Below are positions 1-64,000 of a stretch of DNA of 64,000 bases, one piece after another. Location of the stretch: NCBI GenBank assembly GCA_902524995.1, contig CABZFJ010000004.1, forward strand, positions 7,560-71,559, written 5' to 3'. The position numbers were made by a program, and so were the translations under genes. Each line of letters opens with the position of its first letter. Positions within the stretch are counted from its first letter, which is position 1. The notes beneath the pieces were generated by a model, which ran no database searches, was not told the DNA's origin, and saw nothing but the letters and a program-made list of their open reading frames with translations. The DNA comes from an uncultured Pelagibacteraceae bacterium. Lineage in GTDB: Bacteria; Pseudomonadota; Alphaproteobacteria; Pelagibacterales; Pelagibacteraceae.

Positions 1-68
1 TGAAAGAAAATTTGAAGTGAACACTTCAGGGGTTATTATTGGCTTTAGTTCTAGTGGATGTATTTAGT

Positions 69-91
69 CTTGTGGGGACTAGCCCCACAAG
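69..91 (-). terminator. Hairpin downstream of ibpA, probable terminator
   Basis: Perfect 9-bp stem CTTGTGGGG-actag-CCCCACAAG just past the ibpA stop; no clear U-tract. Confidence 0.6.
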
Positions 92-99
92 CAAGGAAC

Positions 100-546
100 T
101 TATTTAATTTCAATAAGTTTTTTTTTTTTATGATCTGGAATAATCCTCTCACATGCAATTGTTAAAAGACCATCTTTTAACTCTGCACCATTCACTTTTA
201 CATCATCAGCAATTGTAAATGATCTCGCAAATTGTCTTTGCGATATGCCCTTATGGATTATCTCACCATCTTGGTTTTCGTTTTCACTTCTATCAACTTG
301 TTTAGTTCTCACAGTTAATAGATTCTCTTCAAACTCTACCTCAACATCTTTTTTGCTAAAACCAGCTAAAGCAACCTCAATTGAGTAGTTATCTTTGCCA
401 GTTCTTCTTATGTTGTAAGGTGGGTAGTTTGATTGCATACTTAAACCACCATTGCCCAACATACTTTCAAATTGGTCAAACATATCGTCGAAACCAATTG
501 AGAAAGGCCGAAGTGAGTTGAAAATTGATAGATCCTTACTTGTCAT
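100..546 (-). CDS. ibpA: Small heat shock protein, Hsp20/IbpA family
   Basis: SIGFD, YPPYNI, IEVALAGF, HKGISQRQFARSF and LKDGLL motifs; strong AGGAGG SD. Confidence 0.95.
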   Translation of the reverse strand: MTSKDLSIFNSLRPFSIGFDDMFDQFESMLGNGGLSMQSNYPPYNIRRTGKDNYSIEVALAGFSKKDVEVEFEENLLTVRTKQVDRSENENQDGEIIHKGISQRQFARSFTIADDVKVNGAELKDGLLTIACERIIPDHKKKKLIEIK

Positions 547-603
547 ATTATCCTCCTTTAATTAAGCAAGTTTATTTATTGTTAGCCCCATTAGGCGACT
601 AAA
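547..603 (-). promoter_or_regulatory. ROSE-like RNA thermometer in the ibpA 5' UTR
   Basis: Minus strand reads hairpin TTAGTCGCCTAATGGGGCTAA, then CTTGCT-taattaa-AGGAGG; the U(U/C)GCU motif opposite the SD is the ROSE hallmark. Confidence 0.7.
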
Positions 604-609
604 GAAAAC

Positions 610-637
610 ATATAGTAATTAATTTTGACTTTTCAAG
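610..637 (-). promoter_or_regulatory. RpoH (sigma32) promoter of ibpA
   Basis: CTTGAA-16 nt-CTATAT matches the alphaproteobacterial sigma32 consensus; same motif upstream of groES. Confidence 0.8.
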
Positions 638-638
638 A

Positions 639-2720
639 TCAAGAGTTTAATTTTCCAGCTATTTTCAATACAAATGCGTAGTCTATTGCAATCTCTTCAA
701 TTGCTCCGTCTCTTCCAGATTTTCCTCCATGACCTGCATTCATTTCAGTTTTTAACAAAAGTAAATTGTTATCGGTTTTGTACTCTCTTAATTTTGCAGT
801 AAATTTTGCCGGCTCATCAAATAATACCCTGTTATCACTTAGACTTGTTGTTATTAAAATGTTTGGGTAATCCATCTTTTTAACATTGTTATAGGGTGCG
901 TATGAAAATATGTAATCAAAGTGTTCTTTTTTATCTTTAGCATTTCCAAATTCATCAAATTCACCAACTGTTAATGGCAATGAATGATCTAAGTTTGTAG
1001 TCAACGAGTCAACAAAAGGAACAGCCATAACAATACCTAAAAACAAATCAGGCGCTTGATTAACAACAGCTCCCATTAAAAGACCTCCAGCAGATCCTCC
1101 CATTCCAATAATGTTACCTTTAGACGTAAATTTTTTTTCAATTAAAAATTTTGCAGAAGCAATGTAATCCTCAAATGTATTTTTTTTGTTTAATAATTTT
1201 CCCTCTTTCCACCATTTCATTCCTTTTTCCATACCACCTCTAATATGAGAAGTTACCCATATAATATCCCGTTCTATTAAACTTATTCTTGTTGAAGAAA
1301 AACTTGGTGACATAGAACTACCGTAAGATCCATATCCATATAATAATAATTTTGCCGATCCATTTAATTTAGTTTTTTTATGTCTTGTTATTGTAAGAGG
1401 AACCATTCTTCCATCATGAGAAACACACTCTAGTCTTTCAACTATGTAATCATCAGAATTATGGCCACTAGGAATCTTTTGTTCTTTAACTAATTTTTTC
1501 TCTTTTGTTTTAAGATTATATTGATAAGTCCTTCCAGGAGTTTTTGGTGATGAATATGATAAATAAACCGTATCGGTATTTCTATCTCTTTGGGTTAACG
1601 AAACACCAGGCACTATAACTTTTTCATCTGAAAAAAATATTTCTTCTTCGTCATTATTTTGTGGATTTCTTAATATTAATTTTGATAATGCATTAGAAGT
1701 TTCAGACCTTATTATCCAGTTATCTAAGAAAATTAATCCACCAATTAAAACCTCTTCTCTTGCAGGTATAAATGTTTCCCAGTCCTTTTTTTCTAAATCA
1801 GTTGTTTTTTCAATCTTAAAATCCTCTGCATCTTCATTTGTATGTTTATAGAAATTACTGTTCCATGAATTAACTGAATATATTATCCCTCTTTTTCTTT
1901 TATCAATTAGTTTCGGTTTCGGAGTCATTTCATCAGCTTTAAAATAATACTGTTCGGAAGTATTATGATCAGATGAAGTAATAAAAAAGTACTTTTCATC
2001 AGAGCTAAGTCCTATCCCTACAGTAAATGCTTCACTTTCTTCTTTAAAAATAAGAATATCCTTACTAGTAGGAGCCCCAATTTCGTGTCTGAAAATTTCT
2101 CTCGGTCTATGATTGTCATCAAGCTTTGAGTAAAAAATATATTTGTCATCTAAGCTAAATGTTATTCCGCCACTAGTATTTTCAATTTTTTCACCAACTT
2201 GCTCTCTAGTTTTAATATCCCTTATATGTATTGTATAATATTCAGATCCTTTTAAATCTAATGAATATGCTAATAATTTATCATTATAGCTAACTTCCAA
2301 GTCTCCAAGCCCAAAATATTCTGTTTTAAGCTTTTCTTTTTCTAAATCACCATTCCAAATTTCCTCTATTTCTCCAGTGTCAATTTTTTTTCTTAACTTT
2401 ATAGAATAGTTTCCTTTTGTTGTTGTTTTTGTCCAGTAGCTATATCTTACATCCTTAAAGGGAAGAGATTCATCATCAAGTTTAATTCTTCCTTTAATTT
2501 CATTGAATAAAAGTTTTTGAATTTCTTTTGTATCTGACATTTGATAACTAAAATAATCATTTTCATCTTCAAGATATTTTCTGACCTCTGGTAACAATTT
2601 TGAACTGTCTTTCAATACTTCAAGTATATTTTCCTGATGTATCCAACTATAATCGTCTTCCCAGGTTACGTTGTGACAAGATTTTAATTCTGGTTTTTTT
2701 TTAAGCTGTGGTATTTTCAT
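639..2720 (-). CDS. ptrB: Oligopeptidase B (S9A serine peptidase)
   Basis: DDYSW N-terminus, YGYGSYG, GGSAGG nucleophile, DNRV, AGHGG. Confidence 0.93.
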   Translation of the reverse strand: MKIPQLKKKPELKSCHNVTWEDDYSWIHQENILEVLKDSSKLLPEVRKYLEDENDYFSYQMSDTKEIQKLLFNEIKGRIKLDDESLPFKDVRYSYWTKTTTKGNYSIKLRKKIDTGEIEEIWNGDLEKEKLKTEYFGLGDLEVSYNDKLLAYSLDLKGSEYYTIHIRDIKTREQVGEKIENTSGGITFSLDDKYIFYSKLDDNHRPREIFRHEIGAPTSKDILIFKEESEAFTVGIGLSSDEKYFFITSSDHNTSEQYYFKADEMTPKPKLIDKRKRGIIYSVNSWNSNFYKHTNEDAEDFKIEKTTDLEKKDWETFIPAREEVLIGGLIFLDNWIIRSETSNALSKLILRNPQNNDEEEIFFSDEKVIVPGVSLTQRDRNTDTVYLSYSSPKTPGRTYQYNLKTKEKKLVKEQKIPSGHNSDDYIVERLECVSHDGRMVPLTITRHKKTKLNGSAKLLLYGYGSYGSSMSPSFSSTRISLIERDIIWVTSHIRGGMEKGMKWWKEGKLLNKKNTFEDYIASAKFLIEKKFTSKGNIIGMGGSAGGLLMGAVVNQAPDLFLGIVMAVPFVDSLTTNLDHSLPLTVGEFDEFGNAKDKKEHFDYIFSYAPYNNVKKMDYPNILITTSLSDNRVLFDEPAKFTAKLREYKTDNNLLLLKTEMNAGHGGKSGRDGAIEEIAIDYAFVLKIAGKLNS

Positions 2721-2737
2721 TTAAATTTAATTAATTT

Positions 2738-3247
2738 ATGAATATTTTTTTTGCAATACTAATAATTTTTATAATTCTATATATTTTATTGAATTGGTTT
2801 GCCAAAACTTCAACAAAAAAAATATCAAAATTTGTAAGAATATTTATTATAATTTCTTCAATAATGTTAGCAGTAATAATGGCATATGCTGGAAGGTATG
2901 TCTTTTCATTGCCTTTTATGTTGGCCATTTTGCCCTTAATAAAGACAAAAGCTGGTATTTCGTTATTTCAATTGTTTAGATTGTGGGGCCTTTTAAGAGT
3001 ATTGAAAAATTCTGGAAGGTTTAATTTTAACCAGTTTAACCAGAATGTTTCATCCCAAGCAATGTCTATTGATGAATCTTATAGAATTTTAAATTTAGAC
3101 CCCAAAAAAAAATATACGAAGGAAGAAGTATTACAATCTTATAAAAAAATAATGAAAAAAATACACCCCGATAGAAGTCCAGAATTAAATAACATTGCCA
3201 CATTGGTAAATGAAGCCAAAGACAATGTTATTAAAAATATTATTTAA
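2738..3247 (+). CDS. Membrane-anchored protein with C-terminal DnaJ domain
   Basis: Hydrophobic N-terminal helices; ILNL...HPDR J-domain motif. Confidence 0.85.
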   Translation: MNIFFAILIIFIILYILLNWFAKTSTKKISKFVRIFIIISSIMLAVIMAYAGRYVFSLPFMLAILPLIKTKAGISLFQLFRLWGLLRVLKNSGRFNFNQFNQNVSSQAMSIDESYRILNLDPKKKYTKEEVLQSYKKIMKKIHPDRSPELNNIATLVNEAKDNVIKNII

Positions 3248-4199
3248 TTAAGCTTTGAAATTTCTCAAAGATTTTTAAAGGATTTATTTGCTCTTTACCG
3301 TCCGTTCCATGAGTAACCTTTTCAATACCATCTGGCATAATAGGATGCATTTTAGAACTATAACTTCCATATATTAGTGGGGTATCCGACATTAATACAA
3401 TAGTTGGTTTTCCTAAACCAGCAGATAAATGGCTGAAACTTGAGTCATTACAAACAGCAATATTGCAATTTTTAATTACAGGTAAAGTTTCAGAAATACT
3501 AATTTCATTTAAAGGAGTACATATATTATTATGATAATTTAAAATTTCATTCATAATTTCAATTTCTTCATTTTTGTTACCTGTAGCTAAAAAAAACCTA
3601 CATTTAAAATTTTTTAAACATAAATTCATAAACTCTATAAATATTTTTGGAGGAATTCTTTTTGTTGGTCCGGATCCACCAATTCCTAATAATATATTTT
3701 TCACATCAGCGCTAAAATTAAATTTTACTTTTATATTTTGAACATTTTCATCTTTAATATAGATGATTGGGTCACTTTTAATTTCTAGATTAAATTTATT
3801 TTTTAATAAATTATTAGCGGCATTTAAAATATGCTGGTTTTTTTTTTCTAATAACGGGTATTGATAAATATCATTAATACCTGCAAACTTACAAACTAGA
3901 TTATATCTTAGGGAGGAATTGAAAATTAATACTTTGTCAAATTGATGTTTTTTAATTTCAGAAACTAGTCGAAAGAAACCGCTAAATCCGTCGTGAAAAT
4001 TTTTCTTAGTTTGATCTCTTTTTAAAATAATAATTTCTTTAATATATTTATTATCTTTAATTAAGTGTTCAGCTTTTGAATTTTCTTTTACTAATAAAGT
4101 TACTTGACTCTTATATTTTTTTGCAACGGCTTCTATATAAGGAAGAAATATTACCATATCACCAATGCCCATCCTGTTTTGAATTGCTAAGATTTTCAT
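3240..4199 (-). CDS. Glycosyltransferase family 9 (heptosyltransferase-like)
   Basis: MKIL..GIGDMV N-terminus; NDSSFSHLSAGLGKPTI motif. Confidence 0.85.
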   Translation of the reverse strand: MKILAIQNRMGIGDMVIFLPYIEAVAKKYKSQVTLLVKENSKAEHLIKDNKYIKEIIILKRDQTKKNFHDGFSGFFRLVSEIKKHQFDKVLIFNSSLRYNLVCKFAGINDIYQYPLLEKKNQHILNAANNLLKNKFNLEIKSDPIIYIKDENVQNIKVKFNFSADVKNILLGIGGSGPTKRIPPKIFIEFMNLCLKNFKCRFFLATGNKNEEIEIMNEILNYHNNICTPLNEISISETLPVIKNCNIAVCNDSSFSHLSAGLGKPTIVLMSDTPLIYGSYSSKMHPIMPDGIEKVTHGTDGKEQINPLKIFEKFQSLIK

Positions 4200-4247
4200 A
4201 TGTTTTTAAAACCTTTACTATTTTATATTTTTATATAAATTTTTGGT

Positions 4248-5132
4248 ATGGGATATTTCAATGGTATTTATGCGGCAAGCCTTTCGATACTTGATAATAA
4301 TTTACAATTAGACTGTGAAAAAACCCTAAAACATGCTGAAAATCTAATTGAAAAAGGTTGCCACGGTGTAATATTTTTTGGCAGCACTGGCCAATCTCAA
4401 TTAATTTCGTTAAGCGAGAAAATTAAACTCATAAATATTTTACCTAAAAGCAAACACAAAGATAAATTTATAATTGGAACTGGTCTAAATTCGTTGGGAG
4501 ATAATATTAATTTACTTAATATTTCAAAATCAATCGGTTTTGAAAATTTTTTAGTTATGCCACCGGCATATTATAAATATAACGATAGTGATGTTTTTAA
4601 TTTTTATTCTAAATTAATAGAAAATATCAAAGATTGTAGAATAATTTTATATAATTTCGAAAAGTTATCTGGATATAAATTTAGTATAGAATGTGTTTTA
4701 AATTTAGCTGAAAACTTTCCTAACCATGTTCTTGGAGTAAAGGATAGTAGTTACAACTTATATGAAAATTTAAAGATTGAAAATTTTTCTATTATGCCCG
4801 GATCTGAAAGTAAATTATTAAAAGGCTTAGAATATGGATGCTCAGGTATTATTACAGCTACAACGAATGTAACGTCTTATTTAGCAAGGGATGTATATGA
4901 TAAATTTAAAAATAATTTAAATCAAACATCGAACGAAAAACTTTGTATGGTGAGAAGTATATTTGACAAATATAATCTGATTTCAGGCTTGCACACATTC
5001 ATGAGCACAGAAGATTCTGATTTTAAAAATTTAATTCCACCATTAAAACTTTTATCTAAAGATGAAGAAAAATTATTTTTTTCAGAATTAGATAAATTAA
5101 ATTTTAGTATAAATAACCTTAAAGCAGCTTAA
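4248..5132 (+). CDS. Dihydrodipicolinate synthase-family (DapA-like) class I aldolase
   Basis: GSTGQ, PPAYY, LYNF, GVKDSS (Schiff-base Lys); substrate uncertain. Confidence 0.85.
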   Translation: MGYFNGIYAASLSILDNNLQLDCEKTLKHAENLIEKGCHGVIFFGSTGQSQLISLSEKIKLINILPKSKHKDKFIIGTGLNSLGDNINLLNISKSIGFENFLVMPPAYYKYNDSDVFNFYSKLIENIKDCRIILYNFEKLSGYKFSIECVLNLAENFPNHVLGVKDSSYNLYENLKIENFSIMPGSESKLLKGLEYGCSGIITATTNVTSYLARDVYDKFKNNLNQTSNEKLCMVRSIFDKYNLISGLHTFMSTEDSDFKNLIPPLKLLSKDEEKLFFSELDKLNFSINNLKAA

Positions 5133-6319
5133 TGAAACTTATAAATTTTTTAAATGATTTATTTAAATATGATGGCTTTATCTTAATAGATTATAATTCT
5201 AATAGGTATGTAATAGGAAAGCCTTTGAAAGAAACCCCAATAGAATTACAATTATTAGAGAAGAGCTTGCATAAAAAACTACTTTTCCATCCAGATCTAT
5301 ATTTTGGAGAAGCATATACAAATGGTTCTTTAAGATTAAAAAATGGAACTTTGACAGAATTTCTTGATATAGCTTTTAAAAATATTGGAAGAGCAAATAT
5401 TAATATTTATGGAAAGATTTTAAATAAATTAAAGGGAACTCTTACATACTTAACTAGTTTTAATAAAATTATTAATTCTAAACAAAATATTGTACACCAT
5501 TATGATATTTCAGAAAAATTATATGATTTATTTCTTGATAAAAAAAGACAATATTCATGCGCGTACTTCAAAAATGAAAATGACACTTTAGAAGCTGCTC
5601 AAGAAAATAAAATTGATCACATAATAAAAAAACTCCATATACAGCCTAACCAAAAAGTTTTAGATATTGGCTCAGGTTGGGGAACACTTGCAATTGACAT
5701 TGCAAAACAAACAAAAGCTTCTGTAACTGGAATTACACTTTCAGAAAATCAATTAAAATATAGTAAAGAAAAAGCTAAAGAATTAAATTTAGATAATCAA
5801 GTTGAATTTAAACTATTAGATTACAGACAATTTAATGAAAAATTTGATAGGATAGTTAGCGTTGGAATGTTTGAACATGTTGGAAAAAAATTCTATCAAA
5901 CATATTTTAATAGAGTGTCTAAAATGTTAAAAAAAGATGGCGTAGCCCTGATACACACAATTGGATCAAATCTTCCACCGAGAGACCCACAGCCTTGGAT
6001 AACAAAATATATATTCCCCGGCGGATATACCCCGAGTTTAAGCGAAATAGTAAGGCCAATTGAGGATTCTGGACTGATAGCTACAGATATAGAGATCTTA
6101 AGGATGCACTATGCCCACACTTTAAGAAATTGGAAAGAAAGATTCCTCTCAAAAAAAGACGAAGTTTTAGAAATGTTTGATGAAAAATTTTTGAGGATGT
6201 GGGAATTTTATCTTACAAGTTGTGAAATGGCTTTTAAATGGGGAGATCAAGTTGTATTTCAACTTCAGCTTACTAAAGATATAAGATCTGTTCCTAATAC
6301 TAGAGACTATATTTATTAA
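5132..6319 (+). CDS. cfa: Cyclopropane-fatty-acyl-phospholipid synthase
   Basis: HHYD, YSCAYF, VLDIGSGWG, SVGMFEHVG, YIFPGG, RMWEFYL. Confidence 0.93.
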   Translation: MKLINFLNDLFKYDGFILIDYNSNRYVIGKPLKETPIELQLLEKSLHKKLLFHPDLYFGEAYTNGSLRLKNGTLTEFLDIAFKNIGRANINIYGKILNKLKGTLTYLTSFNKIINSKQNIVHHYDISEKLYDLFLDKKRQYSCAYFKNENDTLEAAQENKIDHIIKKLHIQPNQKVLDIGSGWGTLAIDIAKQTKASVTGITLSENQLKYSKEKAKELNLDNQVEFKLLDYRQFNEKFDRIVSVGMFEHVGKKFYQTYFNRVSKMLKKDGVALIHTIGSNLPPRDPQPWITKYIFPGGYTPSLSEIVRPIEDSGLIATDIEILRMHYAHTLRNWKERFLSKKDEVLEMFDEKFLRMWEFYLTSCEMAFKWGDQVVFQLQLTKDIRSVPNTRDYIY

Positions 6320-6348
6320 AAATTAGCTGATAAGGCTGTATTTCTTAA

Positions 6349-7527
6349 ATGAAAAAAAAGAAAAAAAAATCTAAAAAAAAAAATCTAAAAATAAAGGTTA
6401 AAAAATCAAAAAATAAATCTAAGTCAAAATTTAAAAAAAAAAGATCAAAATTAAAAAAAAAAACTACAAAAAGATTAAACCAAAGAAAAAAAATTAAAAA
6501 AGTTAAAAAAAAGATAACTCCTGAAAAAGGTATAATTTCAAGAACAGTTAGACTCGAGGAAGATTTAAAAAATAAGTTTTCTTTCAAATTTAATTTTAAT
6601 TTACTGGCAATTGATAAATTAATACAAAAATTTTTTCAAAGTATAGAATTTAGATTAATTCGTTTTAAAGAGATAAGAGCTGAGGAAAAAAGACAGATTA
6701 AACTAGAGAAAATAGAACAGGCAGAAAAAGAAAAAATCGAAATTGAGAAACAAAAGAAAGAAGATGAGGCAGCTTTTTTAAAAGAAAAGGAAATTCAGTT
6801 AAAACAAGAACAAAAATTAGAGAGAGAAAGAGCAAAGGATATAAAATTATTTTTAAGAAAAGAACAGGCCATACTAAGAAAAGAGCAGGCGGAGAGACAA
6901 AAGAAATTTTTACAAGAATTAAAATTAGAAAAACAAATTGAAAAATTTAGAATAAGAGAGGTAAAAGAACTAGAACAACTTGAAAAATTAGCTTTAAGAG
7001 AAAAGAGAGAAGAGTATTCAGGATTACAAGAGCGTATCGAAAAACTAAAATTAAAATATCAACAAATAAGAGATCAAAAAATAAGAGAACGAGTTGAGGC
7101 GCTAGGTGTAGAAACACAAGAAGGAGACGATAGAGCAAAATTACTTCAAAGAGAAAGAGAGTATACTTTAGCTAGGCAAAAAATTGAGTTTGCACTTGAA
7201 AGTTTTTATAGAAGTGCGAATAGTTTAGTTTTTCAACTTAATAAAAGGTATATAACTAAACATATGTCTATCTTTAGATGCATAGATAGAAGATTTGAAA
7301 CTGGAGAGATTTTCATAAAATGGGATGAGACAATTGATGATGAATGGTTAATACTAATTTATATCAAAAATAATTCTCCAGATGAAGGTATAGTCATTGA
7401 AGATAAAACAAATGAAGAAAATAATATTTCACACGAATTTAAACCAAGCGAAGTTTTTAAAGCCTCAGATTTAATGGTAGACTCATTAACACAGCTGATT
7501 GCAAAAAAAAGATCTAAGAATAGTTAA
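6349..7527 (+). CDS. Hypothetical protein: Lys-rich N-terminus, long charged coiled coil, C-terminal globular domain
   Basis: 392-aa ORF filling the gap between cfa and the TPR gene; start codon uncertain. Confidence 0.75.
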   Translation: MKKKKKKSKKKNLKIKVKKSKNKSKSKFKKKRSKLKKKTTKRLNQRKKIKKVKKKITPEKGIISRTVRLEEDLKNKFSFKFNFNLLAIDKLIQKFFQSIEFRLIRFKEIRAEEKRQIKLEKIEQAEKEKIEIEKQKKEDEAAFLKEKEIQLKQEQKLERERAKDIKLFLRKEQAILRKEQAERQKKFLQELKLEKQIEKFRIREVKELEQLEKLALREKREEYSGLQERIEKLKLKYQQIRDQKIRERVEALGVETQEGDDRAKLLQREREYTLARQKIEFALESFYRSANSLVFQLNKRYITKHMSIFRCIDRRFETGEIFIKWDETIDDEWLILIYIKNNSPDEGIVIEDKTNEENNISHEFKPSEVFKASDLMVDSLTQLIAKKRSKNS

Positions 7528-8072
7528 ATTTGTTGGTCTTTGATAATTTTTTCTATTAACTTAATATTTTCTCCACTTTTGATTAATGGATAAATTGATT
7601 TCGCTTTTCTCAAGTCATCAACTGCTTTTTCATATTCCTTTAAGCTTAAGTATATTTGCGCTCGTCCGGATAACGCTCCAAAATGTCTTGGTTCTAGATC
7701 TAAAACTTTTTCAATATCATCTAACGATTTTTCATAATCCCCTAATATAAATAGCAACGTTGCTCGCTTATTCCAACCTTCTGCCCATTTTGGGTCCTCA
7801 TTAATCACATCAGTAAATAGTTTCAATGCCATTCTGTACTGCTGATGGTACATGGAATAAGTTCCATTCTCTAATTTGTTCGTCAGATAGTCATTGTTTG
7901 GATGTCTTGTCCAATTATTCCAAATTTGATCCTCTAGCCTTTCCGCTTGTTGTAAATTTTTTGCATTAAGTAATTCTTTAAATAATATATTTATGTTGTC
8001 TGAGAATGCATTATTTGCACTGAGAAACAAAAATATAATTACAAAATTTATATGTTTTTTAATCACTGACAT
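7524..8072 (-). CDS. Secreted TPR-repeat protein
   Basis: Signal peptide (..ANNAFS); WAEGWNKRAT and LEPRHFGALSG TPR signatures. Confidence 0.85.
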   Translation of the reverse strand: MSVIKKHINFVIIFLFLSANNAFSDNINILFKELLNAKNLQQAERLEDQIWNNWTRHPNNDYLTNKLENGTYSMYHQQYRMALKLFTDVINEDPKWAEGWNKRATLLFILGDYEKSLDDIEKVLDLEPRHFGALSGRAQIYLSLKEYEKAVDDLRKAKSIYPLIKSGENIKLIEKIIKDQQI

Positions 8073-9483
8073 ATACAGATACTCCTCTAGAATTAATGTC
8101 TACATCAAATTTTTTATGTAATGGAGGAAAAGCTCTTTGAGAACAATCTAGTCTATCACAAGTTCTACATGAAACCCCTACAGGTATCTCTGATTTTTTA
8201 TCATTCAAATCTAAGTTTTCCGTATAAACAAAATCCCTTGCATATTTGGCTTCACATCCAAGACCAATAGATAACATACTTTTTTTTTGTCCATATCTTC
8301 CTATACCTTTTTCAACTGTTCTTGCTATACATACGTACTTCTCACCATTAGTCATTTTACTCACTGCAGCTTGTATAACACCAGGTCTAGAAAAAGCCGA
8401 ATACACATTCCATCGAGGGCAAGCACCACCATAACGCGGTATTTCAATTCCTGACAATGAAAATCTTTTTGAAATATTACCAGCTACATCAACTCTCAAA
8501 AAATGAAAAGGAACCCCAGGTAATTTTGGATCGTTCAAACATGTAACTCTATGTGTGACTTGTTCGAATGAAGTTGCAAAAGTATTTTGCAATAACTCTA
8601 GATCGTATTTAAGTTTTTTACATTCAGAATGAAATAATTTGTAGGGCATTAAAATTGCTGCTCCACAGTAATTTAATAAAGCAACTTTTGTTAATTTTTT
8701 CGACTCTTCATTTGGATAACTAAAAGTATCAAGATAAGAATTAATAATGTCGCTAGCTCCCTCTTGTGCAATTTGAGCTGCAGCATGTAATTTTTTTGTT
8801 TCCAAAGATAAATAATCAGACAATAGTAATTTTCTGTTTTTTTTATAATAAATTTTTGAGAATGGTCTTCCTTCCTCAGGAATTATATCTTGTACTTCAA
8901 TTTTATACTCTGATTTTAAATAATCACATAAAGCAATATATCTTGTTCTATTATTTTGTTTTATTTGATCAAAGATTTGATTTGCAAATTCTTCTAGCTT
9001 TGGAAAAAAATTTCTGTTTTCTTGCAAAAAATCTGAAATTACTTCACCAGGAAATGAATTTTTTCTATTATCTACAATTTTTCCTGAAAGTTTTTCAATC
9101 TTGTTAACCAATTCATGATCTTTCTTTTTTAATATATCTCCTAACCTAATTAAGGCTTTACCAATTTTTGGATTACTACTAGCAAGATCCTTAACTTCTG
9201 GGCCAACAATGTCTAAATCTTCAAACAGCTGATCATCAAGCAACTCTGATATTGTATTGACCATATTAACATCAGATTTATTTGTAAGATCACTAATATC
9301 AATTCTTAACTCCTCACATATTTTTAGAAGCAATTCTCCATCAATTTTTCTTTTGCCACCTTCGATTAAAGCTAAATAGCTTGGTGATATGTTTAGTTGT
9401 GATGCAAGTTTGTTAGCTTGTAGACCCAGTTGTCGTCTAAAAGACTTAATTTTTGGCCCTATATTTAGTTCTAATTGACTCAT
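8059..9483 (-). CDS. XRE-HTH short-chain fatty acyl-CoA regulator (RamB/ScfR family)
   Basis: ISPSYLALIEGGKR HTH, SFEQVTHR, GGACPRW, C-terminal CRTCDRLDCSQRAFP; divergent from aceA. Confidence 0.9.
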   Translation of the reverse strand: MSQLELNIGPKIKSFRRQLGLQANKLASQLNISPSYLALIEGGKRKIDGELLLKICEELRIDISDLTNKSDVNMVNTISELLDDQLFEDLDIVGPEVKDLASSNPKIGKALIRLGDILKKKDHELVNKIEKLSGKIVDNRKNSFPGEVISDFLQENRNFFPKLEEFANQIFDQIKQNNRTRYIALCDYLKSEYKIEVQDIIPEEGRPFSKIYYKKNRKLLLSDYLSLETKKLHAAAQIAQEGASDIINSYLDTFSYPNEESKKLTKVALLNYCGAAILMPYKLFHSECKKLKYDLELLQNTFATSFEQVTHRVTCLNDPKLPGVPFHFLRVDVAGNISKRFSLSGIEIPRYGGACPRWNVYSAFSRPGVIQAAVSKMTNGEKYVCIARTVEKGIGRYGQKKSMLSIGLGCEAKYARDFVYTENLDLNDKKSEIPVGVSCRTCDRLDCSQRAFPPLHKKFDVDINSRGVSVYVSD

Positions 9484-9489
9484 TTACTA

Positions 9490-9520
9490 TTTGTAAACTT
9501 TGTAAATTATTATTTACAAA
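9490..9520. promoter_or_regulatory. Putative RamB/ScfR operator 1
   Basis: TTTGTAAAcTTTGTAAAttattaTTTACAAA: direct plus inverted TTTGTAAA units. Confidence 0.65.
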
Positions 9521-9562
9521 AAATTTATTGTATTTACTTAATTTTTAACATTTTTTGTGGAT

Positions 9563-9593
9563 TTTGTAAACATTGTAAATTATAAAGTTTACA
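9563..9593. promoter_or_regulatory. Putative RamB/ScfR operator 2 overlapping a -10 (TATAAA 9581-9586)
   Basis: TTTGTAAAcaTTGTAAAttataaagTTTACA, near copy of operator 1. Confidence 0.6.
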
Positions 9594-9754
9594 TGGATAA
9601 AAACAAAACAAATCACACTGAAATAAGCTCTCAAACTACTAATCACCAGGAGCATCAAGATCATAAAAGCAGAGGGGTATATTTAAGAGACGATCACTGC
9701 GACTGGGGTTCAAGCGGAATGAATGAGTTTACTGAAGAATATAACGATAAATAA
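9593..9754 (+). CDS. Small hydrophilic ORF (53 aa) upstream of aceA, probably leaderless
   Basis: ATG 6 nt after TATAAA; open frame with higher GC than the flanking intergenic DNA; the ORF track starts it at GTG 9557, upstream of operator 2. Confidence 0.5.
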   Translation: MDKNKTNHTEISSQTTNHQEHQDHKSRGVYLRDDHCDWGSSGMNEFTEEYNDK

Positions 9755-9783
9755 GCAAGACTGGTTTTTTTTAAGGGGGAATT

Positions 9784-11058
9784 ATGTCAGCCGAGAATAT
9801 CTCGTTCGAGTTGCAAAGATTTGCAGGTATTAAAAGAGATTATACACCAGAAGAAGTGGAAAGATTAAGAGGATCAATAAAAATAGAATATTCAATGTGT
9901 AAACAACAATCCCAGAAGTTATGGAGATTATTAAATACCGAGCCTTATATAAATACCCTTGGCTCATTGTCGGGAAATCAAGCTGTGCAACATGCAAAAG
10001 CAGGTTTGAATGCTATTTATCTAAGTGGATGGCAAGTAGCCGCTGATGCAAATAGTGCTGGCGAAATGTATCCCGATCAATCTCTTTATCCTTATGACAG
10101 TGCACCAAAATTAGTTGAGTCGATGAATAATTCTTTGATAAGAGCTGATCAAATACAGCACATGGAAATTGCCGATGGGGATATGAAAACTACTGAAAGA
10201 ACTGATTATATGTTGCCAATTATAGCAGATGGTGAAGCAGGATTTGGTGGACCTTTAAATGTTTTTGAATTAACAAAAAAATTTATTAAAGCTGGTGCAG
10301 CTGGTGTTCATTTTGAAGACCAATTAGCTAGTGAAAAAAAATGTGGACACATGGGTGGTAAAGTTCTTGTACCAACCGGAACAATGGTCCGAAATCTAAA
10401 AGCAGCAAGATTGGCAGCTGATATCGCTGACGTTCCTCTCATCATACTTGCAAGAACAGATGCCAATGCTGCAAAATTAATAACAAATGATTTTGATGAA
10501 AATGATAAACCATTTCTAACTGGTGAAAGATCGCCCGAAGGTTTTTATTACGTAAAAGATGGTATTGATCAAGCAATATCAAGAGGCTTAGCATATGCAC
10601 CTTATGCTGACTTAATATGGTGTGAAACTGCAACACCTAATTTAGAAGAAGCAAAAAAGTTTGCCGATGCAATACATTCTAAATTTCCAGGTAAAATGTT
10701 AGCTTATAATTGTTCACCTTCATTTAATTGGAAGAAACATTTGTCAGATGACGAAATTGCAACATTCCAAACCAAAATTGGAATGATGGGTTATAAATTC
10801 CAATTTATAACTTTAGCAGGATTTCATACTCAAAATATTGCAATATTTGAACTTGCTGAAAAATATAAAAAAGAAGGTATGACTGCTTACTCAAGGATAC
10901 AAGAAAATGAGTTTGCACGGGAGAAAGATGGATACACAAGTGTTAAGCACCAAAGAGAAGTTGGAACATCTTATTTCGATGCAGTTTCTAATACTATAAG
11001 TTCTGGCAAAAGCTCCACAACAGCAATGGAAGGTTCAACAGAGTCTGAGCAATTCTAG
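9784..11058 (+). CDS. aceA: Isocitrate lyase
   Basis: [33 protein letters not shown], terminal STESEQF. Confidence 0.97.
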
Positions 11059-11774
11059 TTATTCTTTAATTTTTGAATTTGATCCCAAGCATAATTAATT
11101 GCTCTCATTTTATTTTTACTTTCTTCAATTACTTCTTTAGGCACTCCTTTGCTTAAAAGTAAATCTGGATGATGCTCTTTACTCAATTTTAGATATTTTT
11201 TTCTTATATCTCCAAGATTATCATCTGGCTTACTCTCTAATACTACATATGGATTGAGTTTATCTGATGATTTTCTTCCTTCTACAATACCATTGAACTG
11301 CATATCATTAAGTCCAAATATTTGAGACACATGTTGTATCATTTTATATTCTTGATCACTGACATTCCCATCTGCCTCTGCAATGTAAAATAATATATTA
11401 ATGACTTCTTCTAATACATTTATATTTCCTTTGTAAATCTCAGAAATCTGTTGAGCATACTGTTCATATCCTGTACTTTCTTCTTTAGCTTTGTTAAAAA
11501 TTTTACCTACTTGATCTAATTCATGTTCAGGAATTTTTAGCTTATCTTTAACTGCTACCAACTCCTCTTTGCTCACTTGACCATCTGCTTTACTAAGCTT
11601 TGCTGATAAAACGATAAGAGCTAACGCAAAAATTTGTTGAGGTTGCGCAAATGATTTGAAAGATCTTCTTGATCTTGAGACTTTTCCTCCTATTAGAGAA
11701 CCCAATAACATTCCAAAAGGTCCTCCTAAAGAAAAACCAATCATTCCACCAACTAAACTTCCCCAGATAGACAT
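11055..11774 (-). CDS. djlA: DjlA-like co-chaperone (TerB-like plus DnaJ domain)
   Basis: Gly-rich N-terminal TM segment, [16 protein letters not shown]-domain. Confidence 0.82.
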
Positions 11775-11806
11775 ATAAAAAAAATTTAATATAATTTATA
11801 ATTATT

Positions 11807-12100
11807 ATGTTCTCAACATTTTTAGTTTTAACTATTTTATTTTTAATTTTTATGTGGTCGTTAGCATGGATAAATTATTACAATAAGCTAGACAAAAGAT
11901 TTGGCTCTTCCCTGTGGAGATGGAGCTACGATTATCCAGTGTCGGGTAATAGAGATATATCATTTTTAGATGATAAAAAATTTGTAATTTTAAGAAGAAA
12001 AAGAAACAGAGCTGTTACAGTTATGTATTTTATTTTATTTTTTTCGTTTTTTATATTTTTATCATTTTTAACTCAGATTTTATATGCTATTCAAAATTAA
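11807..12100 (+). CDS. Hypothetical two-TM membrane protein
   Basis: 97-aa ORF with two hydrophobic segments filling the gap. Confidence 0.65.
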   Translation: MFSTFLVLTILFLIFMWSLAWINYYNKLDKRFGSSLWRWSYDYPVSGNRDISFLDDKKFVILRRKRNRAVTVMYFILFFSFFIFLSFLTQILYAIQN

Positions 12101-12441
12101 TTTAATTGATGTCTATTTTTTAAATATAAAAAAAATGCTACAATTTCATATCCAACGTAAAATAATTGATAAATTACTGGCAGTTTAAAAAATTTGTAAA
12201 GTAGTCTAAATTTCGGAATATTTTTCCAAATTAATAAGAAAGCATCAATACCAACATAGATTACTCCATCCTGCTCTACATGTAGTCTTCTAAGGAGTTC
12301 TTTGTCTGTTTTATTTGTCTCCAATTCAGCTTCTTTATTTTTAGTAATGTCTATCCAATTTAAATTCTCTATTTTTTCTTTTTTATATATATTGATTTCT
12401 GCTCTGCATATTTTGCAAGAATTATTAAAAAAAACCTTCAT
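12097..12441 (-). CDS. DUF393/DCC-family thiol-disulfide oxidoreductase
   Basis: FNNSCKIC (DxxCxxC-like), GIDAFLLIW. Confidence 0.8.
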   Translation of the reverse strand: MKVFFNNSCKICRAEINIYKKEKIENLNWIDITKNKEAELETNKTDKELLRRLHVEQDGVIYVGIDAFLLIWKNIPKFRLLYKFFKLPVIYQLFYVGYEIVAFFLYLKNRHQLN

Positions 12442-12492
12442 AAGTTAAGTATATTTTAATATTTTTTTTTTACAAATGTGCCAAATAAGCTG

Positions 12493-12520
12493 TTGATATA
12501 TTATTAATCACTACTACATT
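12493..12520 (+). promoter_or_regulatory. Sigma70-like promoter giving a probably leaderless tldD mRNA
   Basis: TTGATA-16-TACATT, 6 nt before ATG, no SD. Confidence 0.45.
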
Positions 12521-12526
12521 CTTTGT

Positions 12527-13939
12527 ATGTCTAATTTCTTTAAAAACTCTGATATAGACGCTTCTCAAGCTGAAGCAATAGTGACTGAAACACTAAAAAA
12601 TTGTGATGATGGTGAATTATATCTTGAAAATCATAAATCAGAGTCGATAATTTTGGATGATAATAAAATAAAAAGTTCAACTTATAATTCAGACCAAGGT
12701 TATGGTTTTAGAGCTGTCACGGGTGAAGTAGTTGCATATTCTCATTCGAATGATATTTCTAAAGAGTCATTGAAAAAATCTAGTGATAATTTAAAAGATA
12801 CACTCAAATCGAAAAAGGGTACCTATAATCATGAAATTCCGAAAACAAATAGCAAATATTACGAAAATATAAATCCTATAGAAAATAAGACTTTTAACTC
12901 TAAAATAGACTTATTAAATAATGTTAATAATTATTTGAGATCGAAAGGATCAATTGTAAATCAAGTTACAGCAAATTTTTTAGGAGAGCATAAATCAGTA
13001 GAGATTATTAGATCAGATAATCAAGTTTTAAAAGATGACAGGCCACTAGTCAGATTTAATGTATCTGTTGTTCTGGAAAAAGATGGAAAAAAAGAAACTG
13101 GTGTCTATGGAGTAGGAGGAAGACAAAGTTATGATGACTATCTAAAAGATGAAAGCTGGAAAAATATTTGTGATGAAGCATTTAGAATAGCTGCTGTTAA
13201 CTTAGAGAGTAAACCAGCACCAGCAGGGGAAATGAAAGTTGTTTTAGGTCCTGGATGGCCAGCGATTTTAATCCATGAAGCAATTGGACATGGTCTTGAA
13301 GGAGATTTTAATAGAAAAAAAACTTCTGCATTTCATAATTTAATGGGACAGCAGGTAGCCAGTGAAGGTGTCACAATAGTAGATGATGGCACTTTGCATC
13401 AAAGAAGAGGTAGCCTTACTATTGATGATGAAGGTACACCAACAGAAAACACTGTTCTAATAGAAAATGGAATATTAAAAAATTATATGCAAGATCGTTT
13501 GAATGCTCGATTAATGGGAACCAAATCAACCGGTAGTGGGCGAAGAGAAAGTTACAAGCATGTAGTGTTACCAAGGATGAGAAATACAATGATGCTATCA
13601 GGAAAATATTCGCAAGATGAGATGATTAGCTCAGTTGATAAAGGAATTTTTGCAGTAAGTTTTGGAGGTGGACAGGTAGATATTACATCTGGTAAATTTG
13701 TATTTAATTGTACGGAAGCTTATGAAATAACTAATGGCAAAATTGGCTCACCAATAAAAGGTGCAACACTTATCGGAGATGGCCCATCAATATTAAAAGA
13801 AGTTTCATTGGTAGGCAATGACATGAAATTAGACCCAGGCATAGGAACATGTGGTAAAGCAGGACAAGGAGTTCCAGTTGGAGTGGCTCAACCATCGATT
13901 CTTATAAATAAAATGACTGTGGGTGGTACAAAACTTTAA
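12527..13939 (+). CDS. tldD: Metalloprotease TldD
   Basis: HEAIGHGLEGDFNRK, PRMRNT, GTCGKAGQGVPVG. Confidence 0.95.
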   Translation: MSNFFKNSDIDASQAEAIVTETLKNCDDGELYLENHKSESIILDDNKIKSSTYNSDQGYGFRAVTGEVVAYSHSNDISKESLKKSSDNLKDTLKSKKGTYNHEIPKTNSKYYENINPIENKTFNSKIDLLNNVNNYLRSKGSIVNQVTANFLGEHKSVEIIRSDNQVLKDDRPLVRFNVSVVLEKDGKKETGVYGVGGRQSYDDYLKDESWKNICDEAFRIAAVNLESKPAPAGEMKVVLGPGWPAILIHEAIGHGLEGDFNRKKTSAFHNLMGQQVASEGVTIVDDGTLHQRRGSLTIDDEGTPTENTVLIENGILKNYMQDRLNARLMGTKSTGSGRRESYKHVVLPRMRNTMMLSGKYSQDEMISSVDKGIFAVSFGGGQVDITSGKFVFNCTEAYEITNGKIGSPIKGATLIGDGPSILKEVSLVGNDMKLDPGIGTCGKAGQGVPVGVAQPSILINKMTVGGTKL

Positions 13940-13945
13940 TTTCTA

Positions 13946-15262
13946 ATGATCAAAGAACAGGATTTTTTAAAAGATATTGCTTCTTATTGTATTGAAAACT
14001 CGAAAAAATTAGGTGCAACAGAAGTTGGTGTAAAGGTAATACATTCTGTATCTGAAAATGTTAGTTTTAGAAATAAAAAATTAGATGAATCGAATAGATC
14101 AGATAGTTTTGCCCTCAATTTAACGACTTACATTGACAAAAAAAAGTCAAGTATAAACTCCTCAGATCTATCTAAATCAAATTTAGAAAAACTTATAGAA
14201 CGTTGTATTGATGCTACAAAAATTACGCCCGTAGATGAAAATAATTCATTGCCTGACAAAGATTTAATGTCAAAAAAAATGGAGGATCTTCAACTATATG
14301 ATGAAACACATTACCCAAATGATAAAAAAATTGAATTTTTAGAACATGTTGAAGATGCTGCGTCATTAGATGATAAAATAGTAAATACAGAGTCTGGCTT
14401 CACAGAAAACAAAAATAATTTTATACTCGCTAATAGTAATGGGTTTCAAAATGGTTATAAGACCTCAAATTTTTCATCCTCTTGTGTAGCAGTATCTAGA
14501 ATTAATGGCACAATGGAAAGAGACTACGAATTTGGAAGTAAGAGGTTTTTAAATGACATGTTAAAGCCAGATGAAATTGGAAAAATAGCAGCTGAAAAAG
14601 CAATAAATAAACTTGGCCCCAAAAAAATTGATAGTGAAAAAATAGGAGTTATTTTTGATAAAAGAATTTCTAAAGGAATACTAAGTACTCTCGCTAGTGC
14701 AGTTAGTGCAAGCGCTATATCTAGGGGGACTTCATTTTTAAAAGATAAAATAGATAATGAAATTTTTCCAAGCTCAATTAACATCATAGATGACCCAAAA
14801 ATACAAAAAGGTATAGGATCACAAAACTTTGATAGTGAAGGTGTAGAAAATAATTCTTTAAAATTAGTGGAAAATGGTATTTTAAAAAATTATTTAATAG
14901 ATACCTATTATGGAAAAAAACTTAACTTAAAATCTAATGGTAGATCTGGTGGTACTACAAACCTGTATTTTGAAAATGGAAATCTAAGTTTTAAAGAATT
15001 ACTTAATTTAGAAAAAAAATTTCTTTATATTACTGAAACCATAGGTCATGGAGGCAATATTATAACTGGAGATTACTCAGTAGGTGCATCAGGTTTTATG
15101 GTAGAAAATGGAGAATTAACTTATCCAGTAAGCGAAATCACAATTGCTGGCAATTTTAAAGAAATGTTTAAAAACTTAATCTTAGCAAATGATTTAGAAA
15201 TGAAATACTCTACAAATGCACCAACATTACTAATTAATGAAATGACAGTAGCTGGTAAATAA
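13946..15262 (+). CDS. pmbA: TldE/PmbA protein
   Basis: MERDY, FDSEGV, TGDYSVGASG, EITIAGN; follows tldD. Confidence 0.92.
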   Translation: MIKEQDFLKDIASYCIENSKKLGATEVGVKVIHSVSENVSFRNKKLDESNRSDSFALNLTTYIDKKKSSINSSDLSKSNLEKLIERCIDATKITPVDENNSLPDKDLMSKKMEDLQLYDETHYPNDKKIEFLEHVEDAASLDDKIVNTESGFTENKNNFILANSNGFQNGYKTSNFSSSCVAVSRINGTMERDYEFGSKRFLNDMLKPDEIGKIAAEKAINKLGPKKIDSEKIGVIFDKRISKGILSTLASAVSASAISRGTSFLKDKIDNEIFPSSINIIDDPKIQKGIGSQNFDSEGVENNSLKLVENGILKNYLIDTYYGKKLNLKSNGRSGGTTNLYFENGNLSFKELLNLEKKFLYITETIGHGGNIITGDYSVGASGFMVENGELTYPVSEITIAGNFKEMFKNLILANDLEMKYSTNAPTLLINEMTVAGK

Positions 15263-15940
15263 TTATTGAACAGTTTTTAGTCTATATTCCCAAAGTCCTA
15301 ATCTTTTATAAGCAACTTTTACAATTAAAGCTATTTTTTTATCATACCATATTTCAAAATTTAATTTTTTATCATCAGGTAGATTAGAGTTAGTTGAAAA
15401 TAGTCTAAAATGTTCAACTTCATACTCTTTCTCATAGAGTTTTATTTTTTTCTTTCCTAAAAATTCTATATTTTGTTTTTTTACACTTCCAGATAATGGA
15501 CTTATTTGTGTTTCAGTTTGTAAAAGTCTGTGGTTCCACCAATTGCCTACTATATTTTCTTTACTAGCCTCACCTTGAAATGATGATCCATCTATAATAA
15601 ATTTATCTTTTTTTTTATCAAATATTAGATTTACAAATTTTTTTTTATCGTTCTGGAAAGTTTCAGAATTAAATGAAATCAGTTGATCGCCAATATATTC
15701 CTCTGTACCTTTGCTATTTACAGAAAAAATAGTGACACCTAATAACTTTACGCTGAAGTTAGTCTTATTTTTTACAATAAATTTATTTTTTTCTTTTTTA
15801 AAAAAAAAAATACTTTCACCAATTTTCTCATTATCCTTAAAAATTTCCATTTCTATTTTATTATAATTTTTATAATGGTCCGTATGAGCCTGAAGGAAGA
15901 GTGTAGACAAAACCAATACAAAAAACGAAAACTTTCTCAT
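15263..15940 (-). CDS. Secreted hypothetical protein (DUF6134-like beta-rich fold)
   Basis: Signal peptide; GNWWN and EIWYD motifs; family assignment from recall only. Confidence 0.65.
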   Translation of the reverse strand: MRKFSFFVLVLSTLFLQAHTDHYKNYNKIEMEIFKDNEKIGESIFFFKKEKNKFIVKNKTNFSVKLLGVTIFSVNSKGTEEYIGDQLISFNSETFQNDKKKFVNLIFDKKKDKFIIDGSSFQGEASKENIVGNWWNHRLLQTETQISPLSGSVKKQNIEFLGKKKIKLYEKEYEVEHFRLFSTNSNLPDDKKLNFEIWYDKKIALIVKVAYKRLGLWEYRLKTVQ

Positions 15941-16019
15941 TATTACAAATTATTTTAACTAACTTTCTGGAACTTTATATAGAATTTTTATGTTTAAAAG
16001 ATAAATACTCTAAAGAAAC

Positions 16020-16667
16020 ATGTTTTTAACTATAAAAAATATTCCATCTAAATCTTGGAGTTCAGAAGAACCGTTAAATCTTAAACCTAAATTTATGACT
16101 TTCTTGCTTTTATGTATTGGTCTTTCATTGTTTGGATTGGGAGAGGGCCTTTTACTTGTATCAACAACTGGAAATTCTCCATGGTCAGTTCTCGCTGAAG
16201 GTTTGTCAAATATGTTAAATATCTCTATTGGTTTATCGACATTAATTATCAGTATTATTGTGCTAGGTTTATGGTTTCCACTAAAGCAAAAACCAGGAAT
16301 AGGCACAATTTTAAATATCCTGATTATAGCTGCTATAATTGATTTAACTTTATTTCTTTTCGACCCGCCTGGCACTTTGTTTTCAAAATATATCCTTGCA
16401 ATATTTTCTGTTTTACTTGTTGGTTTAGGAAGTGGAATTTATTTAATTGCAAACTTGGGCCCAGGTCCCAGAGATGGGTTAATGACAGGTCTGATAAAAA
16501 AAACTCAATTTCCAATTGCTTTAATCCGTGGAACACTGGAAATTTCAGCTGTTATATCCGGATGGTACTTGGGAGGTACAGTTGGTTTTGGTACTTTAAT
16601 ATTCGCTTTTGGAATAGGTCCAGCAGTAGCTTTAGGAATTTATATTGTTGATAAAGCAACGAAATAA
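16020..16667 (+). CDS. YczE/YyaS/YitT-family membrane protein
   Basis: GNSPWSVLAEG, PGIGTILN, GPGPRDGLM, GGTVGFGT. Confidence 0.88.
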   Translation: MFLTIKNIPSKSWSSEEPLNLKPKFMTFLLLCIGLSLFGLGEGLLLVSTTGNSPWSVLAEGLSNMLNISIGLSTLIISIIVLGLWFPLKQKPGIGTILNILIIAAIIDLTLFLFDPPGTLFSKYILAIFSVLLVGLGSGIYLIANLGPGPRDGLMTGLIKKTQFPIALIRGTLEISAVISGWYLGGTVGFGTLIFAFGIGPAVALGIYIVDKATK

Positions 16668-16725
16668 ATATTTTAAAGGACAATTAACTGATTGTTTTAT
16701 TAAATAAAAATTGTAAATATAAAAC

Positions 16726-17181
16726 ATGTCTATAAAAAATTGGATGAAAGAATCTGCAAATATTTTATTTGATGATAGTAAAAATGACTTAAGAGCCCTT
16801 CCTAAAACAATACGATTACAAATATTGTTAGTTTTAAGTTTTATATGGACTACTGTATTTAGTTTATATGTGTTTTCTTATGCCACTTTTGCATTTGGAT
16901 GGGCAGGAACTTATGTAGCTCACATAGGATTAATTTTTGCAGTTTATTATACATTTAAACAGTTTCATAGAGCAGAAGCAAAAGCAGCAAGTGTTTTTAA
17001 AACGAAAAATTTTGATCCATTTAAAGTAATGACGATTGTATTTGTAATAGTTTTTATTTTTGTTTTCTCCAAAGGTATTGAGGTATTAACAAGAACAAAT
17101 TCATATTCAATTCCGTATGATGGACCCAGCAAATCTGCTTTTGAGAAATGGCTTCCATTTACAAAGGGAACCGAAAATTAA
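16726..17181 (+). CDS. Hypothetical membrane protein (about 3 TM)
   Basis: 151-aa ORF with hydrophobic helices. Confidence 0.7.
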   Translation: MSIKNWMKESANILFDDSKNDLRALPKTIRLQILLVLSFIWTTVFSLYVFSYATFAFGWAGTYVAHIGLIFAVYYTFKQFHRAEAKAASVFKTKNFDPFKVMTIVFVIVFIFVFSKGIEVLTRTNSYSIPYDGPSKSAFEKWLPFTKGTEN

Positions 17182-17194
17182 TTTAAAAAAAATA

Positions 17195-19009
17195 TTATAT
17201 TTTTGCTAATCTTTTTCTTTCATGAGGGTCTAGTATCGCCTTTCTTAATCTGCATGAATTTGGAGTAATCTCTAGTGCTTCATCTGTATTAAGTATACTC
17301 AATTGTTCTGCGATAGACATTTTTCTTACAGGGGTAAGCACAACATTCTCATCTGTACCTTGGGTTCTCATATTGGTTAATTTTTTTCCTTTCAAAACAT
17401 TAATTATCATATCGCCTGGTTTAGGTGATAAGCCAACTATCATACCTGAATAAACTGGATCATTATGTGTTACGAACATCTCTCCTCTGGCTTGTAGGTT
17501 AAATATTGCAAAAGCAACTGCTTTACCTTGTTCCATTGCAATTAAAGCACCATTTCTTCTACCTTCCATTTCACCTTCAAACTTTCCATAAGAATTAAAT
17601 ATCCTATTTATAACACCTGTTCCTTTTGTTAGTGTAAGAAATCTACTTGTGTATCCCATTAAACCTCTTGTTGGGGCGTGAAAAATTAATCGTTTTTTAT
17701 TTTTACCTGTATCTTTAAGATCAATTAGCTTACCTTTTCTCCTATTCATAGAATCTATTACTTTAGAGGAAAATTCTTCATCAAGATCTATCGTAATTTC
17801 TTCAATGGGCTCTAATTTTTCCCCACTGTCACTATTTTGATATAATACTTTTGGTGGACTTACAGTCATCTCAAAACCTTCTCTTCTCATCTGAGTTAAT
17901 AATATCTCTAGCATTAACTCACCCCTCCCACTGATTTCGAATGCATCTTTATTTTCATTTTCTGCAAAAGATATTCCAACATTATTTTGTGCTTCTTGAA
18001 TTAATCTCTCTCTAATTTGAGTACTTGTTAATTTCTTACCTTCAGTACCAGCTAGCGGAGAGCTATTAACTGTAATTTTGATTGACATCGTAGGAGGATC
18101 AATTGGCGTTGCTGTTATAGGCTCATTTATTTGGATATCACAAATTGTGTCTGCAACATTTGCTTTTTCTAGACCTGCTATTACCACAATGTCACCTGCT
18201 TCACCAATCTCTATTGGTACTTTTTTTGTACCTTCATACCTAAAAATTTTAGTAAGTCTTCCTTCATCAACCTTTTCTCCCCTGAGATTTATAGCTTTTA
18301 TTTGTTGATTAGCTTTTGCTGTTCCTTGAGATATTCTTCCAACTAGACTTCTTCCTAAAAAACTATCTGCATAAAGTAGTGTTGAAAGCATTGCAAAAGG
18401 TTTAGTTTTATCCATTAAAGCTGGTTCAACATGCTCTATTACTAAATCAAGTAAAGGGTTTAAATTTTCTCTTGGTCCTTCAATTTCGGTACTTGCCCAC
18501 CCGGATCTACCACTGGCATAAATTACTGGAAAGTCCAATTGTTCTTCATTTGCATCTAAACTCACAAATAAATCAAAAGTTTCATCCAAAACTTCATCTG
18601 CTCTTTGATCTGATTTATCTAATTTGTTAATTACCACAATAGGTTTTAGACCTTGTTTCAAAGCTTTCGCCAATACAAATTTAGTTTGTGGCATCACTCC
18701 TTCAGCTGAGTCAATTAATAGTAAAGCTCCGTCTGCCATGCTTAGAACTCTCTCAACTTCAGCAGCAAAGTCTCTGTGTCCTGGCGTATCGATAATATTT
18801 ATCCTGGAGTTTTTCCAATTTATTGAAGCTGGTTTTGCAAGAATAGTAATGCCTCTTTCTTTTTCTAATTCACCAGAGTCCATCAATCTTTCATCAATAA
18901 TCTCATTTTCCCTAAAGGACCCACTTTGTTTCATTAGATTATCGATTAATGTAGTTTTACCATGATCAACATGGGCTATTATGGTGATGTTTCTTATCGA
19001 AGATGTCAT
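17195..19009 (-). CDS. typA: Translational GTPase TypA/BipA
   Basis: AHVDHGKTT, ERGITI, DTPGH, NKLD, GRGEL, KKLTNMR; start moved to ATG 19009 (MTSSIRN). Confidence 0.96.
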   Translation of the reverse strand: MTSSIRNITIIAHVDHGKTTLIDNLMKQSGSFRENEIIDERLMDSGELEKERGITILAKPASINWKNSRINIIDTPGHRDFAAEVERVLSMADGALLLIDSAEGVMPQTKFVLAKALKQGLKPIVVINKLDKSDQRADEVLDETFDLFVSLDANEEQLDFPVIYASGRSGWASTEIEGPRENLNPLLDLVIEHVEPALMDKTKPFAMLSTLLYADSFLGRSLVGRISQGTAKANQQIKAINLRGEKVDEGRLTKIFRYEGTKKVPIEIGEAGDIVVIAGLEKANVADTICDIQINEPITATPIDPPTMSIKITVNSSPLAGTEGKKLTSTQIRERLIQEAQNNVGISFAENENKDAFEISGRGELMLEILLTQMRREGFEMTVSPPKVLYQNSDSGEKLEPIEEITIDLDEEFSSKVIDSMNRRKGKLIDLKDTGKNKKRLIFHAPTRGLMGYTSRFLTLTKGTGVINRIFNSYGKFEGEMEGRRNGALIAMEQGKAVAFAIFNLQARGEMFVTHNDPVYSGMIVGLSPKPGDMIINVLKGKKLTNMRTQGTDENVVLTPVRKMSIAEQLSILNTDEALEITPNSCRLRKAILDPHERKRLAKI

Positions 19010-19049
19010 TTGCGCGTCGTTATATCTTAAAAATCTAAATATCAAACAT

Positions 19050-19079
19050 AAAAAAAAACCCCCGATTAACGGAGGTTTT
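19050..19079 (-). terminator. Intrinsic terminator (probably the displaced original groEL terminator)
   Basis: Minus strand AAAACCTCCG-ttaat-CGGGGG followed by a T run; no minus-strand gene directly upstream of it. Confidence 0.8.
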
Positions 19080-19153
19080 AAATTTTCTTTGTTTATAAGA
19101 TTGAAAGGGTATTACATTCGCATTCCTAGTACGCCAATACTCACTTATTTAAG

Positions 19154-19177
19154 AAGTTCATTGCAAAGTTCATTGCA
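19154..19177. repeat. Perfect tandem 12-bp repeat AAGTTCATTGCA x2
   Basis: Read directly; lies about 30 bp inside the left islet boundary. Confidence 0.9.
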
Positions 19178-19248
19178 GAATCGCCCCAAATAGAAAGCAA
19201 ACAGAAAGATGACTTCATTGATAAGTGGGGTTACATTAAAGATATTAA

Positions 19249-19650
19249 ATGATTAACAGTGGTTATATTAATTGTATAAGAGAGATAAAAAGCAAAGATA
19301 AAATACTACAAATTCAGATTAAAATATTAAAAAAAGATATTTCTAATCTTCAAAAAGAGTTGATAAAAAGTCAAATTGATAAGTTAGAAAAAATTTATCC
19401 ACATACATTTGTAAAAGAGTTTAGGTTGTATTTAAAGTCACATGAAATTCCTTTTATAACCAAGTTACCTTTTAAAGAATTTGAGGGTTATATAGTTATG
19501 TGTTTTGACCCCAATAATAATGTAGAAAATTATTATGAAGATGGCGAGGGGGAAAAACACAAATTAACCGATGAGATACTTGATAGACAGATATATGATG
19601 GGACTTCAAAAAAGAGAGAAACAAAACCTTTGTTAAGAATTATTGAATGA
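19249..19650 (+). CDS. Hypothetical protein (islet cargo 1)
   Basis: 133-aa ORF, ATGA-coupled to the next gene; no motif recognised. Confidence 0.65.
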   Translation: MINSGYINCIREIKSKDKILQIQIKILKKDISNLQKELIKSQIDKLEKIYPHTFVKEFRLYLKSHEIPFITKLPFKEFEGYIVMCFDPNNNVENYYEDGEGEKHKLTDEILDRQIYDGTSKKRETKPLLRIIE

Positions 19651-20231
19651 ACAAAAAGATAAATCAAAAAAAATATCTAGAAGCATTAAACTTTGTGTTT
19701 AAACTTCATTCAAAACAGTTCAGAAAAGGAACTAAAATTCCCTATTTTTTTCACTTATCCGCAGTAAGCAATCATGTCATTGAAAATAGTGGAGATACTG
19801 ATGAAGCAATAGCAGGTCTTTTACATGATGCAGTAGAAGATCAAGGAGGTGAAAAAACACTTAAATTGATTAAAAAGAAATTTGGAAATAAAGTTGCAAA
19901 AATAGTTGAAGATTGCACTGATACAAAAGTAACTCCAAAACCACCATGGTTTGAAAGAAAAAAACAATACATTTTAGATTTAAGAAAAAAACCTCAATCA
20001 TCATTATTGGTTTCTATATGTGATAAAACTCATAATGCTTCATGTATTATTAATGATTATCATCGTGAAGGTAAAAAGTTATGGACTAGATTTACTGCTA
20101 ATCCTAAACAAATTTGTTGGTATTATGAAAGTCTAGGAAAGTGTTACTATAAACATCTTAAAAGTCATAAAGTTTTAAAACAAAACTTCAAAAAACTAGT
20201 TTCAGAAATGAAAAAAATTGTAAAAAAATAA
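19647..20231 (+). CDS. Stand-alone RelA/SpoT-type HD hydrolase (small alarmone hydrolase/Mesh1-like)
   Basis: H..QFRKG...PYFFH, AGLLHDAVED, CTD, DKTHN motifs. Confidence 0.85.
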   Translation: MNKKINQKKYLEALNFVFKLHSKQFRKGTKIPYFFHLSAVSNHVIENSGDTDEAIAGLLHDAVEDQGGEKTLKLIKKKFGNKVAKIVEDCTDTKVTPKPPWFERKKQYILDLRKKPQSSLLVSICDKTHNASCIINDYHREGKKLWTRFTANPKQICWYYESLGKCYYKHLKSHKVLKQNFKKLVSEMKKIVKK

Positions 20232-20594
20232 ATGAAAAAAGAAATCATTTATTATTCAAGTGGTTCAATGGGTCCTCCAATCAGTGTTGAATTGTTAGAG
20301 AACAATAAAGGTAAAATATTAGATGGTTTTGAAGAAGTGATTGATTTAGAGGATCACAAAATTTTACATTTTTGGGATAGGATGAATGAATTACAAGTTT
20401 GGAAATGGAAAAGTGAATATATTATGGAGGGAATTTTAGATGGTCATACTTGGGAACTTAAATTGAGAAATAGAGAAGGTAAAACAAGAAACTTTTATGG
20501 ACATATGAAATATCCTGATAACTACGATGAATTTATTAAAGAATTAAACAATCTTTTTGGTTCTGAAATTCAAGATGAGAAATTTGAAATATGA
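20232..20594 (+). CDS. Hypothetical acidic protein (islet cargo 3)
   Basis: 120-aa ORF abutting the HD gene; W.WK.EY...ILDGHTWEL...G...YP pattern. Confidence 0.7.
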   Translation: MKKEIIYYSSGSMGPPISVELLENNKGKILDGFEEVIDLEDHKILHFWDRMNELQVWKWKSEYIMEGILDGHTWELKLRNREGKTRNFYGHMKYPDNYDEFIKELNNLFGSEIQDEKFEI

Positions 20595-20619
20595 AGAAAG
20601 AAGTGGAACCTTAAAAAGT

Positions 20620-20653
20620 AAAAAAAACCCCCGAAACTTTCGTTCCGAGGGTT
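20620..20653 (-). terminator. Intrinsic terminator of groEL
   Basis: Minus strand AACCCTCGGAAC-GAAA-GTTTCGGGGG followed by T8. Confidence 0.88.
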
Positions 20654-20703
20654 CTAATTTTGTTTAGTGTATGTTTTTAGAGTGCTCTCTGTATGGTAAG
20701 GAA

Positions 20704-22371
<1,668 letters not shown>

Positions 22372-22378
22372 TTATTAT

Positions 22379-22672
22379 TTATTTACCGGTTGCAATACCC
22401 ATAATGTCAGACTCTTTCATTATGCTGTACTCTTTACCATCAATTTTAACTTCTGTTCCCGACCATTTACCGAATAAAACTTTATCTCCTATTTTAACGT
22501 CCATAGGTATTAGTTTTCCATCTTCAGTTTTTGCACCTCCGCCGACTGCAACAACTTTGCCTTCTTGAGGTTTTTCTTGAGCTGTATCTGGAATAATTAT
22601 GCCACCTGCAGTTTTTTCGCTGCTATCTAAAACTTCTATTAAAACACGGTCATGTAACGGTTTAAATTTCAT
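22379..22672 (-). CDS. groS: Co-chaperonin GroES
   Basis: [23 protein letters not shown]. Confidence 0.99.
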
Positions 22673-22698
22673 ACGGATTCTCCTTTAAATTAGCAGTC

Positions 22699-22727
22699 AT
22701 ATAGAGACATATTTAATAATTTTCAAG
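22699..22727 (-). promoter_or_regulatory. RpoH (sigma32) promoter of groESL
   Basis: CTTGAA-17 nt-CTATAT, same as at ibpA (both preceded by GAT). Confidence 0.8.
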
Positions 22728-22794
22728 ATCTTGTATAAAATTTATGGTCTAAAAAACTCAAGAATTAAGCTTATTTTTAAGCTATATCTCAAGT

Positions 22795-23610
22795 ATGCCT
22801 CAAAACTTAGATAAAGATGGATTAAGGACTAAAATAGATAATTACGAATTATTTTTTATCGACATTTGGGGAGTAATTCACAATGGATTACAAATTTTCG
22901 AAGATTCCATTGAGGTTCTAGAAAACTTAGAAAAAAACAATAAAGAGTTTGTATTGCTTACCAATGCACCAAGACCAAATTCAACAGTAATTGATTTTTT
23001 AAAAAAAATGGGTCTCAAAAAGTTTTATGAAAATGTATATACTTCTGGAGAAGCTTCCTTAAAATATTTGATTGAGAATTTTAATAATTCAAAATTTTAT
23101 CATATTGGACCACCAAAAGATTTTGACCTATTTAAAAGATTTGAACAAAATAAAGTAAACAATATTGGTCAAGCAGATTATTTCATATGCACAGGTTTAT
23201 TTGAAGATCATGAGAAGGAAATTAATTATTATAAAGATTTACTCGAAAAATATTCAAATAAAAAATTTGTTTGCACTAATCCAGATTTAATTATTGATAG
23301 AGGAAATGTTAGAGAATTTTGTGCAGGATCAGTTGCAAAAATATTCGAGAAAATTGGTGGAAAAGTAATTTATTTTGGAAAACCTTATCCTCCAGTATAT
23401 GAATTATCTGCAAACACTAGTGATAAAAATGTTTTATGTGTTGGAGATAATTTGAACACAGATATAAAGGGAGCTAATATTCAAAAATTTGACAATTTGT
23501 TAATAACAAGTGGTATTCATAAAGAGGAATTAAGCAGTATTAGTATTAATAGATTGGAAAAAATATATGGAGTGAGCATTAATTATACTCAGACAAAATT
23601 AAAATGGTAA
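22795..23610 (+). CDS. HAD-superfamily IIA hydrolase (TIGR01459-like)
   Basis: DIWGVIHNG, LTNAPRP, CTNPD, GKPY, VGDNLNTDIKGA. Confidence 0.9.
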   Translation: MPQNLDKDGLRTKIDNYELFFIDIWGVIHNGLQIFEDSIEVLENLEKNNKEFVLLTNAPRPNSTVIDFLKKMGLKKFYENVYTSGEASLKYLIENFNNSKFYHIGPPKDFDLFKRFEQNKVNNIGQADYFICTGLFEDHEKEINYYKDLLEKYSNKKFVCTNPDLIIDRGNVREFCAGSVAKIFEKIGGKVIYFGKPYPPVYELSANTSDKNVLCVGDNLNTDIKGANIQKFDNLLITSGIHKEELSSISINRLEKIYGVSINYTQTKLKW

Positions 23611-24530
23611 AAAAAATTAAAATTTATAAAAATTTTGAGATTTTAAAAAAACATCAAAATGCCATGATACTAATTGGAAATTTCGATGGGTTGCACCTAG
23701 GCCATCAAAGACTATTCAAAGAAGCAAAAAAATATAAAAAAAAGTATAATTCAAAAATCGGAGTGGTTACATTTGATCCAATACCAAAAATGTACTTTAA
23801 TAAAAGTATTAAAAACTATCGACTTTCGAATCTTTATCAAAAAAGCAAATATTTTAGTGACTATAATGTTGATTTTTTAATAAATAAAAAATTTGATAAA
23901 AAATTCTCAAGAATATCTTGTAATGATTTCATTAAAAATATTTTATGTAAAAAGTTAAAAGCAGATTATATCTTTGTTAGTAATAATTTTAGATTTGGTA
24001 ATAAAAGAGAGGGGGATGTCAATTTATTAAAAAGTTTTCAAAAAAAATATAATTACAAACTAATTAACCCAAAACCATTATATAAAAGAAATAAAATTAT
24101 TTCCTCAACATTAATTAGGAAATTAATTGAAAATGGTAATTTAAAAATTGCAAATCAACTTTTATCTAGAAATTGGTCTATAGAAGGTATCGTAGAAAAG
24201 GGTAGAATGATTGGAAGAAAAATTGGCTTTCCGACATGCAATATAAATATAAAAAATTATGTAATACCAAAGGTAGGAGTTTATGCAGTCGATGTTTATA
24301 TTGAAAAAAACAGAAAAAGGATTAAAGGAATAGCAAATATCGGTTATAGACCTACTTTTAATCAAAAAAAATTATTATTAGAGGTAAATTTATTTAAATT
24401 TTCTGGAAATCTTTATAATAAAAATCTAACTATTAATTTTACAAAATTTATTAGAGGAGAAACTAAATTTAAAAATATTGATGCTTTAAAAAAACAGATA
24501 AAGAAAGATATTAAAGTTGCTAAAAGATAA
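23604..24530 (+). CDS. ribF: Bifunctional riboflavin kinase/FAD synthetase
   Basis: IGNFDGLHLGHQ, ISSTLIR, IGFPTCN, NIGYRPT. Confidence 0.95.
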   Translation: MVKKIKIYKNFEILKKHQNAMILIGNFDGLHLGHQRLFKEAKKYKKKYNSKIGVVTFDPIPKMYFNKSIKNYRLSNLYQKSKYFSDYNVDFLINKKFDKKFSRISCNDFIKNILCKKLKADYIFVSNNFRFGNKREGDVNLLKSFQKKYNYKLINPKPLYKRNKIISSTLIRKLIENGNLKIANQLLSRNWSIEGIVEKGRMIGRKIGFPTCNINIKNYVIPKVGVYAVDVYIEKNRKRIKGIANIGYRPTFNQKKLLLEVNLFKFSGNLYNKNLTINFTKFIRGETKFKNIDALKKQIKKDIKVAKR

Positions 24531-24536
24531 AATGAC

Positions 24537-27281
24537 ATGAGTAAAGAACATATTAATTTACCTAAAACAAAATTTTCAATGAAGGCAAATTTGCCAAACA
24601 AGGAGCCAAATTATATTGAATTTTGGAAGAAAATTGACCTATACAATTTGTTGAGACAAAAAAGTAAAGGGCAAGAAAAATTTGTACTCCATGATGGGCC
24701 TCCATATGCCAATGGCAATATTCACATGGGTACCGCTTTGAATAAAATTTTAAAAGACATAATTACGAAATTTCATCAAATGGATGGCAAGGACTCAGTT
24801 TATGTTCCTGGATGGGATTGCCATGGGTTACCTATTGAGTGGAAAATTGAGGAACAATACAAAAAGAACAAAAAAAACAAAAATGATGTTCCAATAATTG
24901 AATTCAGAAAAGAATGTAGGGAGTTTGCAAACAAATGGATAGACGTTCATAAGGGAGAATTTACAAGACTTGGAGTAATTGGAGATTGGGAAAATTACTA
25001 TTCAACAATGTCATTTGATGCTGAAGCTCAAATAGTTAGAGAACTCGGAAAATTTCTTAAAGAAGGAAGCCTTTATAGAGGTTATAAGCCGGTTCTTTGG
25101 TCAACTGTTGAAAAAACAGCTTTAGCTGATGCTGAGGTTGAATACATGGATCATGTTTCAGATACGATTTATGGAGCTTTCAAAGTGAAAATTTCAAATT
25201 TAGATATAATTAAAGGTGCAGATGTAATAATTTGGACTACGACTCCGTGGACTATTCCTGCAAATAAAGCATTAGCTTACAATGCTGGCCTAAAATATAT
25301 TTTGCTTGAAATAAACGATAACAAAAATTTTGTTGATAGAAAAATAGTAATTGCAAAAGACCTTTTAGAACCTTTTAAAAAAGATACTTCTATAGAAAAT
25401 ATTAAAGTACTAAATGAATTTTTAGGAAAAGATTTAAAAGGAACAATTTGCAGTCATCCATTTTCTAAAATGGGATATGAATATGATATTCCAATGCTTG
25501 AGGCTAATTTTGTTACTACTGAGCAAGGTACAGGTATTGTACACTGCGCTCCTAGCCACGGACCCGATGATTTCAATCTTTGTTTAAATAACAATATCAA
25601 AGCAGTTGAAACAGTTGATGGTGATGGAAAATATACAAATGAAATTAAATTTTTTGAGGGTTTACATATTTTTAAGGCCAATAATTTGATTATTCAAAAA
25701 TTAGATGAACAAAAAAATTTGGTAACAAATGGAAAACTTACTCATTCTTATCCCCATTCTTGGAGATCAAAAGCTCCATTAGTTCATAGAGCAACTCCAC
25801 AATGGTTTATTTCTATGGAAAGCCATGGACTAAGAGATAAAGCATTAAAAGCCATCGATAATACAGATTTTTATCCTTCTAAAGGAAAAGAAAGAATAAA
25901 ATCAATGATTGAAACTAGACCTGATTGGTGTGTATCAAGACAGAGAGTTTGGGGTGTGCCGCTACCAATTTTTATTTCAAAAAAAACAGGTGATGTTTTA
26001 GTTGATGATGAGGTTTTTGAAAATATTGCAAAAATTTACGAGAAAGAAGGTTCTGATTGTTGGTTTAACGAAGATTATCAGATCTTTCTTGGAGATAAGT
26101 ATAAAGCAGAAGATTATGAAAAATTATCAGATATTGTTGAAGTTTGGTTTGATAGTGGATCAACCCATTCTTTTGTTTTAGAAAAAAGAGATGATCTTAA
26201 ATGGCCGGCATCTATGTATCTAGAGGGTTCAGATCAACATAGAGGATGGTTTCACTCTTCATTACTTGAGTCTTGTGGGACAAGAGGCGTCGCCCCATTT
26301 GAAAGCATTCTTTCTCATGGTTTTGTTGTAGATGGAAAAGGTCTAAAAATGTCAAAATCAACGGGGAATGTTATTGCGCCACAGGATATATTAAAAAAAT
26401 ATGGAGCGGATATTTTAAGAATTTGGGTTGCATCTTCAAACTATGCTGAAGATCTTAGAATTGACTATTCAATTTTAGATCAACATGCTGAATCTTATAG
26501 AAAAATTAGAAACACGTTTAGATATCTTTTAGGGAATATTCAAGATCAATATGAAAATCTTGATTTTGAAAAAGTTAAGTTTGAAAACTTTGATTCACTT
26601 GAAAAATTTATGCTTCATAGAATTTATATAATAAATGAGAATTTTAAAAATAATTTTAAAATTTATAACTTTCACAACTTATATAAAGAATTACTAAATT
26701 TTTGCACAGTAGAGCTTTCTGCCTTTTATTTTGATATCAGGAAAGATACTTTATATTGTGAAGCTTTAAATTCTGACAAAAGAAAGAACTGTATAACTCT
26801 TTTAAATATTATTTTACAATGTCTCCTTAAATGGTTTGCACCAATATTGTCATTTACAACTGAAGAAATTTATCAATTAGTTAAAAAAGAAAAAGATAGC
26901 CAAAGTATACATTTACAAAATTTTATTTCTGTTCCAAATTCTTGGAATAATGAAGAGCTTAGCTCAGATTGGGATTATGTTAAAAAAATTAGAGATGAGG
27001 CAAATATTTCAATTGAGAATATGAGAGCTGAAAAGTCAATTGGCTCAAGTTTAGAGGCAACGATTGAAATAAAGTTAAATAAAGAATTTTATGATAAGGC
27101 AAAAAATATTAATTTTTCTGAAATTTGTATCACTTCATTTGCCTCTGTAATTGAAGATAAAAATTTAAAAAAAAGTATTGATGTAGTTGCAAAAAAAGCT
27201 CAAGGAACGAAATGTCCTGTATGTTGGAAAATTTTTGAAGAAGATTGTGAAAGGCACGGACATCTTAATTTAAATGGGTAA
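24537..27281 (+). CDS. ileS: Isoleucine--tRNA ligase
   Basis: LHDGPPYANGNIHMG, WTTTPWT, KMSKS, C-terminal CPVCW. Confidence 0.98.
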   Translation: MSKEHINLPKTKFSMKANLPNKEPNYIEFWKKIDLYNLLRQKSKGQEKFVLHDGPPYANGNIHMGTALNKILKDIITKFHQMDGKDSVYVPGWDCHGLPIEWKIEEQYKKNKKNKNDVPIIEFRKECREFANKWIDVHKGEFTRLGVIGDWENYYSTMSFDAEAQIVRELGKFLKEGSLYRGYKPVLWSTVEKTALADAEVEYMDHVSDTIYGAFKVKISNLDIIKGADVIIWTTTPWTIPANKALAYNAGLKYILLEINDNKNFVDRKIVIAKDLLEPFKKDTSIENIKVLNEFLGKDLKGTICSHPFSKMGYEYDIPMLEANFVTTEQGTGIVHCAPSHGPDDFNLCLNNNIKAVETVDGDGKYTNEIKFFEGLHIFKANNLIIQKLDEQKNLVTNGKLTHSYPHSWRSKAPLVHRATPQWFISMESHGLRDKALKAIDNTDFYPSKGKERIKSMIETRPDWCVSRQRVWGVPLPIFISKKTGDVLVDDEVFENIAKIYEKEGSDCWFNEDYQIFLGDKYKAEDYEKLSDIVEVWFDSGSTHSFVLEKRDDLKWPASMYLEGSDQHRGWFHSSLLESCGTRGVAPFESILSHGFVVDGKGLKMSKSTGNVIAPQDILKKYGADILRIWVASSNYAEDLRIDYSILDQHAESYRKIRNTFRYLLGNIQDQYENLDFEKVKFENFDSLEKFMLHRIYIINENFKNNFKIYNFHNLYKELLNFCTVELSAFYFDIRKDTLYCEALNSDKRKNCITLLNIILQCLLKWFAPILSFTTEEIYQLVKKEKDSQSIHLQNFISVPNSWNNEELSSDWDYVKKIRDEANISIENMRAEKSIGSSLEATIEIKLNKEFYDKAKNINFSEICITSFASVIEDKNLKKSIDVVAKKAQGTKCPVCWKIFEEDCERHGHLNLNG

Positions 27282-27771
27282 TGAAAAACTAAATAAACTT
27301 ATTATTGGTTTTATATTTTTATTTATTTGCTTTGCAATAGATAGATTTTCAAAAATCTATATTTTAAATATTTTAAATAATTATGGACAGGTAGATTTGT
27401 ATGTTAATCAGTACTTAAATATTTATTTGATATGGAACACAGGAATAGGATTTGGGCTGTTTTCATCAGAAAATAACACAACATATAACGTAATAACATT
27501 AATCATCGTCTTAATAAATTTTCTTATCTTATATTATGCTTTCGTTGAAACTCGAATTAAATCTATTTTTTTAATGATTATTTTAGGAGGATCTTTAGGC
27601 AACTTGTTTGATAGAATATATTATAAAGCAGTTCCAGATTTTATAGATTTGAATTATGCAGGATATCATTGGTTTATTTTTAATGTAGCAGATATATTTA
27701 TTACTTTAGGTATTATATGCCTTATTTTAAGTGAATTTATATTTTATAAAAAGAGTAATGTTAAAAAGTAA
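27274..27771 (+). CDS. lspA: Lipoprotein signal peptidase II
   Basis: WNTGIGFG, GNLFDR, VPDFI, FNVADI. Confidence 0.95.
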   Translation: MGNEKLNKLIIGFIFLFICFAIDRFSKIYILNILNNYGQVDLYVNQYLNIYLIWNTGIGFGLFSSENNTTYNVITLIIVLINFLILYYAFVETRIKSIFLMIILGGSLGNLFDRIYYKAVPDFIDLNYAGYHWFIFNVADIFITLGIICLILSEFIFYKKSNVKK

Positions 27772-28072
27772 ATTAAAATTAATTGTAATATTATTAATTT
27801 TACCGACAATAACATATTGTGGATCTGCTAAAGATGCTTTGGTGGGAAAAAAAAGATCTGAACAAAGTGATGAATTCCTTGTTAAGAAAAAAAACCCTCT
27901 TCAGATGCCTCCAGAAATGAATAAGCTTCCAAAACCAGGTGATGATGTAGAGACACAAAACCAAATAAAAAATAATGAAATTAAAGAAATTCTTAAAGTG
28001 GGTGAAAATAACAATGATAGCTCTAGTAATGAGTCTGATTTATTAAAAAATATGAAAAAGAAAATCCAATAA
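27758..28072 (+). CDS. DUF3035-like lipoprotein
   Basis: Signal ending in Cys (ITYC), DEFLVKKKNPLQMPP; position after lspA; start moved to ATG 27758. Confidence 0.75.
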   Translation: MLKSKLKLIVILLILPTITYCGSAKDALVGKKRSEQSDEFLVKKKNPLQMPPEMNKLPKPGDDVETQNQIKNNEIKEILKVGENNNDSSSNESDLLKNMKKKIQ

Positions 28073-28075
28073 TTA

Positions 28076-29251
28076 ATGGAAACAAATTGCGTTATTTACA
28101 AAAATTTTAATATTAAGCAAAAATTGGTTAATAAAAGGAAACTCACTAAATTTCTAGATTTTAGAATTTTATTCAAAAAATATCCTTTACTTAAATCTCT
28201 TGCAAATAATTATGATTACTCATTTAAAAAAAAAAATTTAAAAAATTTAAAAAAATATATTGAGTTTAACCTAATTGGCATGGGTGGATCTATTTTAGGT
28301 GCACAGGCTATATATGATTTTCTCGATCATAAAATAAAAAAAAAATTTTACTTTTTTAATAATTTGCAGAATTTCAATATTTTAAAATCGAACAAAAAAC
28401 GATTAAATATAATTATCTCAAAATCAGGAAATACTTTAGAGACAATATCAAATTTAAACTTAATTTTAACTAAACAAAAAAATAACAAAAATTTAATAAT
28501 CACTGAAAACAAAAAAAATATTTTAAGGCTGATAGCAAATAAGCTCAAATCTGAGATTCTAGAACATAAAAATTATATTGGTGGAAGATATTCGGTTTTA
28601 TCTGAAGTCGGAATGGTTCCAGCAGAGCTTATGGGATTAAATGAAAAAAAATTTAAAAGATTAAATGATTTGACTAAAAATAAAGCATTCATTAATTATT
28701 TAATAAATAACGTATCTTCAATTTACACAAATATAATAAAGGGAAAAAAAAATTCTGTAATATTAAATTATGATGAAAAATTAAATAATTTTTTAAAATG
28801 GTATCAGCAATTATCTGCTGAGAGCTTAGGAAAAAAAGGAAGGGGTTTTTTCCCTATAATCTCAACAATGCCAAAAGATAATCATAGTCTTTTGCAACTT
28901 TACTTGGATGGTCCAAAAAATAATTTCTTTAGTTTTTTCATCTCTAGAGAGCGAAATCCGTTTAGATTTAATAATAACTATTTAATTGATGGATTAGATC
29001 ATCTATACAAAAAAAACATAGATCAAGTATTGCATGCTCAACAAATAGCTACACAAAAAGTATTCAAAACAAAAAAATTACCATTTAGAAGCTTTGAAAT
29101 TATTAAAAGAAGCGAGGAAACACTCGGAGAATTATTTACATTTTTTATTCTAGAGACTCTAATGCTGAGCACTTTATTGAATGTTAACCCTATAAATCAA
29201 CCGTCTGTTGAATTAATTAAAATAGAAACCAAAAAAACTCTAAAAAAGTAA
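28076..29251 (+). CDS. pgi: Glucose-6-phosphate isomerase (short form)
   Basis: IGMGGSILG, SKSGNTLET, GGRYSVLS, AESLGK, DNHS, NQPSVELIK. Confidence 0.85.
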   Translation: METNCVIYKNFNIKQKLVNKRKLTKFLDFRILFKKYPLLKSLANNYDYSFKKKNLKNLKKYIEFNLIGMGGSILGAQAIYDFLDHKIKKKFYFFNNLQNFNILKSNKKRLNIIISKSGNTLETISNLNLILTKQKNNKNLIITENKKNILRLIANKLKSEILEHKNYIGGRYSVLSEVGMVPAELMGLNEKKFKRLNDLTKNKAFINYLINNVSSIYTNIIKGKKNSVILNYDEKLNNFLKWYQQLSAESLGKKGRGFFPIISTMPKDNHSLLQLYLDGPKNNFFSFFISRERNPFRFNNNYLIDGLDHLYKKNIDQVLHAQQIATQKVFKTKKLPFRSFEIIKRSEETLGELFTFFILETLMLSTLLNVNPINQPSVELIKIETKKTLKK

Positions 29252-29806
29252 TTTACCGAATATTATTTTTGATAAACCATAAGTTTTTTCTCTAATTATT
29301 TTAAAATTCTTTATAAAAATTTCTTTAAACTTCTTATTCCTATGGATAATTATGAGTGTACTTCTCTGTGCAATTTTTTCCTCTATTATTTTTATTAATA
29401 ATTTATTTATATTTTTATCTCTGAAAGGTGGATCTAAATAAATTAAATCAATTTTTTCATTGCCTATTTTTTCTGTTGAGATTTCATAGGCGTCCATCTT
29501 TCTAATAATCGAATTTTTATTAAGTTCTAAATAGTTAATATTTTTTTCTAGTACTTTTAAAGAAGGTTCATGTTTTTCAAAAAAATAGACTTTTTTTACA
29601 CCTCTAGACAAACATTCAATGCCAAATGACCCAGAACCAGAAAATAAATCCAAAACTACATCGTTTTTGAATTTAATTTTTATGTTCTTAGAATGCTCTA
29701 AAATATTAAATATAGACTCTCTAACCATATCCTTTAAGGGTCTTGTTGTTTTATCTGTGGGATTATGAATTAACTTCCCTCTTAGTTTTCCACTAATTAC
29801 TCTCAT
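29240..29806 (-). CDS. rsmD: 16S rRNA m2G966 methyltransferase
   Basis: MRVISGKLRG, TRP, LDLFSGSGSFGIECLSRG, DPPF. Confidence 0.93.
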   Translation of the reverse strand: MRVISGKLRGKLIHNPTDKTTRPLKDMVRESIFNILEHSKNIKIKFKNDVVLDLFSGSGSFGIECLSRGVKKVYFFEKHEPSLKVLEKNINYLELNKNSIIRKMDAYEISTEKIGNEKIDLIYLDPPFRDKNINKLLIKIIEEKIAQRSTLIIIHRNKKFKEIFIKNFKIIREKTYGLSKIIFGKLLF

Positions 29807-31068
29807 TTATCTATCACTTTATGACCTATATCTGATCTATAAAAACCATCTTTCCAATTCAATTTCTTAATCTGATTGATGATTTCTTTTCTGCTTGATA
29901 AATAGCTATCTGAGATATTCACAAAATTTATTACCCTACCACTAACTGCTACAATTTTGTTTCCAGAACTTTTTGTTCCAGCATGAAAAATAAAATTATC
30001 TTTAGTTGATTTGAATTCTTTTAAATTTTTAATTTCAACATTCTTATTATATTTTTCAGGATATCCTTTAGAGCATAATGCAATGCACATACTTTTTTTA
30101 TTTTTCCATTTTATCTCATGTGTCTCTAATTTTGAATTACAACAAGCATTTATTATTTCTAATAAATCACTGTCAACCAAAGGTAATATAGTTTGGCATT
30201 CAGGATCACCCATCCTAACATTATATTCAATTAGGTATGGTTCATCGTTTTTTATCATTAAGCCAGCATATAAAAAACCGACGTACTTCTCATTCATTTC
30301 ACTTATAGCTTTTAAAGTTGGCTCAATTATTTTGTTTAAAATTTTATTTTCTAAATCATTATTAATTAAGCTTGAAGGTGAATAAGCTCCCATTCCTCCT
30401 GTATTCTTACCAGTATCACCTTCACCAACTCTTTTATGGTCTTGAGCTGTATTAAAAGTTTTGTAACTAATTCCATCTGAAATAATAAAAAAACTCATCT
30501 CATCACCTTCTAGAAATTCTTCAAATAAAACTTGATCTGCTTTCCCAAATTTACCATCAAATATTTCATTAACAGCAGTTTTAGCCTCATCAACATTTTG
30601 ACAAATATAAACACCTTTACCTGCAGCAAGAACATCCGCCTTTACAACAAGAGGAAAATTAGATGATGATAGAAATACAAATGAGTCATCTTTAGATTTA
30701 CAAATTTTAAATTTAGCAGTTGGAATATTAAATTTCTTACAAATTTCTTTTGTAAATATTTTTGAGCCTTCTAATTGAGCAACTTTTTTATTAGGACCAA
30801 AAACTTTAATATTTTTTGACTCTAGGAAATCCACTAATCCTTCAACCAATGGTTTTTCTGGACCAACAACTACCAATTCAATTTGTTCCTTATAGATAAA
30901 ATCATATAAGTCTTGAAAATTTTCTAAATTGATATCAATATTTAAAGATATTTCTTCGGTACCAGCATTACCGGGTATTGAATATATTTTTGTTATTTTT
31001 TTTGAATTACTTAAGTTATGAACTAGAGCATGCTCTCGCCCTCCACTTCCAATAATTGCAATTTTCAT
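29803..31068 (-). CDS. purD: Phosphoribosylamine--glycine ligase
   Basis: GSGGREHA, VGPE.PL, LEGSK, QDHKR, NTGGMGAYSP, EYNVRMGDPE. Confidence 0.96.
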   Translation of the reverse strand: MKIAIIGSGGREHALVHNLSNSKKITKIYSIPGNAGTEEISLNIDINLENFQDLYDFIYKEQIELVVVGPEKPLVEGLVDFLESKNIKVFGPNKKVAQLEGSKIFTKEICKKFNIPTAKFKICKSKDDSFVFLSSSNFPLVVKADVLAAGKGVYICQNVDEAKTAVNEIFDGKFGKADQVLFEEFLEGDEMSFFIISDGISYKTFNTAQDHKRVGEGDTGKNTGGMGAYSPSSLINNDLENKILNKIIEPTLKAISEMNEKYVGFLYAGLMIKNDEPYLIEYNVRMGDPECQTILPLVDSDLLEIINACCNSKLETHEIKWKNKKSMCIALCSKGYPEKYNKNVEIKNLKEFKSTKDNFIFHAGTKSSGNKIVAVSGRVINFVNISDSYLSSRKEIINQIKKLNWKDGFYRSDIGHKVIDK

Positions 31069-31090
31069 TTAGTAAATATATATCTTAAAT

Positions 31091-31288
31091 ATGTTAAATA
31101 AGTTAGCTAAATTAAAATACTTAGCAAACAATTTTGAGATCATTGAAGATGGTGATCATGTGATTTGTGCTATCTCACAAAAAAAAATACCTCTTGAAAA
31201 ATTAACTTATTGGAATGTTGAAGAACAAGAAGCCTACTTTTCATATGTTGAGGCCTCAATTAAAAGAGATTTATTAAATAAAAACTGA
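31091..31288 (+). CDS. DUF2093-family small protein
   Basis: GDHVICAIS..KIPL..L.YWNVE.QEAY pattern. Confidence 0.8.
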   Translation: MLNKLAKLKYLANNFEIIEDGDHVICAISQKKIPLEKLTYWNVEEQEAYFSYVEASIKRDLLNKN

Positions 31289-32149
31289 TTATTTTTTCCA
31301 CCTATCATGTGTCCAGATCCACTGCTCTACATTTTTTAAAATCATTTTTTCGAGTATCTTATTTAGATGTTCAGTGATCTCTTTGATTGACTTATTGCTC
31401 CCAATTTTGATTGGTTCTGAAACGAACATTTTAAAATAATTATTTTTTCTTCTCTCGATATAAATAGGTACTAGATCGCATTTATATTTTTTAATTAATT
31501 GTGCGGGTATGGTCGTAGTACTAGCTGGTTTTCCAAAAAAATTAATTTTTATACCTTCTCTTACTCTTTGGTCTATCATTAGAGCAACTGAGTTACCTTT
31601 TTTTATATTTTCAATAATCTGTCTTGTGCCTGATCTCCCTTTTTTAATTTGATTTTTACATATAAAATTTTCTCTTATTTTTTCCATAGTTTTGTTAAGG
31701 AATACGTTATTTAACGGTCTATAAATAGCACACAAATTTATACCAACTTTTTCTATTTGGAGTGCCATTAATTCAAAATTATTGAAATGACCAGATATAA
31801 ATACAGCTCGTCTTTTTTCTCTCTTAATTTTGTTTAGGTTTTCAAGCCCGTCTATTTCAATAAATTTACTTAATTTGTTATTTCTAAATGCTTCAATAAA
31901 AGGGTATTCAGCAAGTATTCTTCCATAGTTTCCATAGATTTTGCTGATAATTTTGTTATAATTTTTTTTCTCTACAATACCAGATTGTTCCAAATTATTT
32001 TCAATTAACTTTTTTGATCTAAATATTGGACCAAACAAGCGTCCAATAAAATCTCCCAAATTAGATCCATTTTTGTAACCAATTATAATTAGTATAAAAA
32101 AAAATAATTTTATTAAAATAAATTCAATTAAATAAAAAAACTTCCTCAT
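31289..32149 (-). CDS. lpxL: Lipid A acyltransferase (LpxL/HtrB family)
   Basis: GHFNNFE, YRPLNN, MIDQ, EQWIWTHDRWK. Confidence 0.88.
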   Translation of the reverse strand: MRKFFYLIEFILIKLFFFILIIIGYKNGSNLGDFIGRLFGPIFRSKKLIENNLEQSGIVEKKNYNKIISKIYGNYGRILAEYPFIEAFRNNKLSKFIEIDGLENLNKIKREKRRAVFISGHFNNFELMALQIEKVGINLCAIYRPLNNVFLNKTMEKIRENFICKNQIKKGRSGTRQIIENIKKGNSVALMIDQRVREGIKINFFGKPASTTTIPAQLIKKYKCDLVPIYIERRKNNYFKMFVSEPIKIGSNKSIKEITEHLNKILEKMILKNVEQWIWTHDRWKK

Positions 32150-33069
32150 AATTTCTTTAATAAAATATTTCTAAATCTTTTTTCTTTTTCAATTTTTAAC
32201 TCTATTTTTAAAAATTGGATATTTTTTTTTTGTATTTTAGACAATCGATTGTAGTCTTTCTCTGTTGTTATAATTTTCAACTTATTACTCTTAGCTATAT
32301 TTTTTATGTTGTTTATATCAGAATTTTTATATTTATAATGGTCAGGAAAAGTTATTACTTTTTTTATTTTAAATTTGTATTTTTTTAATGTTTGTTGAAA
32401 TTCCAAAGGGTTGCCTATGCCAGAAAAAACTAGAAAGTTGTCCTTAAATTTAAAAGACTTAAGATTGTTTGGAAAATATTTTGCTCTAAAAACTTTTATA
32501 TTTGGATTTAATCTTTTTAGAGTTTTTTCAAATCCTTTATTATTTCTTTCTCCATTTAGAAATGCAATATCATAATCTAAAATATTTGTAATTCTTTCTC
32601 TAAGAGGGCCAGCAGGTAAAACTAGGCCATTTCCAACTAGTTCCGAACTATTAAAGCAAGCAATAGAAATATCATAATTTAAACTTTTATCTTGTAAACC
32701 ATCATCTAAAATAGCTAATTGATATTTTTTTTGCTCAGCAATTCTAAGTGCGATATCTCTAAAACTTAAACAGATTAGATTTCCATATTTTGATAAAATA
32801 TTTTGTTCATCAATTTGATCAATATATTTTTTTTTTATAAATACAGTTTTAAACTTGTATTTTAATATTTCATTTATTTTTAAAACTAAAGGTGTTTTTC
32901 CTGTTCCTCCCAGATAAATATTTCCAACACAAATTGTTTTTATTTTGAAATATTTTCGTAACCTTAAAGATTTAAAAAAATTATAAATTATTGTTATGAA
33001 ACTAAGTGGAATGAGTAAAAGTGATATGAAATTGAAACTATCCCAAAAAATGGGTCTTTTTACTTTCAT
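32146..33069 (-). CDS. lpxK: Tetraacyldisaccharide 4'-kinase
   Basis: VGNIYLGGTGKTP, LDDGLQ, LPAGPLRE, FPDHY, TTEKD. Confidence 0.95.
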   Translation of the reverse strand: MKVKRPIFWDSFNFISLLLIPLSFITIIYNFFKSLRLRKYFKIKTICVGNIYLGGTGKTPLVLKINEILKYKFKTVFIKKKYIDQIDEQNILSKYGNLICLSFRDIALRIAEQKKYQLAILDDGLQDKSLNYDISIACFNSSELVGNGLVLPAGPLRERITNILDYDIAFLNGERNNKGFEKTLKRLNPNIKVFRAKYFPNNLKSFKFKDNFLVFSGIGNPLEFQQTLKKYKFKIKKVITFPDHYKYKNSDINNIKNIAKSNKLKIITTEKDYNRLSKIQKKNIQFLKIELKIEKEKRFRNILLKKL

Positions 33070-34298
33070 TGTAAATAATTTTTAATTTCTTTAAAGTTAT
33101 TTTCAAATATTTTAGTGCCTAAATAATTAATTTTATTGAGTTTACTATTTGATGTTTTGTAATTATGATTTTTTACAAATACTTTCTCCATTTGCTCAAT
33201 TTTTTTAACCTCAGAGGATATTTTTAATTTTTTTAATTCTTTATATATCTCCTTGAAATTATCTACTTTTTTACCATGCATCACGTAATTACCCATTCTT
33301 ACAGCTTCCAACGGGTTTTGTCCTCCATGGTTTACCATAGACCCTCCAATAAATGTCACATTTGAAAGTTTCAAAAATTTTGACATTTCTCCATAAGTAT
33401 TAACGATATATACATCACAATCAGCTGATGGCTTAAGTCCGTTTGATCTTACATCAACTATTAGTTTTAACTTTATAAGCTCTTGCATTATTTTCCCTGA
33501 TCTATTTATATGTCGTGGAATTAATATTGTTATTAAATTCTTAAACTTTTTTTTCAATTTTAAATGTAATTTTCCGATGATTTTTTCCTCATTAAAATGA
33601 GTGCTGGCTGCACAGAATACTTTTCTATTTTTAAAATATTTTTTAACATTTTTCTTCAAACTTTGTTTATCATTTTTAAAATACTTTAAATTTCCTATAT
33701 ATTTAATTTTTTTAACTCCCAGTACTCTTAAATATTTTTTTGTTTCTTGATTCTGTGGTAAGGCAATAGTTATTTTATTGAAAACATCTTTTGCAAAAGA
33801 TGGAAAGATTTGCCATCTTGTAAAACTTTTATTAGTTATTCTGGCATTAATTAAAATAAGGGGAATTTTTTTTAAGTTTATTTTTTTGTACATATTTGGC
33901 CAAACCTCAGAGTCTACAAATATTGCAATTTTTGGATTCCAAATATTTAAAAAGTTATTACATATAAATCCAATATCAAATGGATAGTAAATATGAGTTG
34001 TTTTCTTGAATGATTTTTTTGCTATTATTGATGCTGAACTTAGTGTTGAAGATGTAAGTAAAATTTTCTTGATTTTTTTATCTTTTTCAAATTCATTTAT
34101 CAAAGGAAGGACGCTCATGATTTCGCCTACACTTGCACCATGAAACCATACAGAAATATTAGATTTTTTTTTGGTATAATAGCAATATTTCTCTAAGATT
34201 CTTTTTAAATCTTCCTTTCCATTTATTGCTCTAAAAATTAGTATAAACGGTGAAATCAAAAAAAAAATAATTCCCAATATATTATATAAAAAAAACAT
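33066..34298 (-). CDS. waaA: Kdo transferase
   Basis: WFHGASVGE, SEVWPN, AASTH..EE, PRH, GGQNPLE. Confidence 0.94.
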   Translation of the reverse strand: MFFLYNILGIIFFLISPFILIFRAINGKEDLKRILEKYCYYTKKKSNISVWFHGASVGEIMSVLPLINEFEKDKKIKKILLTSSTLSSASIIAKKSFKKTTHIYYPFDIGFICNNFLNIWNPKIAIFVDSEVWPNMYKKINLKKIPLILINARITNKSFTRWQIFPSFAKDVFNKITIALPQNQETKKYLRVLGVKKIKYIGNLKYFKNDKQSLKKNVKKYFKNRKVFCAASTHFNEEKIIGKLHLKLKKKFKNLITILIPRHINRSGKIMQELIKLKLIVDVRSNGLKPSADCDVYIVNTYGEMSKFLKLSNVTFIGGSMVNHGGQNPLEAVRMGNYVMHGKKVDNFKEIYKELKKLKISSEVKKIEQMEKVFVKNHNYKTSNSKLNKINYLGTKIFENNFKEIKNYLQ

Positions 34299-36040
34299 TA
34301 ATTATTTTTAATTTGCCTTTCATAAAAATTTTTATAGAGCGACGAATTTATGATAAGGTCATCATGTTTCCCTGAAGACTCCACTGATCCTTTATCTATA
34401 ACATAAATTTTTTCTGAATTTAGAATTGTTGATAGTCTATGTGCAATAACAATGGTTGTCTTATTTTTTGTCAATTCCTCTATAGCCTTTTGTATTTTTT
34501 CCTCTGTTTCAGAATCAAGTGACGATGTAGCTTCGTCTAAAAGTATTATTTTGCTATTTTTTAACAATGCTCTAGCGATCGAAAGTCTTTGTTTCTCCCC
34601 TCCAGATAATTTCACTCCATTTTCTCCTATTACAGTCTGAAATTTATTATCTAGTTTTTCAATAAAATCAGTGCACATTGATATTTTTGCAGCTTTAAAA
34701 ATTTCTTCGTCATTTGCATCTGGTTTTGCGTACTTAATGTTATTAAAAATGGTATCATCAAATAGAGTAGTATTTTGATCAACTATAGATATTTCTTTTC
34801 TTAATGAATTAAGATTTAAGCCTTTTATCTTTTGATTATCAATTGTGATTTCGCCTGAATCAGCATCATAAATTCTAGGTATCAAATTTAATAAAGTAGA
34901 TTTGCCAGATCCACTGTGACCAACTAAAGCTGTCATTTTTTTTCCAACTATATCCATATTAATATTTTTAAGGACAATATTTTTAAGATTTGATTTGTAG
35001 CTAAAGTTAATATTTTTAAATTCTATTGAAGCATCTTTTATTGCCAATGAATTTCCATTTTCATTAACTAATATTGTATTTTGTTGATCTATAATAGGCA
35101 GTATTCTTTTTCCAGCAGATAAACCTTGACCAAAAGCAACATTCACATTTGCCAAGGATTTAACTGGTTGATATGCAAGCATCATAGCTGCTAAAAAAGA
35201 AAAGAAATTATTTATACTCAATTGGTCATTCATAATTAATTTACCAGAATAGAAAATTAATATTGCAATCATAAATCCAGTTACAACTTCCATAATAGGT
35301 GTTGATCTTATAAATACACTGTGAATTTTTATTGTTTTTTCTTTTAGCTCATTTACAAATTTTTCAGATCTTTCATTTTCATAACTTTCTCTTTGAAAAA
35401 TTTTTATAATTTTATGGTTTTTAAAAAGATCAATTAAATATTTGTTTAAATCACCAGATTTTTCCTGTGCTTCTGTTGCAACTTTTACAATACGTTTGCC
35501 TAACTTTTTAGCAGTAATTGATGCTATAGGAAGCATTATCAAGGCTATAAGAGAAAGCTTCCAATTTTGTAAGAACATTACAAATAATAAACCAATAAGC
35601 GTTAATCCATCTTTAAATAAGTTTAAAACCGCATTACTTAACATGCCAGTTATTTGATTTACATCAAAGTTTAAATTTGAAATATATTTCCCTGAATGTT
35701 TATCTTCAATTTTTTCAGTGTCAGACTTTATAAAAGAAGACAGCATATCAATTTGAATATTCTTTTTGACTTCTTCAGCAGTTTTTATCATTAAAATTTT
35801 AGCAACATATAGGGATATTCCTTTTGTTGCAAAAGCTATTATGATTAAAAGTGGAATTACTAAAATTAAAGTTTCATCTTTATTTATAAAAATTTTTTCT
35901 ATTGCAGGATCAAGTAGCCACGCTGTTGCAGATGTTGCACCAGCAACTAAAATAGAAAATAATATAGCAAGTAATATTTTGTTAAGATGTTTTGTTGTAT
36001 AATCTTTATACAATCTTTTTATAATATCGATATTTTTCAT
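34298..36040 (-). CDS. msbA: Lipid A export ABC transporter (MsbA-like)
   Basis: TM domain plus GHSGSGKST, LSGGEKQR, LLDEATS; lipid A gene context. Confidence 0.88.
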   Translation of the reverse strand: MKNIDIIKRLYKDYTTKHLNKILLAILFSILVAGATSATAWLLDPAIEKIFINKDETLILVIPLLIIIAFATKGISLYVAKILMIKTAEEVKKNIQIDMLSSFIKSDTEKIEDKHSGKYISNLNFDVNQITGMLSNAVLNLFKDGLTLIGLLFVMFLQNWKLSLIALIMLPIASITAKKLGKRIVKVATEAQEKSGDLNKYLIDLFKNHKIIKIFQRESYENERSEKFVNELKEKTIKIHSVFIRSTPIMEVVTGFMIAILIFYSGKLIMNDQLSINNFFSFLAAMMLAYQPVKSLANVNVAFGQGLSAGKRILPIIDQQNTILVNENGNSLAIKDASIEFKNINFSYKSNLKNIVLKNINMDIVGKKMTALVGHSGSGKSTLLNLIPRIYDADSGEITIDNQKIKGLNLNSLRKEISIVDQNTTLFDDTIFNNIKYAKPDANDEEIFKAAKISMCTDFIEKLDNKFQTVIGENGVKLSGGEKQRLSIARALLKNSKIILLDEATSSLDSETEEKIQKAIEELTKNKTTIVIAHRLSTILNSEKIYVIDKGSVESSGKHDDLIINSSLYKNFYERQIKNN

Positions 36041-36909
36041 TAAGTTAATTTTCCCACTAACAAATTAATTAAAATAATAAGACCCAAAAAATTGTTACTT
36101 TTAAATTTTGCTAAGCAGTCTTCACCATTTTCAGTTTTTAATTTAAAAGATTGAAAAACTAACAAATGAGTTAATGGTATTATCAAAGTGATGTAGTATA
36201 AATAATTAAAATTCATTTTATAACCAACAAGAAATAATGATATTAAAAATACAATGTAACAAAACGAAATAAATTTTTTAGGGTTATTTTTAAATTTAAT
36301 CGATGTTGATTTAACTCCAATTATTTCATCATCATTAATATCTTGATATCCATATATTGTGTCGTAACCTAATGTCCAAAATGTGGCTCCTAAATAAAAT
36401 ATAATTGGTATAATTGAAAATTCATTTTGAATGGATATCCATGCTAAAACTAGACCGTAATTAAAAGTAATACCTAAAAAAAGTTGAGGCCAGTAAGTAA
36501 ATCTTTTCATAAGAGGATATGTAAAAGCCAATGGCATTGAAAGAAGAGCCAAATAAATAGTAAATTTATTAAAATTTATTAAAACTAAAAATGCAATTAA
36601 GCATAAGATTGCAGCGTATATTGCAGCATTAAATACTGAAATCTTTTCTGATGCAATTGGTCTATTTTTTGTTCTTTCTACTAACTTGTCAATTTTTCTA
36701 TCACTTATATCGTTGACAATACATCCTGCTGATCTCATCAAAACAGATCCAGAAAAAAATAAAAATGCATAAATAAAATAAGTATTCCAAGAAAGTGAAA
36801 AATCGTATGAAATTGTTAAACCCCAGACACATGGCCAAAATAGGAGCATGAAGCCTATTGGCTTATTGAGTCTTGTTAATTCAATAAAAATCTTAACCTT
36901 TTCAGACAT
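36040..36909 (-). CDS. ubiA: 4-hydroxybenzoate polyprenyltransferase
   Basis: RLNKPIG, MRSAGCIVND..DR..D, YPLMKRFT, YDTIYGYQD. Confidence 0.95.
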   Translation of the reverse strand: MSEKVKIFIELTRLNKPIGFMLLFWPCVWGLTISYDFSLSWNTYFIYAFLFFSGSVLMRSAGCIVNDISDRKIDKLVERTKNRPIASEKISVFNAAIYAAILCLIAFLVLINFNKFTIYLALLSMPLAFTYPLMKRFTYWPQLFLGITFNYGLVLAWISIQNEFSIIPIIFYLGATFWTLGYDTIYGYQDINDDEIIGVKSTSIKFKNNPKKFISFCYIVFLISLFLVGYKMNFNYLYYITLIIPLTHLLVFQSFKLKTENGEDCLAKFKSNNFLGLIILINLLVGKLT

Positions 36910-36958
36910 AATTTACTTGTAAATAACAAAGCGTAGATTCATAATCAAACTGATTCGT

Positions 36959-37366
36959 ATGAATATTGATTACACTGTTACCGCATTAATGTTTCCCGCC
37001 ATTCCTTTAATTATGGCTGTCTATAGTAACAGATTTCATACATTAAGTGGTTTGATAAGAAAAATTCACGACGAATATGTTTTTGAAAAGCATACTCCAC
37101 CAGAGTGGAAGCAGCAGCTAATTAATTTAAATGATAGAGTAAAAAATTTAAGGATTACCATACTATTTGCAGCATTTGGTTTTCTATTTAATATGCTTAC
37201 TGTTTTTGCTCTTTATTTAGAGACATACTTTTTAGCCAGAATAATCTTTGGGTCTTGTTGTTTATCGATGATGGTATCAATAATATTTTTTATAAGAGAA
37301 ATACAAATCTCGACAAGAGCGTTAAGACTTCATCTCTCAGATATGGATGATCAATTTAAGGAATAA
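36959..37366 (+). CDS. DUF2721-like membrane protein
   Basis: ALMFPAIPL...YSNRF, EIQISTRAL pattern. Confidence 0.75.
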   Translation: MNIDYTVTALMFPAIPLIMAVYSNRFHTLSGLIRKIHDEYVFEKHTPPEWKQQLINLNDRVKNLRITILFAAFGFLFNMLTVFALYLETYFLARIIFGSCCLSMMVSIIFFIREIQISTRALRLHLSDMDDQFKE

Positions 37367-38327
37367 TAACTGCTGGTCCTGTTAAAACCCTATTCTCTAA
37401 GTCTATGTGAGCTTGTTTAGCTTCGCTTAATTTATATTTTTTAGAAACCTCAATTTTAATTTTTCCTGAGAGAATTGCTTCAAAAACTAATTTAGCAGAT
37501 TTTTCTAATTCATCTCTTGTAACTGTATAATGCATTATTGATGGTCTTGTAAAAAAAAGACCTTTTGTATTTATATGTTTTTTGACATCTATAGTGTGTA
37601 CATATCCAGATGCATTTCCAAATGCTACCATCATTCCTCTAATTTTTAAACATTCTATTGATCCCTCAAAAGTCTTTGCTCCCACACCATCATAGACAAC
37701 ATCTATTCCGTTTTTACCTACTATTTTTTCAACTTCTTCCACAAAATTATGATCTGTATAATTGATAACATGATGACACCCATTTTTTTTTGCTATTTCA
37801 ACTTTTTCTTTAGATCCAACTGTTCCAATGACTTCACACCCTAAAGCATTAGCCCACTGGCACAATATTTGACCAACACCACCAGCTGCAGCATGAAATA
37901 AAACTTTATCTCCTTTTTTTACAGCATATGACCTATGTAATAAATATTCTGATGTTATGCCTTTTAGTAAAATACAAGAGGCTATTTCATCTGAAATACC
38001 CTCGGGTATGGTAACTAATTTTTCTTCTGGCATTATTTGTTTTTCAGAGTATCCACTTATTGGAGCAGATGCATGACTTACTCGATCTCCAACTTTAAAA
38101 AGACTTACTTCTGAGCCAATTTCTTCAATTACTCCAGATGCTTCTAATCCAAGTCCACTTGGTAATTCAATAGGATACAAACCTGTTCGATGATAAACAT
38201 CAATATAATTTAGTCCAACTGACAAATTTTTAACAAGAACTTCCTTTGGAGCAGGTTTACCAATTTCAATATCCTTGTATTCTAGGACTTCTGGACCTCC
38301 AAACTTTTCAAATCTTATAGCTTTCAT
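37356..38327 (-). CDS. qor: NADPH:quinone oxidoreductase (zeta-crystallin-like)
   Basis: GGPEVL, GLNYIDVYHRTGLYP, HAAAGGVG, FGNASG. Confidence 0.9.
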   Translation of the reverse strand: MKAIRFEKFGGPEVLEYKDIEIGKPAPKEVLVKNLSVGLNYIDVYHRTGLYPIELPSGLGLEASGVIEEIGSEVSLFKVGDRVSHASAPISGYSEKQIMPEEKLVTIPEGISDEIASCILLKGITSEYLLHRSYAVKKGDKVLFHAAAGGVGQILCQWANALGCEVIGTVGSKEKVEIAKKNGCHHVINYTDHNFVEEVEKIVGKNGIDVVYDGVGAKTFEGSIECLKIRGMMVAFGNASGYVHTIDVKKHINTKGLFFTRPSIMHYTVTRDELEKSAKLVFEAILSGKIKIEVSKKYKLSEAKQAHIDLENRVLTGPAVIIP

Positions 38328-38329
38328 AT

Positions 38330-39175
38330 TTACTTTACAAAATTCCCATTATGATAATCATCAATTGCTTGAAGTATTTCTTGTTTAGTATTCATGACGA
38401 ATGGGCCACCTCTTGCAATCTGTTCTCCTATCGGTTTTCCAGATATTAGTAAAAATTTAGCACTAGTTAAAGCAGTTACTTTCAAGTTTTCACCTTTAGA
38501 TAATATAATCAATGTAGAGTCTTTAATACTTTCATGCTTATTGTTTCCAATTTCTATCTCACCCTCAATTAAATATATGAATGAATTGTGTGTCGATGGA
38601 ACTTTATGACTAAAAATTTTACTCTTATTTAATTCTACATCAAAATATATTGGATCGACATTGTGTTTTTTTATTGGACCTTCTGAATTTTCAAACTTTC
38701 CAGCTATTACTTTTATAAATTTATCCTTATCCTTATGTGTGCTCATTTTATCAGAGTCAATATAAAGGTATTCTGGTTTGCTCATCTTCTGGCTAGCAGG
38801 CATATTAATCCATAATTGAAAACCGTGAAGTTTTCCGTCGTTCATAGCTGGCATTTCAGAATGAATTATACCGCTGCCAGTTTTCATCCACTGCACATCC
38901 CCTGCAGTCATTTTTCCTTGACCACCTGTACTATCTTTATGTTCAAAACTTCCAGCTAACATGTATGTAACTGTTTCAATTCCTCTGTGCGGATGAGGAG
39001 GAAATCCTGCAATATAGTCATCTTTATTTTCTGATCCAAATTCATCCAACATTAAAAATGGATCATAATAATTTGGTTCAACACCAATACTTCTTTTTAA
39101 TTTAACGCCTGCACCATCTGATGCTGGTGTTGGATCTATAATTTTTTCTACTTCGATATTTGTCATGTCTTTCAT
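38330..39175 (-). CDS. Pirin-family protein
   Basis: DPFLMLDEF, HPHRGIETVTY, GIIHSEMP, QLWIN, GPFVMN. Confidence 0.95.
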   Translation of the reverse strand: MKDMTNIEVEKIIDPTPASDGAGVKLKRSIGVEPNYYDPFLMLDEFGSENKDDYIAGFPPHPHRGIETVTYMLAGSFEHKDSTGGQGKMTAGDVQWMKTGSGIIHSEMPAMNDGKLHGFQLWINMPASQKMSKPEYLYIDSDKMSTHKDKDKFIKVIAGKFENSEGPIKKHNVDPIYFDVELNKSKIFSHKVPSTHNSFIYLIEGEIEIGNNKHESIKDSTLIILSKGENLKVTALTSAKFLLISGKPIGEQIARGGPFVMNTKQEILQAIDDYHNGNFVK

Positions 39176-39186
39176 ATAGGATATAT

Positions 39187-39849
39187 CTAAATTAAATCAA
39201 GCAATTCTGATAAATTACTTATTTGTTTTTTAGGTTCAAAATCTAATTTATCAAAAATATTATTATTTCTATTAACCCAAACAGCGTTGTATCCATAATT
39301 CCCTGCGCCAGATACATCCCATGTATTTGCACTTAAGAATAAAACTTCGTTCTTTTCAATATTATATTTATTTATTGGAAGGTCGTAAACTTTTGAATCT
39401 GGTTTAAAAATACCAACTTCTTCTACAGAAAAAATATCATCAAAAATATCTTTTAATTGATTACTAACTACAAGTTCATTTAAAAGGTCAGGTGTACCAT
39501 TTGATAGAATTGCTAATTTATAACTTGATTGTTTTAATTTCTTTAGTGCATCCTTTACTTCTGTAAATGGTGAAAGCACTTTATATAAATTTAATAGTTC
39601 AGATCTCATTGAATTATCAATATTGTAAAAATTCATCGATTTATCCAAACTATCTTCAGTGATTTGCCAAAAATCCTTATGTCTTCTCATTAAACTTCTA
39701 AGCCAAGTATATTCAAGCTGTGTAGTTCTCCAATAATTGGCAAATCCTTCCCATCTATCACCCAATCTTTCTTTACATTTTTCGGCAGCAGAATTAATAT
39801 CAAATAGAGTTCCATATGCATCAAATATGATTGCTTTAATATTTTTCAT
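39187..39849 (-). CDS. Haloacid dehalogenase type II
   Basis: FDAYGTLFD, WRTTQLEYTW, LSNG, FKPD, SANTWD. Confidence 0.92.
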   Translation of the reverse strand: MKNIKAIIFDAYGTLFDINSAAEKCKERLGDRWEGFANYWRTTQLEYTWLRSLMRRHKDFWQITEDSLDKSMNFYNIDNSMRSELLNLYKVLSPFTEVKDALKKLKQSSYKLAILSNGTPDLLNELVVSNQLKDIFDDIFSVEEVGIFKPDSKVYDLPINKYNIEKNEVLFLSANTWDVSGAGNYGYNAVWVNRNNNIFDKLDFEPKKQISNLSELLDLI

Positions 39850-39866
39850 AAATTAATTTAATTATA

Positions 39867-40565
39867 ATGAGTAATATTAGAATATTTTATCCAGAAAAAT
39901 TATCAATTAATTTAGAGACTAATTTAACTAAGTCTCAATCACATTATTTATTTAAAGTAATGAGGATTAAACAAGGAGAAACCTTTTCCGTTTTTAATAA
40001 ATCTGGAGAATGGAAGTCAATTGTAACTGAAATTTCAAAAAGTATCTTACATTTCAAGGTTATTGAACAATTGAGACAAAAAGATAAAGAGCAAGAAATT
40101 TGGTTAGCTTTCTCACCCATTAAATCAAATTATTTTAACTTCATGATACAAAAAGCAACTGAGCTTGGAGTAACAAAATTTGTTCCAATTATTTCTGAAA
40201 GGACAATTGTTAGAAAAGTAAATAATGAGAGATTTAATAAAATAATTATAGAGTCGTGTGAACAAAGTAATAGAATAAATATTCCTTCAATTGAAAAATC
40301 TCAATCATTAGATAAATTCCTGTCTAACAATTCGGATATCAATTTAATTTTTGGAGATTTAAATACGAATAATAAAAAAATTAAAATTTCTAATTCAAAA
40401 CCAAATTGTCTTTTAATTGGTCCGGAAGGCGATTATTCAGAGGGTGAAATTAAAAAGATTCTAAGTTTTAAAGGGTCTCAATCGATAAAACTAAGCGATA
40501 ACATTTTAAGGTCTGAAACTGCAGTTATATCCGCATTATCTGTTATCAATTATTTGCAAAATTGA
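39867..40565 (+). CDS. rsmE: 16S rRNA m3U1498 methyltransferase
   Basis: KVMR, QKATELGV, EQS, IGPEGD, ILRSETA. Confidence 0.94.
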   Translation: MSNIRIFYPEKLSINLETNLTKSQSHYLFKVMRIKQGETFSVFNKSGEWKSIVTEISKSILHFKVIEQLRQKDKEQEIWLAFSPIKSNYFNFMIQKATELGVTKFVPIISERTIVRKVNNERFNKIIIESCEQSNRINIPSIEKSQSLDKFLSNNSDINLIFGDLNTNNKKIKISNSKPNCLLIGPEGDYSEGEIKKILSFKGSQSIKLSDNILRSETAVISALSVINYLQN

Positions 40566-40623
40566 TAAATTGTCGCGAATTCTCTAGTATTTTTTTGATA
40601 TTTTCGATTTATATATAAATCAA

Positions 40624-43073
<2,450 letters not shown>

Positions 43074-43099
43074 TAACTTCTTAAGATATAAAAATTAAA

Positions 43100-44008
43100 A
43101 TGGCTACGACGTATACTAAAGTAAAAAAATCATACTACGAACTAGGTGTAATTCCTGAATTATTAAAGTTAATGAAGCCAAGAGTAATGTCTCTTGTTAT
43201 TTTCACTTGTGCAGTTGGTCTCTTAACAGCCCCTACATCAGTTTCATTTCAACAATCAGTAATTGGAATATTAATTGTAGCCTTTGGTGCTGGAGCAGCG
43301 GGGGCTCTTAACATGTGGTATGAAGCTGATTTAGATAAATTAATGTCTAGAACATGCCTACGTCCAATTCCAAGAGGAAAGCTGAATAGAAACCACGCAT
43401 TATATTTTGGAACATCCCTCTCAGTTATTTCTGTTATAAGCTTATACTTTGTTACAAATGCCCTATCGGCATTTCTATTATTGTTTACGATATTATTTTA
43501 CGTATTTATTTATACAATTTGGTTAAAAAGAAAAACTCCACAAAATATCGTTATCGGTGGAGCATCAGGAGCTTTACCACCAGTAATTGGATGGGCAATA
43601 GCAACAAATTCAATTTCGTTGGAGTCAATTACTTTTTTTTTAATAATTTTCTTTTGGACACCTTCGCACTTTTGGGCATTAAGCTTGTACAAAGCTGACG
43701 ATTATAAAAAAGCAGGTATTCCAATGCTTCCTGTAACTAATGGAATTCAGGACACAAAAAAGAATATTCTAATTTACTCTTTGCTAATGATACCTACTAT
43801 TATATTTCCATATTATATCGGATTTGTAAGTGAAGTATTCTTATCACTCAGTTTACTACTTACATTTTATTATAACTTAATTTGTTATCAGCTTTACAAT
43901 TATAAAGTTGGAAAATTTAACATAAAAAAAGCTAGACATATTTTTAGCTATTCAATTATTTACTTATTTTTAATATTTGTTTTTTTCTTAGTAGATAAAA
44001 TTATATGA
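43100..44008 (+). CDS. ctaB: Heme o synthase (protoheme IX farnesyltransferase)
   Basis: LMKPRVMSL, MSRT..RP, LKRKTPQNIVIGG, WTPSHFWAL. Confidence 0.95.
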   Translation: MATTYTKVKKSYYELGVIPELLKLMKPRVMSLVIFTCAVGLLTAPTSVSFQQSVIGILIVAFGAGAAGALNMWYEADLDKLMSRTCLRPIPRGKLNRNHALYFGTSLSVISVISLYFVTNALSAFLLLFTILFYVFIYTIWLKRKTPQNIVIGGASGALPPVIGWAIATNSISLESITFFLIIFFWTPSHFWALSLYKADDYKKAGIPMLPVTNGIQDTKKNILIYSLLMIPTIIFPYYIGFVSEVFLSLSLLLTFYYNLICYQLYNYKVGKFNIKKARHIFSYSIIYLFLIFVFFLVDKII

Positions 44009-44130
44009 TAATTAAAGATCAGAAATTAAAAAAGAAAAACTTATGGACAGCTGTTGGTTTAGTTGCATTTATACTTTTCTTATTCGTTTTCACACTATTT
44101 AATATCGGAGTATTTGAAAGAGCTTTATGA
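44005..44130 (+). CDS. Small single-TM protein (CoxF-like), 41 aa, not in the ORF track
   Basis: MIIKDQKLKKKNLWTAVGLVAFILFLFVFTLFNIGVFERAL; ATGA overlaps at both ends. Confidence 0.8.
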   Translation: MIIKDQKLKKKNLWTAVGLVAFILFLFVFTLFNIGVFERAL

Positions 44131-44675
44131 TTAAAAAAAATACTTTAACTCCACTAATTCTAGCAGGAATTTTTGTCTTTATGTTGGGATTATCTTTTGC
44201 AGCTGTGCCTTTGTATGATTTATTTTGTAGAGTTACAGGCTTTGGTGGAACTACACAAATATCGAAAGAGGCTCCTAATATTGTTTTAGATAAAAAAATA
44301 AATGTAAGATTGGATACCAACGTTAACAGTGCTCTTGATTGGAATTTTGATGTTGATCAAAAAACAATGGATGTACAGCCCGGCAAGGTATACAGAATTA
44401 AATTTGAAGTGGAGAATACAGGAGATGAGATTTCATCTGCAGTAGCTACATATAATGTTTCTCCATCATCGTTTGGAGCATATTTTAATAAATTAGGTTG
44501 TTTTTGCTTTGAAAAACAAACATTGAGTCCAGGGGAAAAAGCAAGTTACACATTAGTATTTTACCTAGATCCAGAATTAGTAAATGATCCTAAAACATCT
44601 AGAGTTGAAGATGTAACTATGTCATATACTTTTTTCTCATCTGCATATTATAAAAACGAAAAAAAAGAGAGTTAA
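44127..44675 (+). CDS. ctaG: Cytochrome c oxidase Cu chaperone CtaG/Cox11
   Basis: VPLYDLFCRVTGFGG, CFCFEKQ. Confidence 0.96.
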   Translation: MIKKNTLTPLILAGIFVFMLGLSFAAVPLYDLFCRVTGFGGTTQISKEAPNIVLDKKINVRLDTNVNSALDWNFDVDQKTMDVQPGKVYRIKFEVENTGDEISSAVATYNVSPSSFGAYFNKLGCFCFEKQTLSPGEKASYTLVFYLDPELVNDPKTSRVEDVTMSYTFFSSAYYKNEKKES

Positions 44676-44680
44676 AATAA

Positions 44681-45472
44681 ATGTCTACATCAGGTCAAAA
44701 ACACGATTACCATTTAGTTGACCCTAGTCCTTGGCCTTTAGCTACATCTATAGCAACATTAGTTACAGCTTTTGGATCTGTTTATTATTTCCACAGTAAA
44801 GTCATGTGGGCGATGGTTTTAGGTTTTTTACTTATAATTTATTGTGCCTTTATGTGGTTCAGAGATGTTGTAATTGAAGCTGAGCATAAAGGTCATCACA
44901 CACCTGTTGTTCAAATTCATCACAGATATGGAATGACTTTATTTATTGCTTCTGAAGTAATGTTTTTTGTTGCATGGTTTTGGGCATACTTTGATGCAAG
45001 TTTGTTTCCAAATGAATTCATGGGAAATGTATGGCCACCGAAAGATATTGAAACTTTTGATCCATGGGATATCCCACTTATAAATACTCTTGTCTTACTT
45101 TTATCTGGTACAACAGTAACCTGGGCACACCATTCTTTGTTAGAGGACGACCGAAAAGGATTTATAAATGGTCTAATCTGTACGGTAATTTTAGGAGCAT
45201 TCTTTACTTTATTGCAAATATACGAATACCAACACGCTACATTTAGTTTTTCAGGTCACATTTATGGTGCTACATTCTATATGGCCACAGGGTTTCATGG
45301 CTTCCATGTATTAGTTGGGACTATTTTTTTAGCGGTTTGCTTATGGAGAGGTAAGTTAGGACACTTCACTAAAGAGCATCACTTTGGTTTCGAAGCTGCT
45401 GCTTGGTACTGGCACTTTGTTGACGTTGTCTGGCTATTTTTATTCGCAGCTATTTACATTTGGGGAAGTTAA
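44681..45472 (+). CDS. coxC: Cytochrome c oxidase subunit III
   Basis: HLVDPSPWP, FIASEVMFF, TGFHGFHV, WYWHFVDVVW. Confidence 0.97.
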   Translation: MSTSGQKHDYHLVDPSPWPLATSIATLVTAFGSVYYFHSKVMWAMVLGFLLIIYCAFMWFRDVVIEAEHKGHHTPVVQIHHRYGMTLFIASEVMFFVAWFWAYFDASLFPNEFMGNVWPPKDIETFDPWDIPLINTLVLLLSGTTVTWAHHSLLEDDRKGFINGLICTVILGAFFTLLQIYEYQHATFSFSGHIYGATFYMATGFHGFHVLVGTIFLAVCLWRGKLGHFTKEHHFGFEAAAWYWHFVDVVWLFLFAAIYIWGS

Positions 45473-45478
45473 TAGTTC

Positions 45479-46132
45479 TTGAAAAATAAGTTATCTTTTT
45501 CAATCTTTGTATACTTTTTTATTTTAGTTTTTTTATCATTAGGCACTTGGCAAATTGTAAGATTAAATTGGAAGCTTGAATTAATAAATTCAATTGACCA
45601 ATCCTTAAAAAGTGACCCAGCAGGATTTAATGGAAGTAATCCAATTAACTTTAAAAAGATCAAATTTGAAGGAATATTAGATAATTCAAAAATAATTTAT
45701 TTATACTCCTTAAATGAAAATGGAGAACCAGGATTTGATATTGTAAATCCAGTAAGCATTAACAATAAAAGCTATTTAATAAATCGAGGCTGGGTTCCAA
45801 GAGATTTTAAATCTAAAAAGTATGTTTCAAATGACAGTGAATTTGAGGGAGTTTTAAAATTAAAAAGCAAATTTAATTATTTCAAACCAGATAATGACGT
45901 CAATAATAATTATTGGTTCACTCTTAAAGATGAAGATTTATTGACCTATACAGGCAAAGAATTTTCTCCGTTCATTATCAACAATATTAGCAAGCAGGAA
46001 GGAATTTATCCTCAGTCAAAAAAAATAGGAGCCAATATTTCAAACAACCACTTAAAGTATGCTCTTACATGGTTTTCATTAGCTGTTTCCATTTTTTTAA
46101 TATATTTATATTTTAGAAAAAAAAATTACTAA
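45479..46132 (+). CDS. SURF1-family protein
   Basis: LGTWQIVRL.WK, INRGWVP, NNHLKYALTWF; TTG start. Confidence 0.92.
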   Translation: MKNKLSFSIFVYFFILVFLSLGTWQIVRLNWKLELINSIDQSLKSDPAGFNGSNPINFKKIKFEGILDNSKIIYLYSLNENGEPGFDIVNPVSINNKSYLINRGWVPRDFKSKKYVSNDSEFEGVLKLKSKFNYFKPDNDVNNNYWFTLKDEDLLTYTGKEFSPFIINNISKQEGIYPQSKKIGANISNNHLKYALTWFSLAVSIFLIYLYFRKKNY

Positions 46133-47505
46133 TGGAATATATAAGCACTAGAAATAATTCAGATCATTTTTCATTTAAAAAAATATTTTTGAAAGGTTTA
46201 GCTGATGATGGAGGTCTTTTTGTACCAAAGTTGATCAAACCATTTAGTAAAGATGAATTAAACAAACTAAGTAGTCTTAATTACAATGAATTAGCAGCTG
46301 AAATAATTTTCCCGTTTATTGGTGATTTTATGACTAAAAAAGAGTTAATTTCTACTATATCAAAATCTTACTCAAATTTTAGAGCAGAGGATGTTGTAAA
46401 AATTTCTGATTTAGGAGATTTAAAAGTATTAGAACTTTATCATGGCCCAACACTTGCATTTAAAGATATTGCAATGCAATTGATAGGAAATTTTTATCAA
46501 TACCATTTAGGAAAAGAGCAAGAAAAAATTAATATTATTGTAGCAACTTCAGGAGATACAGGTGCAGCAGCTATTGATGCTTTAAAAGGGAAAGAGAATT
46601 TAAACGTTTTTGTATTACATCCAAACAATAGAATTTCACCAGTGCAAAGACGACTTATGACAATACATGAAGAGAAAAATGTATTTAATATTGCTATCGA
46701 GGGGAACTTTGATGACTGTCAAAATCTAGTTAAAGCCATGTTTAACGATGAAAAATTTTCTAGCTCAATAAATATGTCAGGTGTTAATTCAATTAATTGG
46801 GCAAGAATTGTTGTTCAAGCTGTTTATTATTTTTACACTTATTTTAAAATAGGAAATGGACAGCCTCTGTCTTTTTCTGTTCCGACTGGAAATTTTGGAG
46901 ATATTTATGCTGGTTATTTAGCAAAAAAACTTGGTCTTCCAATTGATAAACTTATTGTAGCTACTAATAAAAATGACATCCTTCATAGAGCAATTTCTGG
47001 TGGGGATTATACTCAAAAGAAAGTTGAGGAAACAAATACCCCTAGCATGGATATCCAGATAGCAAGTAATTTTGAGAGACTTTTATATGACATTAAAGAC
47101 TGTAATTCAGATGTTACGAAAGATGTGATGAGTAAAATAAAAAATAATACTTATAAAATTGATAATAGTGACTTAGATGAAATAAAAAAGAATTTTACAT
47201 CTGAAATGTTAGATGAAAAAGAAACTATTCAAATGATAAAAGATATTAATAAAGAATATAAAGTTGTAGTTGATCCACATACTGCAGTTGGAATAGGTGC
47301 TGCAAAAAAACTTGGGTTAGAGCAAAATTGTGTTGTTTTATCTACAGCACACCCATGTAAGTTTCCAAAAGCAATAGAAGATGCAATCTCAAAAACTGAA
47401 GAATTACCAGATAGTCTTAAATATGTTTATAATAGAGAAGAAAAATTTGAAGTTATATCAAATGATATAAATAAAGTTAAAGATTATGTAATTAATTCCA
47501 TATGA
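46132..47505 (+). CDS. thrC: Threonine synthase
   Basis: YISTR, GLADDGGL, HGPTLAFKD, ATSGDTG, NSINWAR. Confidence 0.96.
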   Translation: MEYISTRNNSDHFSFKKIFLKGLADDGGLFVPKLIKPFSKDELNKLSSLNYNELAAEIIFPFIGDFMTKKELISTISKSYSNFRAEDVVKISDLGDLKVLELYHGPTLAFKDIAMQLIGNFYQYHLGKEQEKINIIVATSGDTGAAAIDALKGKENLNVFVLHPNNRISPVQRRLMTIHEEKNVFNIAIEGNFDDCQNLVKAMFNDEKFSSSINMSGVNSINWARIVVQAVYYFYTYFKIGNGQPLSFSVPTGNFGDIYAGYLAKKLGLPIDKLIVATNKNDILHRAISGGDYTQKKVEETNTPSMDIQIASNFERLLYDIKDCNSDVTKDVMSKIKNNTYKIDNSDLDEIKKNFTSEMLDEKETIQMIKDINKEYKVVVDPHTAVGIGAAKKLGLEQNCVVLSTAHPCKFPKAIEDAISKTEELPDSLKYVYNREEKFEVISNDINKVKDYVINSI

Positions 47506-47987
47506 AATTAAAAATAAAAGATCAAATCCCTGATATAGAAATTTTTCATATATTAGATGGTGAACCACAAACTAGCAAAATTAGAGATATTTTAGGAAAT
47601 GGTAAAGTTATTTTATTTGGATTACCTGGCGCCTTTACCTCAACTTGTTCAAAACTCCATCTTCCTGGATATGTTGCTAATGCCGATAAAATAAAATCTA
47701 AAGGAATAGATAATATATTTTGTTTATCTGTTAACGATCCTTTTGTTATGAATGCATGGGGAGAAGCAAATAATGCTGGAGGCAAAATTACAATGTTATC
47801 AGATCCTTATCTATTATTTACAAAAGCAATTGGAGCAGAAGTAGATAGAAATTCAAAAGGAATGGGTATTCGTTCAAATCGTTATGCGATGGTTATTCAA
47901 AACTTAGAAGTAGTTAATGTTAAAGTTGAGAAAGAGACTAAACAATGCGGTTTATCTTCAGCAGAGGGTATTTTAGATTTATTATAA
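47502..47987 (+). CDS. Peroxiredoxin (Prx5 type)
   Basis: GLPGAFTSTCS..HLPG, SVNDPFVMNAW, RSNRYAM. Confidence 0.93.
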   Translation: MKLKIKDQIPDIEIFHILDGEPQTSKIRDILGNGKVILFGLPGAFTSTCSKLHLPGYVANADKIKSKGIDNIFCLSVNDPFVMNAWGEANNAGGKITMLSDPYLLFTKAIGAEVDRNSKGMGIRSNRYAMVIQNLEVVNVKVEKETKQCGLSSAEGILDLL

Positions 47988-48051
47988 TTAGTATGGCAGT
48001 TCTGTTGTCCGTTCCAATTCAACTTATAACAGAATATAAAACTTTTTGAAT

Positions 48052-48075
48052 AGGTACATAGCAGGGTACATAGTT
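48052..48075. repeat. Tandem 12-bp repeat AGGTACATAGCA/GGGTACATAGTT
   Basis: GGTACATAG at 48053 and 48065. Confidence 0.85.
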
Positions 48076-48137
48076 AAACTATGATTTCTTTGTGACTACT
48101 TTGTAATTGAGGTTTTTTTCTGATATGTAATTCTTAA

Positions 48138-48560
48138 GTGAAATTAAATTGGATTATTTTTGTAACTGGATGGATGTCATTCAGAGCAGTTGGGTCAGGT
48201 TTGTTTTTGTTTTGGATCTTTACTGAAAATGAGCGTTCGGCACCATCCGAATGGATAGTTCCTTTTGTGGGCGACTTTTTTATTGGGATAACTGCTTTAT
48301 TTTTAGTTTACCACATTATAAAAAAACCAAGCACTATACTATGGGGTCTTTTGCTGTCTTGGAATGTGATTGGTTTGTTAGATTTAATCGGGGCAATAAA
48401 TGTAAGTTTTGCTGCTCCTTATGGACCTATACCAGAAATAGGATTTAATGAATTGGCAGTAAGATCTATTTTAATTTTAAATACTTTATTACAGATTTCT
48501 TGTATTTACCTATTGTTTCAAAAAGACATAAAAGAATATTTTAAAAAAAGTAAATTTTGA
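48138..48560 (+). CDS. Hypothetical 4-TM membrane protein (islet cargo)
   Basis: 140-aa GTG-start ORF; W..PFVGD..IG.TA and WN.IG..D pattern. Confidence 0.75.
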   Translation: MKLNWIIFVTGWMSFRAVGSGLFLFWIFTENERSAPSEWIVPFVGDFFIGITALFLVYHIIKKPSTILWGLLLSWNVIGLLDLIGAINVSFAAPYGPIPEIGFNELAVRSILILNTLLQISCIYLLFQKDIKEYFKKSKF

Positions 48561-48573
48561 GTTTTGAAGGTAT

Positions 48574-48604
48574 GGTACATAGTCAGTATATATTAGGTAC
48601 AGTC
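48574..48604. repeat. Three GGTACATAG-like units at 11-bp spacing
   Basis: GGTACATAG (48574), AGTATATAT (48585), GGTACAGTC (48596). Confidence 0.65.
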
Positions 48605-48676
48605 TTTTTAAAAATAATTATCGTTGATAGAGAAAGATAATAAATTATTTAAGGGTCGTTTTGTTGCCAGGTGCAC

Positions 48677-49102
48677 CTATATTGTGGCAGAGGACCTTGC
48701 CAATAAATCCACTTCATTGTTAAGTTTATCTGTTGAATGTGCTTTTACCCAACTCCATTTAATCTCAAATGTGTTTGAAAGATTATCTAATTCTGTCCAA
48801 AGTTCTTTATTCTTAACTTCTTTTTTATTTGCTGTTTTCCAACCATTTTTTTTCCAATTATGTATCCATTCAGTTATTCCAGATTTTACATATTTAGAAT
48901 CTGTAAATATTTGAACCTTGCTTCCTTTTCGAATTTTTTTTAAAGCTTTAATGGGGGCAAGTAATTCCATTTGATTATTTGTTGTCTCTTTTTTACTTCC
49001 TTTAATTTGAATTTTCTTTCCATTTTCAAAAATAATCGCAGCCCAACCACCATTTCCTGGATTTCCAATACATGAACCATCTGTGTAGATTTTAATCATC
49101 AA
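48677..49102 (-). CDS. rnhA: Ribonuclease HI
   Basis: YTDGSC.GNPG.GGW, TTNNQMEL, TDSKYV, WVKAH. Confidence 0.96.
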   Translation of the reverse strand: MMIKIYTDGSCIGNPGNGGWAAIIFENGKKIQIKGSKKETTNNQMELLAPIKALKKIRKGSKVQIFTDSKYVKSGITEWIHNWKKNGWKTANKKEVKNKELWTELDNLSNTFEIKWSWVKAHSTDKLNNEVDLLARSSATI

Positions 49103-50064
49103 GAATAATCCTTAAATGTACTCAGTTTCTTATGAAAGTTTAACTTATCTATATACTCCCTTGGATCTTTAATTTTAATGATAGCTTGTTTTGGAGTATT
49201 TAAATAATCATAAGATCTAGTTAAAAGATATCTTAAAGCTGATCCTCTACACAAAGTATTTAAATTTCTTTTTTCTATCTCACTTAATTTTCTAACTGAT
49301 TGGTAGCCTTTTAATAAATTTGAGGATCTATTTTTATCTAAAATAAATTTTCTATTTTTCCTTTTAAAACACAAAGCATTAATGCAGGTTGCTAATTCAT
49401 AAGATAGAAAATCATTAGCAGAAAAATAAAAGTCTATAAATCCATGAAATTTTCCCTTATTGAAAAAAATATTATCAATAAACAGATCGCTATGAATTAT
49501 TCCATTTGGCATTTTTTTAGGCCATTTTTTTTTGATATCTTTCAAATCATCTTTCATTATATCTTTTAAGTTTTTTGATAATTTATTAATTTTATTGTCG
49601 ATTTTATTTAGAATTGACCCCCATGAATTTATCGATAGTGAATTTTTCCTATATATTTTTAATTTTTTTGAAGCCTCATGAAGTAGCGCTGTATTTTTTC
49701 CAACTATAAAACAATCCTTATTATTTAGTTGATCTTTATCTTTTCCTTCCAAGAAACTGACAATACAAGCTTTTTTATTTTTTAAATTAAATAAATATTT
49801 GCCTTCATTGTCTTTTATGGGAACTGGACATTTTACTTCTAATTTAGACAGACCAGACATAAGATTAATAAAAAATGGAAGATCTTTTTTCTGAACTCTT
49901 TTTTCGTAAATAGTTAAGATATATTTATTTTTTTTCGTCTTTAAAAGAAAGTTTGTATTTTCAATACCTTTTTTTATACCTGAATAATTTTCTATTTTTC
50001 CAATATTATATTTTTTCTCGATAAATTTTATCTGCCTATTATTAATTTTAGTATAAACTGCCAT
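49099..50064 (-). CDS. thrB: Homoserine kinase (type II)
   Basis: MAVYT, GIENTNF, IHSDLFIDN, IDFYF, KDPREY. Confidence 0.92.
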   Translation of the reverse strand: MAVYTKINNRQIKFIEKKYNIGKIENYSGIKKGIENTNFLLKTKKNKYILTIYEKRVQKKDLPFFINLMSGLSKLEVKCPVPIKDNEGKYLFNLKNKKACIVSFLEGKDKDQLNNKDCFIVGKNTALLHEASKKLKIYRKNSLSINSWGSILNKIDNKINKLSKNLKDIMKDDLKDIKKKWPKKMPNGIIHSDLFIDNIFFNKGKFHGFIDFYFSANDFLSYELATCINALCFKRKNRKFILDKNRSSNLLKGYQSVRKLSEIEKRNLNTLCRGSALRYLLTRSYDYLNTPKQAIIKIKDPREYIDKLNFHKKLSTFKDYS

Positions 50065-51008
50065 TAATTTAATTTTCCAGGAATTTTAAAAGTTATATTT
50101 TCCTTTACGATTTCAACTTCTTCAATGTTTACTGTAAATTGATCTTTTAACTCTGCTATGAATTTTTCTACAAGTATTTCTGGTGCTGAAGCACCCGAGG
50201 AGACTCCAATCGTATTACATCCTTTAATCTTATCTATAGGCACTGGACTTTCTGAGTGTATTAACTCAGCAGAACTACAACCAGAGTTTTTAGCAACCTC
50301 AACTAATCTTACCGAGTTAGATGAATTCCTACTTCCAATTACAAAAAACATATCACATTTATCTGCTATTTCTTTAACTGCTGATTGTCTATTTGTTGTT
50401 GCATAACATATGTCATCTTTTTTAGGCTCTTTAATGTCTGGGAATTTAGATTTTAGAGCTCCAATAATATCTTTGGTATCATCTACAGAGAGCGTTGTTT
50501 GAGTTATGAAGGATAGCTTTTTATTTGAAATATTTTCATAATTATTTGCATCCTCAATATTTTCTATTAAATCTATTGAACCTTTCGGCAGTTGACCCAT
50601 AGTTCCAATTACTTCTGGATGGTTTTTGTGTCCTATTAATAATATATGATGACCTTGTTTATTTAAGTTTTCTGCTTCTCTATGAACTTTTGATACCAGA
50701 GGACATGTTGCATCTACAAACATCATATTTAAATTAGAAGCTTCCTCTGGGACAGACTTTGGCACTCCATGTGCTGAGAATATAACTGGTCTAGACTTAT
50801 CTTTGATTTCATCTAATTCTTCAACAAATATCGCTCCTATTTTCTTTAAACTTTCTACAACATGTTTGTTATGTACAATTTCGTGTCTCACATAAACTGG
50901 AGCACCAAATTTATCTATACTCTTTTTTACAATTTCAATTGCTCTATCAACTCCTGCACAAAATCCTCTTGGTGCAGCTAAATAGATTTTTAAATTTTTG
51001 TTACTCAT
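50064..51008 (-). CDS. ispH: 4-hydroxy-3-methylbut-2-enyl diphosphate reductase
   Basis: PRGFCAGVDRA, DATCPLV, HPEV, ICYATTNRQ, SSNS. Confidence 0.97.
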   Translation of the reverse strand: MSNKNLKIYLAAPRGFCAGVDRAIEIVKKSIDKFGAPVYVRHEIVHNKHVVESLKKIGAIFVEELDEIKDKSRPVIFSAHGVPKSVPEEASNLNMMFVDATCPLVSKVHREAENLNKQGHHILLIGHKNHPEVIGTMGQLPKGSIDLIENIEDANNYENISNKKLSFITQTTLSVDDTKDIIGALKSKFPDIKEPKKDDICYATTNRQSAVKEIADKCDMFFVIGSRNSSNSVRLVEVAKNSGCSSAELIHSESPVPIDKIKGCNTIGVSSGASAPEILVEKFIAELKDQFTVNIEEVEIVKENITFKIPGKLN

Positions 51009-51898
51009 TTTTTTTCCACCATGAATTCAAGTAAAATATGAGGAAAGGTCAATGAAGCCAATCCAACAAATATTATTTTAATAATACTTTCATCTATACC
51101 AAATTTTTCTGAAATAAAATAAAAAAATATTAAATACATCATTGCAGTGATTACTGTAAGTGGAATAATTTTTCGTAAAAAAATAGGAAATCCTTTCATC
51201 AAATTTTTATTTATTCCATTAATTAAACTTAGTGAGTGTCTTATAGAATGAAGAAAGCAGAAATAAATTGTAAAAGCCAATATTGGGTTAAAAAAATAGT
51301 TTAAAATAATTATTGAAAAACTATCTAAAAAAAGAATTGATCTTAAATCATTATTATTACCTCTATATATAAGAAAATTACTTAGCACTGATAATATAAT
51401 TAAAGGAATTAAAAAATTATTAGCCACAATATTTTCGTCTATTGAAAAGTTTAACATTTTAAAAATTTCGATTGTCTCAGCTTTATGGAACATTAAGGGC
51501 GCAGAAATAACTAATGATCCTTTAATAAAATAAAAAATTTCTAAAAAATTAACATTTTTTGTTTTGATAAAGTCACTATCCTCTTTGCCAAAATGATATG
51601 CTGCAACTATTAAAAAAAGCGAAAGCAATAATATTGGACTTAAAATCCAAATTAAAATAACAAAAATAGCAATACCTAAATAAGTTATATAGAACACTTC
51701 TGTATTTTTAATTTTATAAATTTTTAAAAGCTTTTTACCTTTTTCATGATCTAACGCACCATGAGATATTCCAATTGTAAGAATTAAAAAAAAACTAAAA
51801 AGTATAAACGAATTATCTCTCAATACCTCAAAGGCAGAAAAAAAAATACATATATTAAAAAAGATAATAGAATGAAAAAAATTTATTTTGTTGATCAT
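51005..51898 (-). CDS. blh: Beta-carotene 15,15'-dioxygenase (Brp/Blh)
   Basis: GISHGALD, YHFG, HSIRH, LTFPH conserved His motifs. Confidence 0.92.
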   Translation of the reverse strand: MINKINFFHSIIFFNICIFFSAFEVLRDNSFILFSFFLILTIGISHGALDHEKGKKLLKIYKIKNTEVFYITYLGIAIFVILIWILSPILLLSLFLIVAAYHFGKEDSDFIKTKNVNFLEIFYFIKGSLVISAPLMFHKAETIEIFKMLNFSIDENIVANNFLIPLIILSVLSNFLIYRGNNNDLRSILFLDSFSIIILNYFFNPILAFTIYFCFLHSIRHSLSLINGINKNLMKGFPIFLRKIIPLTVITAMMYLIFFYFISEKFGIDESIIKIIFVGLASLTFPHILLEFMVEKK

Positions 51899-52974
51899 TA
51901 CTTAAATACAGCTTTAATAAAAATCCATTTTGGCATCTTTAATATAATGGATAAGTCTTCGAAAATATTACTTTTATTGGATAGGAAATTAATTACTGTT
52001 TTTGACTTGCTTTTAAACATTTTGAAGAAAATATTTGGCATGATCTCTGGCTTTTCAGCAAGGACTTTCAAAAAAACACTATCTAAAAACTTATACTTAC
52101 TTTTTATATTGAAAGCTCTAGTTTGGGTTATTTTATCAATGTTTTGGGTTATATATTCTGCTTGTTCTTGGATATTCAGGAAAGTATAGCCAGTACTCAA
52201 ACGCGTCATACCTCCAGCAGTTCCAATATTAATCGTATTTTTATCGTTTTTAAATTTTGGATAAAATAATGGTATAGCCCCAACTTCTTTATAATTAATT
52301 TTATATTTTTTTAATTTTAAAGTGTTTTCGATGTAATCAGTAATTTGTTTATCATAATCTTTTTCACTATCATCTTCCATTATTGAAAGCCACGTAGTTT
52401 CGATTAAAGCTGATTTTTTTGAATAGGGTAGTGTATAGAAAAAATGAACACTTTTTTTTTGATCACAATCAAAGTCCATTAAATTCATTATTTGATCATC
52501 AAAAAAGTCTTTTTCGGTTTCAATCTCAACACCTTGAAAGTGTTGCCATAAATTAGAAACTTTATTCTCAAGATTTGGTAAACTGTTAAATAAAATTGCT
52601 TTTTCAGTATTTACATCACTAATATCTTTAAAGAATTGAATATTAGGATTTTTATTGATTTTATTTAAAATCTTTTTGTAGAATAGCCCACTATCAATAC
52701 TTTCGTAAGGAGTCTCTTTACAATCTTTATATTCAACATTTCCTTTAAAATTGATTGTAAAATCTTTCCATCTTTTTTTTACACAGTCATCAAACTTGTG
52801 AGGTACGGTTTTCCAGTATGACCAGGTTTTGTCTCTTTTGTATTCATCTCTTTTTTCAATAATTGCTAAAGTCTTATTTTTAAGTTTATCGTGATACTCT
52901 AACTCATAAGCCAATGTTAAGCCTGCACAGCCACCTCCAATAATTATGTAATCAAAATCTTTCATTATACTCAA
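51898..52974 (-). CDS. crtY: Lycopene beta-cyclase
   Basis: IIGGGCAGL, DKTWSYW, LMDF, FFYTLP, E.GAIP, STGYTF. Confidence 0.88.
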   Translation of the reverse strand: MSIMKDFDYIIIGGGCAGLTLAYELEYHDKLKNKTLAIIEKRDEYKRDKTWSYWKTVPHKFDDCVKKRWKDFTINFKGNVEYKDCKETPYESIDSGLFYKKILNKINKNPNIQFFKDISDVNTEKAILFNSLPNLENKVSNLWQHFQGVEIETEKDFFDDQIMNLMDFDCDQKKSVHFFYTLPYSKKSALIETTWLSIMEDDSEKDYDKQITDYIENTLKLKKYKINYKEVGAIPLFYPKFKNDKNTINIGTAGGMTRLSTGYTFLNIQEQAEYITQNIDKITQTRAFNIKSKYKFLDSVFLKVLAEKPEIMPNIFFKMFKSKSKTVINFLSNKSNIFEDLSIILKMPKWIFIKAVFK

Positions 52975-53806
52975 TATCTTGCATTATTATCTCATGCTCT
53001 TTTATTGTAAGTTTTTTATCTTCCTTTACAAAATATAATTTAATCAAATCACTAATAGATAGCACTGTATGTAAGACTTTTCCCAAATTGTTTACATAAA
53101 TTTTTCCTGATTTATTATAATTTTCTAAGTTTCTTTTTTTTAAGATTTCATTTCCAATTTGTCTATATACTCGTCTTGCAACCAAAATTGAAAATCTTAA
53201 AAAGAATGGAATTTTTTTAATTGATATAAATGAATTATTATAAAATTTGTCAGCAATTTTTAGAATTCTTTTAATTTCATCAAAATTCTTTTTTATATAA
53301 AACCTATTATTGCCTTCATCTTCAATAACATCTCTTGAAATATTAGTTAATTGCATTGCAATACCCAAGTCAATTGCTCCTAAAAGTGCTGATCTTTCTT
53401 TGACATTTAAAATTTTTGCCATCATTAATCCAACTGTTCCAGCCACTCTATATGAATAAACATATAGATCTTTGTCAGTGTTGATTTCTACTTTTGATTT
53501 TATATCAGCCTCGACGCCATCGAATAAATCATCAATTATTCTTTGGGATATTCCAAATTTATTTATTAAATCCCACATATTTTTTATTATTTGATTATTT
53601 TCATTTTTCAATTTGAAATCTTGTTTGAAAGTATTGAAATTTTTCAATTTCGTATCAAGATCACCTTTTTCATCTGCTAAATTGTCTATATACCTACAAA
53701 AATCGTATAAATTAGAACAATCAGAGTAGACTTGCTTCGGCAAAAAGAAACCTGCCCAATTAAAAGATTTAGCGTATATCGATAAGTAATTTTGTTCATT
53801 CATCAC
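52952..53806 (-). CDS. crtB: Phytoene synthase
   Basis: AKSF, YDFCRYIDNLAD, YRVAGTVG, AMQLTNISRDV.ED. Confidence 0.93.
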   Translation of the reverse strand: MMNEQNYLSIYAKSFNWAGFFLPKQVYSDCSNLYDFCRYIDNLADEKGDLDTKLKNFNTFKQDFKLKNENNQIIKNMWDLINKFGISQRIIDDLFDGVEADIKSKVEINTDKDLYVYSYRVAGTVGLMMAKILNVKERSALLGAIDLGIAMQLTNISRDVIEDEGNNRFYIKKNFDEIKRILKIADKFYNNSFISIKKIPFFLRFSILVARRVYRQIGNEILKKRNLENYNKSGKIYVNNLGKVLHTVLSISDLIKLYFVKEDKKLTIKEHEIIMQDIEYNERF

Positions 53807-55260
53807 AAAATTTTATCTAAGACTTTTGCGGATGATAGGACTCCTGGCACACCAGCCCCAGGATGAGTGCCCGCTCCAACAAAATATAAACCATCATAAA
53901 CCTCAGATTTATTATGAAATCTAAAGTATGCTGATTGAGAAAATTTGGGCTGAATTGAAAAACCTGAGCCGTATTTTGTATTTAATTCGTTCTCAAAATA
54001 ATCAGGAGTTAAATAAAAATCATCTACAATATTTTCTCTTAAATTAGGTAATAAACTTTTTTCCATTTTATCTATTACGAGTTTTTTTAAATTCTCACCT
54101 TCGACTGACCAGTCTATTCCTGATTTATTATTAGGTACAGGCACTAATACATAAAAGCAATCATGGTCTTTTGGTGCCATACTAGAATCTGTTGCAGTAG
54201 GTCTATGTAAGTAATAGCTTATATCATTATTTAATTTTTTGTTTACAAATATATCATCCAAGTGCTCTTTGTACTTATCACCAAACTTTATAGTATGATG
54301 TTCAACATTTTCATATTTTTTCTTCGTTCCAAAGTAATAAACAAATAATCCCATTGAATATTCCATTCTATTTATCTTCCAATTAAATAAAGTGTTATAT
54401 TTTTGATTTTTTAGCATTTTGGAATAAACACCAGGAGGATCCGCGTTACAAACTACGTTATCTGCTTTAATTTCTTCATCTTCACTTGTCACAACCCCAA
54501 CAACTTTTTTATTTTCTGTAAGTAAGTTTTTAACTTCTGTACTTTTAATAATTGTAACATCTTCTTCTAGCATCAATTTCTCAAACCCTTTTATGATTTG
54601 TCCTGTCCCACCCATAGAATAATGAATTCCCCATTTTTTTTCTAAATATAAAATTAATCCATATATAGAGGTTGTTGTAAAAGGGTTCCCACCTACCAAT
54701 AATGGGTGCATGCTAAATAGCCTTCTTAGTTTTTCATTTTCAATAAAACCACTGACCAAAGAATAAACAGATTTATAACTTTTTAAACTTAGTAACGCAG
54801 GAATTTGCTTAAACATAAATGAAGGTTTATCAAATGGTACATCTGATAATTCTGAATAACCCTTATCAAATATTTTTTTTGTAAATTTAAGTAAATTTCT
54901 GTAACCAACAACATCTTTATGATTAATTAATGTAATTTGCTCTTCCATTTTCTTTTCATCTGCTGAATAATCAAAATGGCTTCCATCTTCAAAAACAAAT
55001 CTGTACCAAGTATCCAAATCCTTTATTTTTATGTAATCATCTGGATTTTTATTAAAAAGTTTAAAAATTTCATAAATTAAATAAGGAGCAGTTATTACAG
55101 TTGGTCCACCATCATAAGTAAAACCATTACTTTTAAATACTCTCGCTCTTCCTCCTAAATCTTTTTGTTTTTCAATTAAAGTAACTTTATGACCTTTTGC
55201 CCGAAGTCTAAGAGCTGCTGCTATGCCACCAAAACCTGACCCAATTACAATTGAATTCAT
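53803..55260 (-). CDS. crtI: Phytoene desaturase
   Basis: IGSGFGG, GGRA, DGGPTVIT, LLVGGNP, GAGTHPGAGVPGV. Confidence 0.95.
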   Translation of the reverse strand: MNSIVIGSGFGGIAAALRLRAKGHKVTLIEKQKDLGGRARVFKSNGFTYDGGPTVITAPYLIYEIFKLFNKNPDDYIKIKDLDTWYRFVFEDGSHFDYSADEKKMEEQITLINHKDVVGYRNLLKFTKKIFDKGYSELSDVPFDKPSFMFKQIPALLSLKSYKSVYSLVSGFIENEKLRRLFSMHPLLVGGNPFTTTSIYGLILYLEKKWGIHYSMGGTGQIIKGFEKLMLEEDVTIIKSTEVKNLLTENKKVVGVVTSEDEEIKADNVVCNADPPGVYSKMLKNQKYNTLFNWKINRMEYSMGLFVYYFGTKKKYENVEHHTIKFGDKYKEHLDDIFVNKKLNNDISYYLHRPTATDSSMAPKDHDCFYVLVPVPNNKSGIDWSVEGENLKKLVIDKMEKSLLPNLRENIVDDFYLTPDYFENELNTKYGSGFSIQPKFSQSAYFRFHNKSEVYDGLYFVGAGTHPGAGVPGVLSSAKVLDKIL

Positions 55261-55308
55261 ATTCCTTAATTTACATTATTTTTATAAAATTTGATAAACT
55301 ATCTTAGT

Positions 55309-55806
55309 TTAAGAACTGATTTTCTTTAATTCTGTCTTTGTTTCTTCAAGGTTTTTATTAAACAAATTGTCAAGTTTAGACTTATCAACAGATGTTGAAA
55401 TAATTTTTTTTACAGACTCTACAGCAATGTTAATTGATGTATCTTTAATTTCTTTAATGGCATTATCCTTCATTTGAGAGATTTTAGTTTCTGCCAGACT
55501 TTTCTTGAGTTCAGCTGATTTATAAAATTTGTCGTTCATTTCAATTACAAATCTTTCAGTTTCGTCTTTTGACTGCTGCATAATATTTTCACACTCAATT
55601 TTTGCACTATCAAGCTTCTTTTGCGCCTCATCCAATAGTCTTTTAGATTCAGCTCGTAGTTTTTCACTTTCATCAATTTCATTTTTGATATCAGTAATTA
55701 TTTTGTTCAATAGATTGTTAACATTTTGTGGAACTTTTAAATAAATTAGCACTCCAAAAAATATTACAAAAGATACCGCTACCCAAAATGTTGCATCAAA
55801 TGTCAT
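55309..55806 (-). CDS. atpF: ATP synthase F0 subunit b
   Basis: DATFWVAVSF TM plus charged coil; start moved to ATG 55806. Confidence 0.88.
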   Translation of the reverse strand: MTFDATFWVAVSFVIFFGVLIYLKVPQNVNNLLNKIITDIKNEIDESEKLRAESKRLLDEAQKKLDSAKIECENIMQQSKDETERFVIEMNDKFYKSAELKKSLAETKISQMKDNAIKEIKDTSINIAVESVKKIISTSVDKSKLDNLFNKNLEETKTELKKISS

Positions 55807-56386
55807 TATGTTTTTCCATTTCTTTTTTAGAAAGATCTTCAACTATGGCTGAAAGACTACTTTTATTTATATCTTCACCAATTAATTGTTTAACTAGATC
55901 GGAGGATGTTTCAATTGCAATTTTATTAACTTTATCTTGAGAAGTTTTTTTTAATTGGTCTATTTCTTCTTCAGCTTTTATTATTTCTTTTTCAACATCC
56001 TTTTCTAAAGATAATCTTTTATTATTTATATTGTCCAAAACTTTTTGTCTTTCACTATTAAAGTAGTTTTTCGCTTCAACTTTTGTATCATTGATAATTT
56101 TATCAAATTCTTTAACTTTTTTTTCAGTTTCTTCCCTTTGCTTGTCTGCAGTTTCGATATTCTCTAAGATTTGAGATTTTCTGGTTTCAAGATTGTTACT
56201 AATCTTTGGTAGTATGAACTTAGATAAAATCATAAACAATAATCCAAAAGTAAGTACTAACCAAAAAATTTGAGATATCCAAAACTCAGGATTAAGCTGG
56301 GGCATACCTCCACTTTCAGCACTTTGAGCACTATAAGTAAAGATAAGACTTAAAGCTAAAAATTGAAAAATTATCTTTTTCAACAT
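55796..56386 (-). CDS. ATP synthase F0 subunit b'
   Basis: GMPQL, SQIFWL, LPKI...LE.R. Confidence 0.88.
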   Translation of the reverse strand: MLKKIIFQFLALSLIFTYSAQSAESGGMPQLNPEFWISQIFWLVLTFGLLFMILSKFILPKISNNLETRKSQILENIETADKQREETEKKVKEFDKIINDTKVEAKNYFNSERQKVLDNINNKRLSLEKDVEKEIIKAEEEIDQLKKTSQDKVNKIAIETSSDLVKQLIGEDINKSSLSAIVEDLSKKEMEKHNDI

Positions 56387-56389
56387 TAA

Positions 56390-56617
56390 TTAAAATGCGA
56401 AAAGAATAATTAATGCAACAACTAATCCAAATAAACCAGTCGCTTCAGCTAATGCAAAGCCTAATAACAAGTTTGGAAACTGCTTTTGAGCTGCAGATGG
56501 ATTTCTCATTGCACCTGAAAGATAATTTCCAAAAATTATCCCAATACCAACTCCTGCTCCCGCAAGTGCAATTGCTGCTAGTCCTGCTCCTATCATTTTT
56601 GCTGCTTCTAATTCCAT
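56390..56617 (-). CDS. atpE: ATP synthase F0 subunit c
   Basis: GAGVGIG, RNP, ALAEA. Confidence 0.97.
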   Translation of the reverse strand: MELEAAKMIGAGLAAIALAGAGVGIGIIFGNYLSGAMRNPSAAQKQFPNLLLGFALAEATGLFGLVVALIILFAF

Positions 56618-56636
56618 TATATCCTCCTTATGTTAA

Positions 56637-57368
56637 TTAATGGTGTAAATTTAATGCATCATTCAAATAGATACATGTTAAAATTGCAAATACATATGCT
56701 TGAAGAAAAGCAACTAATATCTCCAAACCTGTTAATGCAACTGAAAAACCTAAAGGTAGCCAACCTCCAACAATTCCTAAGCTAACTACGAAACCTCCAA
56801 AAACTTTCATCATAGTATGGCCTGCCATCATATTTGCGAACAATCTTACTGATAAACTAATTGGCCTACTTAAGTATGAAATTATTTCTATAACAACTAT
56901 TAATGGTAATAAAACCATTGGAACTCCACTTGGCACAAAAAGTTTTAAGTATCCAAGTCCATGTTTAATAAATCCAATTATTGTTACTCCAATAAATATA
57001 AATGCTGCTAATACAAAAGTTACAATGATGTGGCTAGTGACAGTAAAAGAGTATGGTATCATCCCAAACATGTTACAAAATAAAACAAACATGAATAAAG
57101 AAAATATGAAAGAAAAGTAAGGCTTAGCTTTTGATCCAGCTGTATCACTTATCATTTTTGAAATAAAAGAGTAACTAAGTTCTGCAAGTAGTTGAATTTT
57201 GTTTGGTATAATCGATCTCTTTGTACCCAAATTAAAGATAATTAATATTGCTATTGAACTTATGACCATAAACAAACTCGCGTTTGTGAATGAAATATCT
57301 ATGTTATTTATTTTAATTTCTGGACCAATTCGGTACACGTTGAATTGGTACATTGGATTTGCTGCCAT
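56637..57368 (-). CDS. atpB: ATP synthase F0 subunit a
   Basis: RPISLSVRLFANM.AGH, LQAYVF. Confidence 0.97.
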   Translation of the reverse strand: MAANPMYQFNVYRIGPEIKINNIDISFTNASLFMVISSIAILIIFNLGTKRSIIPNKIQLLAELSYSFISKMISDTAGSKAKPYFSFIFSLFMFVLFCNMFGMIPYSFTVTSHIIVTFVLAAFIFIGVTIIGFIKHGLGYLKLFVPSGVPMVLLPLIVVIEIISYLSRPISLSVRLFANMMAGHTMMKVFGGFVVSLGIVGGWLPLGFSVALTGLEILVAFLQAYVFAILTCIYLNDALNLHH

Positions 57369-57375
57369 TTGCCTA

Positions 57376-57651
57376 CTATTTTTGCATTTTTTTTGCTGAT
57401 CTAATAACGTTCATTATTCCAGCTATTACACCAATAAAAAAAAATATTAAAATTAACCAAGGCTTAGTACCAAACCAATTGTCTAAAATAAACCCAATAA
57501 TTGTCCCAACAGCTACCGCAGATACCAATTCCGTGCTCATTTTGAAGGCTGACCCCATACTTGAGCCTTTATTTGCCTCTTCAGATTTTTTGTCTTTATC
57601 GGTTTTATTTTTTGCAATTTTTAGGCGAGTTTTAAACTGGTCTTCATCCAT
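57376..57651 (-). CDS. atpI: ATP synthase protein I (AtpZ/AtpI)
   Basis: ELVSAV.VG..IG..LD.WFGTKPW. Confidence 0.9.
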   Translation of the reverse strand: MDEDQFKTRLKIAKNKTDKDKKSEEANKGSSMGSAFKMSTELVSAVAVGTIIGFILDNWFGTKPWLILIFFFIGVIAGIMNVIRSAKKMQK

Positions 57652-57653
57652 TA

Positions 57654-60227
57654 TTAAGCAACCATACTCTCTGCTTTTTGAAGATCTACAGCAACTAGTT
57701 GGCTAATTCCTTTTTCTGGCATTGTCACGCCATATAGTCTGTCCATTTTAGACATGGTTAGAGCATGGTGAGTTACAATAATAAATCTTGTAGATGTAAT
57801 TTTAGTTAGTTCCGTCAAAAGATTGCAAAATCTTGTTACATTTGCATCATCGAGAGGTGCGTCTACTTCATCAAGAACACATATTGGAGCCGGATTAGTA
57901 AGAAATACCGCAAAGATTAAAGATAAAGCTGTCAGGGCTTGTTCACCTCCAGATAATAAAGTTATTGACTGCAATCTTTTTCCTGGTGGACTTACTAACA
58001 TTTCTAATCCTGCATCTAAAGGATCATCAGAGTCTACTAGTTCTAGCTTCGCGCTACCCCCATTAAACAGTTTGGTATAAACTTCATTAAACTTCCTATT
58101 TACTTTTTCAAAAGCATCTAAAAGTCTTTCTCTGCCTTTCTGATTGAGTTCAGTAATACTTTCTTTTAATTTTATAATTGCAGTCACTAAATCTTGTCTA
58201 TCTTTTTCCATTTTCTTAATTTCATCTTCATATTTTGAAGTTTCTTCATCTGCTCTTAGGTTGACTGAGCCTAATTTTTCTCTTTCTCTTTTTTTTTCAT
58301 CAAGCAATTCCTCTTGTGTTACTGTATCTGGATATTCAGATGCATCTTTTAAATTTGAAAAATTAAGTATATCTTTTTCTTTTAAATTAAGTTCTGTTGA
58401 TACTCTTTCTAACAAATCATTTCTTCTTTTATTCAAACCATCGATTGTTGCACCAGAGCTTGCTTTTCGCTCTCTTATTTCAATAGACTCTTCCTTTGTT
58501 GTATTAAGATTGCTTCTTAATTCGATAATCTCTTTATCTAGTTCATCTATTAATATTTCATTATCACTTTTTTCTTTTTCAGAAATTCTTAAACTTTCAG
58601 ATATTTGTCCTTTTCTTTCAGCTTGTGTTTGAGGTTGTTTTTCTAGGCTATCTAATTTTTTTTGTTGAGTATCTTTTCTACTATTTAATTCATTAATCAT
58701 TTTTTCAGAATTTACCAATAAGTTTTTCCAACTTTCTATTTCTTGATCAATTATTTTAATTCTTTCACTTCTCTTAATTGATTCTTTTTTAATATTTTGA
58801 TTTGTACTAAATGCTTCAGCATATTCTTCTTGTAGACTTTTGATTTCTTCATTTTTCTTAGTTACTGTTATTGCCAAATCGTCATCATGCATTTCATTAA
58901 TTTTCATTTTTAAAAATGAAAGATTTATTTTGCATTCATCTATTAAATTAGTTGCACCATTGATATTTTTCTCTGAGAGCATTTCTTTTGCTTTATCTAA
59001 TTGCTCACTTGCTAAATCAATAGTTTCTGAGTTCTTTTTTAGAGTATCAAGGTTTAGATTTTCTAGTATTCTCTCTAACTTATCTTGCTCATCTTTTAAT
59101 TTTCCTTTTGCATTTACCAAATCTAAACCTGACAATTTTTCAGTTTCATAATATTTTGAGTCGACTGTAATTAAATTTTCTTTTTCTTCTCTAAGTCTTT
59201 TTTCATTAGAGTTTGCATCAATGATTATGCTTTTTTCTCTAACAATATCCTCATCTATTACACTTAAAGCCTTTCTAATTGATTGTATTTCATCATTAAC
59301 CCTATCTTTTTCTTCATCTAAGCTCTTTAACTCTAAATTTAACCTTTGTATTTTTGACAAGTTTTCTTGATTTTTTTCTCTTATAGGATTTACATTCTTA
59401 TTCTTTTCAATAATCTTCATGCTTAAATTCTCTAATTTATCATTGAAGGACTTAACTTGGTCATCAGCCTCATTGTTGATCTCATTCTCTACTTTAATTT
59501 CATTATCAATTTCTAAAAGACGTAAATAATATAAACCCGCCTCAATTTTCTTTATTTCTTCTGAAATAGATTTATATTTTGCAGCCTCTTCAGCTTGCTT
59601 TTGCAAATTTGCTAATTGTCTTTCTTGTTGTCTTCTTAATTCGTCAGCCCTTTTTAAATTGTTTTCAGCCGCGCCTAATCTTAATTCTGCTTCGTGTCTT
59701 CTAACATGTAAACCTGCTATACCAGCTGCCTCTTCTAAGATTGCTCTTCGATCAGAAGGTTTTGCTGTGACCAATGCTCCAATTCTACCTTGACTAATAA
59801 TCGAAGGTGAATGAGCACCTGTTGATAAATCTGCAAAAAACATCTGAGCATCTTTTGCTCTAACTTCTTTGCCATTTATATAAAATTTTGAGCCTTTATC
59901 CTTTTCTATTTTTCTTCTTATTTCAATTTCATCGAGCCCATTATATTGTAGAGGACCATCCTTATTTTCATTTGATAAGCTCACTAAAACCTCTGCAATA
60001 TTTTTTGATGGTTTGTTTGAAGTTCCAGAAAATATAACGTCTTCCATTCCTGAACCTCTCATACTTTTTGCTGATGTCTCGCCCATACACCATCGTAACG
60101 ATTCCACTATATTTGATTTGCCACAACCGTTTGGACCAACTATCCCAGTTAAACCTTCTTCAATCAGGAAATTTGTTTTTTCAGCAAAAGACTTAAATCC
60201 ATTTAGTTGGATTTTTTTAAATTCCAT
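57654..60227 (-). CDS. smc: Chromosome segregation protein SMC (short, 857 aa)
   Basis: GFKSF, GPNGCGKSN, ISQG, LEEAAGI, G.VNLRA, LSGGEQAL, LDEVDAPLD. Confidence 0.92.
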   Translation of the reverse strand: MEFKKIQLNGFKSFAEKTNFLIEEGLTGIVGPNGCGKSNIVESLRWCMGETSAKSMRGSGMEDVIFSGTSNKPSKNIAEVLVSLSNENKDGPLQYNGLDEIEIRRKIEKDKGSKFYINGKEVRAKDAQMFFADLSTGAHSPSIISQGRIGALVTAKPSDRRAILEEAAGIAGLHVRRHEAELRLGAAENNLKRADELRRQQERQLANLQKQAEEAAKYKSISEEIKKIEAGLYYLRLLEIDNEIKVENEINNEADDQVKSFNDKLENLSMKIIEKNKNVNPIREKNQENLSKIQRLNLELKSLDEEKDRVNDEIQSIRKALSVIDEDIVREKSIIIDANSNEKRLREEKENLITVDSKYYETEKLSGLDLVNAKGKLKDEQDKLERILENLNLDTLKKNSETIDLASEQLDKAKEMLSEKNINGATNLIDECKINLSFLKMKINEMHDDDLAITVTKKNEEIKSLQEEYAEAFSTNQNIKKESIKRSERIKIIDQEIESWKNLLVNSEKMINELNSRKDTQQKKLDSLEKQPQTQAERKGQISESLRISEKEKSDNEILIDELDKEIIELRSNLNTTKEESIEIRERKASSGATIDGLNKRRNDLLERVSTELNLKEKDILNFSNLKDASEYPDTVTQEELLDEKKREREKLGSVNLRADEETSKYEDEIKKMEKDRQDLVTAIIKLKESITELNQKGRERLLDAFEKVNRKFNEVYTKLFNGGSAKLELVDSDDPLDAGLEMLVSPPGKRLQSITLLSGGEQALTALSLIFAVFLTNPAPICVLDEVDAPLDDANVTRFCNLLTELTKITSTRFIIVTHHALTMSKMDRLYGVTMPEKGISQLVAVDLQKAESMVA

Positions 60228-60235
60228 TCACTGAC

Positions 60236-60811
60236 TTATATCAGTTTTTCAATGTATTTTTTTAATTTTTTGTAGTTTGAGTGATTTTCAAACTTTTTTC
60301 CGTTAATTATGACTGTAGGAGTAGCATTCACTTTATACTTTTTAACACCTTCGATTCGGTCTTCTAAAATGTGATCCTCTATCTTTTTATCCGCTAAGCA
60401 CTTATCAAAATCAAGATTATATTCAGTTTTATCAATAAATTTTTTCATTGCTTGATTTGCTTCCAATTCATTTTTTCCCTTGATCCACTTATCTTGATTT
60501 AAATAAAGGTGATGCAAAATTTCATGCTCACCATCATTTCTACAATGCGCTAATTTAGTTGCATTAAATGCAATGATATCTAATGGGAAGCTTTTAAATT
60601 CTATTGAGATCAATCCTTTATCAATAAAATCCTCTTTTAGCTTAGGATAAATATTTTTATGAAATTTTGCACAAAAACTGCAAGTTAAAGATTCAAAAAC
60701 CATTAACTTAACTTTTGAGTCTGCATTCCCTACTAAAATTGGTTTAACCTCAGAATTAGCATTAATGAAATTAAAAAAAATTAAAATTGAGAGAAGAATT
60801 ATTTTTTTCAT
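60236..60811 (-). CDS. DsbA-family thiol:disulfide protein
   Basis: Signal peptide, SLTCSFC, FPLD, ATPT..ING. Confidence 0.88.
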   Translation of the reverse strand: MKKIILLSILIFFNFINANSEVKPILVGNADSKVKLMVFESLTCSFCAKFHKNIYPKLKEDFIDKGLISIEFKSFPLDIIAFNATKLAHCRNDGEHEILHHLYLNQDKWIKGKNELEANQAMKKFIDKTEYNLDFDKCLADKKIEDHILEDRIEGVKKYKVNATPTVIINGKKFENHSNYKKLKKYIEKLI

Positions 60812-61290
60812 TTTATTTTAAAATGTTTACTTAACTCTAACAGTGAGTTTTTTATTTTGTTATTTTTAATATTATTTATGCTCTTTATATGTTTATTTTT
60901 TGTCGCATTAATAGCGGTATTTTTATGGCTTTCTTCAATTTTTCCATCAAATGTATTCAATTTAATGTCATCTAAAACATGATAGCCAAAAAAAACATTA
61001 ATTTTTTTTATTATTTCTTTTTTAGAATACTCAACGTCAACTTCATTTCCTCTCTTTACTAAAATATTTAAACGACTACCCGATAACTTGTTTGAACTTT
61101 TATATGACTTAGGAAAGCTTACTTTAAATAAATCTTTACCTACTAAATATTTCCAATTATCTAAAGTTTCATTATAAATTTTACCTTTTTTACTAATTAT
61201 TCTTTTTGCCTCTGTGGGTAAAGTATCTTTAAAAGATCTTAAACCTTGAATGGAGTTATATCTCTGCTTAGTATTATATTTTTGACTCAT
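60808..61290 (-). CDS. DUF721/DciA-like protein
   Basis: W..LVG, KINVFFG motifs; typical alphaproteobacterial mutY/DUF721/dsbA/smc order. Confidence 0.7.
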   Translation of the reverse strand: MSQKYNTKQRYNSIQGLRSFKDTLPTEAKRIISKKGKIYNETLDNWKYLVGKDLFKVSFPKSYKSSNKLSGSRLNILVKRGNEVDVEYSKKEIIKKINVFFGYHVLDDIKLNTFDGKIEESHKNTAINATKNKHIKSINNIKNNKIKNSLLELSKHFKIK

Positions 61291-62283
61291 ATGAATAATA
61301 AAAATATATCAAATAAAATTCTACTTTGGTACGATAATAATAAAAGAATTTTACCTTGGAGAAAAAAAGTTTCTCAGAAGCAAAAAGAATATTTTACGTT
61401 TGTTAGTGAATTTATGTTGCAGCAAACTCAAGTAAAAACCGTTATTCCTTATTTTGAAAAATTTGTAAAACAAATTCCAACCTTTCAATCTTTGGCAAAT
61501 GTCGACGAAAAGATCTTAATGAAACATTGGGAAGGTCTTGGTTATTATTCAAGATCAAGAAATCTAAAAAAAAGTGCAATTATAATTGTTAGAGATTTCC
61601 ATGGTAAGTTGCCAAGATCCTATGAAAAGTTGTTACAATTACCAGGAGTAGGCGAATATACATCTAAAGCAATAATGTCTATAGCATTTAACCTTAAAAC
61701 TATTCCTTTAGATGGAAATGTAGAGAGAATTCTTAAAAGAACTTTATATTTAAAAAAGCAGAATGAAATATCTAAAGATTTTTTAAAAACAAAAATTAAT
61801 TTTTTTGGACTGTCCGATCGCGCTAGTGATTACTCCCAAGCAATCATGGAGATAGGTGCTTTAATATGCAAACCAAAAAATCCAAGTTGTAAGGAATGTC
61901 CTTTAAATAAAAATTGTATATCTCTAAAAAAAAATGATTTTGAGTTAACTAAAATTAATAAAGAAATAAAAACTAAATATTTCGAAGCGACTATTTACAA
62001 AAAACATAATAACTACTTATTAGTCAAAAATGACAAATTTAAATTTTTAAAAAATATGCCAATTTTTCCTATGACAGAGGTGCAAGAAAGCAAGTATAAA
62101 TATTCAACTAATAAAAAAATTAATATAAAATTATCTAATATGGAAATGAAAATTTTGTTAAATAATTCAAAAAGACCTCCAAAGATTAAAAATAAAATAT
62201 TAATTAAAAAAGATAAATTAAGCTCAGAAATAATTCCATCATTTACTAAAAAAATATTTTATACCATCTCAAAATCTGAATGA
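61291..62283 (+). CDS. mutY: A/G-specific adenine glycosylase
   Basis: LPWR, SEFMLQQT, WEGLGYY, LPGVGEYT, DGNV, Cx6Cx2Cx5C; start moved to ATG 61291. Confidence 0.92.
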   Translation: MNNKNISNKILLWYDNNKRILPWRKKVSQKQKEYFTFVSEFMLQQTQVKTVIPYFEKFVKQIPTFQSLANVDEKILMKHWEGLGYYSRSRNLKKSAIIIVRDFHGKLPRSYEKLLQLPGVGEYTSKAIMSIAFNLKTIPLDGNVERILKRTLYLKKQNEISKDFLKTKINFFGLSDRASDYSQAIMEIGALICKPKNPSCKECPLNKNCISLKKNDFELTKINKEIKTKYFEATIYKKHNNYLLVKNDKFKFLKNMPIFPMTEVQESKYKYSTNKKINIKLSNMEMKILLNNSKRPPKIKNKILIKKDKLSSEIIPSFTKKIFYTISKSE

Positions 62284-63404
62284 AAAAAGTTGCAATTGTT
62301 GGAGCTGGGATATCTGGTTTGTATCTTGCGAATGAATTAAACAAAATTACTGAAATAGACTATAAAATCTTTGAAAAAAAAGATAACCTCAATTTAAATG
62401 AAGGTTATGGAATTCAACTCTCAGTTAATAGTATTAATTTTTTGAATAAAATAGGATTTAAAAACATTTCCGCTTCAGATGTATATTATCCAACAAAAGT
62501 TAATTTTTTCCAGGCCAATAATATAAAAAAGATTTGTGAAATTGATTTAAAGCAATTCAATAATTTAAACGACCGTTACACAACACTTAAAAGATCAACA
62601 TTAATAAAGTTTTTACTTGAAAATATCCCTGAGGAAAAAATTCAATTTAAAGCAGATATTCAGAATATTGGATATAATGAAAAAATAAAGATTTCTTGGG
62701 ATAATAAGACTGAAAGTTTCGATTATATAGTAATTGCAGACGGTGTTTTTTCAAAATTGAAATCCCAAATTTCTAATAATCATTTAAACCCAATTTTTAA
62801 TGGCAACATTGCTTTAAGGGCAAATTTAAAACAACATGAAAAAGATAATATTTCTGTATATATGGGATCAAACTTTCACTATGTAACTTATCCTGTAAAT
62901 CAAAAACTCGAATATAATTTCGTTGCTATAATCAAAAAGAAACTAACTACTAAAGAAATTGAAGATAAAAATATTCTTAATTCAGAAACATTTATAAAAT
63001 CTTTAAAAGACTTTATTTCAAAAAATTCTATTATAAATTTGGAAAGTTTAGCAAATATAAAGTGTTTTCCTGTATTTGTGAGCACTGAATTACCCACGTT
63101 AAAATATCAAAACACTTATTTGAGTGGAGATGCTTTATTTGCTTTTCCACCTTCTTTCGCGCAAGGTGCTTCCCAAAGTATTGAAACAGCAAATGGTATT
63201 TTAGAAAATATTACAAATTCAAATAGTATTTATAAAGATAAGATAAGTAAAATATTACTTGTAAACAAAAGATCTAAGCTAAATCATTTTGCCTTCCATT
63301 TAACTAATCCAATAGTAATATTAATTAGAAATATTGTTTTGAAATTTTTATCAAAAAATAAATTTTTTTTAGATAGATACTTGGGTAAAATATATAATTC
63401 TTAA
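62280..63404 (+). CDS. FAD-dependent monooxygenase (salicylate hydroxylase-like)
   Basis: VGAGISG, GYGIQLS.N, ADG..S, GDA....PP..AQGA. Confidence 0.85.
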   Translation: MKKVAIVGAGISGLYLANELNKITEIDYKIFEKKDNLNLNEGYGIQLSVNSINFLNKIGFKNISASDVYYPTKVNFFQANNIKKICEIDLKQFNNLNDRYTTLKRSTLIKFLLENIPEEKIQFKADIQNIGYNEKIKISWDNKTESFDYIVIADGVFSKLKSQISNNHLNPIFNGNIALRANLKQHEKDNISVYMGSNFHYVTYPVNQKLEYNFVAIIKKKLTTKEIEDKNILNSETFIKSLKDFISKNSIINLESLANIKCFPVFVSTELPTLKYQNTYLSGDALFAFPPSFAQGASQSIETANGILENITNSNSIYKDKISKILLVNKRSKLNHFAFHLTNPIVILIRNIVLKFLSKNKFFLDRYLGKIYNS

Positions 63405-63425
63405 ATTGCAGAAAAATAAACTTTA

Positions 63426-64000
63426 TTATTTTTTTAAAGAAAACACAGAAGACATAAGTTTTTTTGTATAATTATTTTTTGGTACACTTATTATATCTTT
63501 TGAATTTCCACTTTCTATAATTTCTCCATTGTACATAACAATTATTCTATCGGAAAAATATTTTACTACAGAAATATCGTGACTTATTAGTATTATTGTT
63601 ATTTTAAGTTTAGCTTTAAGGTCACTCAACAGATCTAAAATTTGTGATTGAATTGTGACGTCTAGAGCAGATGTTGGTTCGTCACAAATTAGTATTTGAG
63701 GTTTTAATATAATTGCTCTAGCTATTGCTACTCTTTGTCTTTGACCTCCAGATAATTGATTTGGAAATCTATTGTAATAATCTTCTGATAAACCAACTAG
63801 ATTTAAAGTTTTGACAACTTCATTTCTAACTTCAATTTCAGACTTATTCTCATTTATCATTAAAGGTCTTGAGACTATGTATCCAACAGTATGTACCGGA
63901 TTTAGTGTTGAGTAAGGATCTTGAAAAACTGGCTGGATTAATTTGGCACGATCTGAAACATTAATATTATCTATTTTTTGGCCTTTTATTTCAATATGAC
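63426..64000 (-). CDS. Peptide/nickel-type ABC transporter ATP-binding protein (5' part outside window)
   Basis: Frame open to the window edge; FQDPYSTLNP, LSGGQRQR, CDEPTSALD, SHD. Confidence 0.9.
   Translation of the reverse strand, partial: HIEIKGQKIDNINVSDRAKLIQPVFQDPYSTLNPVHTVGYIVSRPLMINENKSEIEVRNEVVKTLNLVGLSEDYYNRFPNQLSGGQRQRVAIARAIILKPQILICDEPTSALDVTIQSQILDLLSDLKAKLKITIILISHDISVVKYFSDRIIVMYNGEIIESGNSKDIISVPKNNYTKKLMSSVFSLKK

Follow-up and report, generated by a model that had tools for sequence, protein, structure and literature searches.

Two short accessory islets lie in the 64,000-nucleotide stretch of SAR11 (Pelagibacteraceae) DNA analysed here, which we call the window. Islet 1 separates typA from groEL, and islet 2 separates a peroxiredoxin gene (prx) from rnhA. 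A related tandem 12-bp motif at both places raises the question of whether they are one kind of mobile element. The original prediction was that they are small cassettes mobilised in trans, or decayed remnants of one element family. Our analysis agrees: with a probability of about 0.8, both islets are integrase-less offshoots of a single family of SAR11 site-specific integrative elements.

Anatomy of the two islets

The motifs were found where they had been placed, AAGTTCATTGCA twice at 19154-19177 and the islet 2 pair, spelled in full AGGTACATAGCA-GGGTACATAGTT, at 48052-48075. Their units match at 9 of 12 positions, with a 12-bp period and a common orientation, as described. Islet 1 and its flanks comprise the following features.

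17195-19010, minus strand: typA/bipA, left core gene (Pfam GTP_EFTU and BipA_C)
19051-19086, no strand: displaced original groEL terminator, beside typA since the insertion (direct repeat with 20613-20652)
19108-19126, no strand: attL, the displaced remains of a groEL 3' end (84% direct repeat with 20700-20718)
19154-19177, plus strand: post-core arm-type repeats, AAGTTCATTGCA twice with period 12, beginning 36 bp past the core
19212-19219, plus strand: probable third, distal arm site CTTCATTG (repeat family D3)
19249-20594, plus strand: cargo of three genes (133-aa unknown, 194-aa and 120-aa products)
20613-20711, no strand: attR, an element-supplied terminator (20613-20652) followed by the true groEL 3' end
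20704-22359, minus strand: groEL, the target gene, coding sequence intact (Pfam Cpn60_TCP1)

The islet is flanked by a diverged 85-105-bp repeat of terminator plus groEL 3' end, and the common crossover core TTACATTC lies at 19112-19119 in attL and at 20704-20711 in attR. The displaced terminator is a CCCCCG hairpin between an A-run and a T-run; its counterpart in G012 directly adjoins the groEL stop. On the typA side, the ATG at 19010 reads as the likely start. The same attL remnant (TTACATTC, then G/A-CA) was found in G004, G011, G009, G120, G186, G151, G196 and G271, and the position of the tandem pair is repeated in nine other cassettes with different cargo. About 34 bp past the pair, the distal CTTCATTG site is conserved in the modules of G009, G151, G192 and G011, and it parallels the ssrA-type modules, where a third GGTACATAG lies 37 bp past the pair. 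The three-repeat arm expected ahead of the attR terminator is missing from islet 1; G004, G186, G196 and G359 retain three repeats. The 194-aa cargo protein has an HD_4/RelA-SpoT-type hydrolase domain, and the 120-aa protein weakly matches DUF6438. This cargo is absent from the same spacer in the relatives searched, which hold other cargo or none.

Islet 2 is arranged in the same way around a different core.

47502-47987, plus strand: peroxiredoxin gene, left flank (Pfam Redoxin)
47993-48013, no strand: attL, made up of a left half resembling ssrA, the core TTCTGTTG at 48000-48007, and TCCGTT as a right half of attP type
48052-48075, plus strand: post-core arm-type repeats, GGTACATAG twice with period 12, about 48 bp past the core word
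48138-48560, plus strand: cargo encoding a predicted membrane protein of 140 aa that matches no family
48573-48605, plus strand: pre-core arm, three sites with period 11 (aligned to G008 and G021, where all three repeats are intact)
48653-48676, no strand: attR, the tmRNA 3'-end copy GGGTCGTTTTGTTGCCAGGTGCAC (3 mismatches against the genome's own ssrA end)
48677-49102, minus strand: rnhA, right flank (Pfam RNase_H)

The core here resembles the final 25 bases of the tmRNA gene, and crossover falls at about TTCTGTTG. The ssrA end was set by ARAGORN and Rfam alpha_tmRNA; the Rfam model matches L260 at 7236-7534, with the core at its end. We delimited attL by aligning it with G020 and G023, where the site is empty, with G008, where it is filled, and with the attP form. 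Those empty sites consist of the left half of the islet 2 attL and the right half of its attR, which directly adjoins the rnhA stop codon. A third GGTACATAG copy, missed by the original prediction, lies at 48574, to the right of the cargo gene. Of the pre-core sites, the first alone is intact; the second has become AGTATATAT and the third GGTACAGTC, 2 bp having been lost. Naive prx-rnhA sites (G003 and G004) contain no ssrA-like sequence whatever, and simple attP x attB recombination does not explain the first arrival of the cassette there.

Both islets are bounded by attL- and attR-like core copies. Their left boundaries had also been paired with each other. The 15-mers do match at 11 of 15 positions, but those positions are not equivalent: TAGTACGCC... 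at 19127 is on the element side of the crossover and TAGTATGGCAG... at 47989 on the outer side. Their likeness is best treated as coincidence.

Repeats, cores and cargo across genomes

Judged inside the window alone, the better-than-chance case for the repeats is weak. There are 8 RGTWCATWG matches where 3.2 would be expected, a count that 3 of 100 shuffles also reach, and the window contains about 90 short tandem repeats. These figures would suit two unrelated local tandem duplications that are alike by chance, as would the fact that a 9/12 match of two 12-mers, in any register, is not rare in AT-rich DNA. Indeed, as sequences, the two window motifs could owe part of their likeness to chance, because other family members have unrelated repeat words.

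The decisive test of non-randomness was the cross-genome count, a scan that the original prediction had proposed. GTWCATWG-N3-4-GTWCATWG gave 40 matches, in 25 of the 301 genomes of the genus, and the reversed control pattern gave none in all 301. Among the 36 distinct tandem sites, 33 keep a set spacing to a recombination core: 47-49 bp after or 49-61 bp before the ssrA-type core, and 36 bp after TTACATTC (47 in one genome). The other three comprise two within apparent coding sequence and one truncated module. The composite repeat-plus-core pattern was found in 18 of 185,579 species genomes, all Pelagibacteraceae. Furthermore, the position and copy number of each repeat are conserved in many other genomes, an intermediate word, GTACATTG, occurs three times at a groEL-type core, and CTTCATTG arms are found at both core types. 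Chance resemblance is contradicted by the 301-genome counts, the fixed core distances and the pairing of arms across cargo described below, and we give it practically no weight.

In a complete cassette, a pair of repeats follows one core and a set of three precedes the next. The same modules enclose different cargo, both at groEL-type sites (the window, G004 with an FkbM-like methyltransferase, G011, G009, G151, G186 and G196) and at ssrA-type sites (L053, L056, L071 and L072). Across the cargo, the repeat class matched in 12 two-armed units and mismatched in none; across the core, both cores with arms on both sides were mismatched. The three-repeat arm comes after the stop codon of the cargo, and its spacing to the next core is constant despite unrelated intervening spacers.

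The 140-aa cassette was found at no fewer than five chromosomal sites (ssrA, rnhA, pnp and at least two other contexts). It is 94-98% identical between genomes, with flanks only about 80-82% identical, and its protein is 98% identical in G008 and G021. These contexts are otherwise unrelated, the core being the sole shared sequence. In G024 the 140-aa cargo lies between trxB and an epimerase gene, without modules.

These observations bear on ordinary homologous recombination, in which conserved inter-cassette spacers would mediate the swapping and the repeats would be regulatory (operator/promoter or terminator region). Papers on SAR11 prefer to explain exchange at recurrent sites by homologous replacement and mention almost no mobile elements. 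At 85-105 bp the duplicated terminator-plus-groEL segment is long, and it has diverged. The two-repeat arm, upstream of the cargo start, occupies a possible operator position. A conserved spacer, however, predicts matching across the shared core and mismatching across the cargo, the reverse of what was seen. The fixed placement of the three-repeat arm past the cargo stop, one cassette in contexts with the core alone in common, junctions exact to the 7-8-bp core and a joined site directly adjoining an integrase gene (below) also argue against it, and we regard this explanation as unlikely.

Not every cassette is of this kind. Among core-to-core units in ssrA arrays, 15 of 38 have no recognisable repeats, and in G194 and G287 other, Pfam-positive integrases pair this ssrA core with different arms; therefore not all cassettes belong to this family.

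A divergent integrase family

The joined attP form (three repeats, core, two repeats) was found on metagenome contigs L438 and L440, where it directly adjoins a gene for a 411-aa protein. This protein (family P0001) has no Pfam match, and its family is missed by both Pfam and NCBIfam. Against Pfam-positive SAR11 integrases, hhalign gave 96.2% (E 2.7e-9); R235, K270, R345 and Y377 are invariant, and all top matches in fold comparison were tyrosine recombinases. Profile and fold comparison together identify it as a tyrosine recombinase. The two contigs, from different samples, overlap at both ends, which points to an apparent circular form of about 7.2 kb.

Relatives in G192, G359 and G256 all lie between typA and groEL, flanked by their own two-plus-three repeats with the words CTTCATTG, ACATTGCAAAG and TTCCTCAC. 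These groEL-type proteins are 41-54% identical among themselves and 28-32% identical to the ssrA type (P0001), and the two types are related by sequence. The 401 genomes searched contained three full-length copies and two fragments. No integrase of any kind was found in the window's genome (82% complete).

The repeat word varies with the integrase variant in the four pairs seen. This bears on operators of a host transcription factor, used at core promoters too, which had been named as a way to overturn the prediction. Direct repeats spaced 11-12 bp apart are typical of winged-helix response regulators. Against this stand the covariation with the integrase, the 33 of 36 sites in cassette modules and the window's genome itself, where there are 48 single motif matches and tandem pairs at the two islets only. 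An operator role is highly improbable.

A further alternative is that another, unlinked recombinase (host XerC/XerD or a pelagiphage integrase) moves the cassettes, with the P0001-family protein a passenger. Most genomes do encode one Xer-like tyrosine recombinase of about 310-325 aa, Pfam-positive integrases target the same ssrA core, and tRNA genes are targets of known pelagiphage integrases. Yet the repeat arms immediately adjoin P0001-family genes in four independent elements covering both targets, the arms differ in sequence in ssrA elements whose integrase is Pfam-positive, and viral contigs showed neither the repeat-plus-core pattern nor P0001 relatives among the matches listed. We consider this alternative quite unlikely.

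Proposed mechanism and known systems

In the integrative-element model that we favour, a complete element carries a lambda-like attachment site. Its short crossover core lies between weak inverted half-sites; three tandem repeats of 11-bp period precede the core by about 50-100 bp, and two of 12-bp period, together with a distal copy, follow it at about 36-48 bp. Integration would cut this site in two, so that the two-repeat and three-repeat arms come to lie at opposite ends of the cargo. The groEL lineage would recombine at the last groEL bases and bring its own terminator; its sister lineage would use the final 25 bases of ssrA, the tmRNA gene, or copies elsewhere. Arrays would be cassettes stacked through repeated integration. 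The enzyme would be a divergent tyrosine recombinase of about 400-410 aa, confined to rare full-length elements and the apparent circle, whose N-terminal beta-sheet domain resembles the one that binds arm sites in lambda Int. Given such an element, integrase-less cassettes, including both islets, could be moved in trans or in cis.

The tandem units had been likened to arm-type sites near a crossover core. The two-plus-three repeats do flank either the cargo or, in attP, the core, and we infer that the integrase N-domain binds them. The family may well still recombine today; the two copies in the window's genome are probably fixed relics: islet 1 has lost its three-repeat arm, and in islet 2 the core is mutated and only one of three sites has escaped decay. 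Cassettes without a recombinase of their own, together with full elements in relatives, suggest how streamlined SAR11 bacteria swap single genes. To call this an undescribed system was an overstatement: the integrase was previously unannotated, but tyrosine-integrase islands with integrase-less, att-flanked derivatives are already a known kind.

The attachment sites of lambda, mycobacteriophage L5 and HP1 have a core with arm-type direct repeats on both arms. The SAR11 elements resemble lambda-type systems in the 7-8-bp core with weak inverted half-sites, in clusters of two and three direct repeats about one helical turn apart, placed on either arm some tens of bp from the core, in an integrase with an additional N-terminal beta-sheet domain, and in filled, empty and joined site forms. 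They differ in that most copies are tiny (from 0.15 kb up to a few kb, with one to three genes) and lack an integrase, that the integrase family escapes Pfam and NCBIfam, and that one lineage targets the groEL 3' end and carries a replacement terminator.

Like integron arrays and CALINs, the SAR11 arrays are one-orientation series of promoter-proximal single-gene cassettes, each bounded by a recombination site and often without a recombinase in the array. Their sites are a host gene-end copy plus arm repeats rather than attC-type imperfect palindromes, and there is no IntI or attI platform.

Prochlorococcus tycheposons (10.1101/2020.12.28.424599) likewise inhabit a streamlined marine host once thought to lack mobile elements. 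They are tyrosine-recombinase elements at tRNA/tmRNA genes, older ones are pushed inward by successive integrations, and degenerate remnants and partial target copies are scattered through the islands. That preprint mentions neither arm-type repeats nor SAR11; the host clade differs, and single-gene integrase-less cassettes dominate in SAR11.

The ssrA-specific genomic islands of Dehalococcoides include integrase-less, cis-mobilizable members (McMurdie 2011, PMC3146451). There too, tandem arrays stand behind ssrA, an ssrA 3'-end copy closes each unit, and about half of the units lack an integration module and were read as cis-mobilizable and stacked by accretion. Those islands are 10-30 kb long and use a large serine recombinase (DsiB), whereas the SAR11 family has a tyrosine recombinase, often single-gene units, class-specific arm repeats and a second target, groEL.

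Two inserts bordered by copies of host gene ends

Two inserts in the window, islet 1 between typA and groEL and islet 2 between prx and rnhA, are each bordered by two copies of a short core sequence. The original prediction had noted a related tandem repeat in each, and we found both repeats, at 19154-19177 and 48052-48075. Below, G-numbers denote genomes of the genus, L-numbers extracted loci or contigs, and C-numbers contigs within a genome; arms are the tandem repeats beside a core.

Features of the two islets (positions in the window)
Islet 1, flanks: typA, minus strand, start at about 19010; groEL, minus strand, 20704-22359
Islet 1, left flank copy: 19044-19126, ending in a groEL remnant, TTACATTC then GCATTCC
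Islet 1, right flank copy: 20613-20718, ending in the real groEL stop codon, TTACATTC then CCATGCC
Islet 1, arm repeats: 19154-19177, AAGTTCATTGCA twice, read from the sequence
Islet 1, cargo: three plus-strand genes, encoding an unknown protein, a protein with an HD_4 / RelA-SpoT-type hydrolase domain and a protein that matches DUF6438 weakly
Islet 2, flanks, convergent: prx, 47502-47987; rnhA, 48677-49102
Islet 2, arm repeats: 48052-48075, AGGTACATAGCA-GGGTACATAGTT, read from the sequence
Islet 2, further repeat: 48574, a third GGTACATAG copy on the far side of the cargo gene
Islet 2, cargo: one 140-aa membrane-protein gene without family match

On either side islet 1 has one copy of a diverged 85-105-bp direct repeat, in which an A-run/CCCCCG hairpin terminator precedes the last groEL codons. 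Because the 8-bp TTACATTC is common to both copies (inside 19108-19126 and 20700-20718), we placed the exchange point there. In this layout groEL receives a new terminator from the element, the old one staying beside typA. In G012 a terminator of the left-copy type directly adjoins groEL, and typical empty typA/groEL sites are found in G013, G014, G016 and G003. Islet 1 retains attL and two repeats, and 19212-19219 is probably a third site; the three-repeat arm ahead of its right-hand terminator is absent. A small ORF (MTSL...) in the left module of groEL-type sites looked at first like a leader peptide and is better read as the third arm site. The HD_4 / RelA-SpoT cargo gene (19647-20231) encodes a stand-alone protein of 194 aa that resembles a small alarmone hydrolase.

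In islet 2 the shared core appears as TTCTGTTG / TTTTGTTG at 48000 and 48659. The left end in the window and in G008 reads TAGGGCAGT-TCTGTTG-TCCG... and the right end GGGGCGT-TCTGTTG-CCAGGTG, and in two relatives, G020 and G023, the prx-rnhA spacer consists only of TAGGGCAG(T/C)TCTGTTGCCAGGTG. Joining the left half of attL to the right half of attR thus reproduces the unoccupied site, which places the exchange within TTCTGTTG. The right-hand sequence corresponds to the last 25 bases of the tmRNA gene, and the inserted block takes in 13 bp of ssrA beyond the core. The host ssrA, on contig C3, ends in GGGGCGTTCTGTTGCCAGGTGCCCC, and a full-length Rfam alpha_tmRNA match (L260, 7236-7534) ends in the core sequence; tRNA and Rfam scans of the window found nothing. 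Since a tRNA-Leu gene follows immediately, the host's own ssrA site is empty.

The unoccupied sites of G020 (L017) and G023 (L019) keep 25-30 bp of ssrA-like sequence, and the spacers of the more distant G003 (L021) and G004 (L023) have none at all. From their sequences, the G020 and G023 sites therefore resemble scars with a single att, as an excised cassette would leave. In islet 2 itself, two of the three right-hand arm sites have decayed, and over the 20 bases compared its attR core region has 3 mismatches to the ssrA end. Both islets are probably fixed relics in this strain.

Tandem arms, cassette arrays and movement

Enrichment of the motif over a shuffled background, proposed as a check of the original prediction, was weak within the window, where RGTWCATWG occurs 8 times against 3.2 expected, a count reached by 3 of 100 shuffles, and where Tandem Repeats Finder reports about 90 short tandem arrays. 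The decisive comparison was across genomes: GTWCATWG-N3-4-GTWCATWG gave 40 matches in 25 of 301 genomes of the genus, and a reversed control pattern gave 0 in all 301. The 1.12-Mb host assembly holds 48 single matches, and its only tandem pairs are those of the two islets. Furthermore, 33 of the 36 distinct tandem sites in the 301 genomes lie at a fixed distance from a core; of the three exceptions, two are in apparent coding sequence and one is a truncated module.

Offset classes of the tandem arms
ssrA-type core, arm following: 47-49 bp
ssrA-type core, arm preceding: 49-61 bp
TTACATTC, arm following: 36 bp; 47 bp in one genome
TTACATTC, arm preceding: 74-85 bp

A composite repeat-plus-core pattern matched 18 times among 185,579 species genomes, always in Pelagibacteraceae. 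If the repeats were operators of a host transcription factor, they should recur at core-gene promoters. We found no such recurrence; the 33 sites lie in cassette modules and the host genome has just two tandem sites, which argues against operators.

In complete units one core is followed by two repeats of period 12, and the next is preceded by three of period 11; by sequence, these units appear to carry arm-type direct repeats on both arms at fixed offsets, with repeat classes matched across the cargo. Such units contain the 140-aa cassette in G008, G021, G090, G043, G288 and others, and at groEL they also carry other cargo, for example an FkbM-like methyltransferase gene (G004, G186). In addition, units are stacked. 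Arrays at groEL occur in G011 (two units), G151 (three) and G192, and G196 preserves the junction of two stacked cassettes as three repeats, 17 bp, a terminator, a TTACATTC remnant and two repeats. Behind ssrA, arrays reach up to eight cores (examples in G189, G234, G141 and G101), and the modules after the core vary among GGTACATAG, ACTTCATTGCAA and ACTTCGTTGAAA. The groEL-type module (…CTCACTTATTTAAG, repeats, GAATC) has visible homology with the variants CTTCATTG/CTTCGTTG, and an arm of three GTACATTG at a groEL-type core is intermediate in word between the two window motifs. Integrase-less, att-flanked units are found stacked with integrase-bearing relatives. One locus (L432, 4868-5028) holds a cargo-less 149-bp unit of core, three GGTACATAG repeats and core, which may have arisen by deletion or may represent a minimal insertion of att alone.

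How these units spread can be read from their repeat classes. Where core-to-core units had recognisable arms at either end, the class agreed in 12 and was mixed in 0; most of the 12 are copies of one cassette, leaving about six or seven independent cases, groEL-type included. Only two cores have arms on both sides, and in both the class differs between the sides. Homologous exchange through a conserved spacer predicts the reverse of this class matching. Integration of circles carrying a repeats-core-repeats site predicts matching across the cargo, and the sequences fit such integration. Judged likewise, the empty, filled and joined site forms appear to be interrelated by exchange at the core.

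The 140-aa cassette also occurs in different places. Between the window, G008 and G021 its gene is 98% and its modules 86-95% identical, and the flanking prx and rnhA genes show 80-82% identity. Its excised circle is predicted to measure 661 bp. In G021 the cassette sits between fabI and pnp, and across 18 genomes it is found beside ssrA, rnhA and pnp and in at least two further contexts. In G024 (C1; L020, 1503-1916) the gene, at 93% nucleotide identity, is packed tightly between trxB and an NAD-epimerase gene without att modules; this copy may be a source locus or fully domesticated. The fabI/pnp spacer, whose length among relatives runs from about 6 bp to 2.5 kb, is a further hotspot of variation. 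The host's own fabI/pnp islet (G000:C1:128998-129969), with a membrane protein gene and a rhodanese-like gene named from sequence reading, has neither repeats nor core and was set aside as a family member.

A candidate integrase family and its two target types

Neither islet contains an integrase and none was found in the host genome, which is 82% complete; full-length integrase-bearing relatives lie in G192, G359 and G256 and on a metagenome contig, L438. This contig came from a metagenome scan for the joined form, with repeats on both sides of one core, which found four contigs. On two of them, L438 and L440, the site reads three repeats, GGGGCGTTCTGTTGTCCGTCCC, two repeats, with element genes on both sides, and it aligns as the left part of the window attR followed by the right part of attL. 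The two contigs, from different samples, overlap each other at either end, pointing to a possible circle of about 7.2 kb. Directly adjoining the two-repeat arm is a gene for a 411-aa protein, P0001.

Searches of Pfam, NCBIfam, PHROG and PDB sequences gave no match for P0001, which stayed below the Pfam PF00589 gathering threshold. We compared its family profile with Pfam-positive SAR11 integrases, and hhalign gave 96.2% probability (E 2.7e-9, 246 columns). Of the R-K-H-R-H/W-Y catalytic set, R235, K270, R345 and Y377 are invariant in the family, and an equally invariant Tyr342 replaces the first His. A structure prediction (pLDDT 83) had tyrosine recombinases as top Foldseek matches at E <= 0.001 (Tn1549 Int, XerH, XerA, Cre and IntI), with a weaker match to lambda Int (E 2.9e-3, over 394 columns). 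On the profile comparison, the invariant residues and the predicted structure together, we assign P0001 to the tyrosine recombinases. Its residues 1-65 are modelled as a four-stranded sheet plus a helix, a predicted domain that resembles the arm-binding domain of lambda Int. The family comprises 44 sequence clusters, all unnamed or 'hypothetical', and the few with a source name are from Pelagibacterales.

The putative circle also encodes a 232-aa serine recombinase (L440:553-1251, plus strand; Pfam Resolvase, PHROG integrase/invertase) away from the att site, which might resolve multimers. Beside the integrase lies a weakly conserved small basic protein, both in the ssrA type (L438:2439-3113, minus strand) and in a groEL-type element (L449:9423-9860, plus strand); a single comparison gave 31% over 58 aa (E 9e-5), and the protein could be a directionality factor or a regulator.

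Relatives of P0001 were found in 5 of 401 genomes of the genus.

Relatives of P0001 in genomes of the genus
G086: fragment, 74% identical to P0001, within an ssrA array
G297: fragment, 42% identical, on a short contig
G192, G359 and G256: full-length genes, all between typA and groEL
G256, repeat word: TTCCTCAC twice after a TTACATTC core, three times before terminator and groEL
G359, repeat word: ACATTGCAAAG twice and three times, with CATTGCAAAG in common with the window's repeat
G192, repeat word: CTTCATTG twice, abutting the integrase gene, in a three-cassette array

Among themselves the three groEL-type integrases share 41-54% identity, and with P0001 they share 28-32%. These identities, and a shared site plan with separate repeat words, indicate two sister lineages of one integrase family. 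By their locations, one lineage would be specific for the groEL 3' end and the other for that of ssrA, with arm words particular to each. Related recombinases serving the two islets had been part of the original prediction, and its reading of small cassettes mobilised in trans, or of decayed remnants, is supported overall.

Other integrases were weighed as sources of the arrays. Most genomes of the genus have a single Xer-like tyrosine recombinase and nothing else of that kind. Pfam-positive integrases beside arrays were set aside, as the search gave mostly this Xer-like gene, with phage-type integrases at tRNA genes. Two Pfam-positive integrases do lie at ssrA (G194, G287), with other arm sequences. 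They belong to a separate 6.2-kb element (L389, G194:C3:36000-49000, at 1150-7350; also L394, G287:C19) with a 343-aa Pfam-positive integrase, 28-bp direct repeats of the ssrA end, a 733-aa protein guessed from size alone to be a primase, and arms of TTGCTTAAC twice. These arms differ from the repeat family, and the SAR11 ssrA core is therefore shared by two or more integrase families. Another locus (L080, G008:C7, 860-2030) has a 341-aa Pfam-positive integrase beside what by eye looks like a partial tRNA 3' end, where ARAGORN detected no tRNA. This locus is a tRNA-site element of the usual kind and has no relation to the repeats. XerCD/dif-like modules and IS200/IS605-type hairpin ends were dropped, the sites being, by eye, unlike them. 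Searching viral contigs with the two repeat patterns and with the core gave, among the matches listed, only chance matches in high-GC or unrelated contigs; the joined form was not found in viral contigs, nor a P0001-family protein in viral sequences.

Gene flux in SAR11 and known systems

SAR11 is the ocean's most abundant bacterial group. Most of its flexible genes occur singly or in small cassettes, at sites that recur. Recent pangenome papers find hardly any mobile-element functions and describe both the origin of single-gene variable loci and the mechanism as unresolved; known pelagiphage integrases target tRNA genes. A further-reaching reading is that a family of arm-binding tyrosine integrases, invisible to Pfam, has gone unrecognised in SAR11, and that mini-cassettes bearing its att sites, whether at ssrA, the groEL 3' end or transplanted ssrA-end copies between convergent genes, are a main route for single genes or small gene sets in and out of these streamlined genomes. 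We hold this tentatively, at a probability of about 0.4. If true, it would supply the missing mechanism. The results themselves offer a searchable site grammar of core plus class-specific repeat arms, a candidate enzyme family missed by standard annotation, and two target types, one of them the 3' end of a protein gene (groEL). With a concrete mechanism and enzyme on offer, the question of SAR11 gene flux becomes directly testable, and P0001-family integrases might serve as site-specific tools in genetically intractable organisms. A limited literature search found no paper on these arms, the groEL target or this integrase family, which does not prove absence.

The general kind of system is familiar: islands with a tyrosine integrase at tRNA or tmRNA genes, arms of the lambda type, and att-flanked (cis-mobilizable) members that lack an integrase and stack by accretion. 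Integrons use attC-type sites and an IntI/attI platform, whereas here we see copies of host gene ends with direct repeats, in arrays abutting ssrA or groEL with no IntI-type gene beside them. The ssrA islands of Dehalococcoides follow the same scheme with a serine recombinase (PMC3146451); that enzyme is a large serine recombinase of the DsiB type, whereas the gene beside the att site here encodes a tyrosine recombinase. The tycheposons of Prochlorococcus are an ecological analogue (10.1101/2020.12.28.424599).
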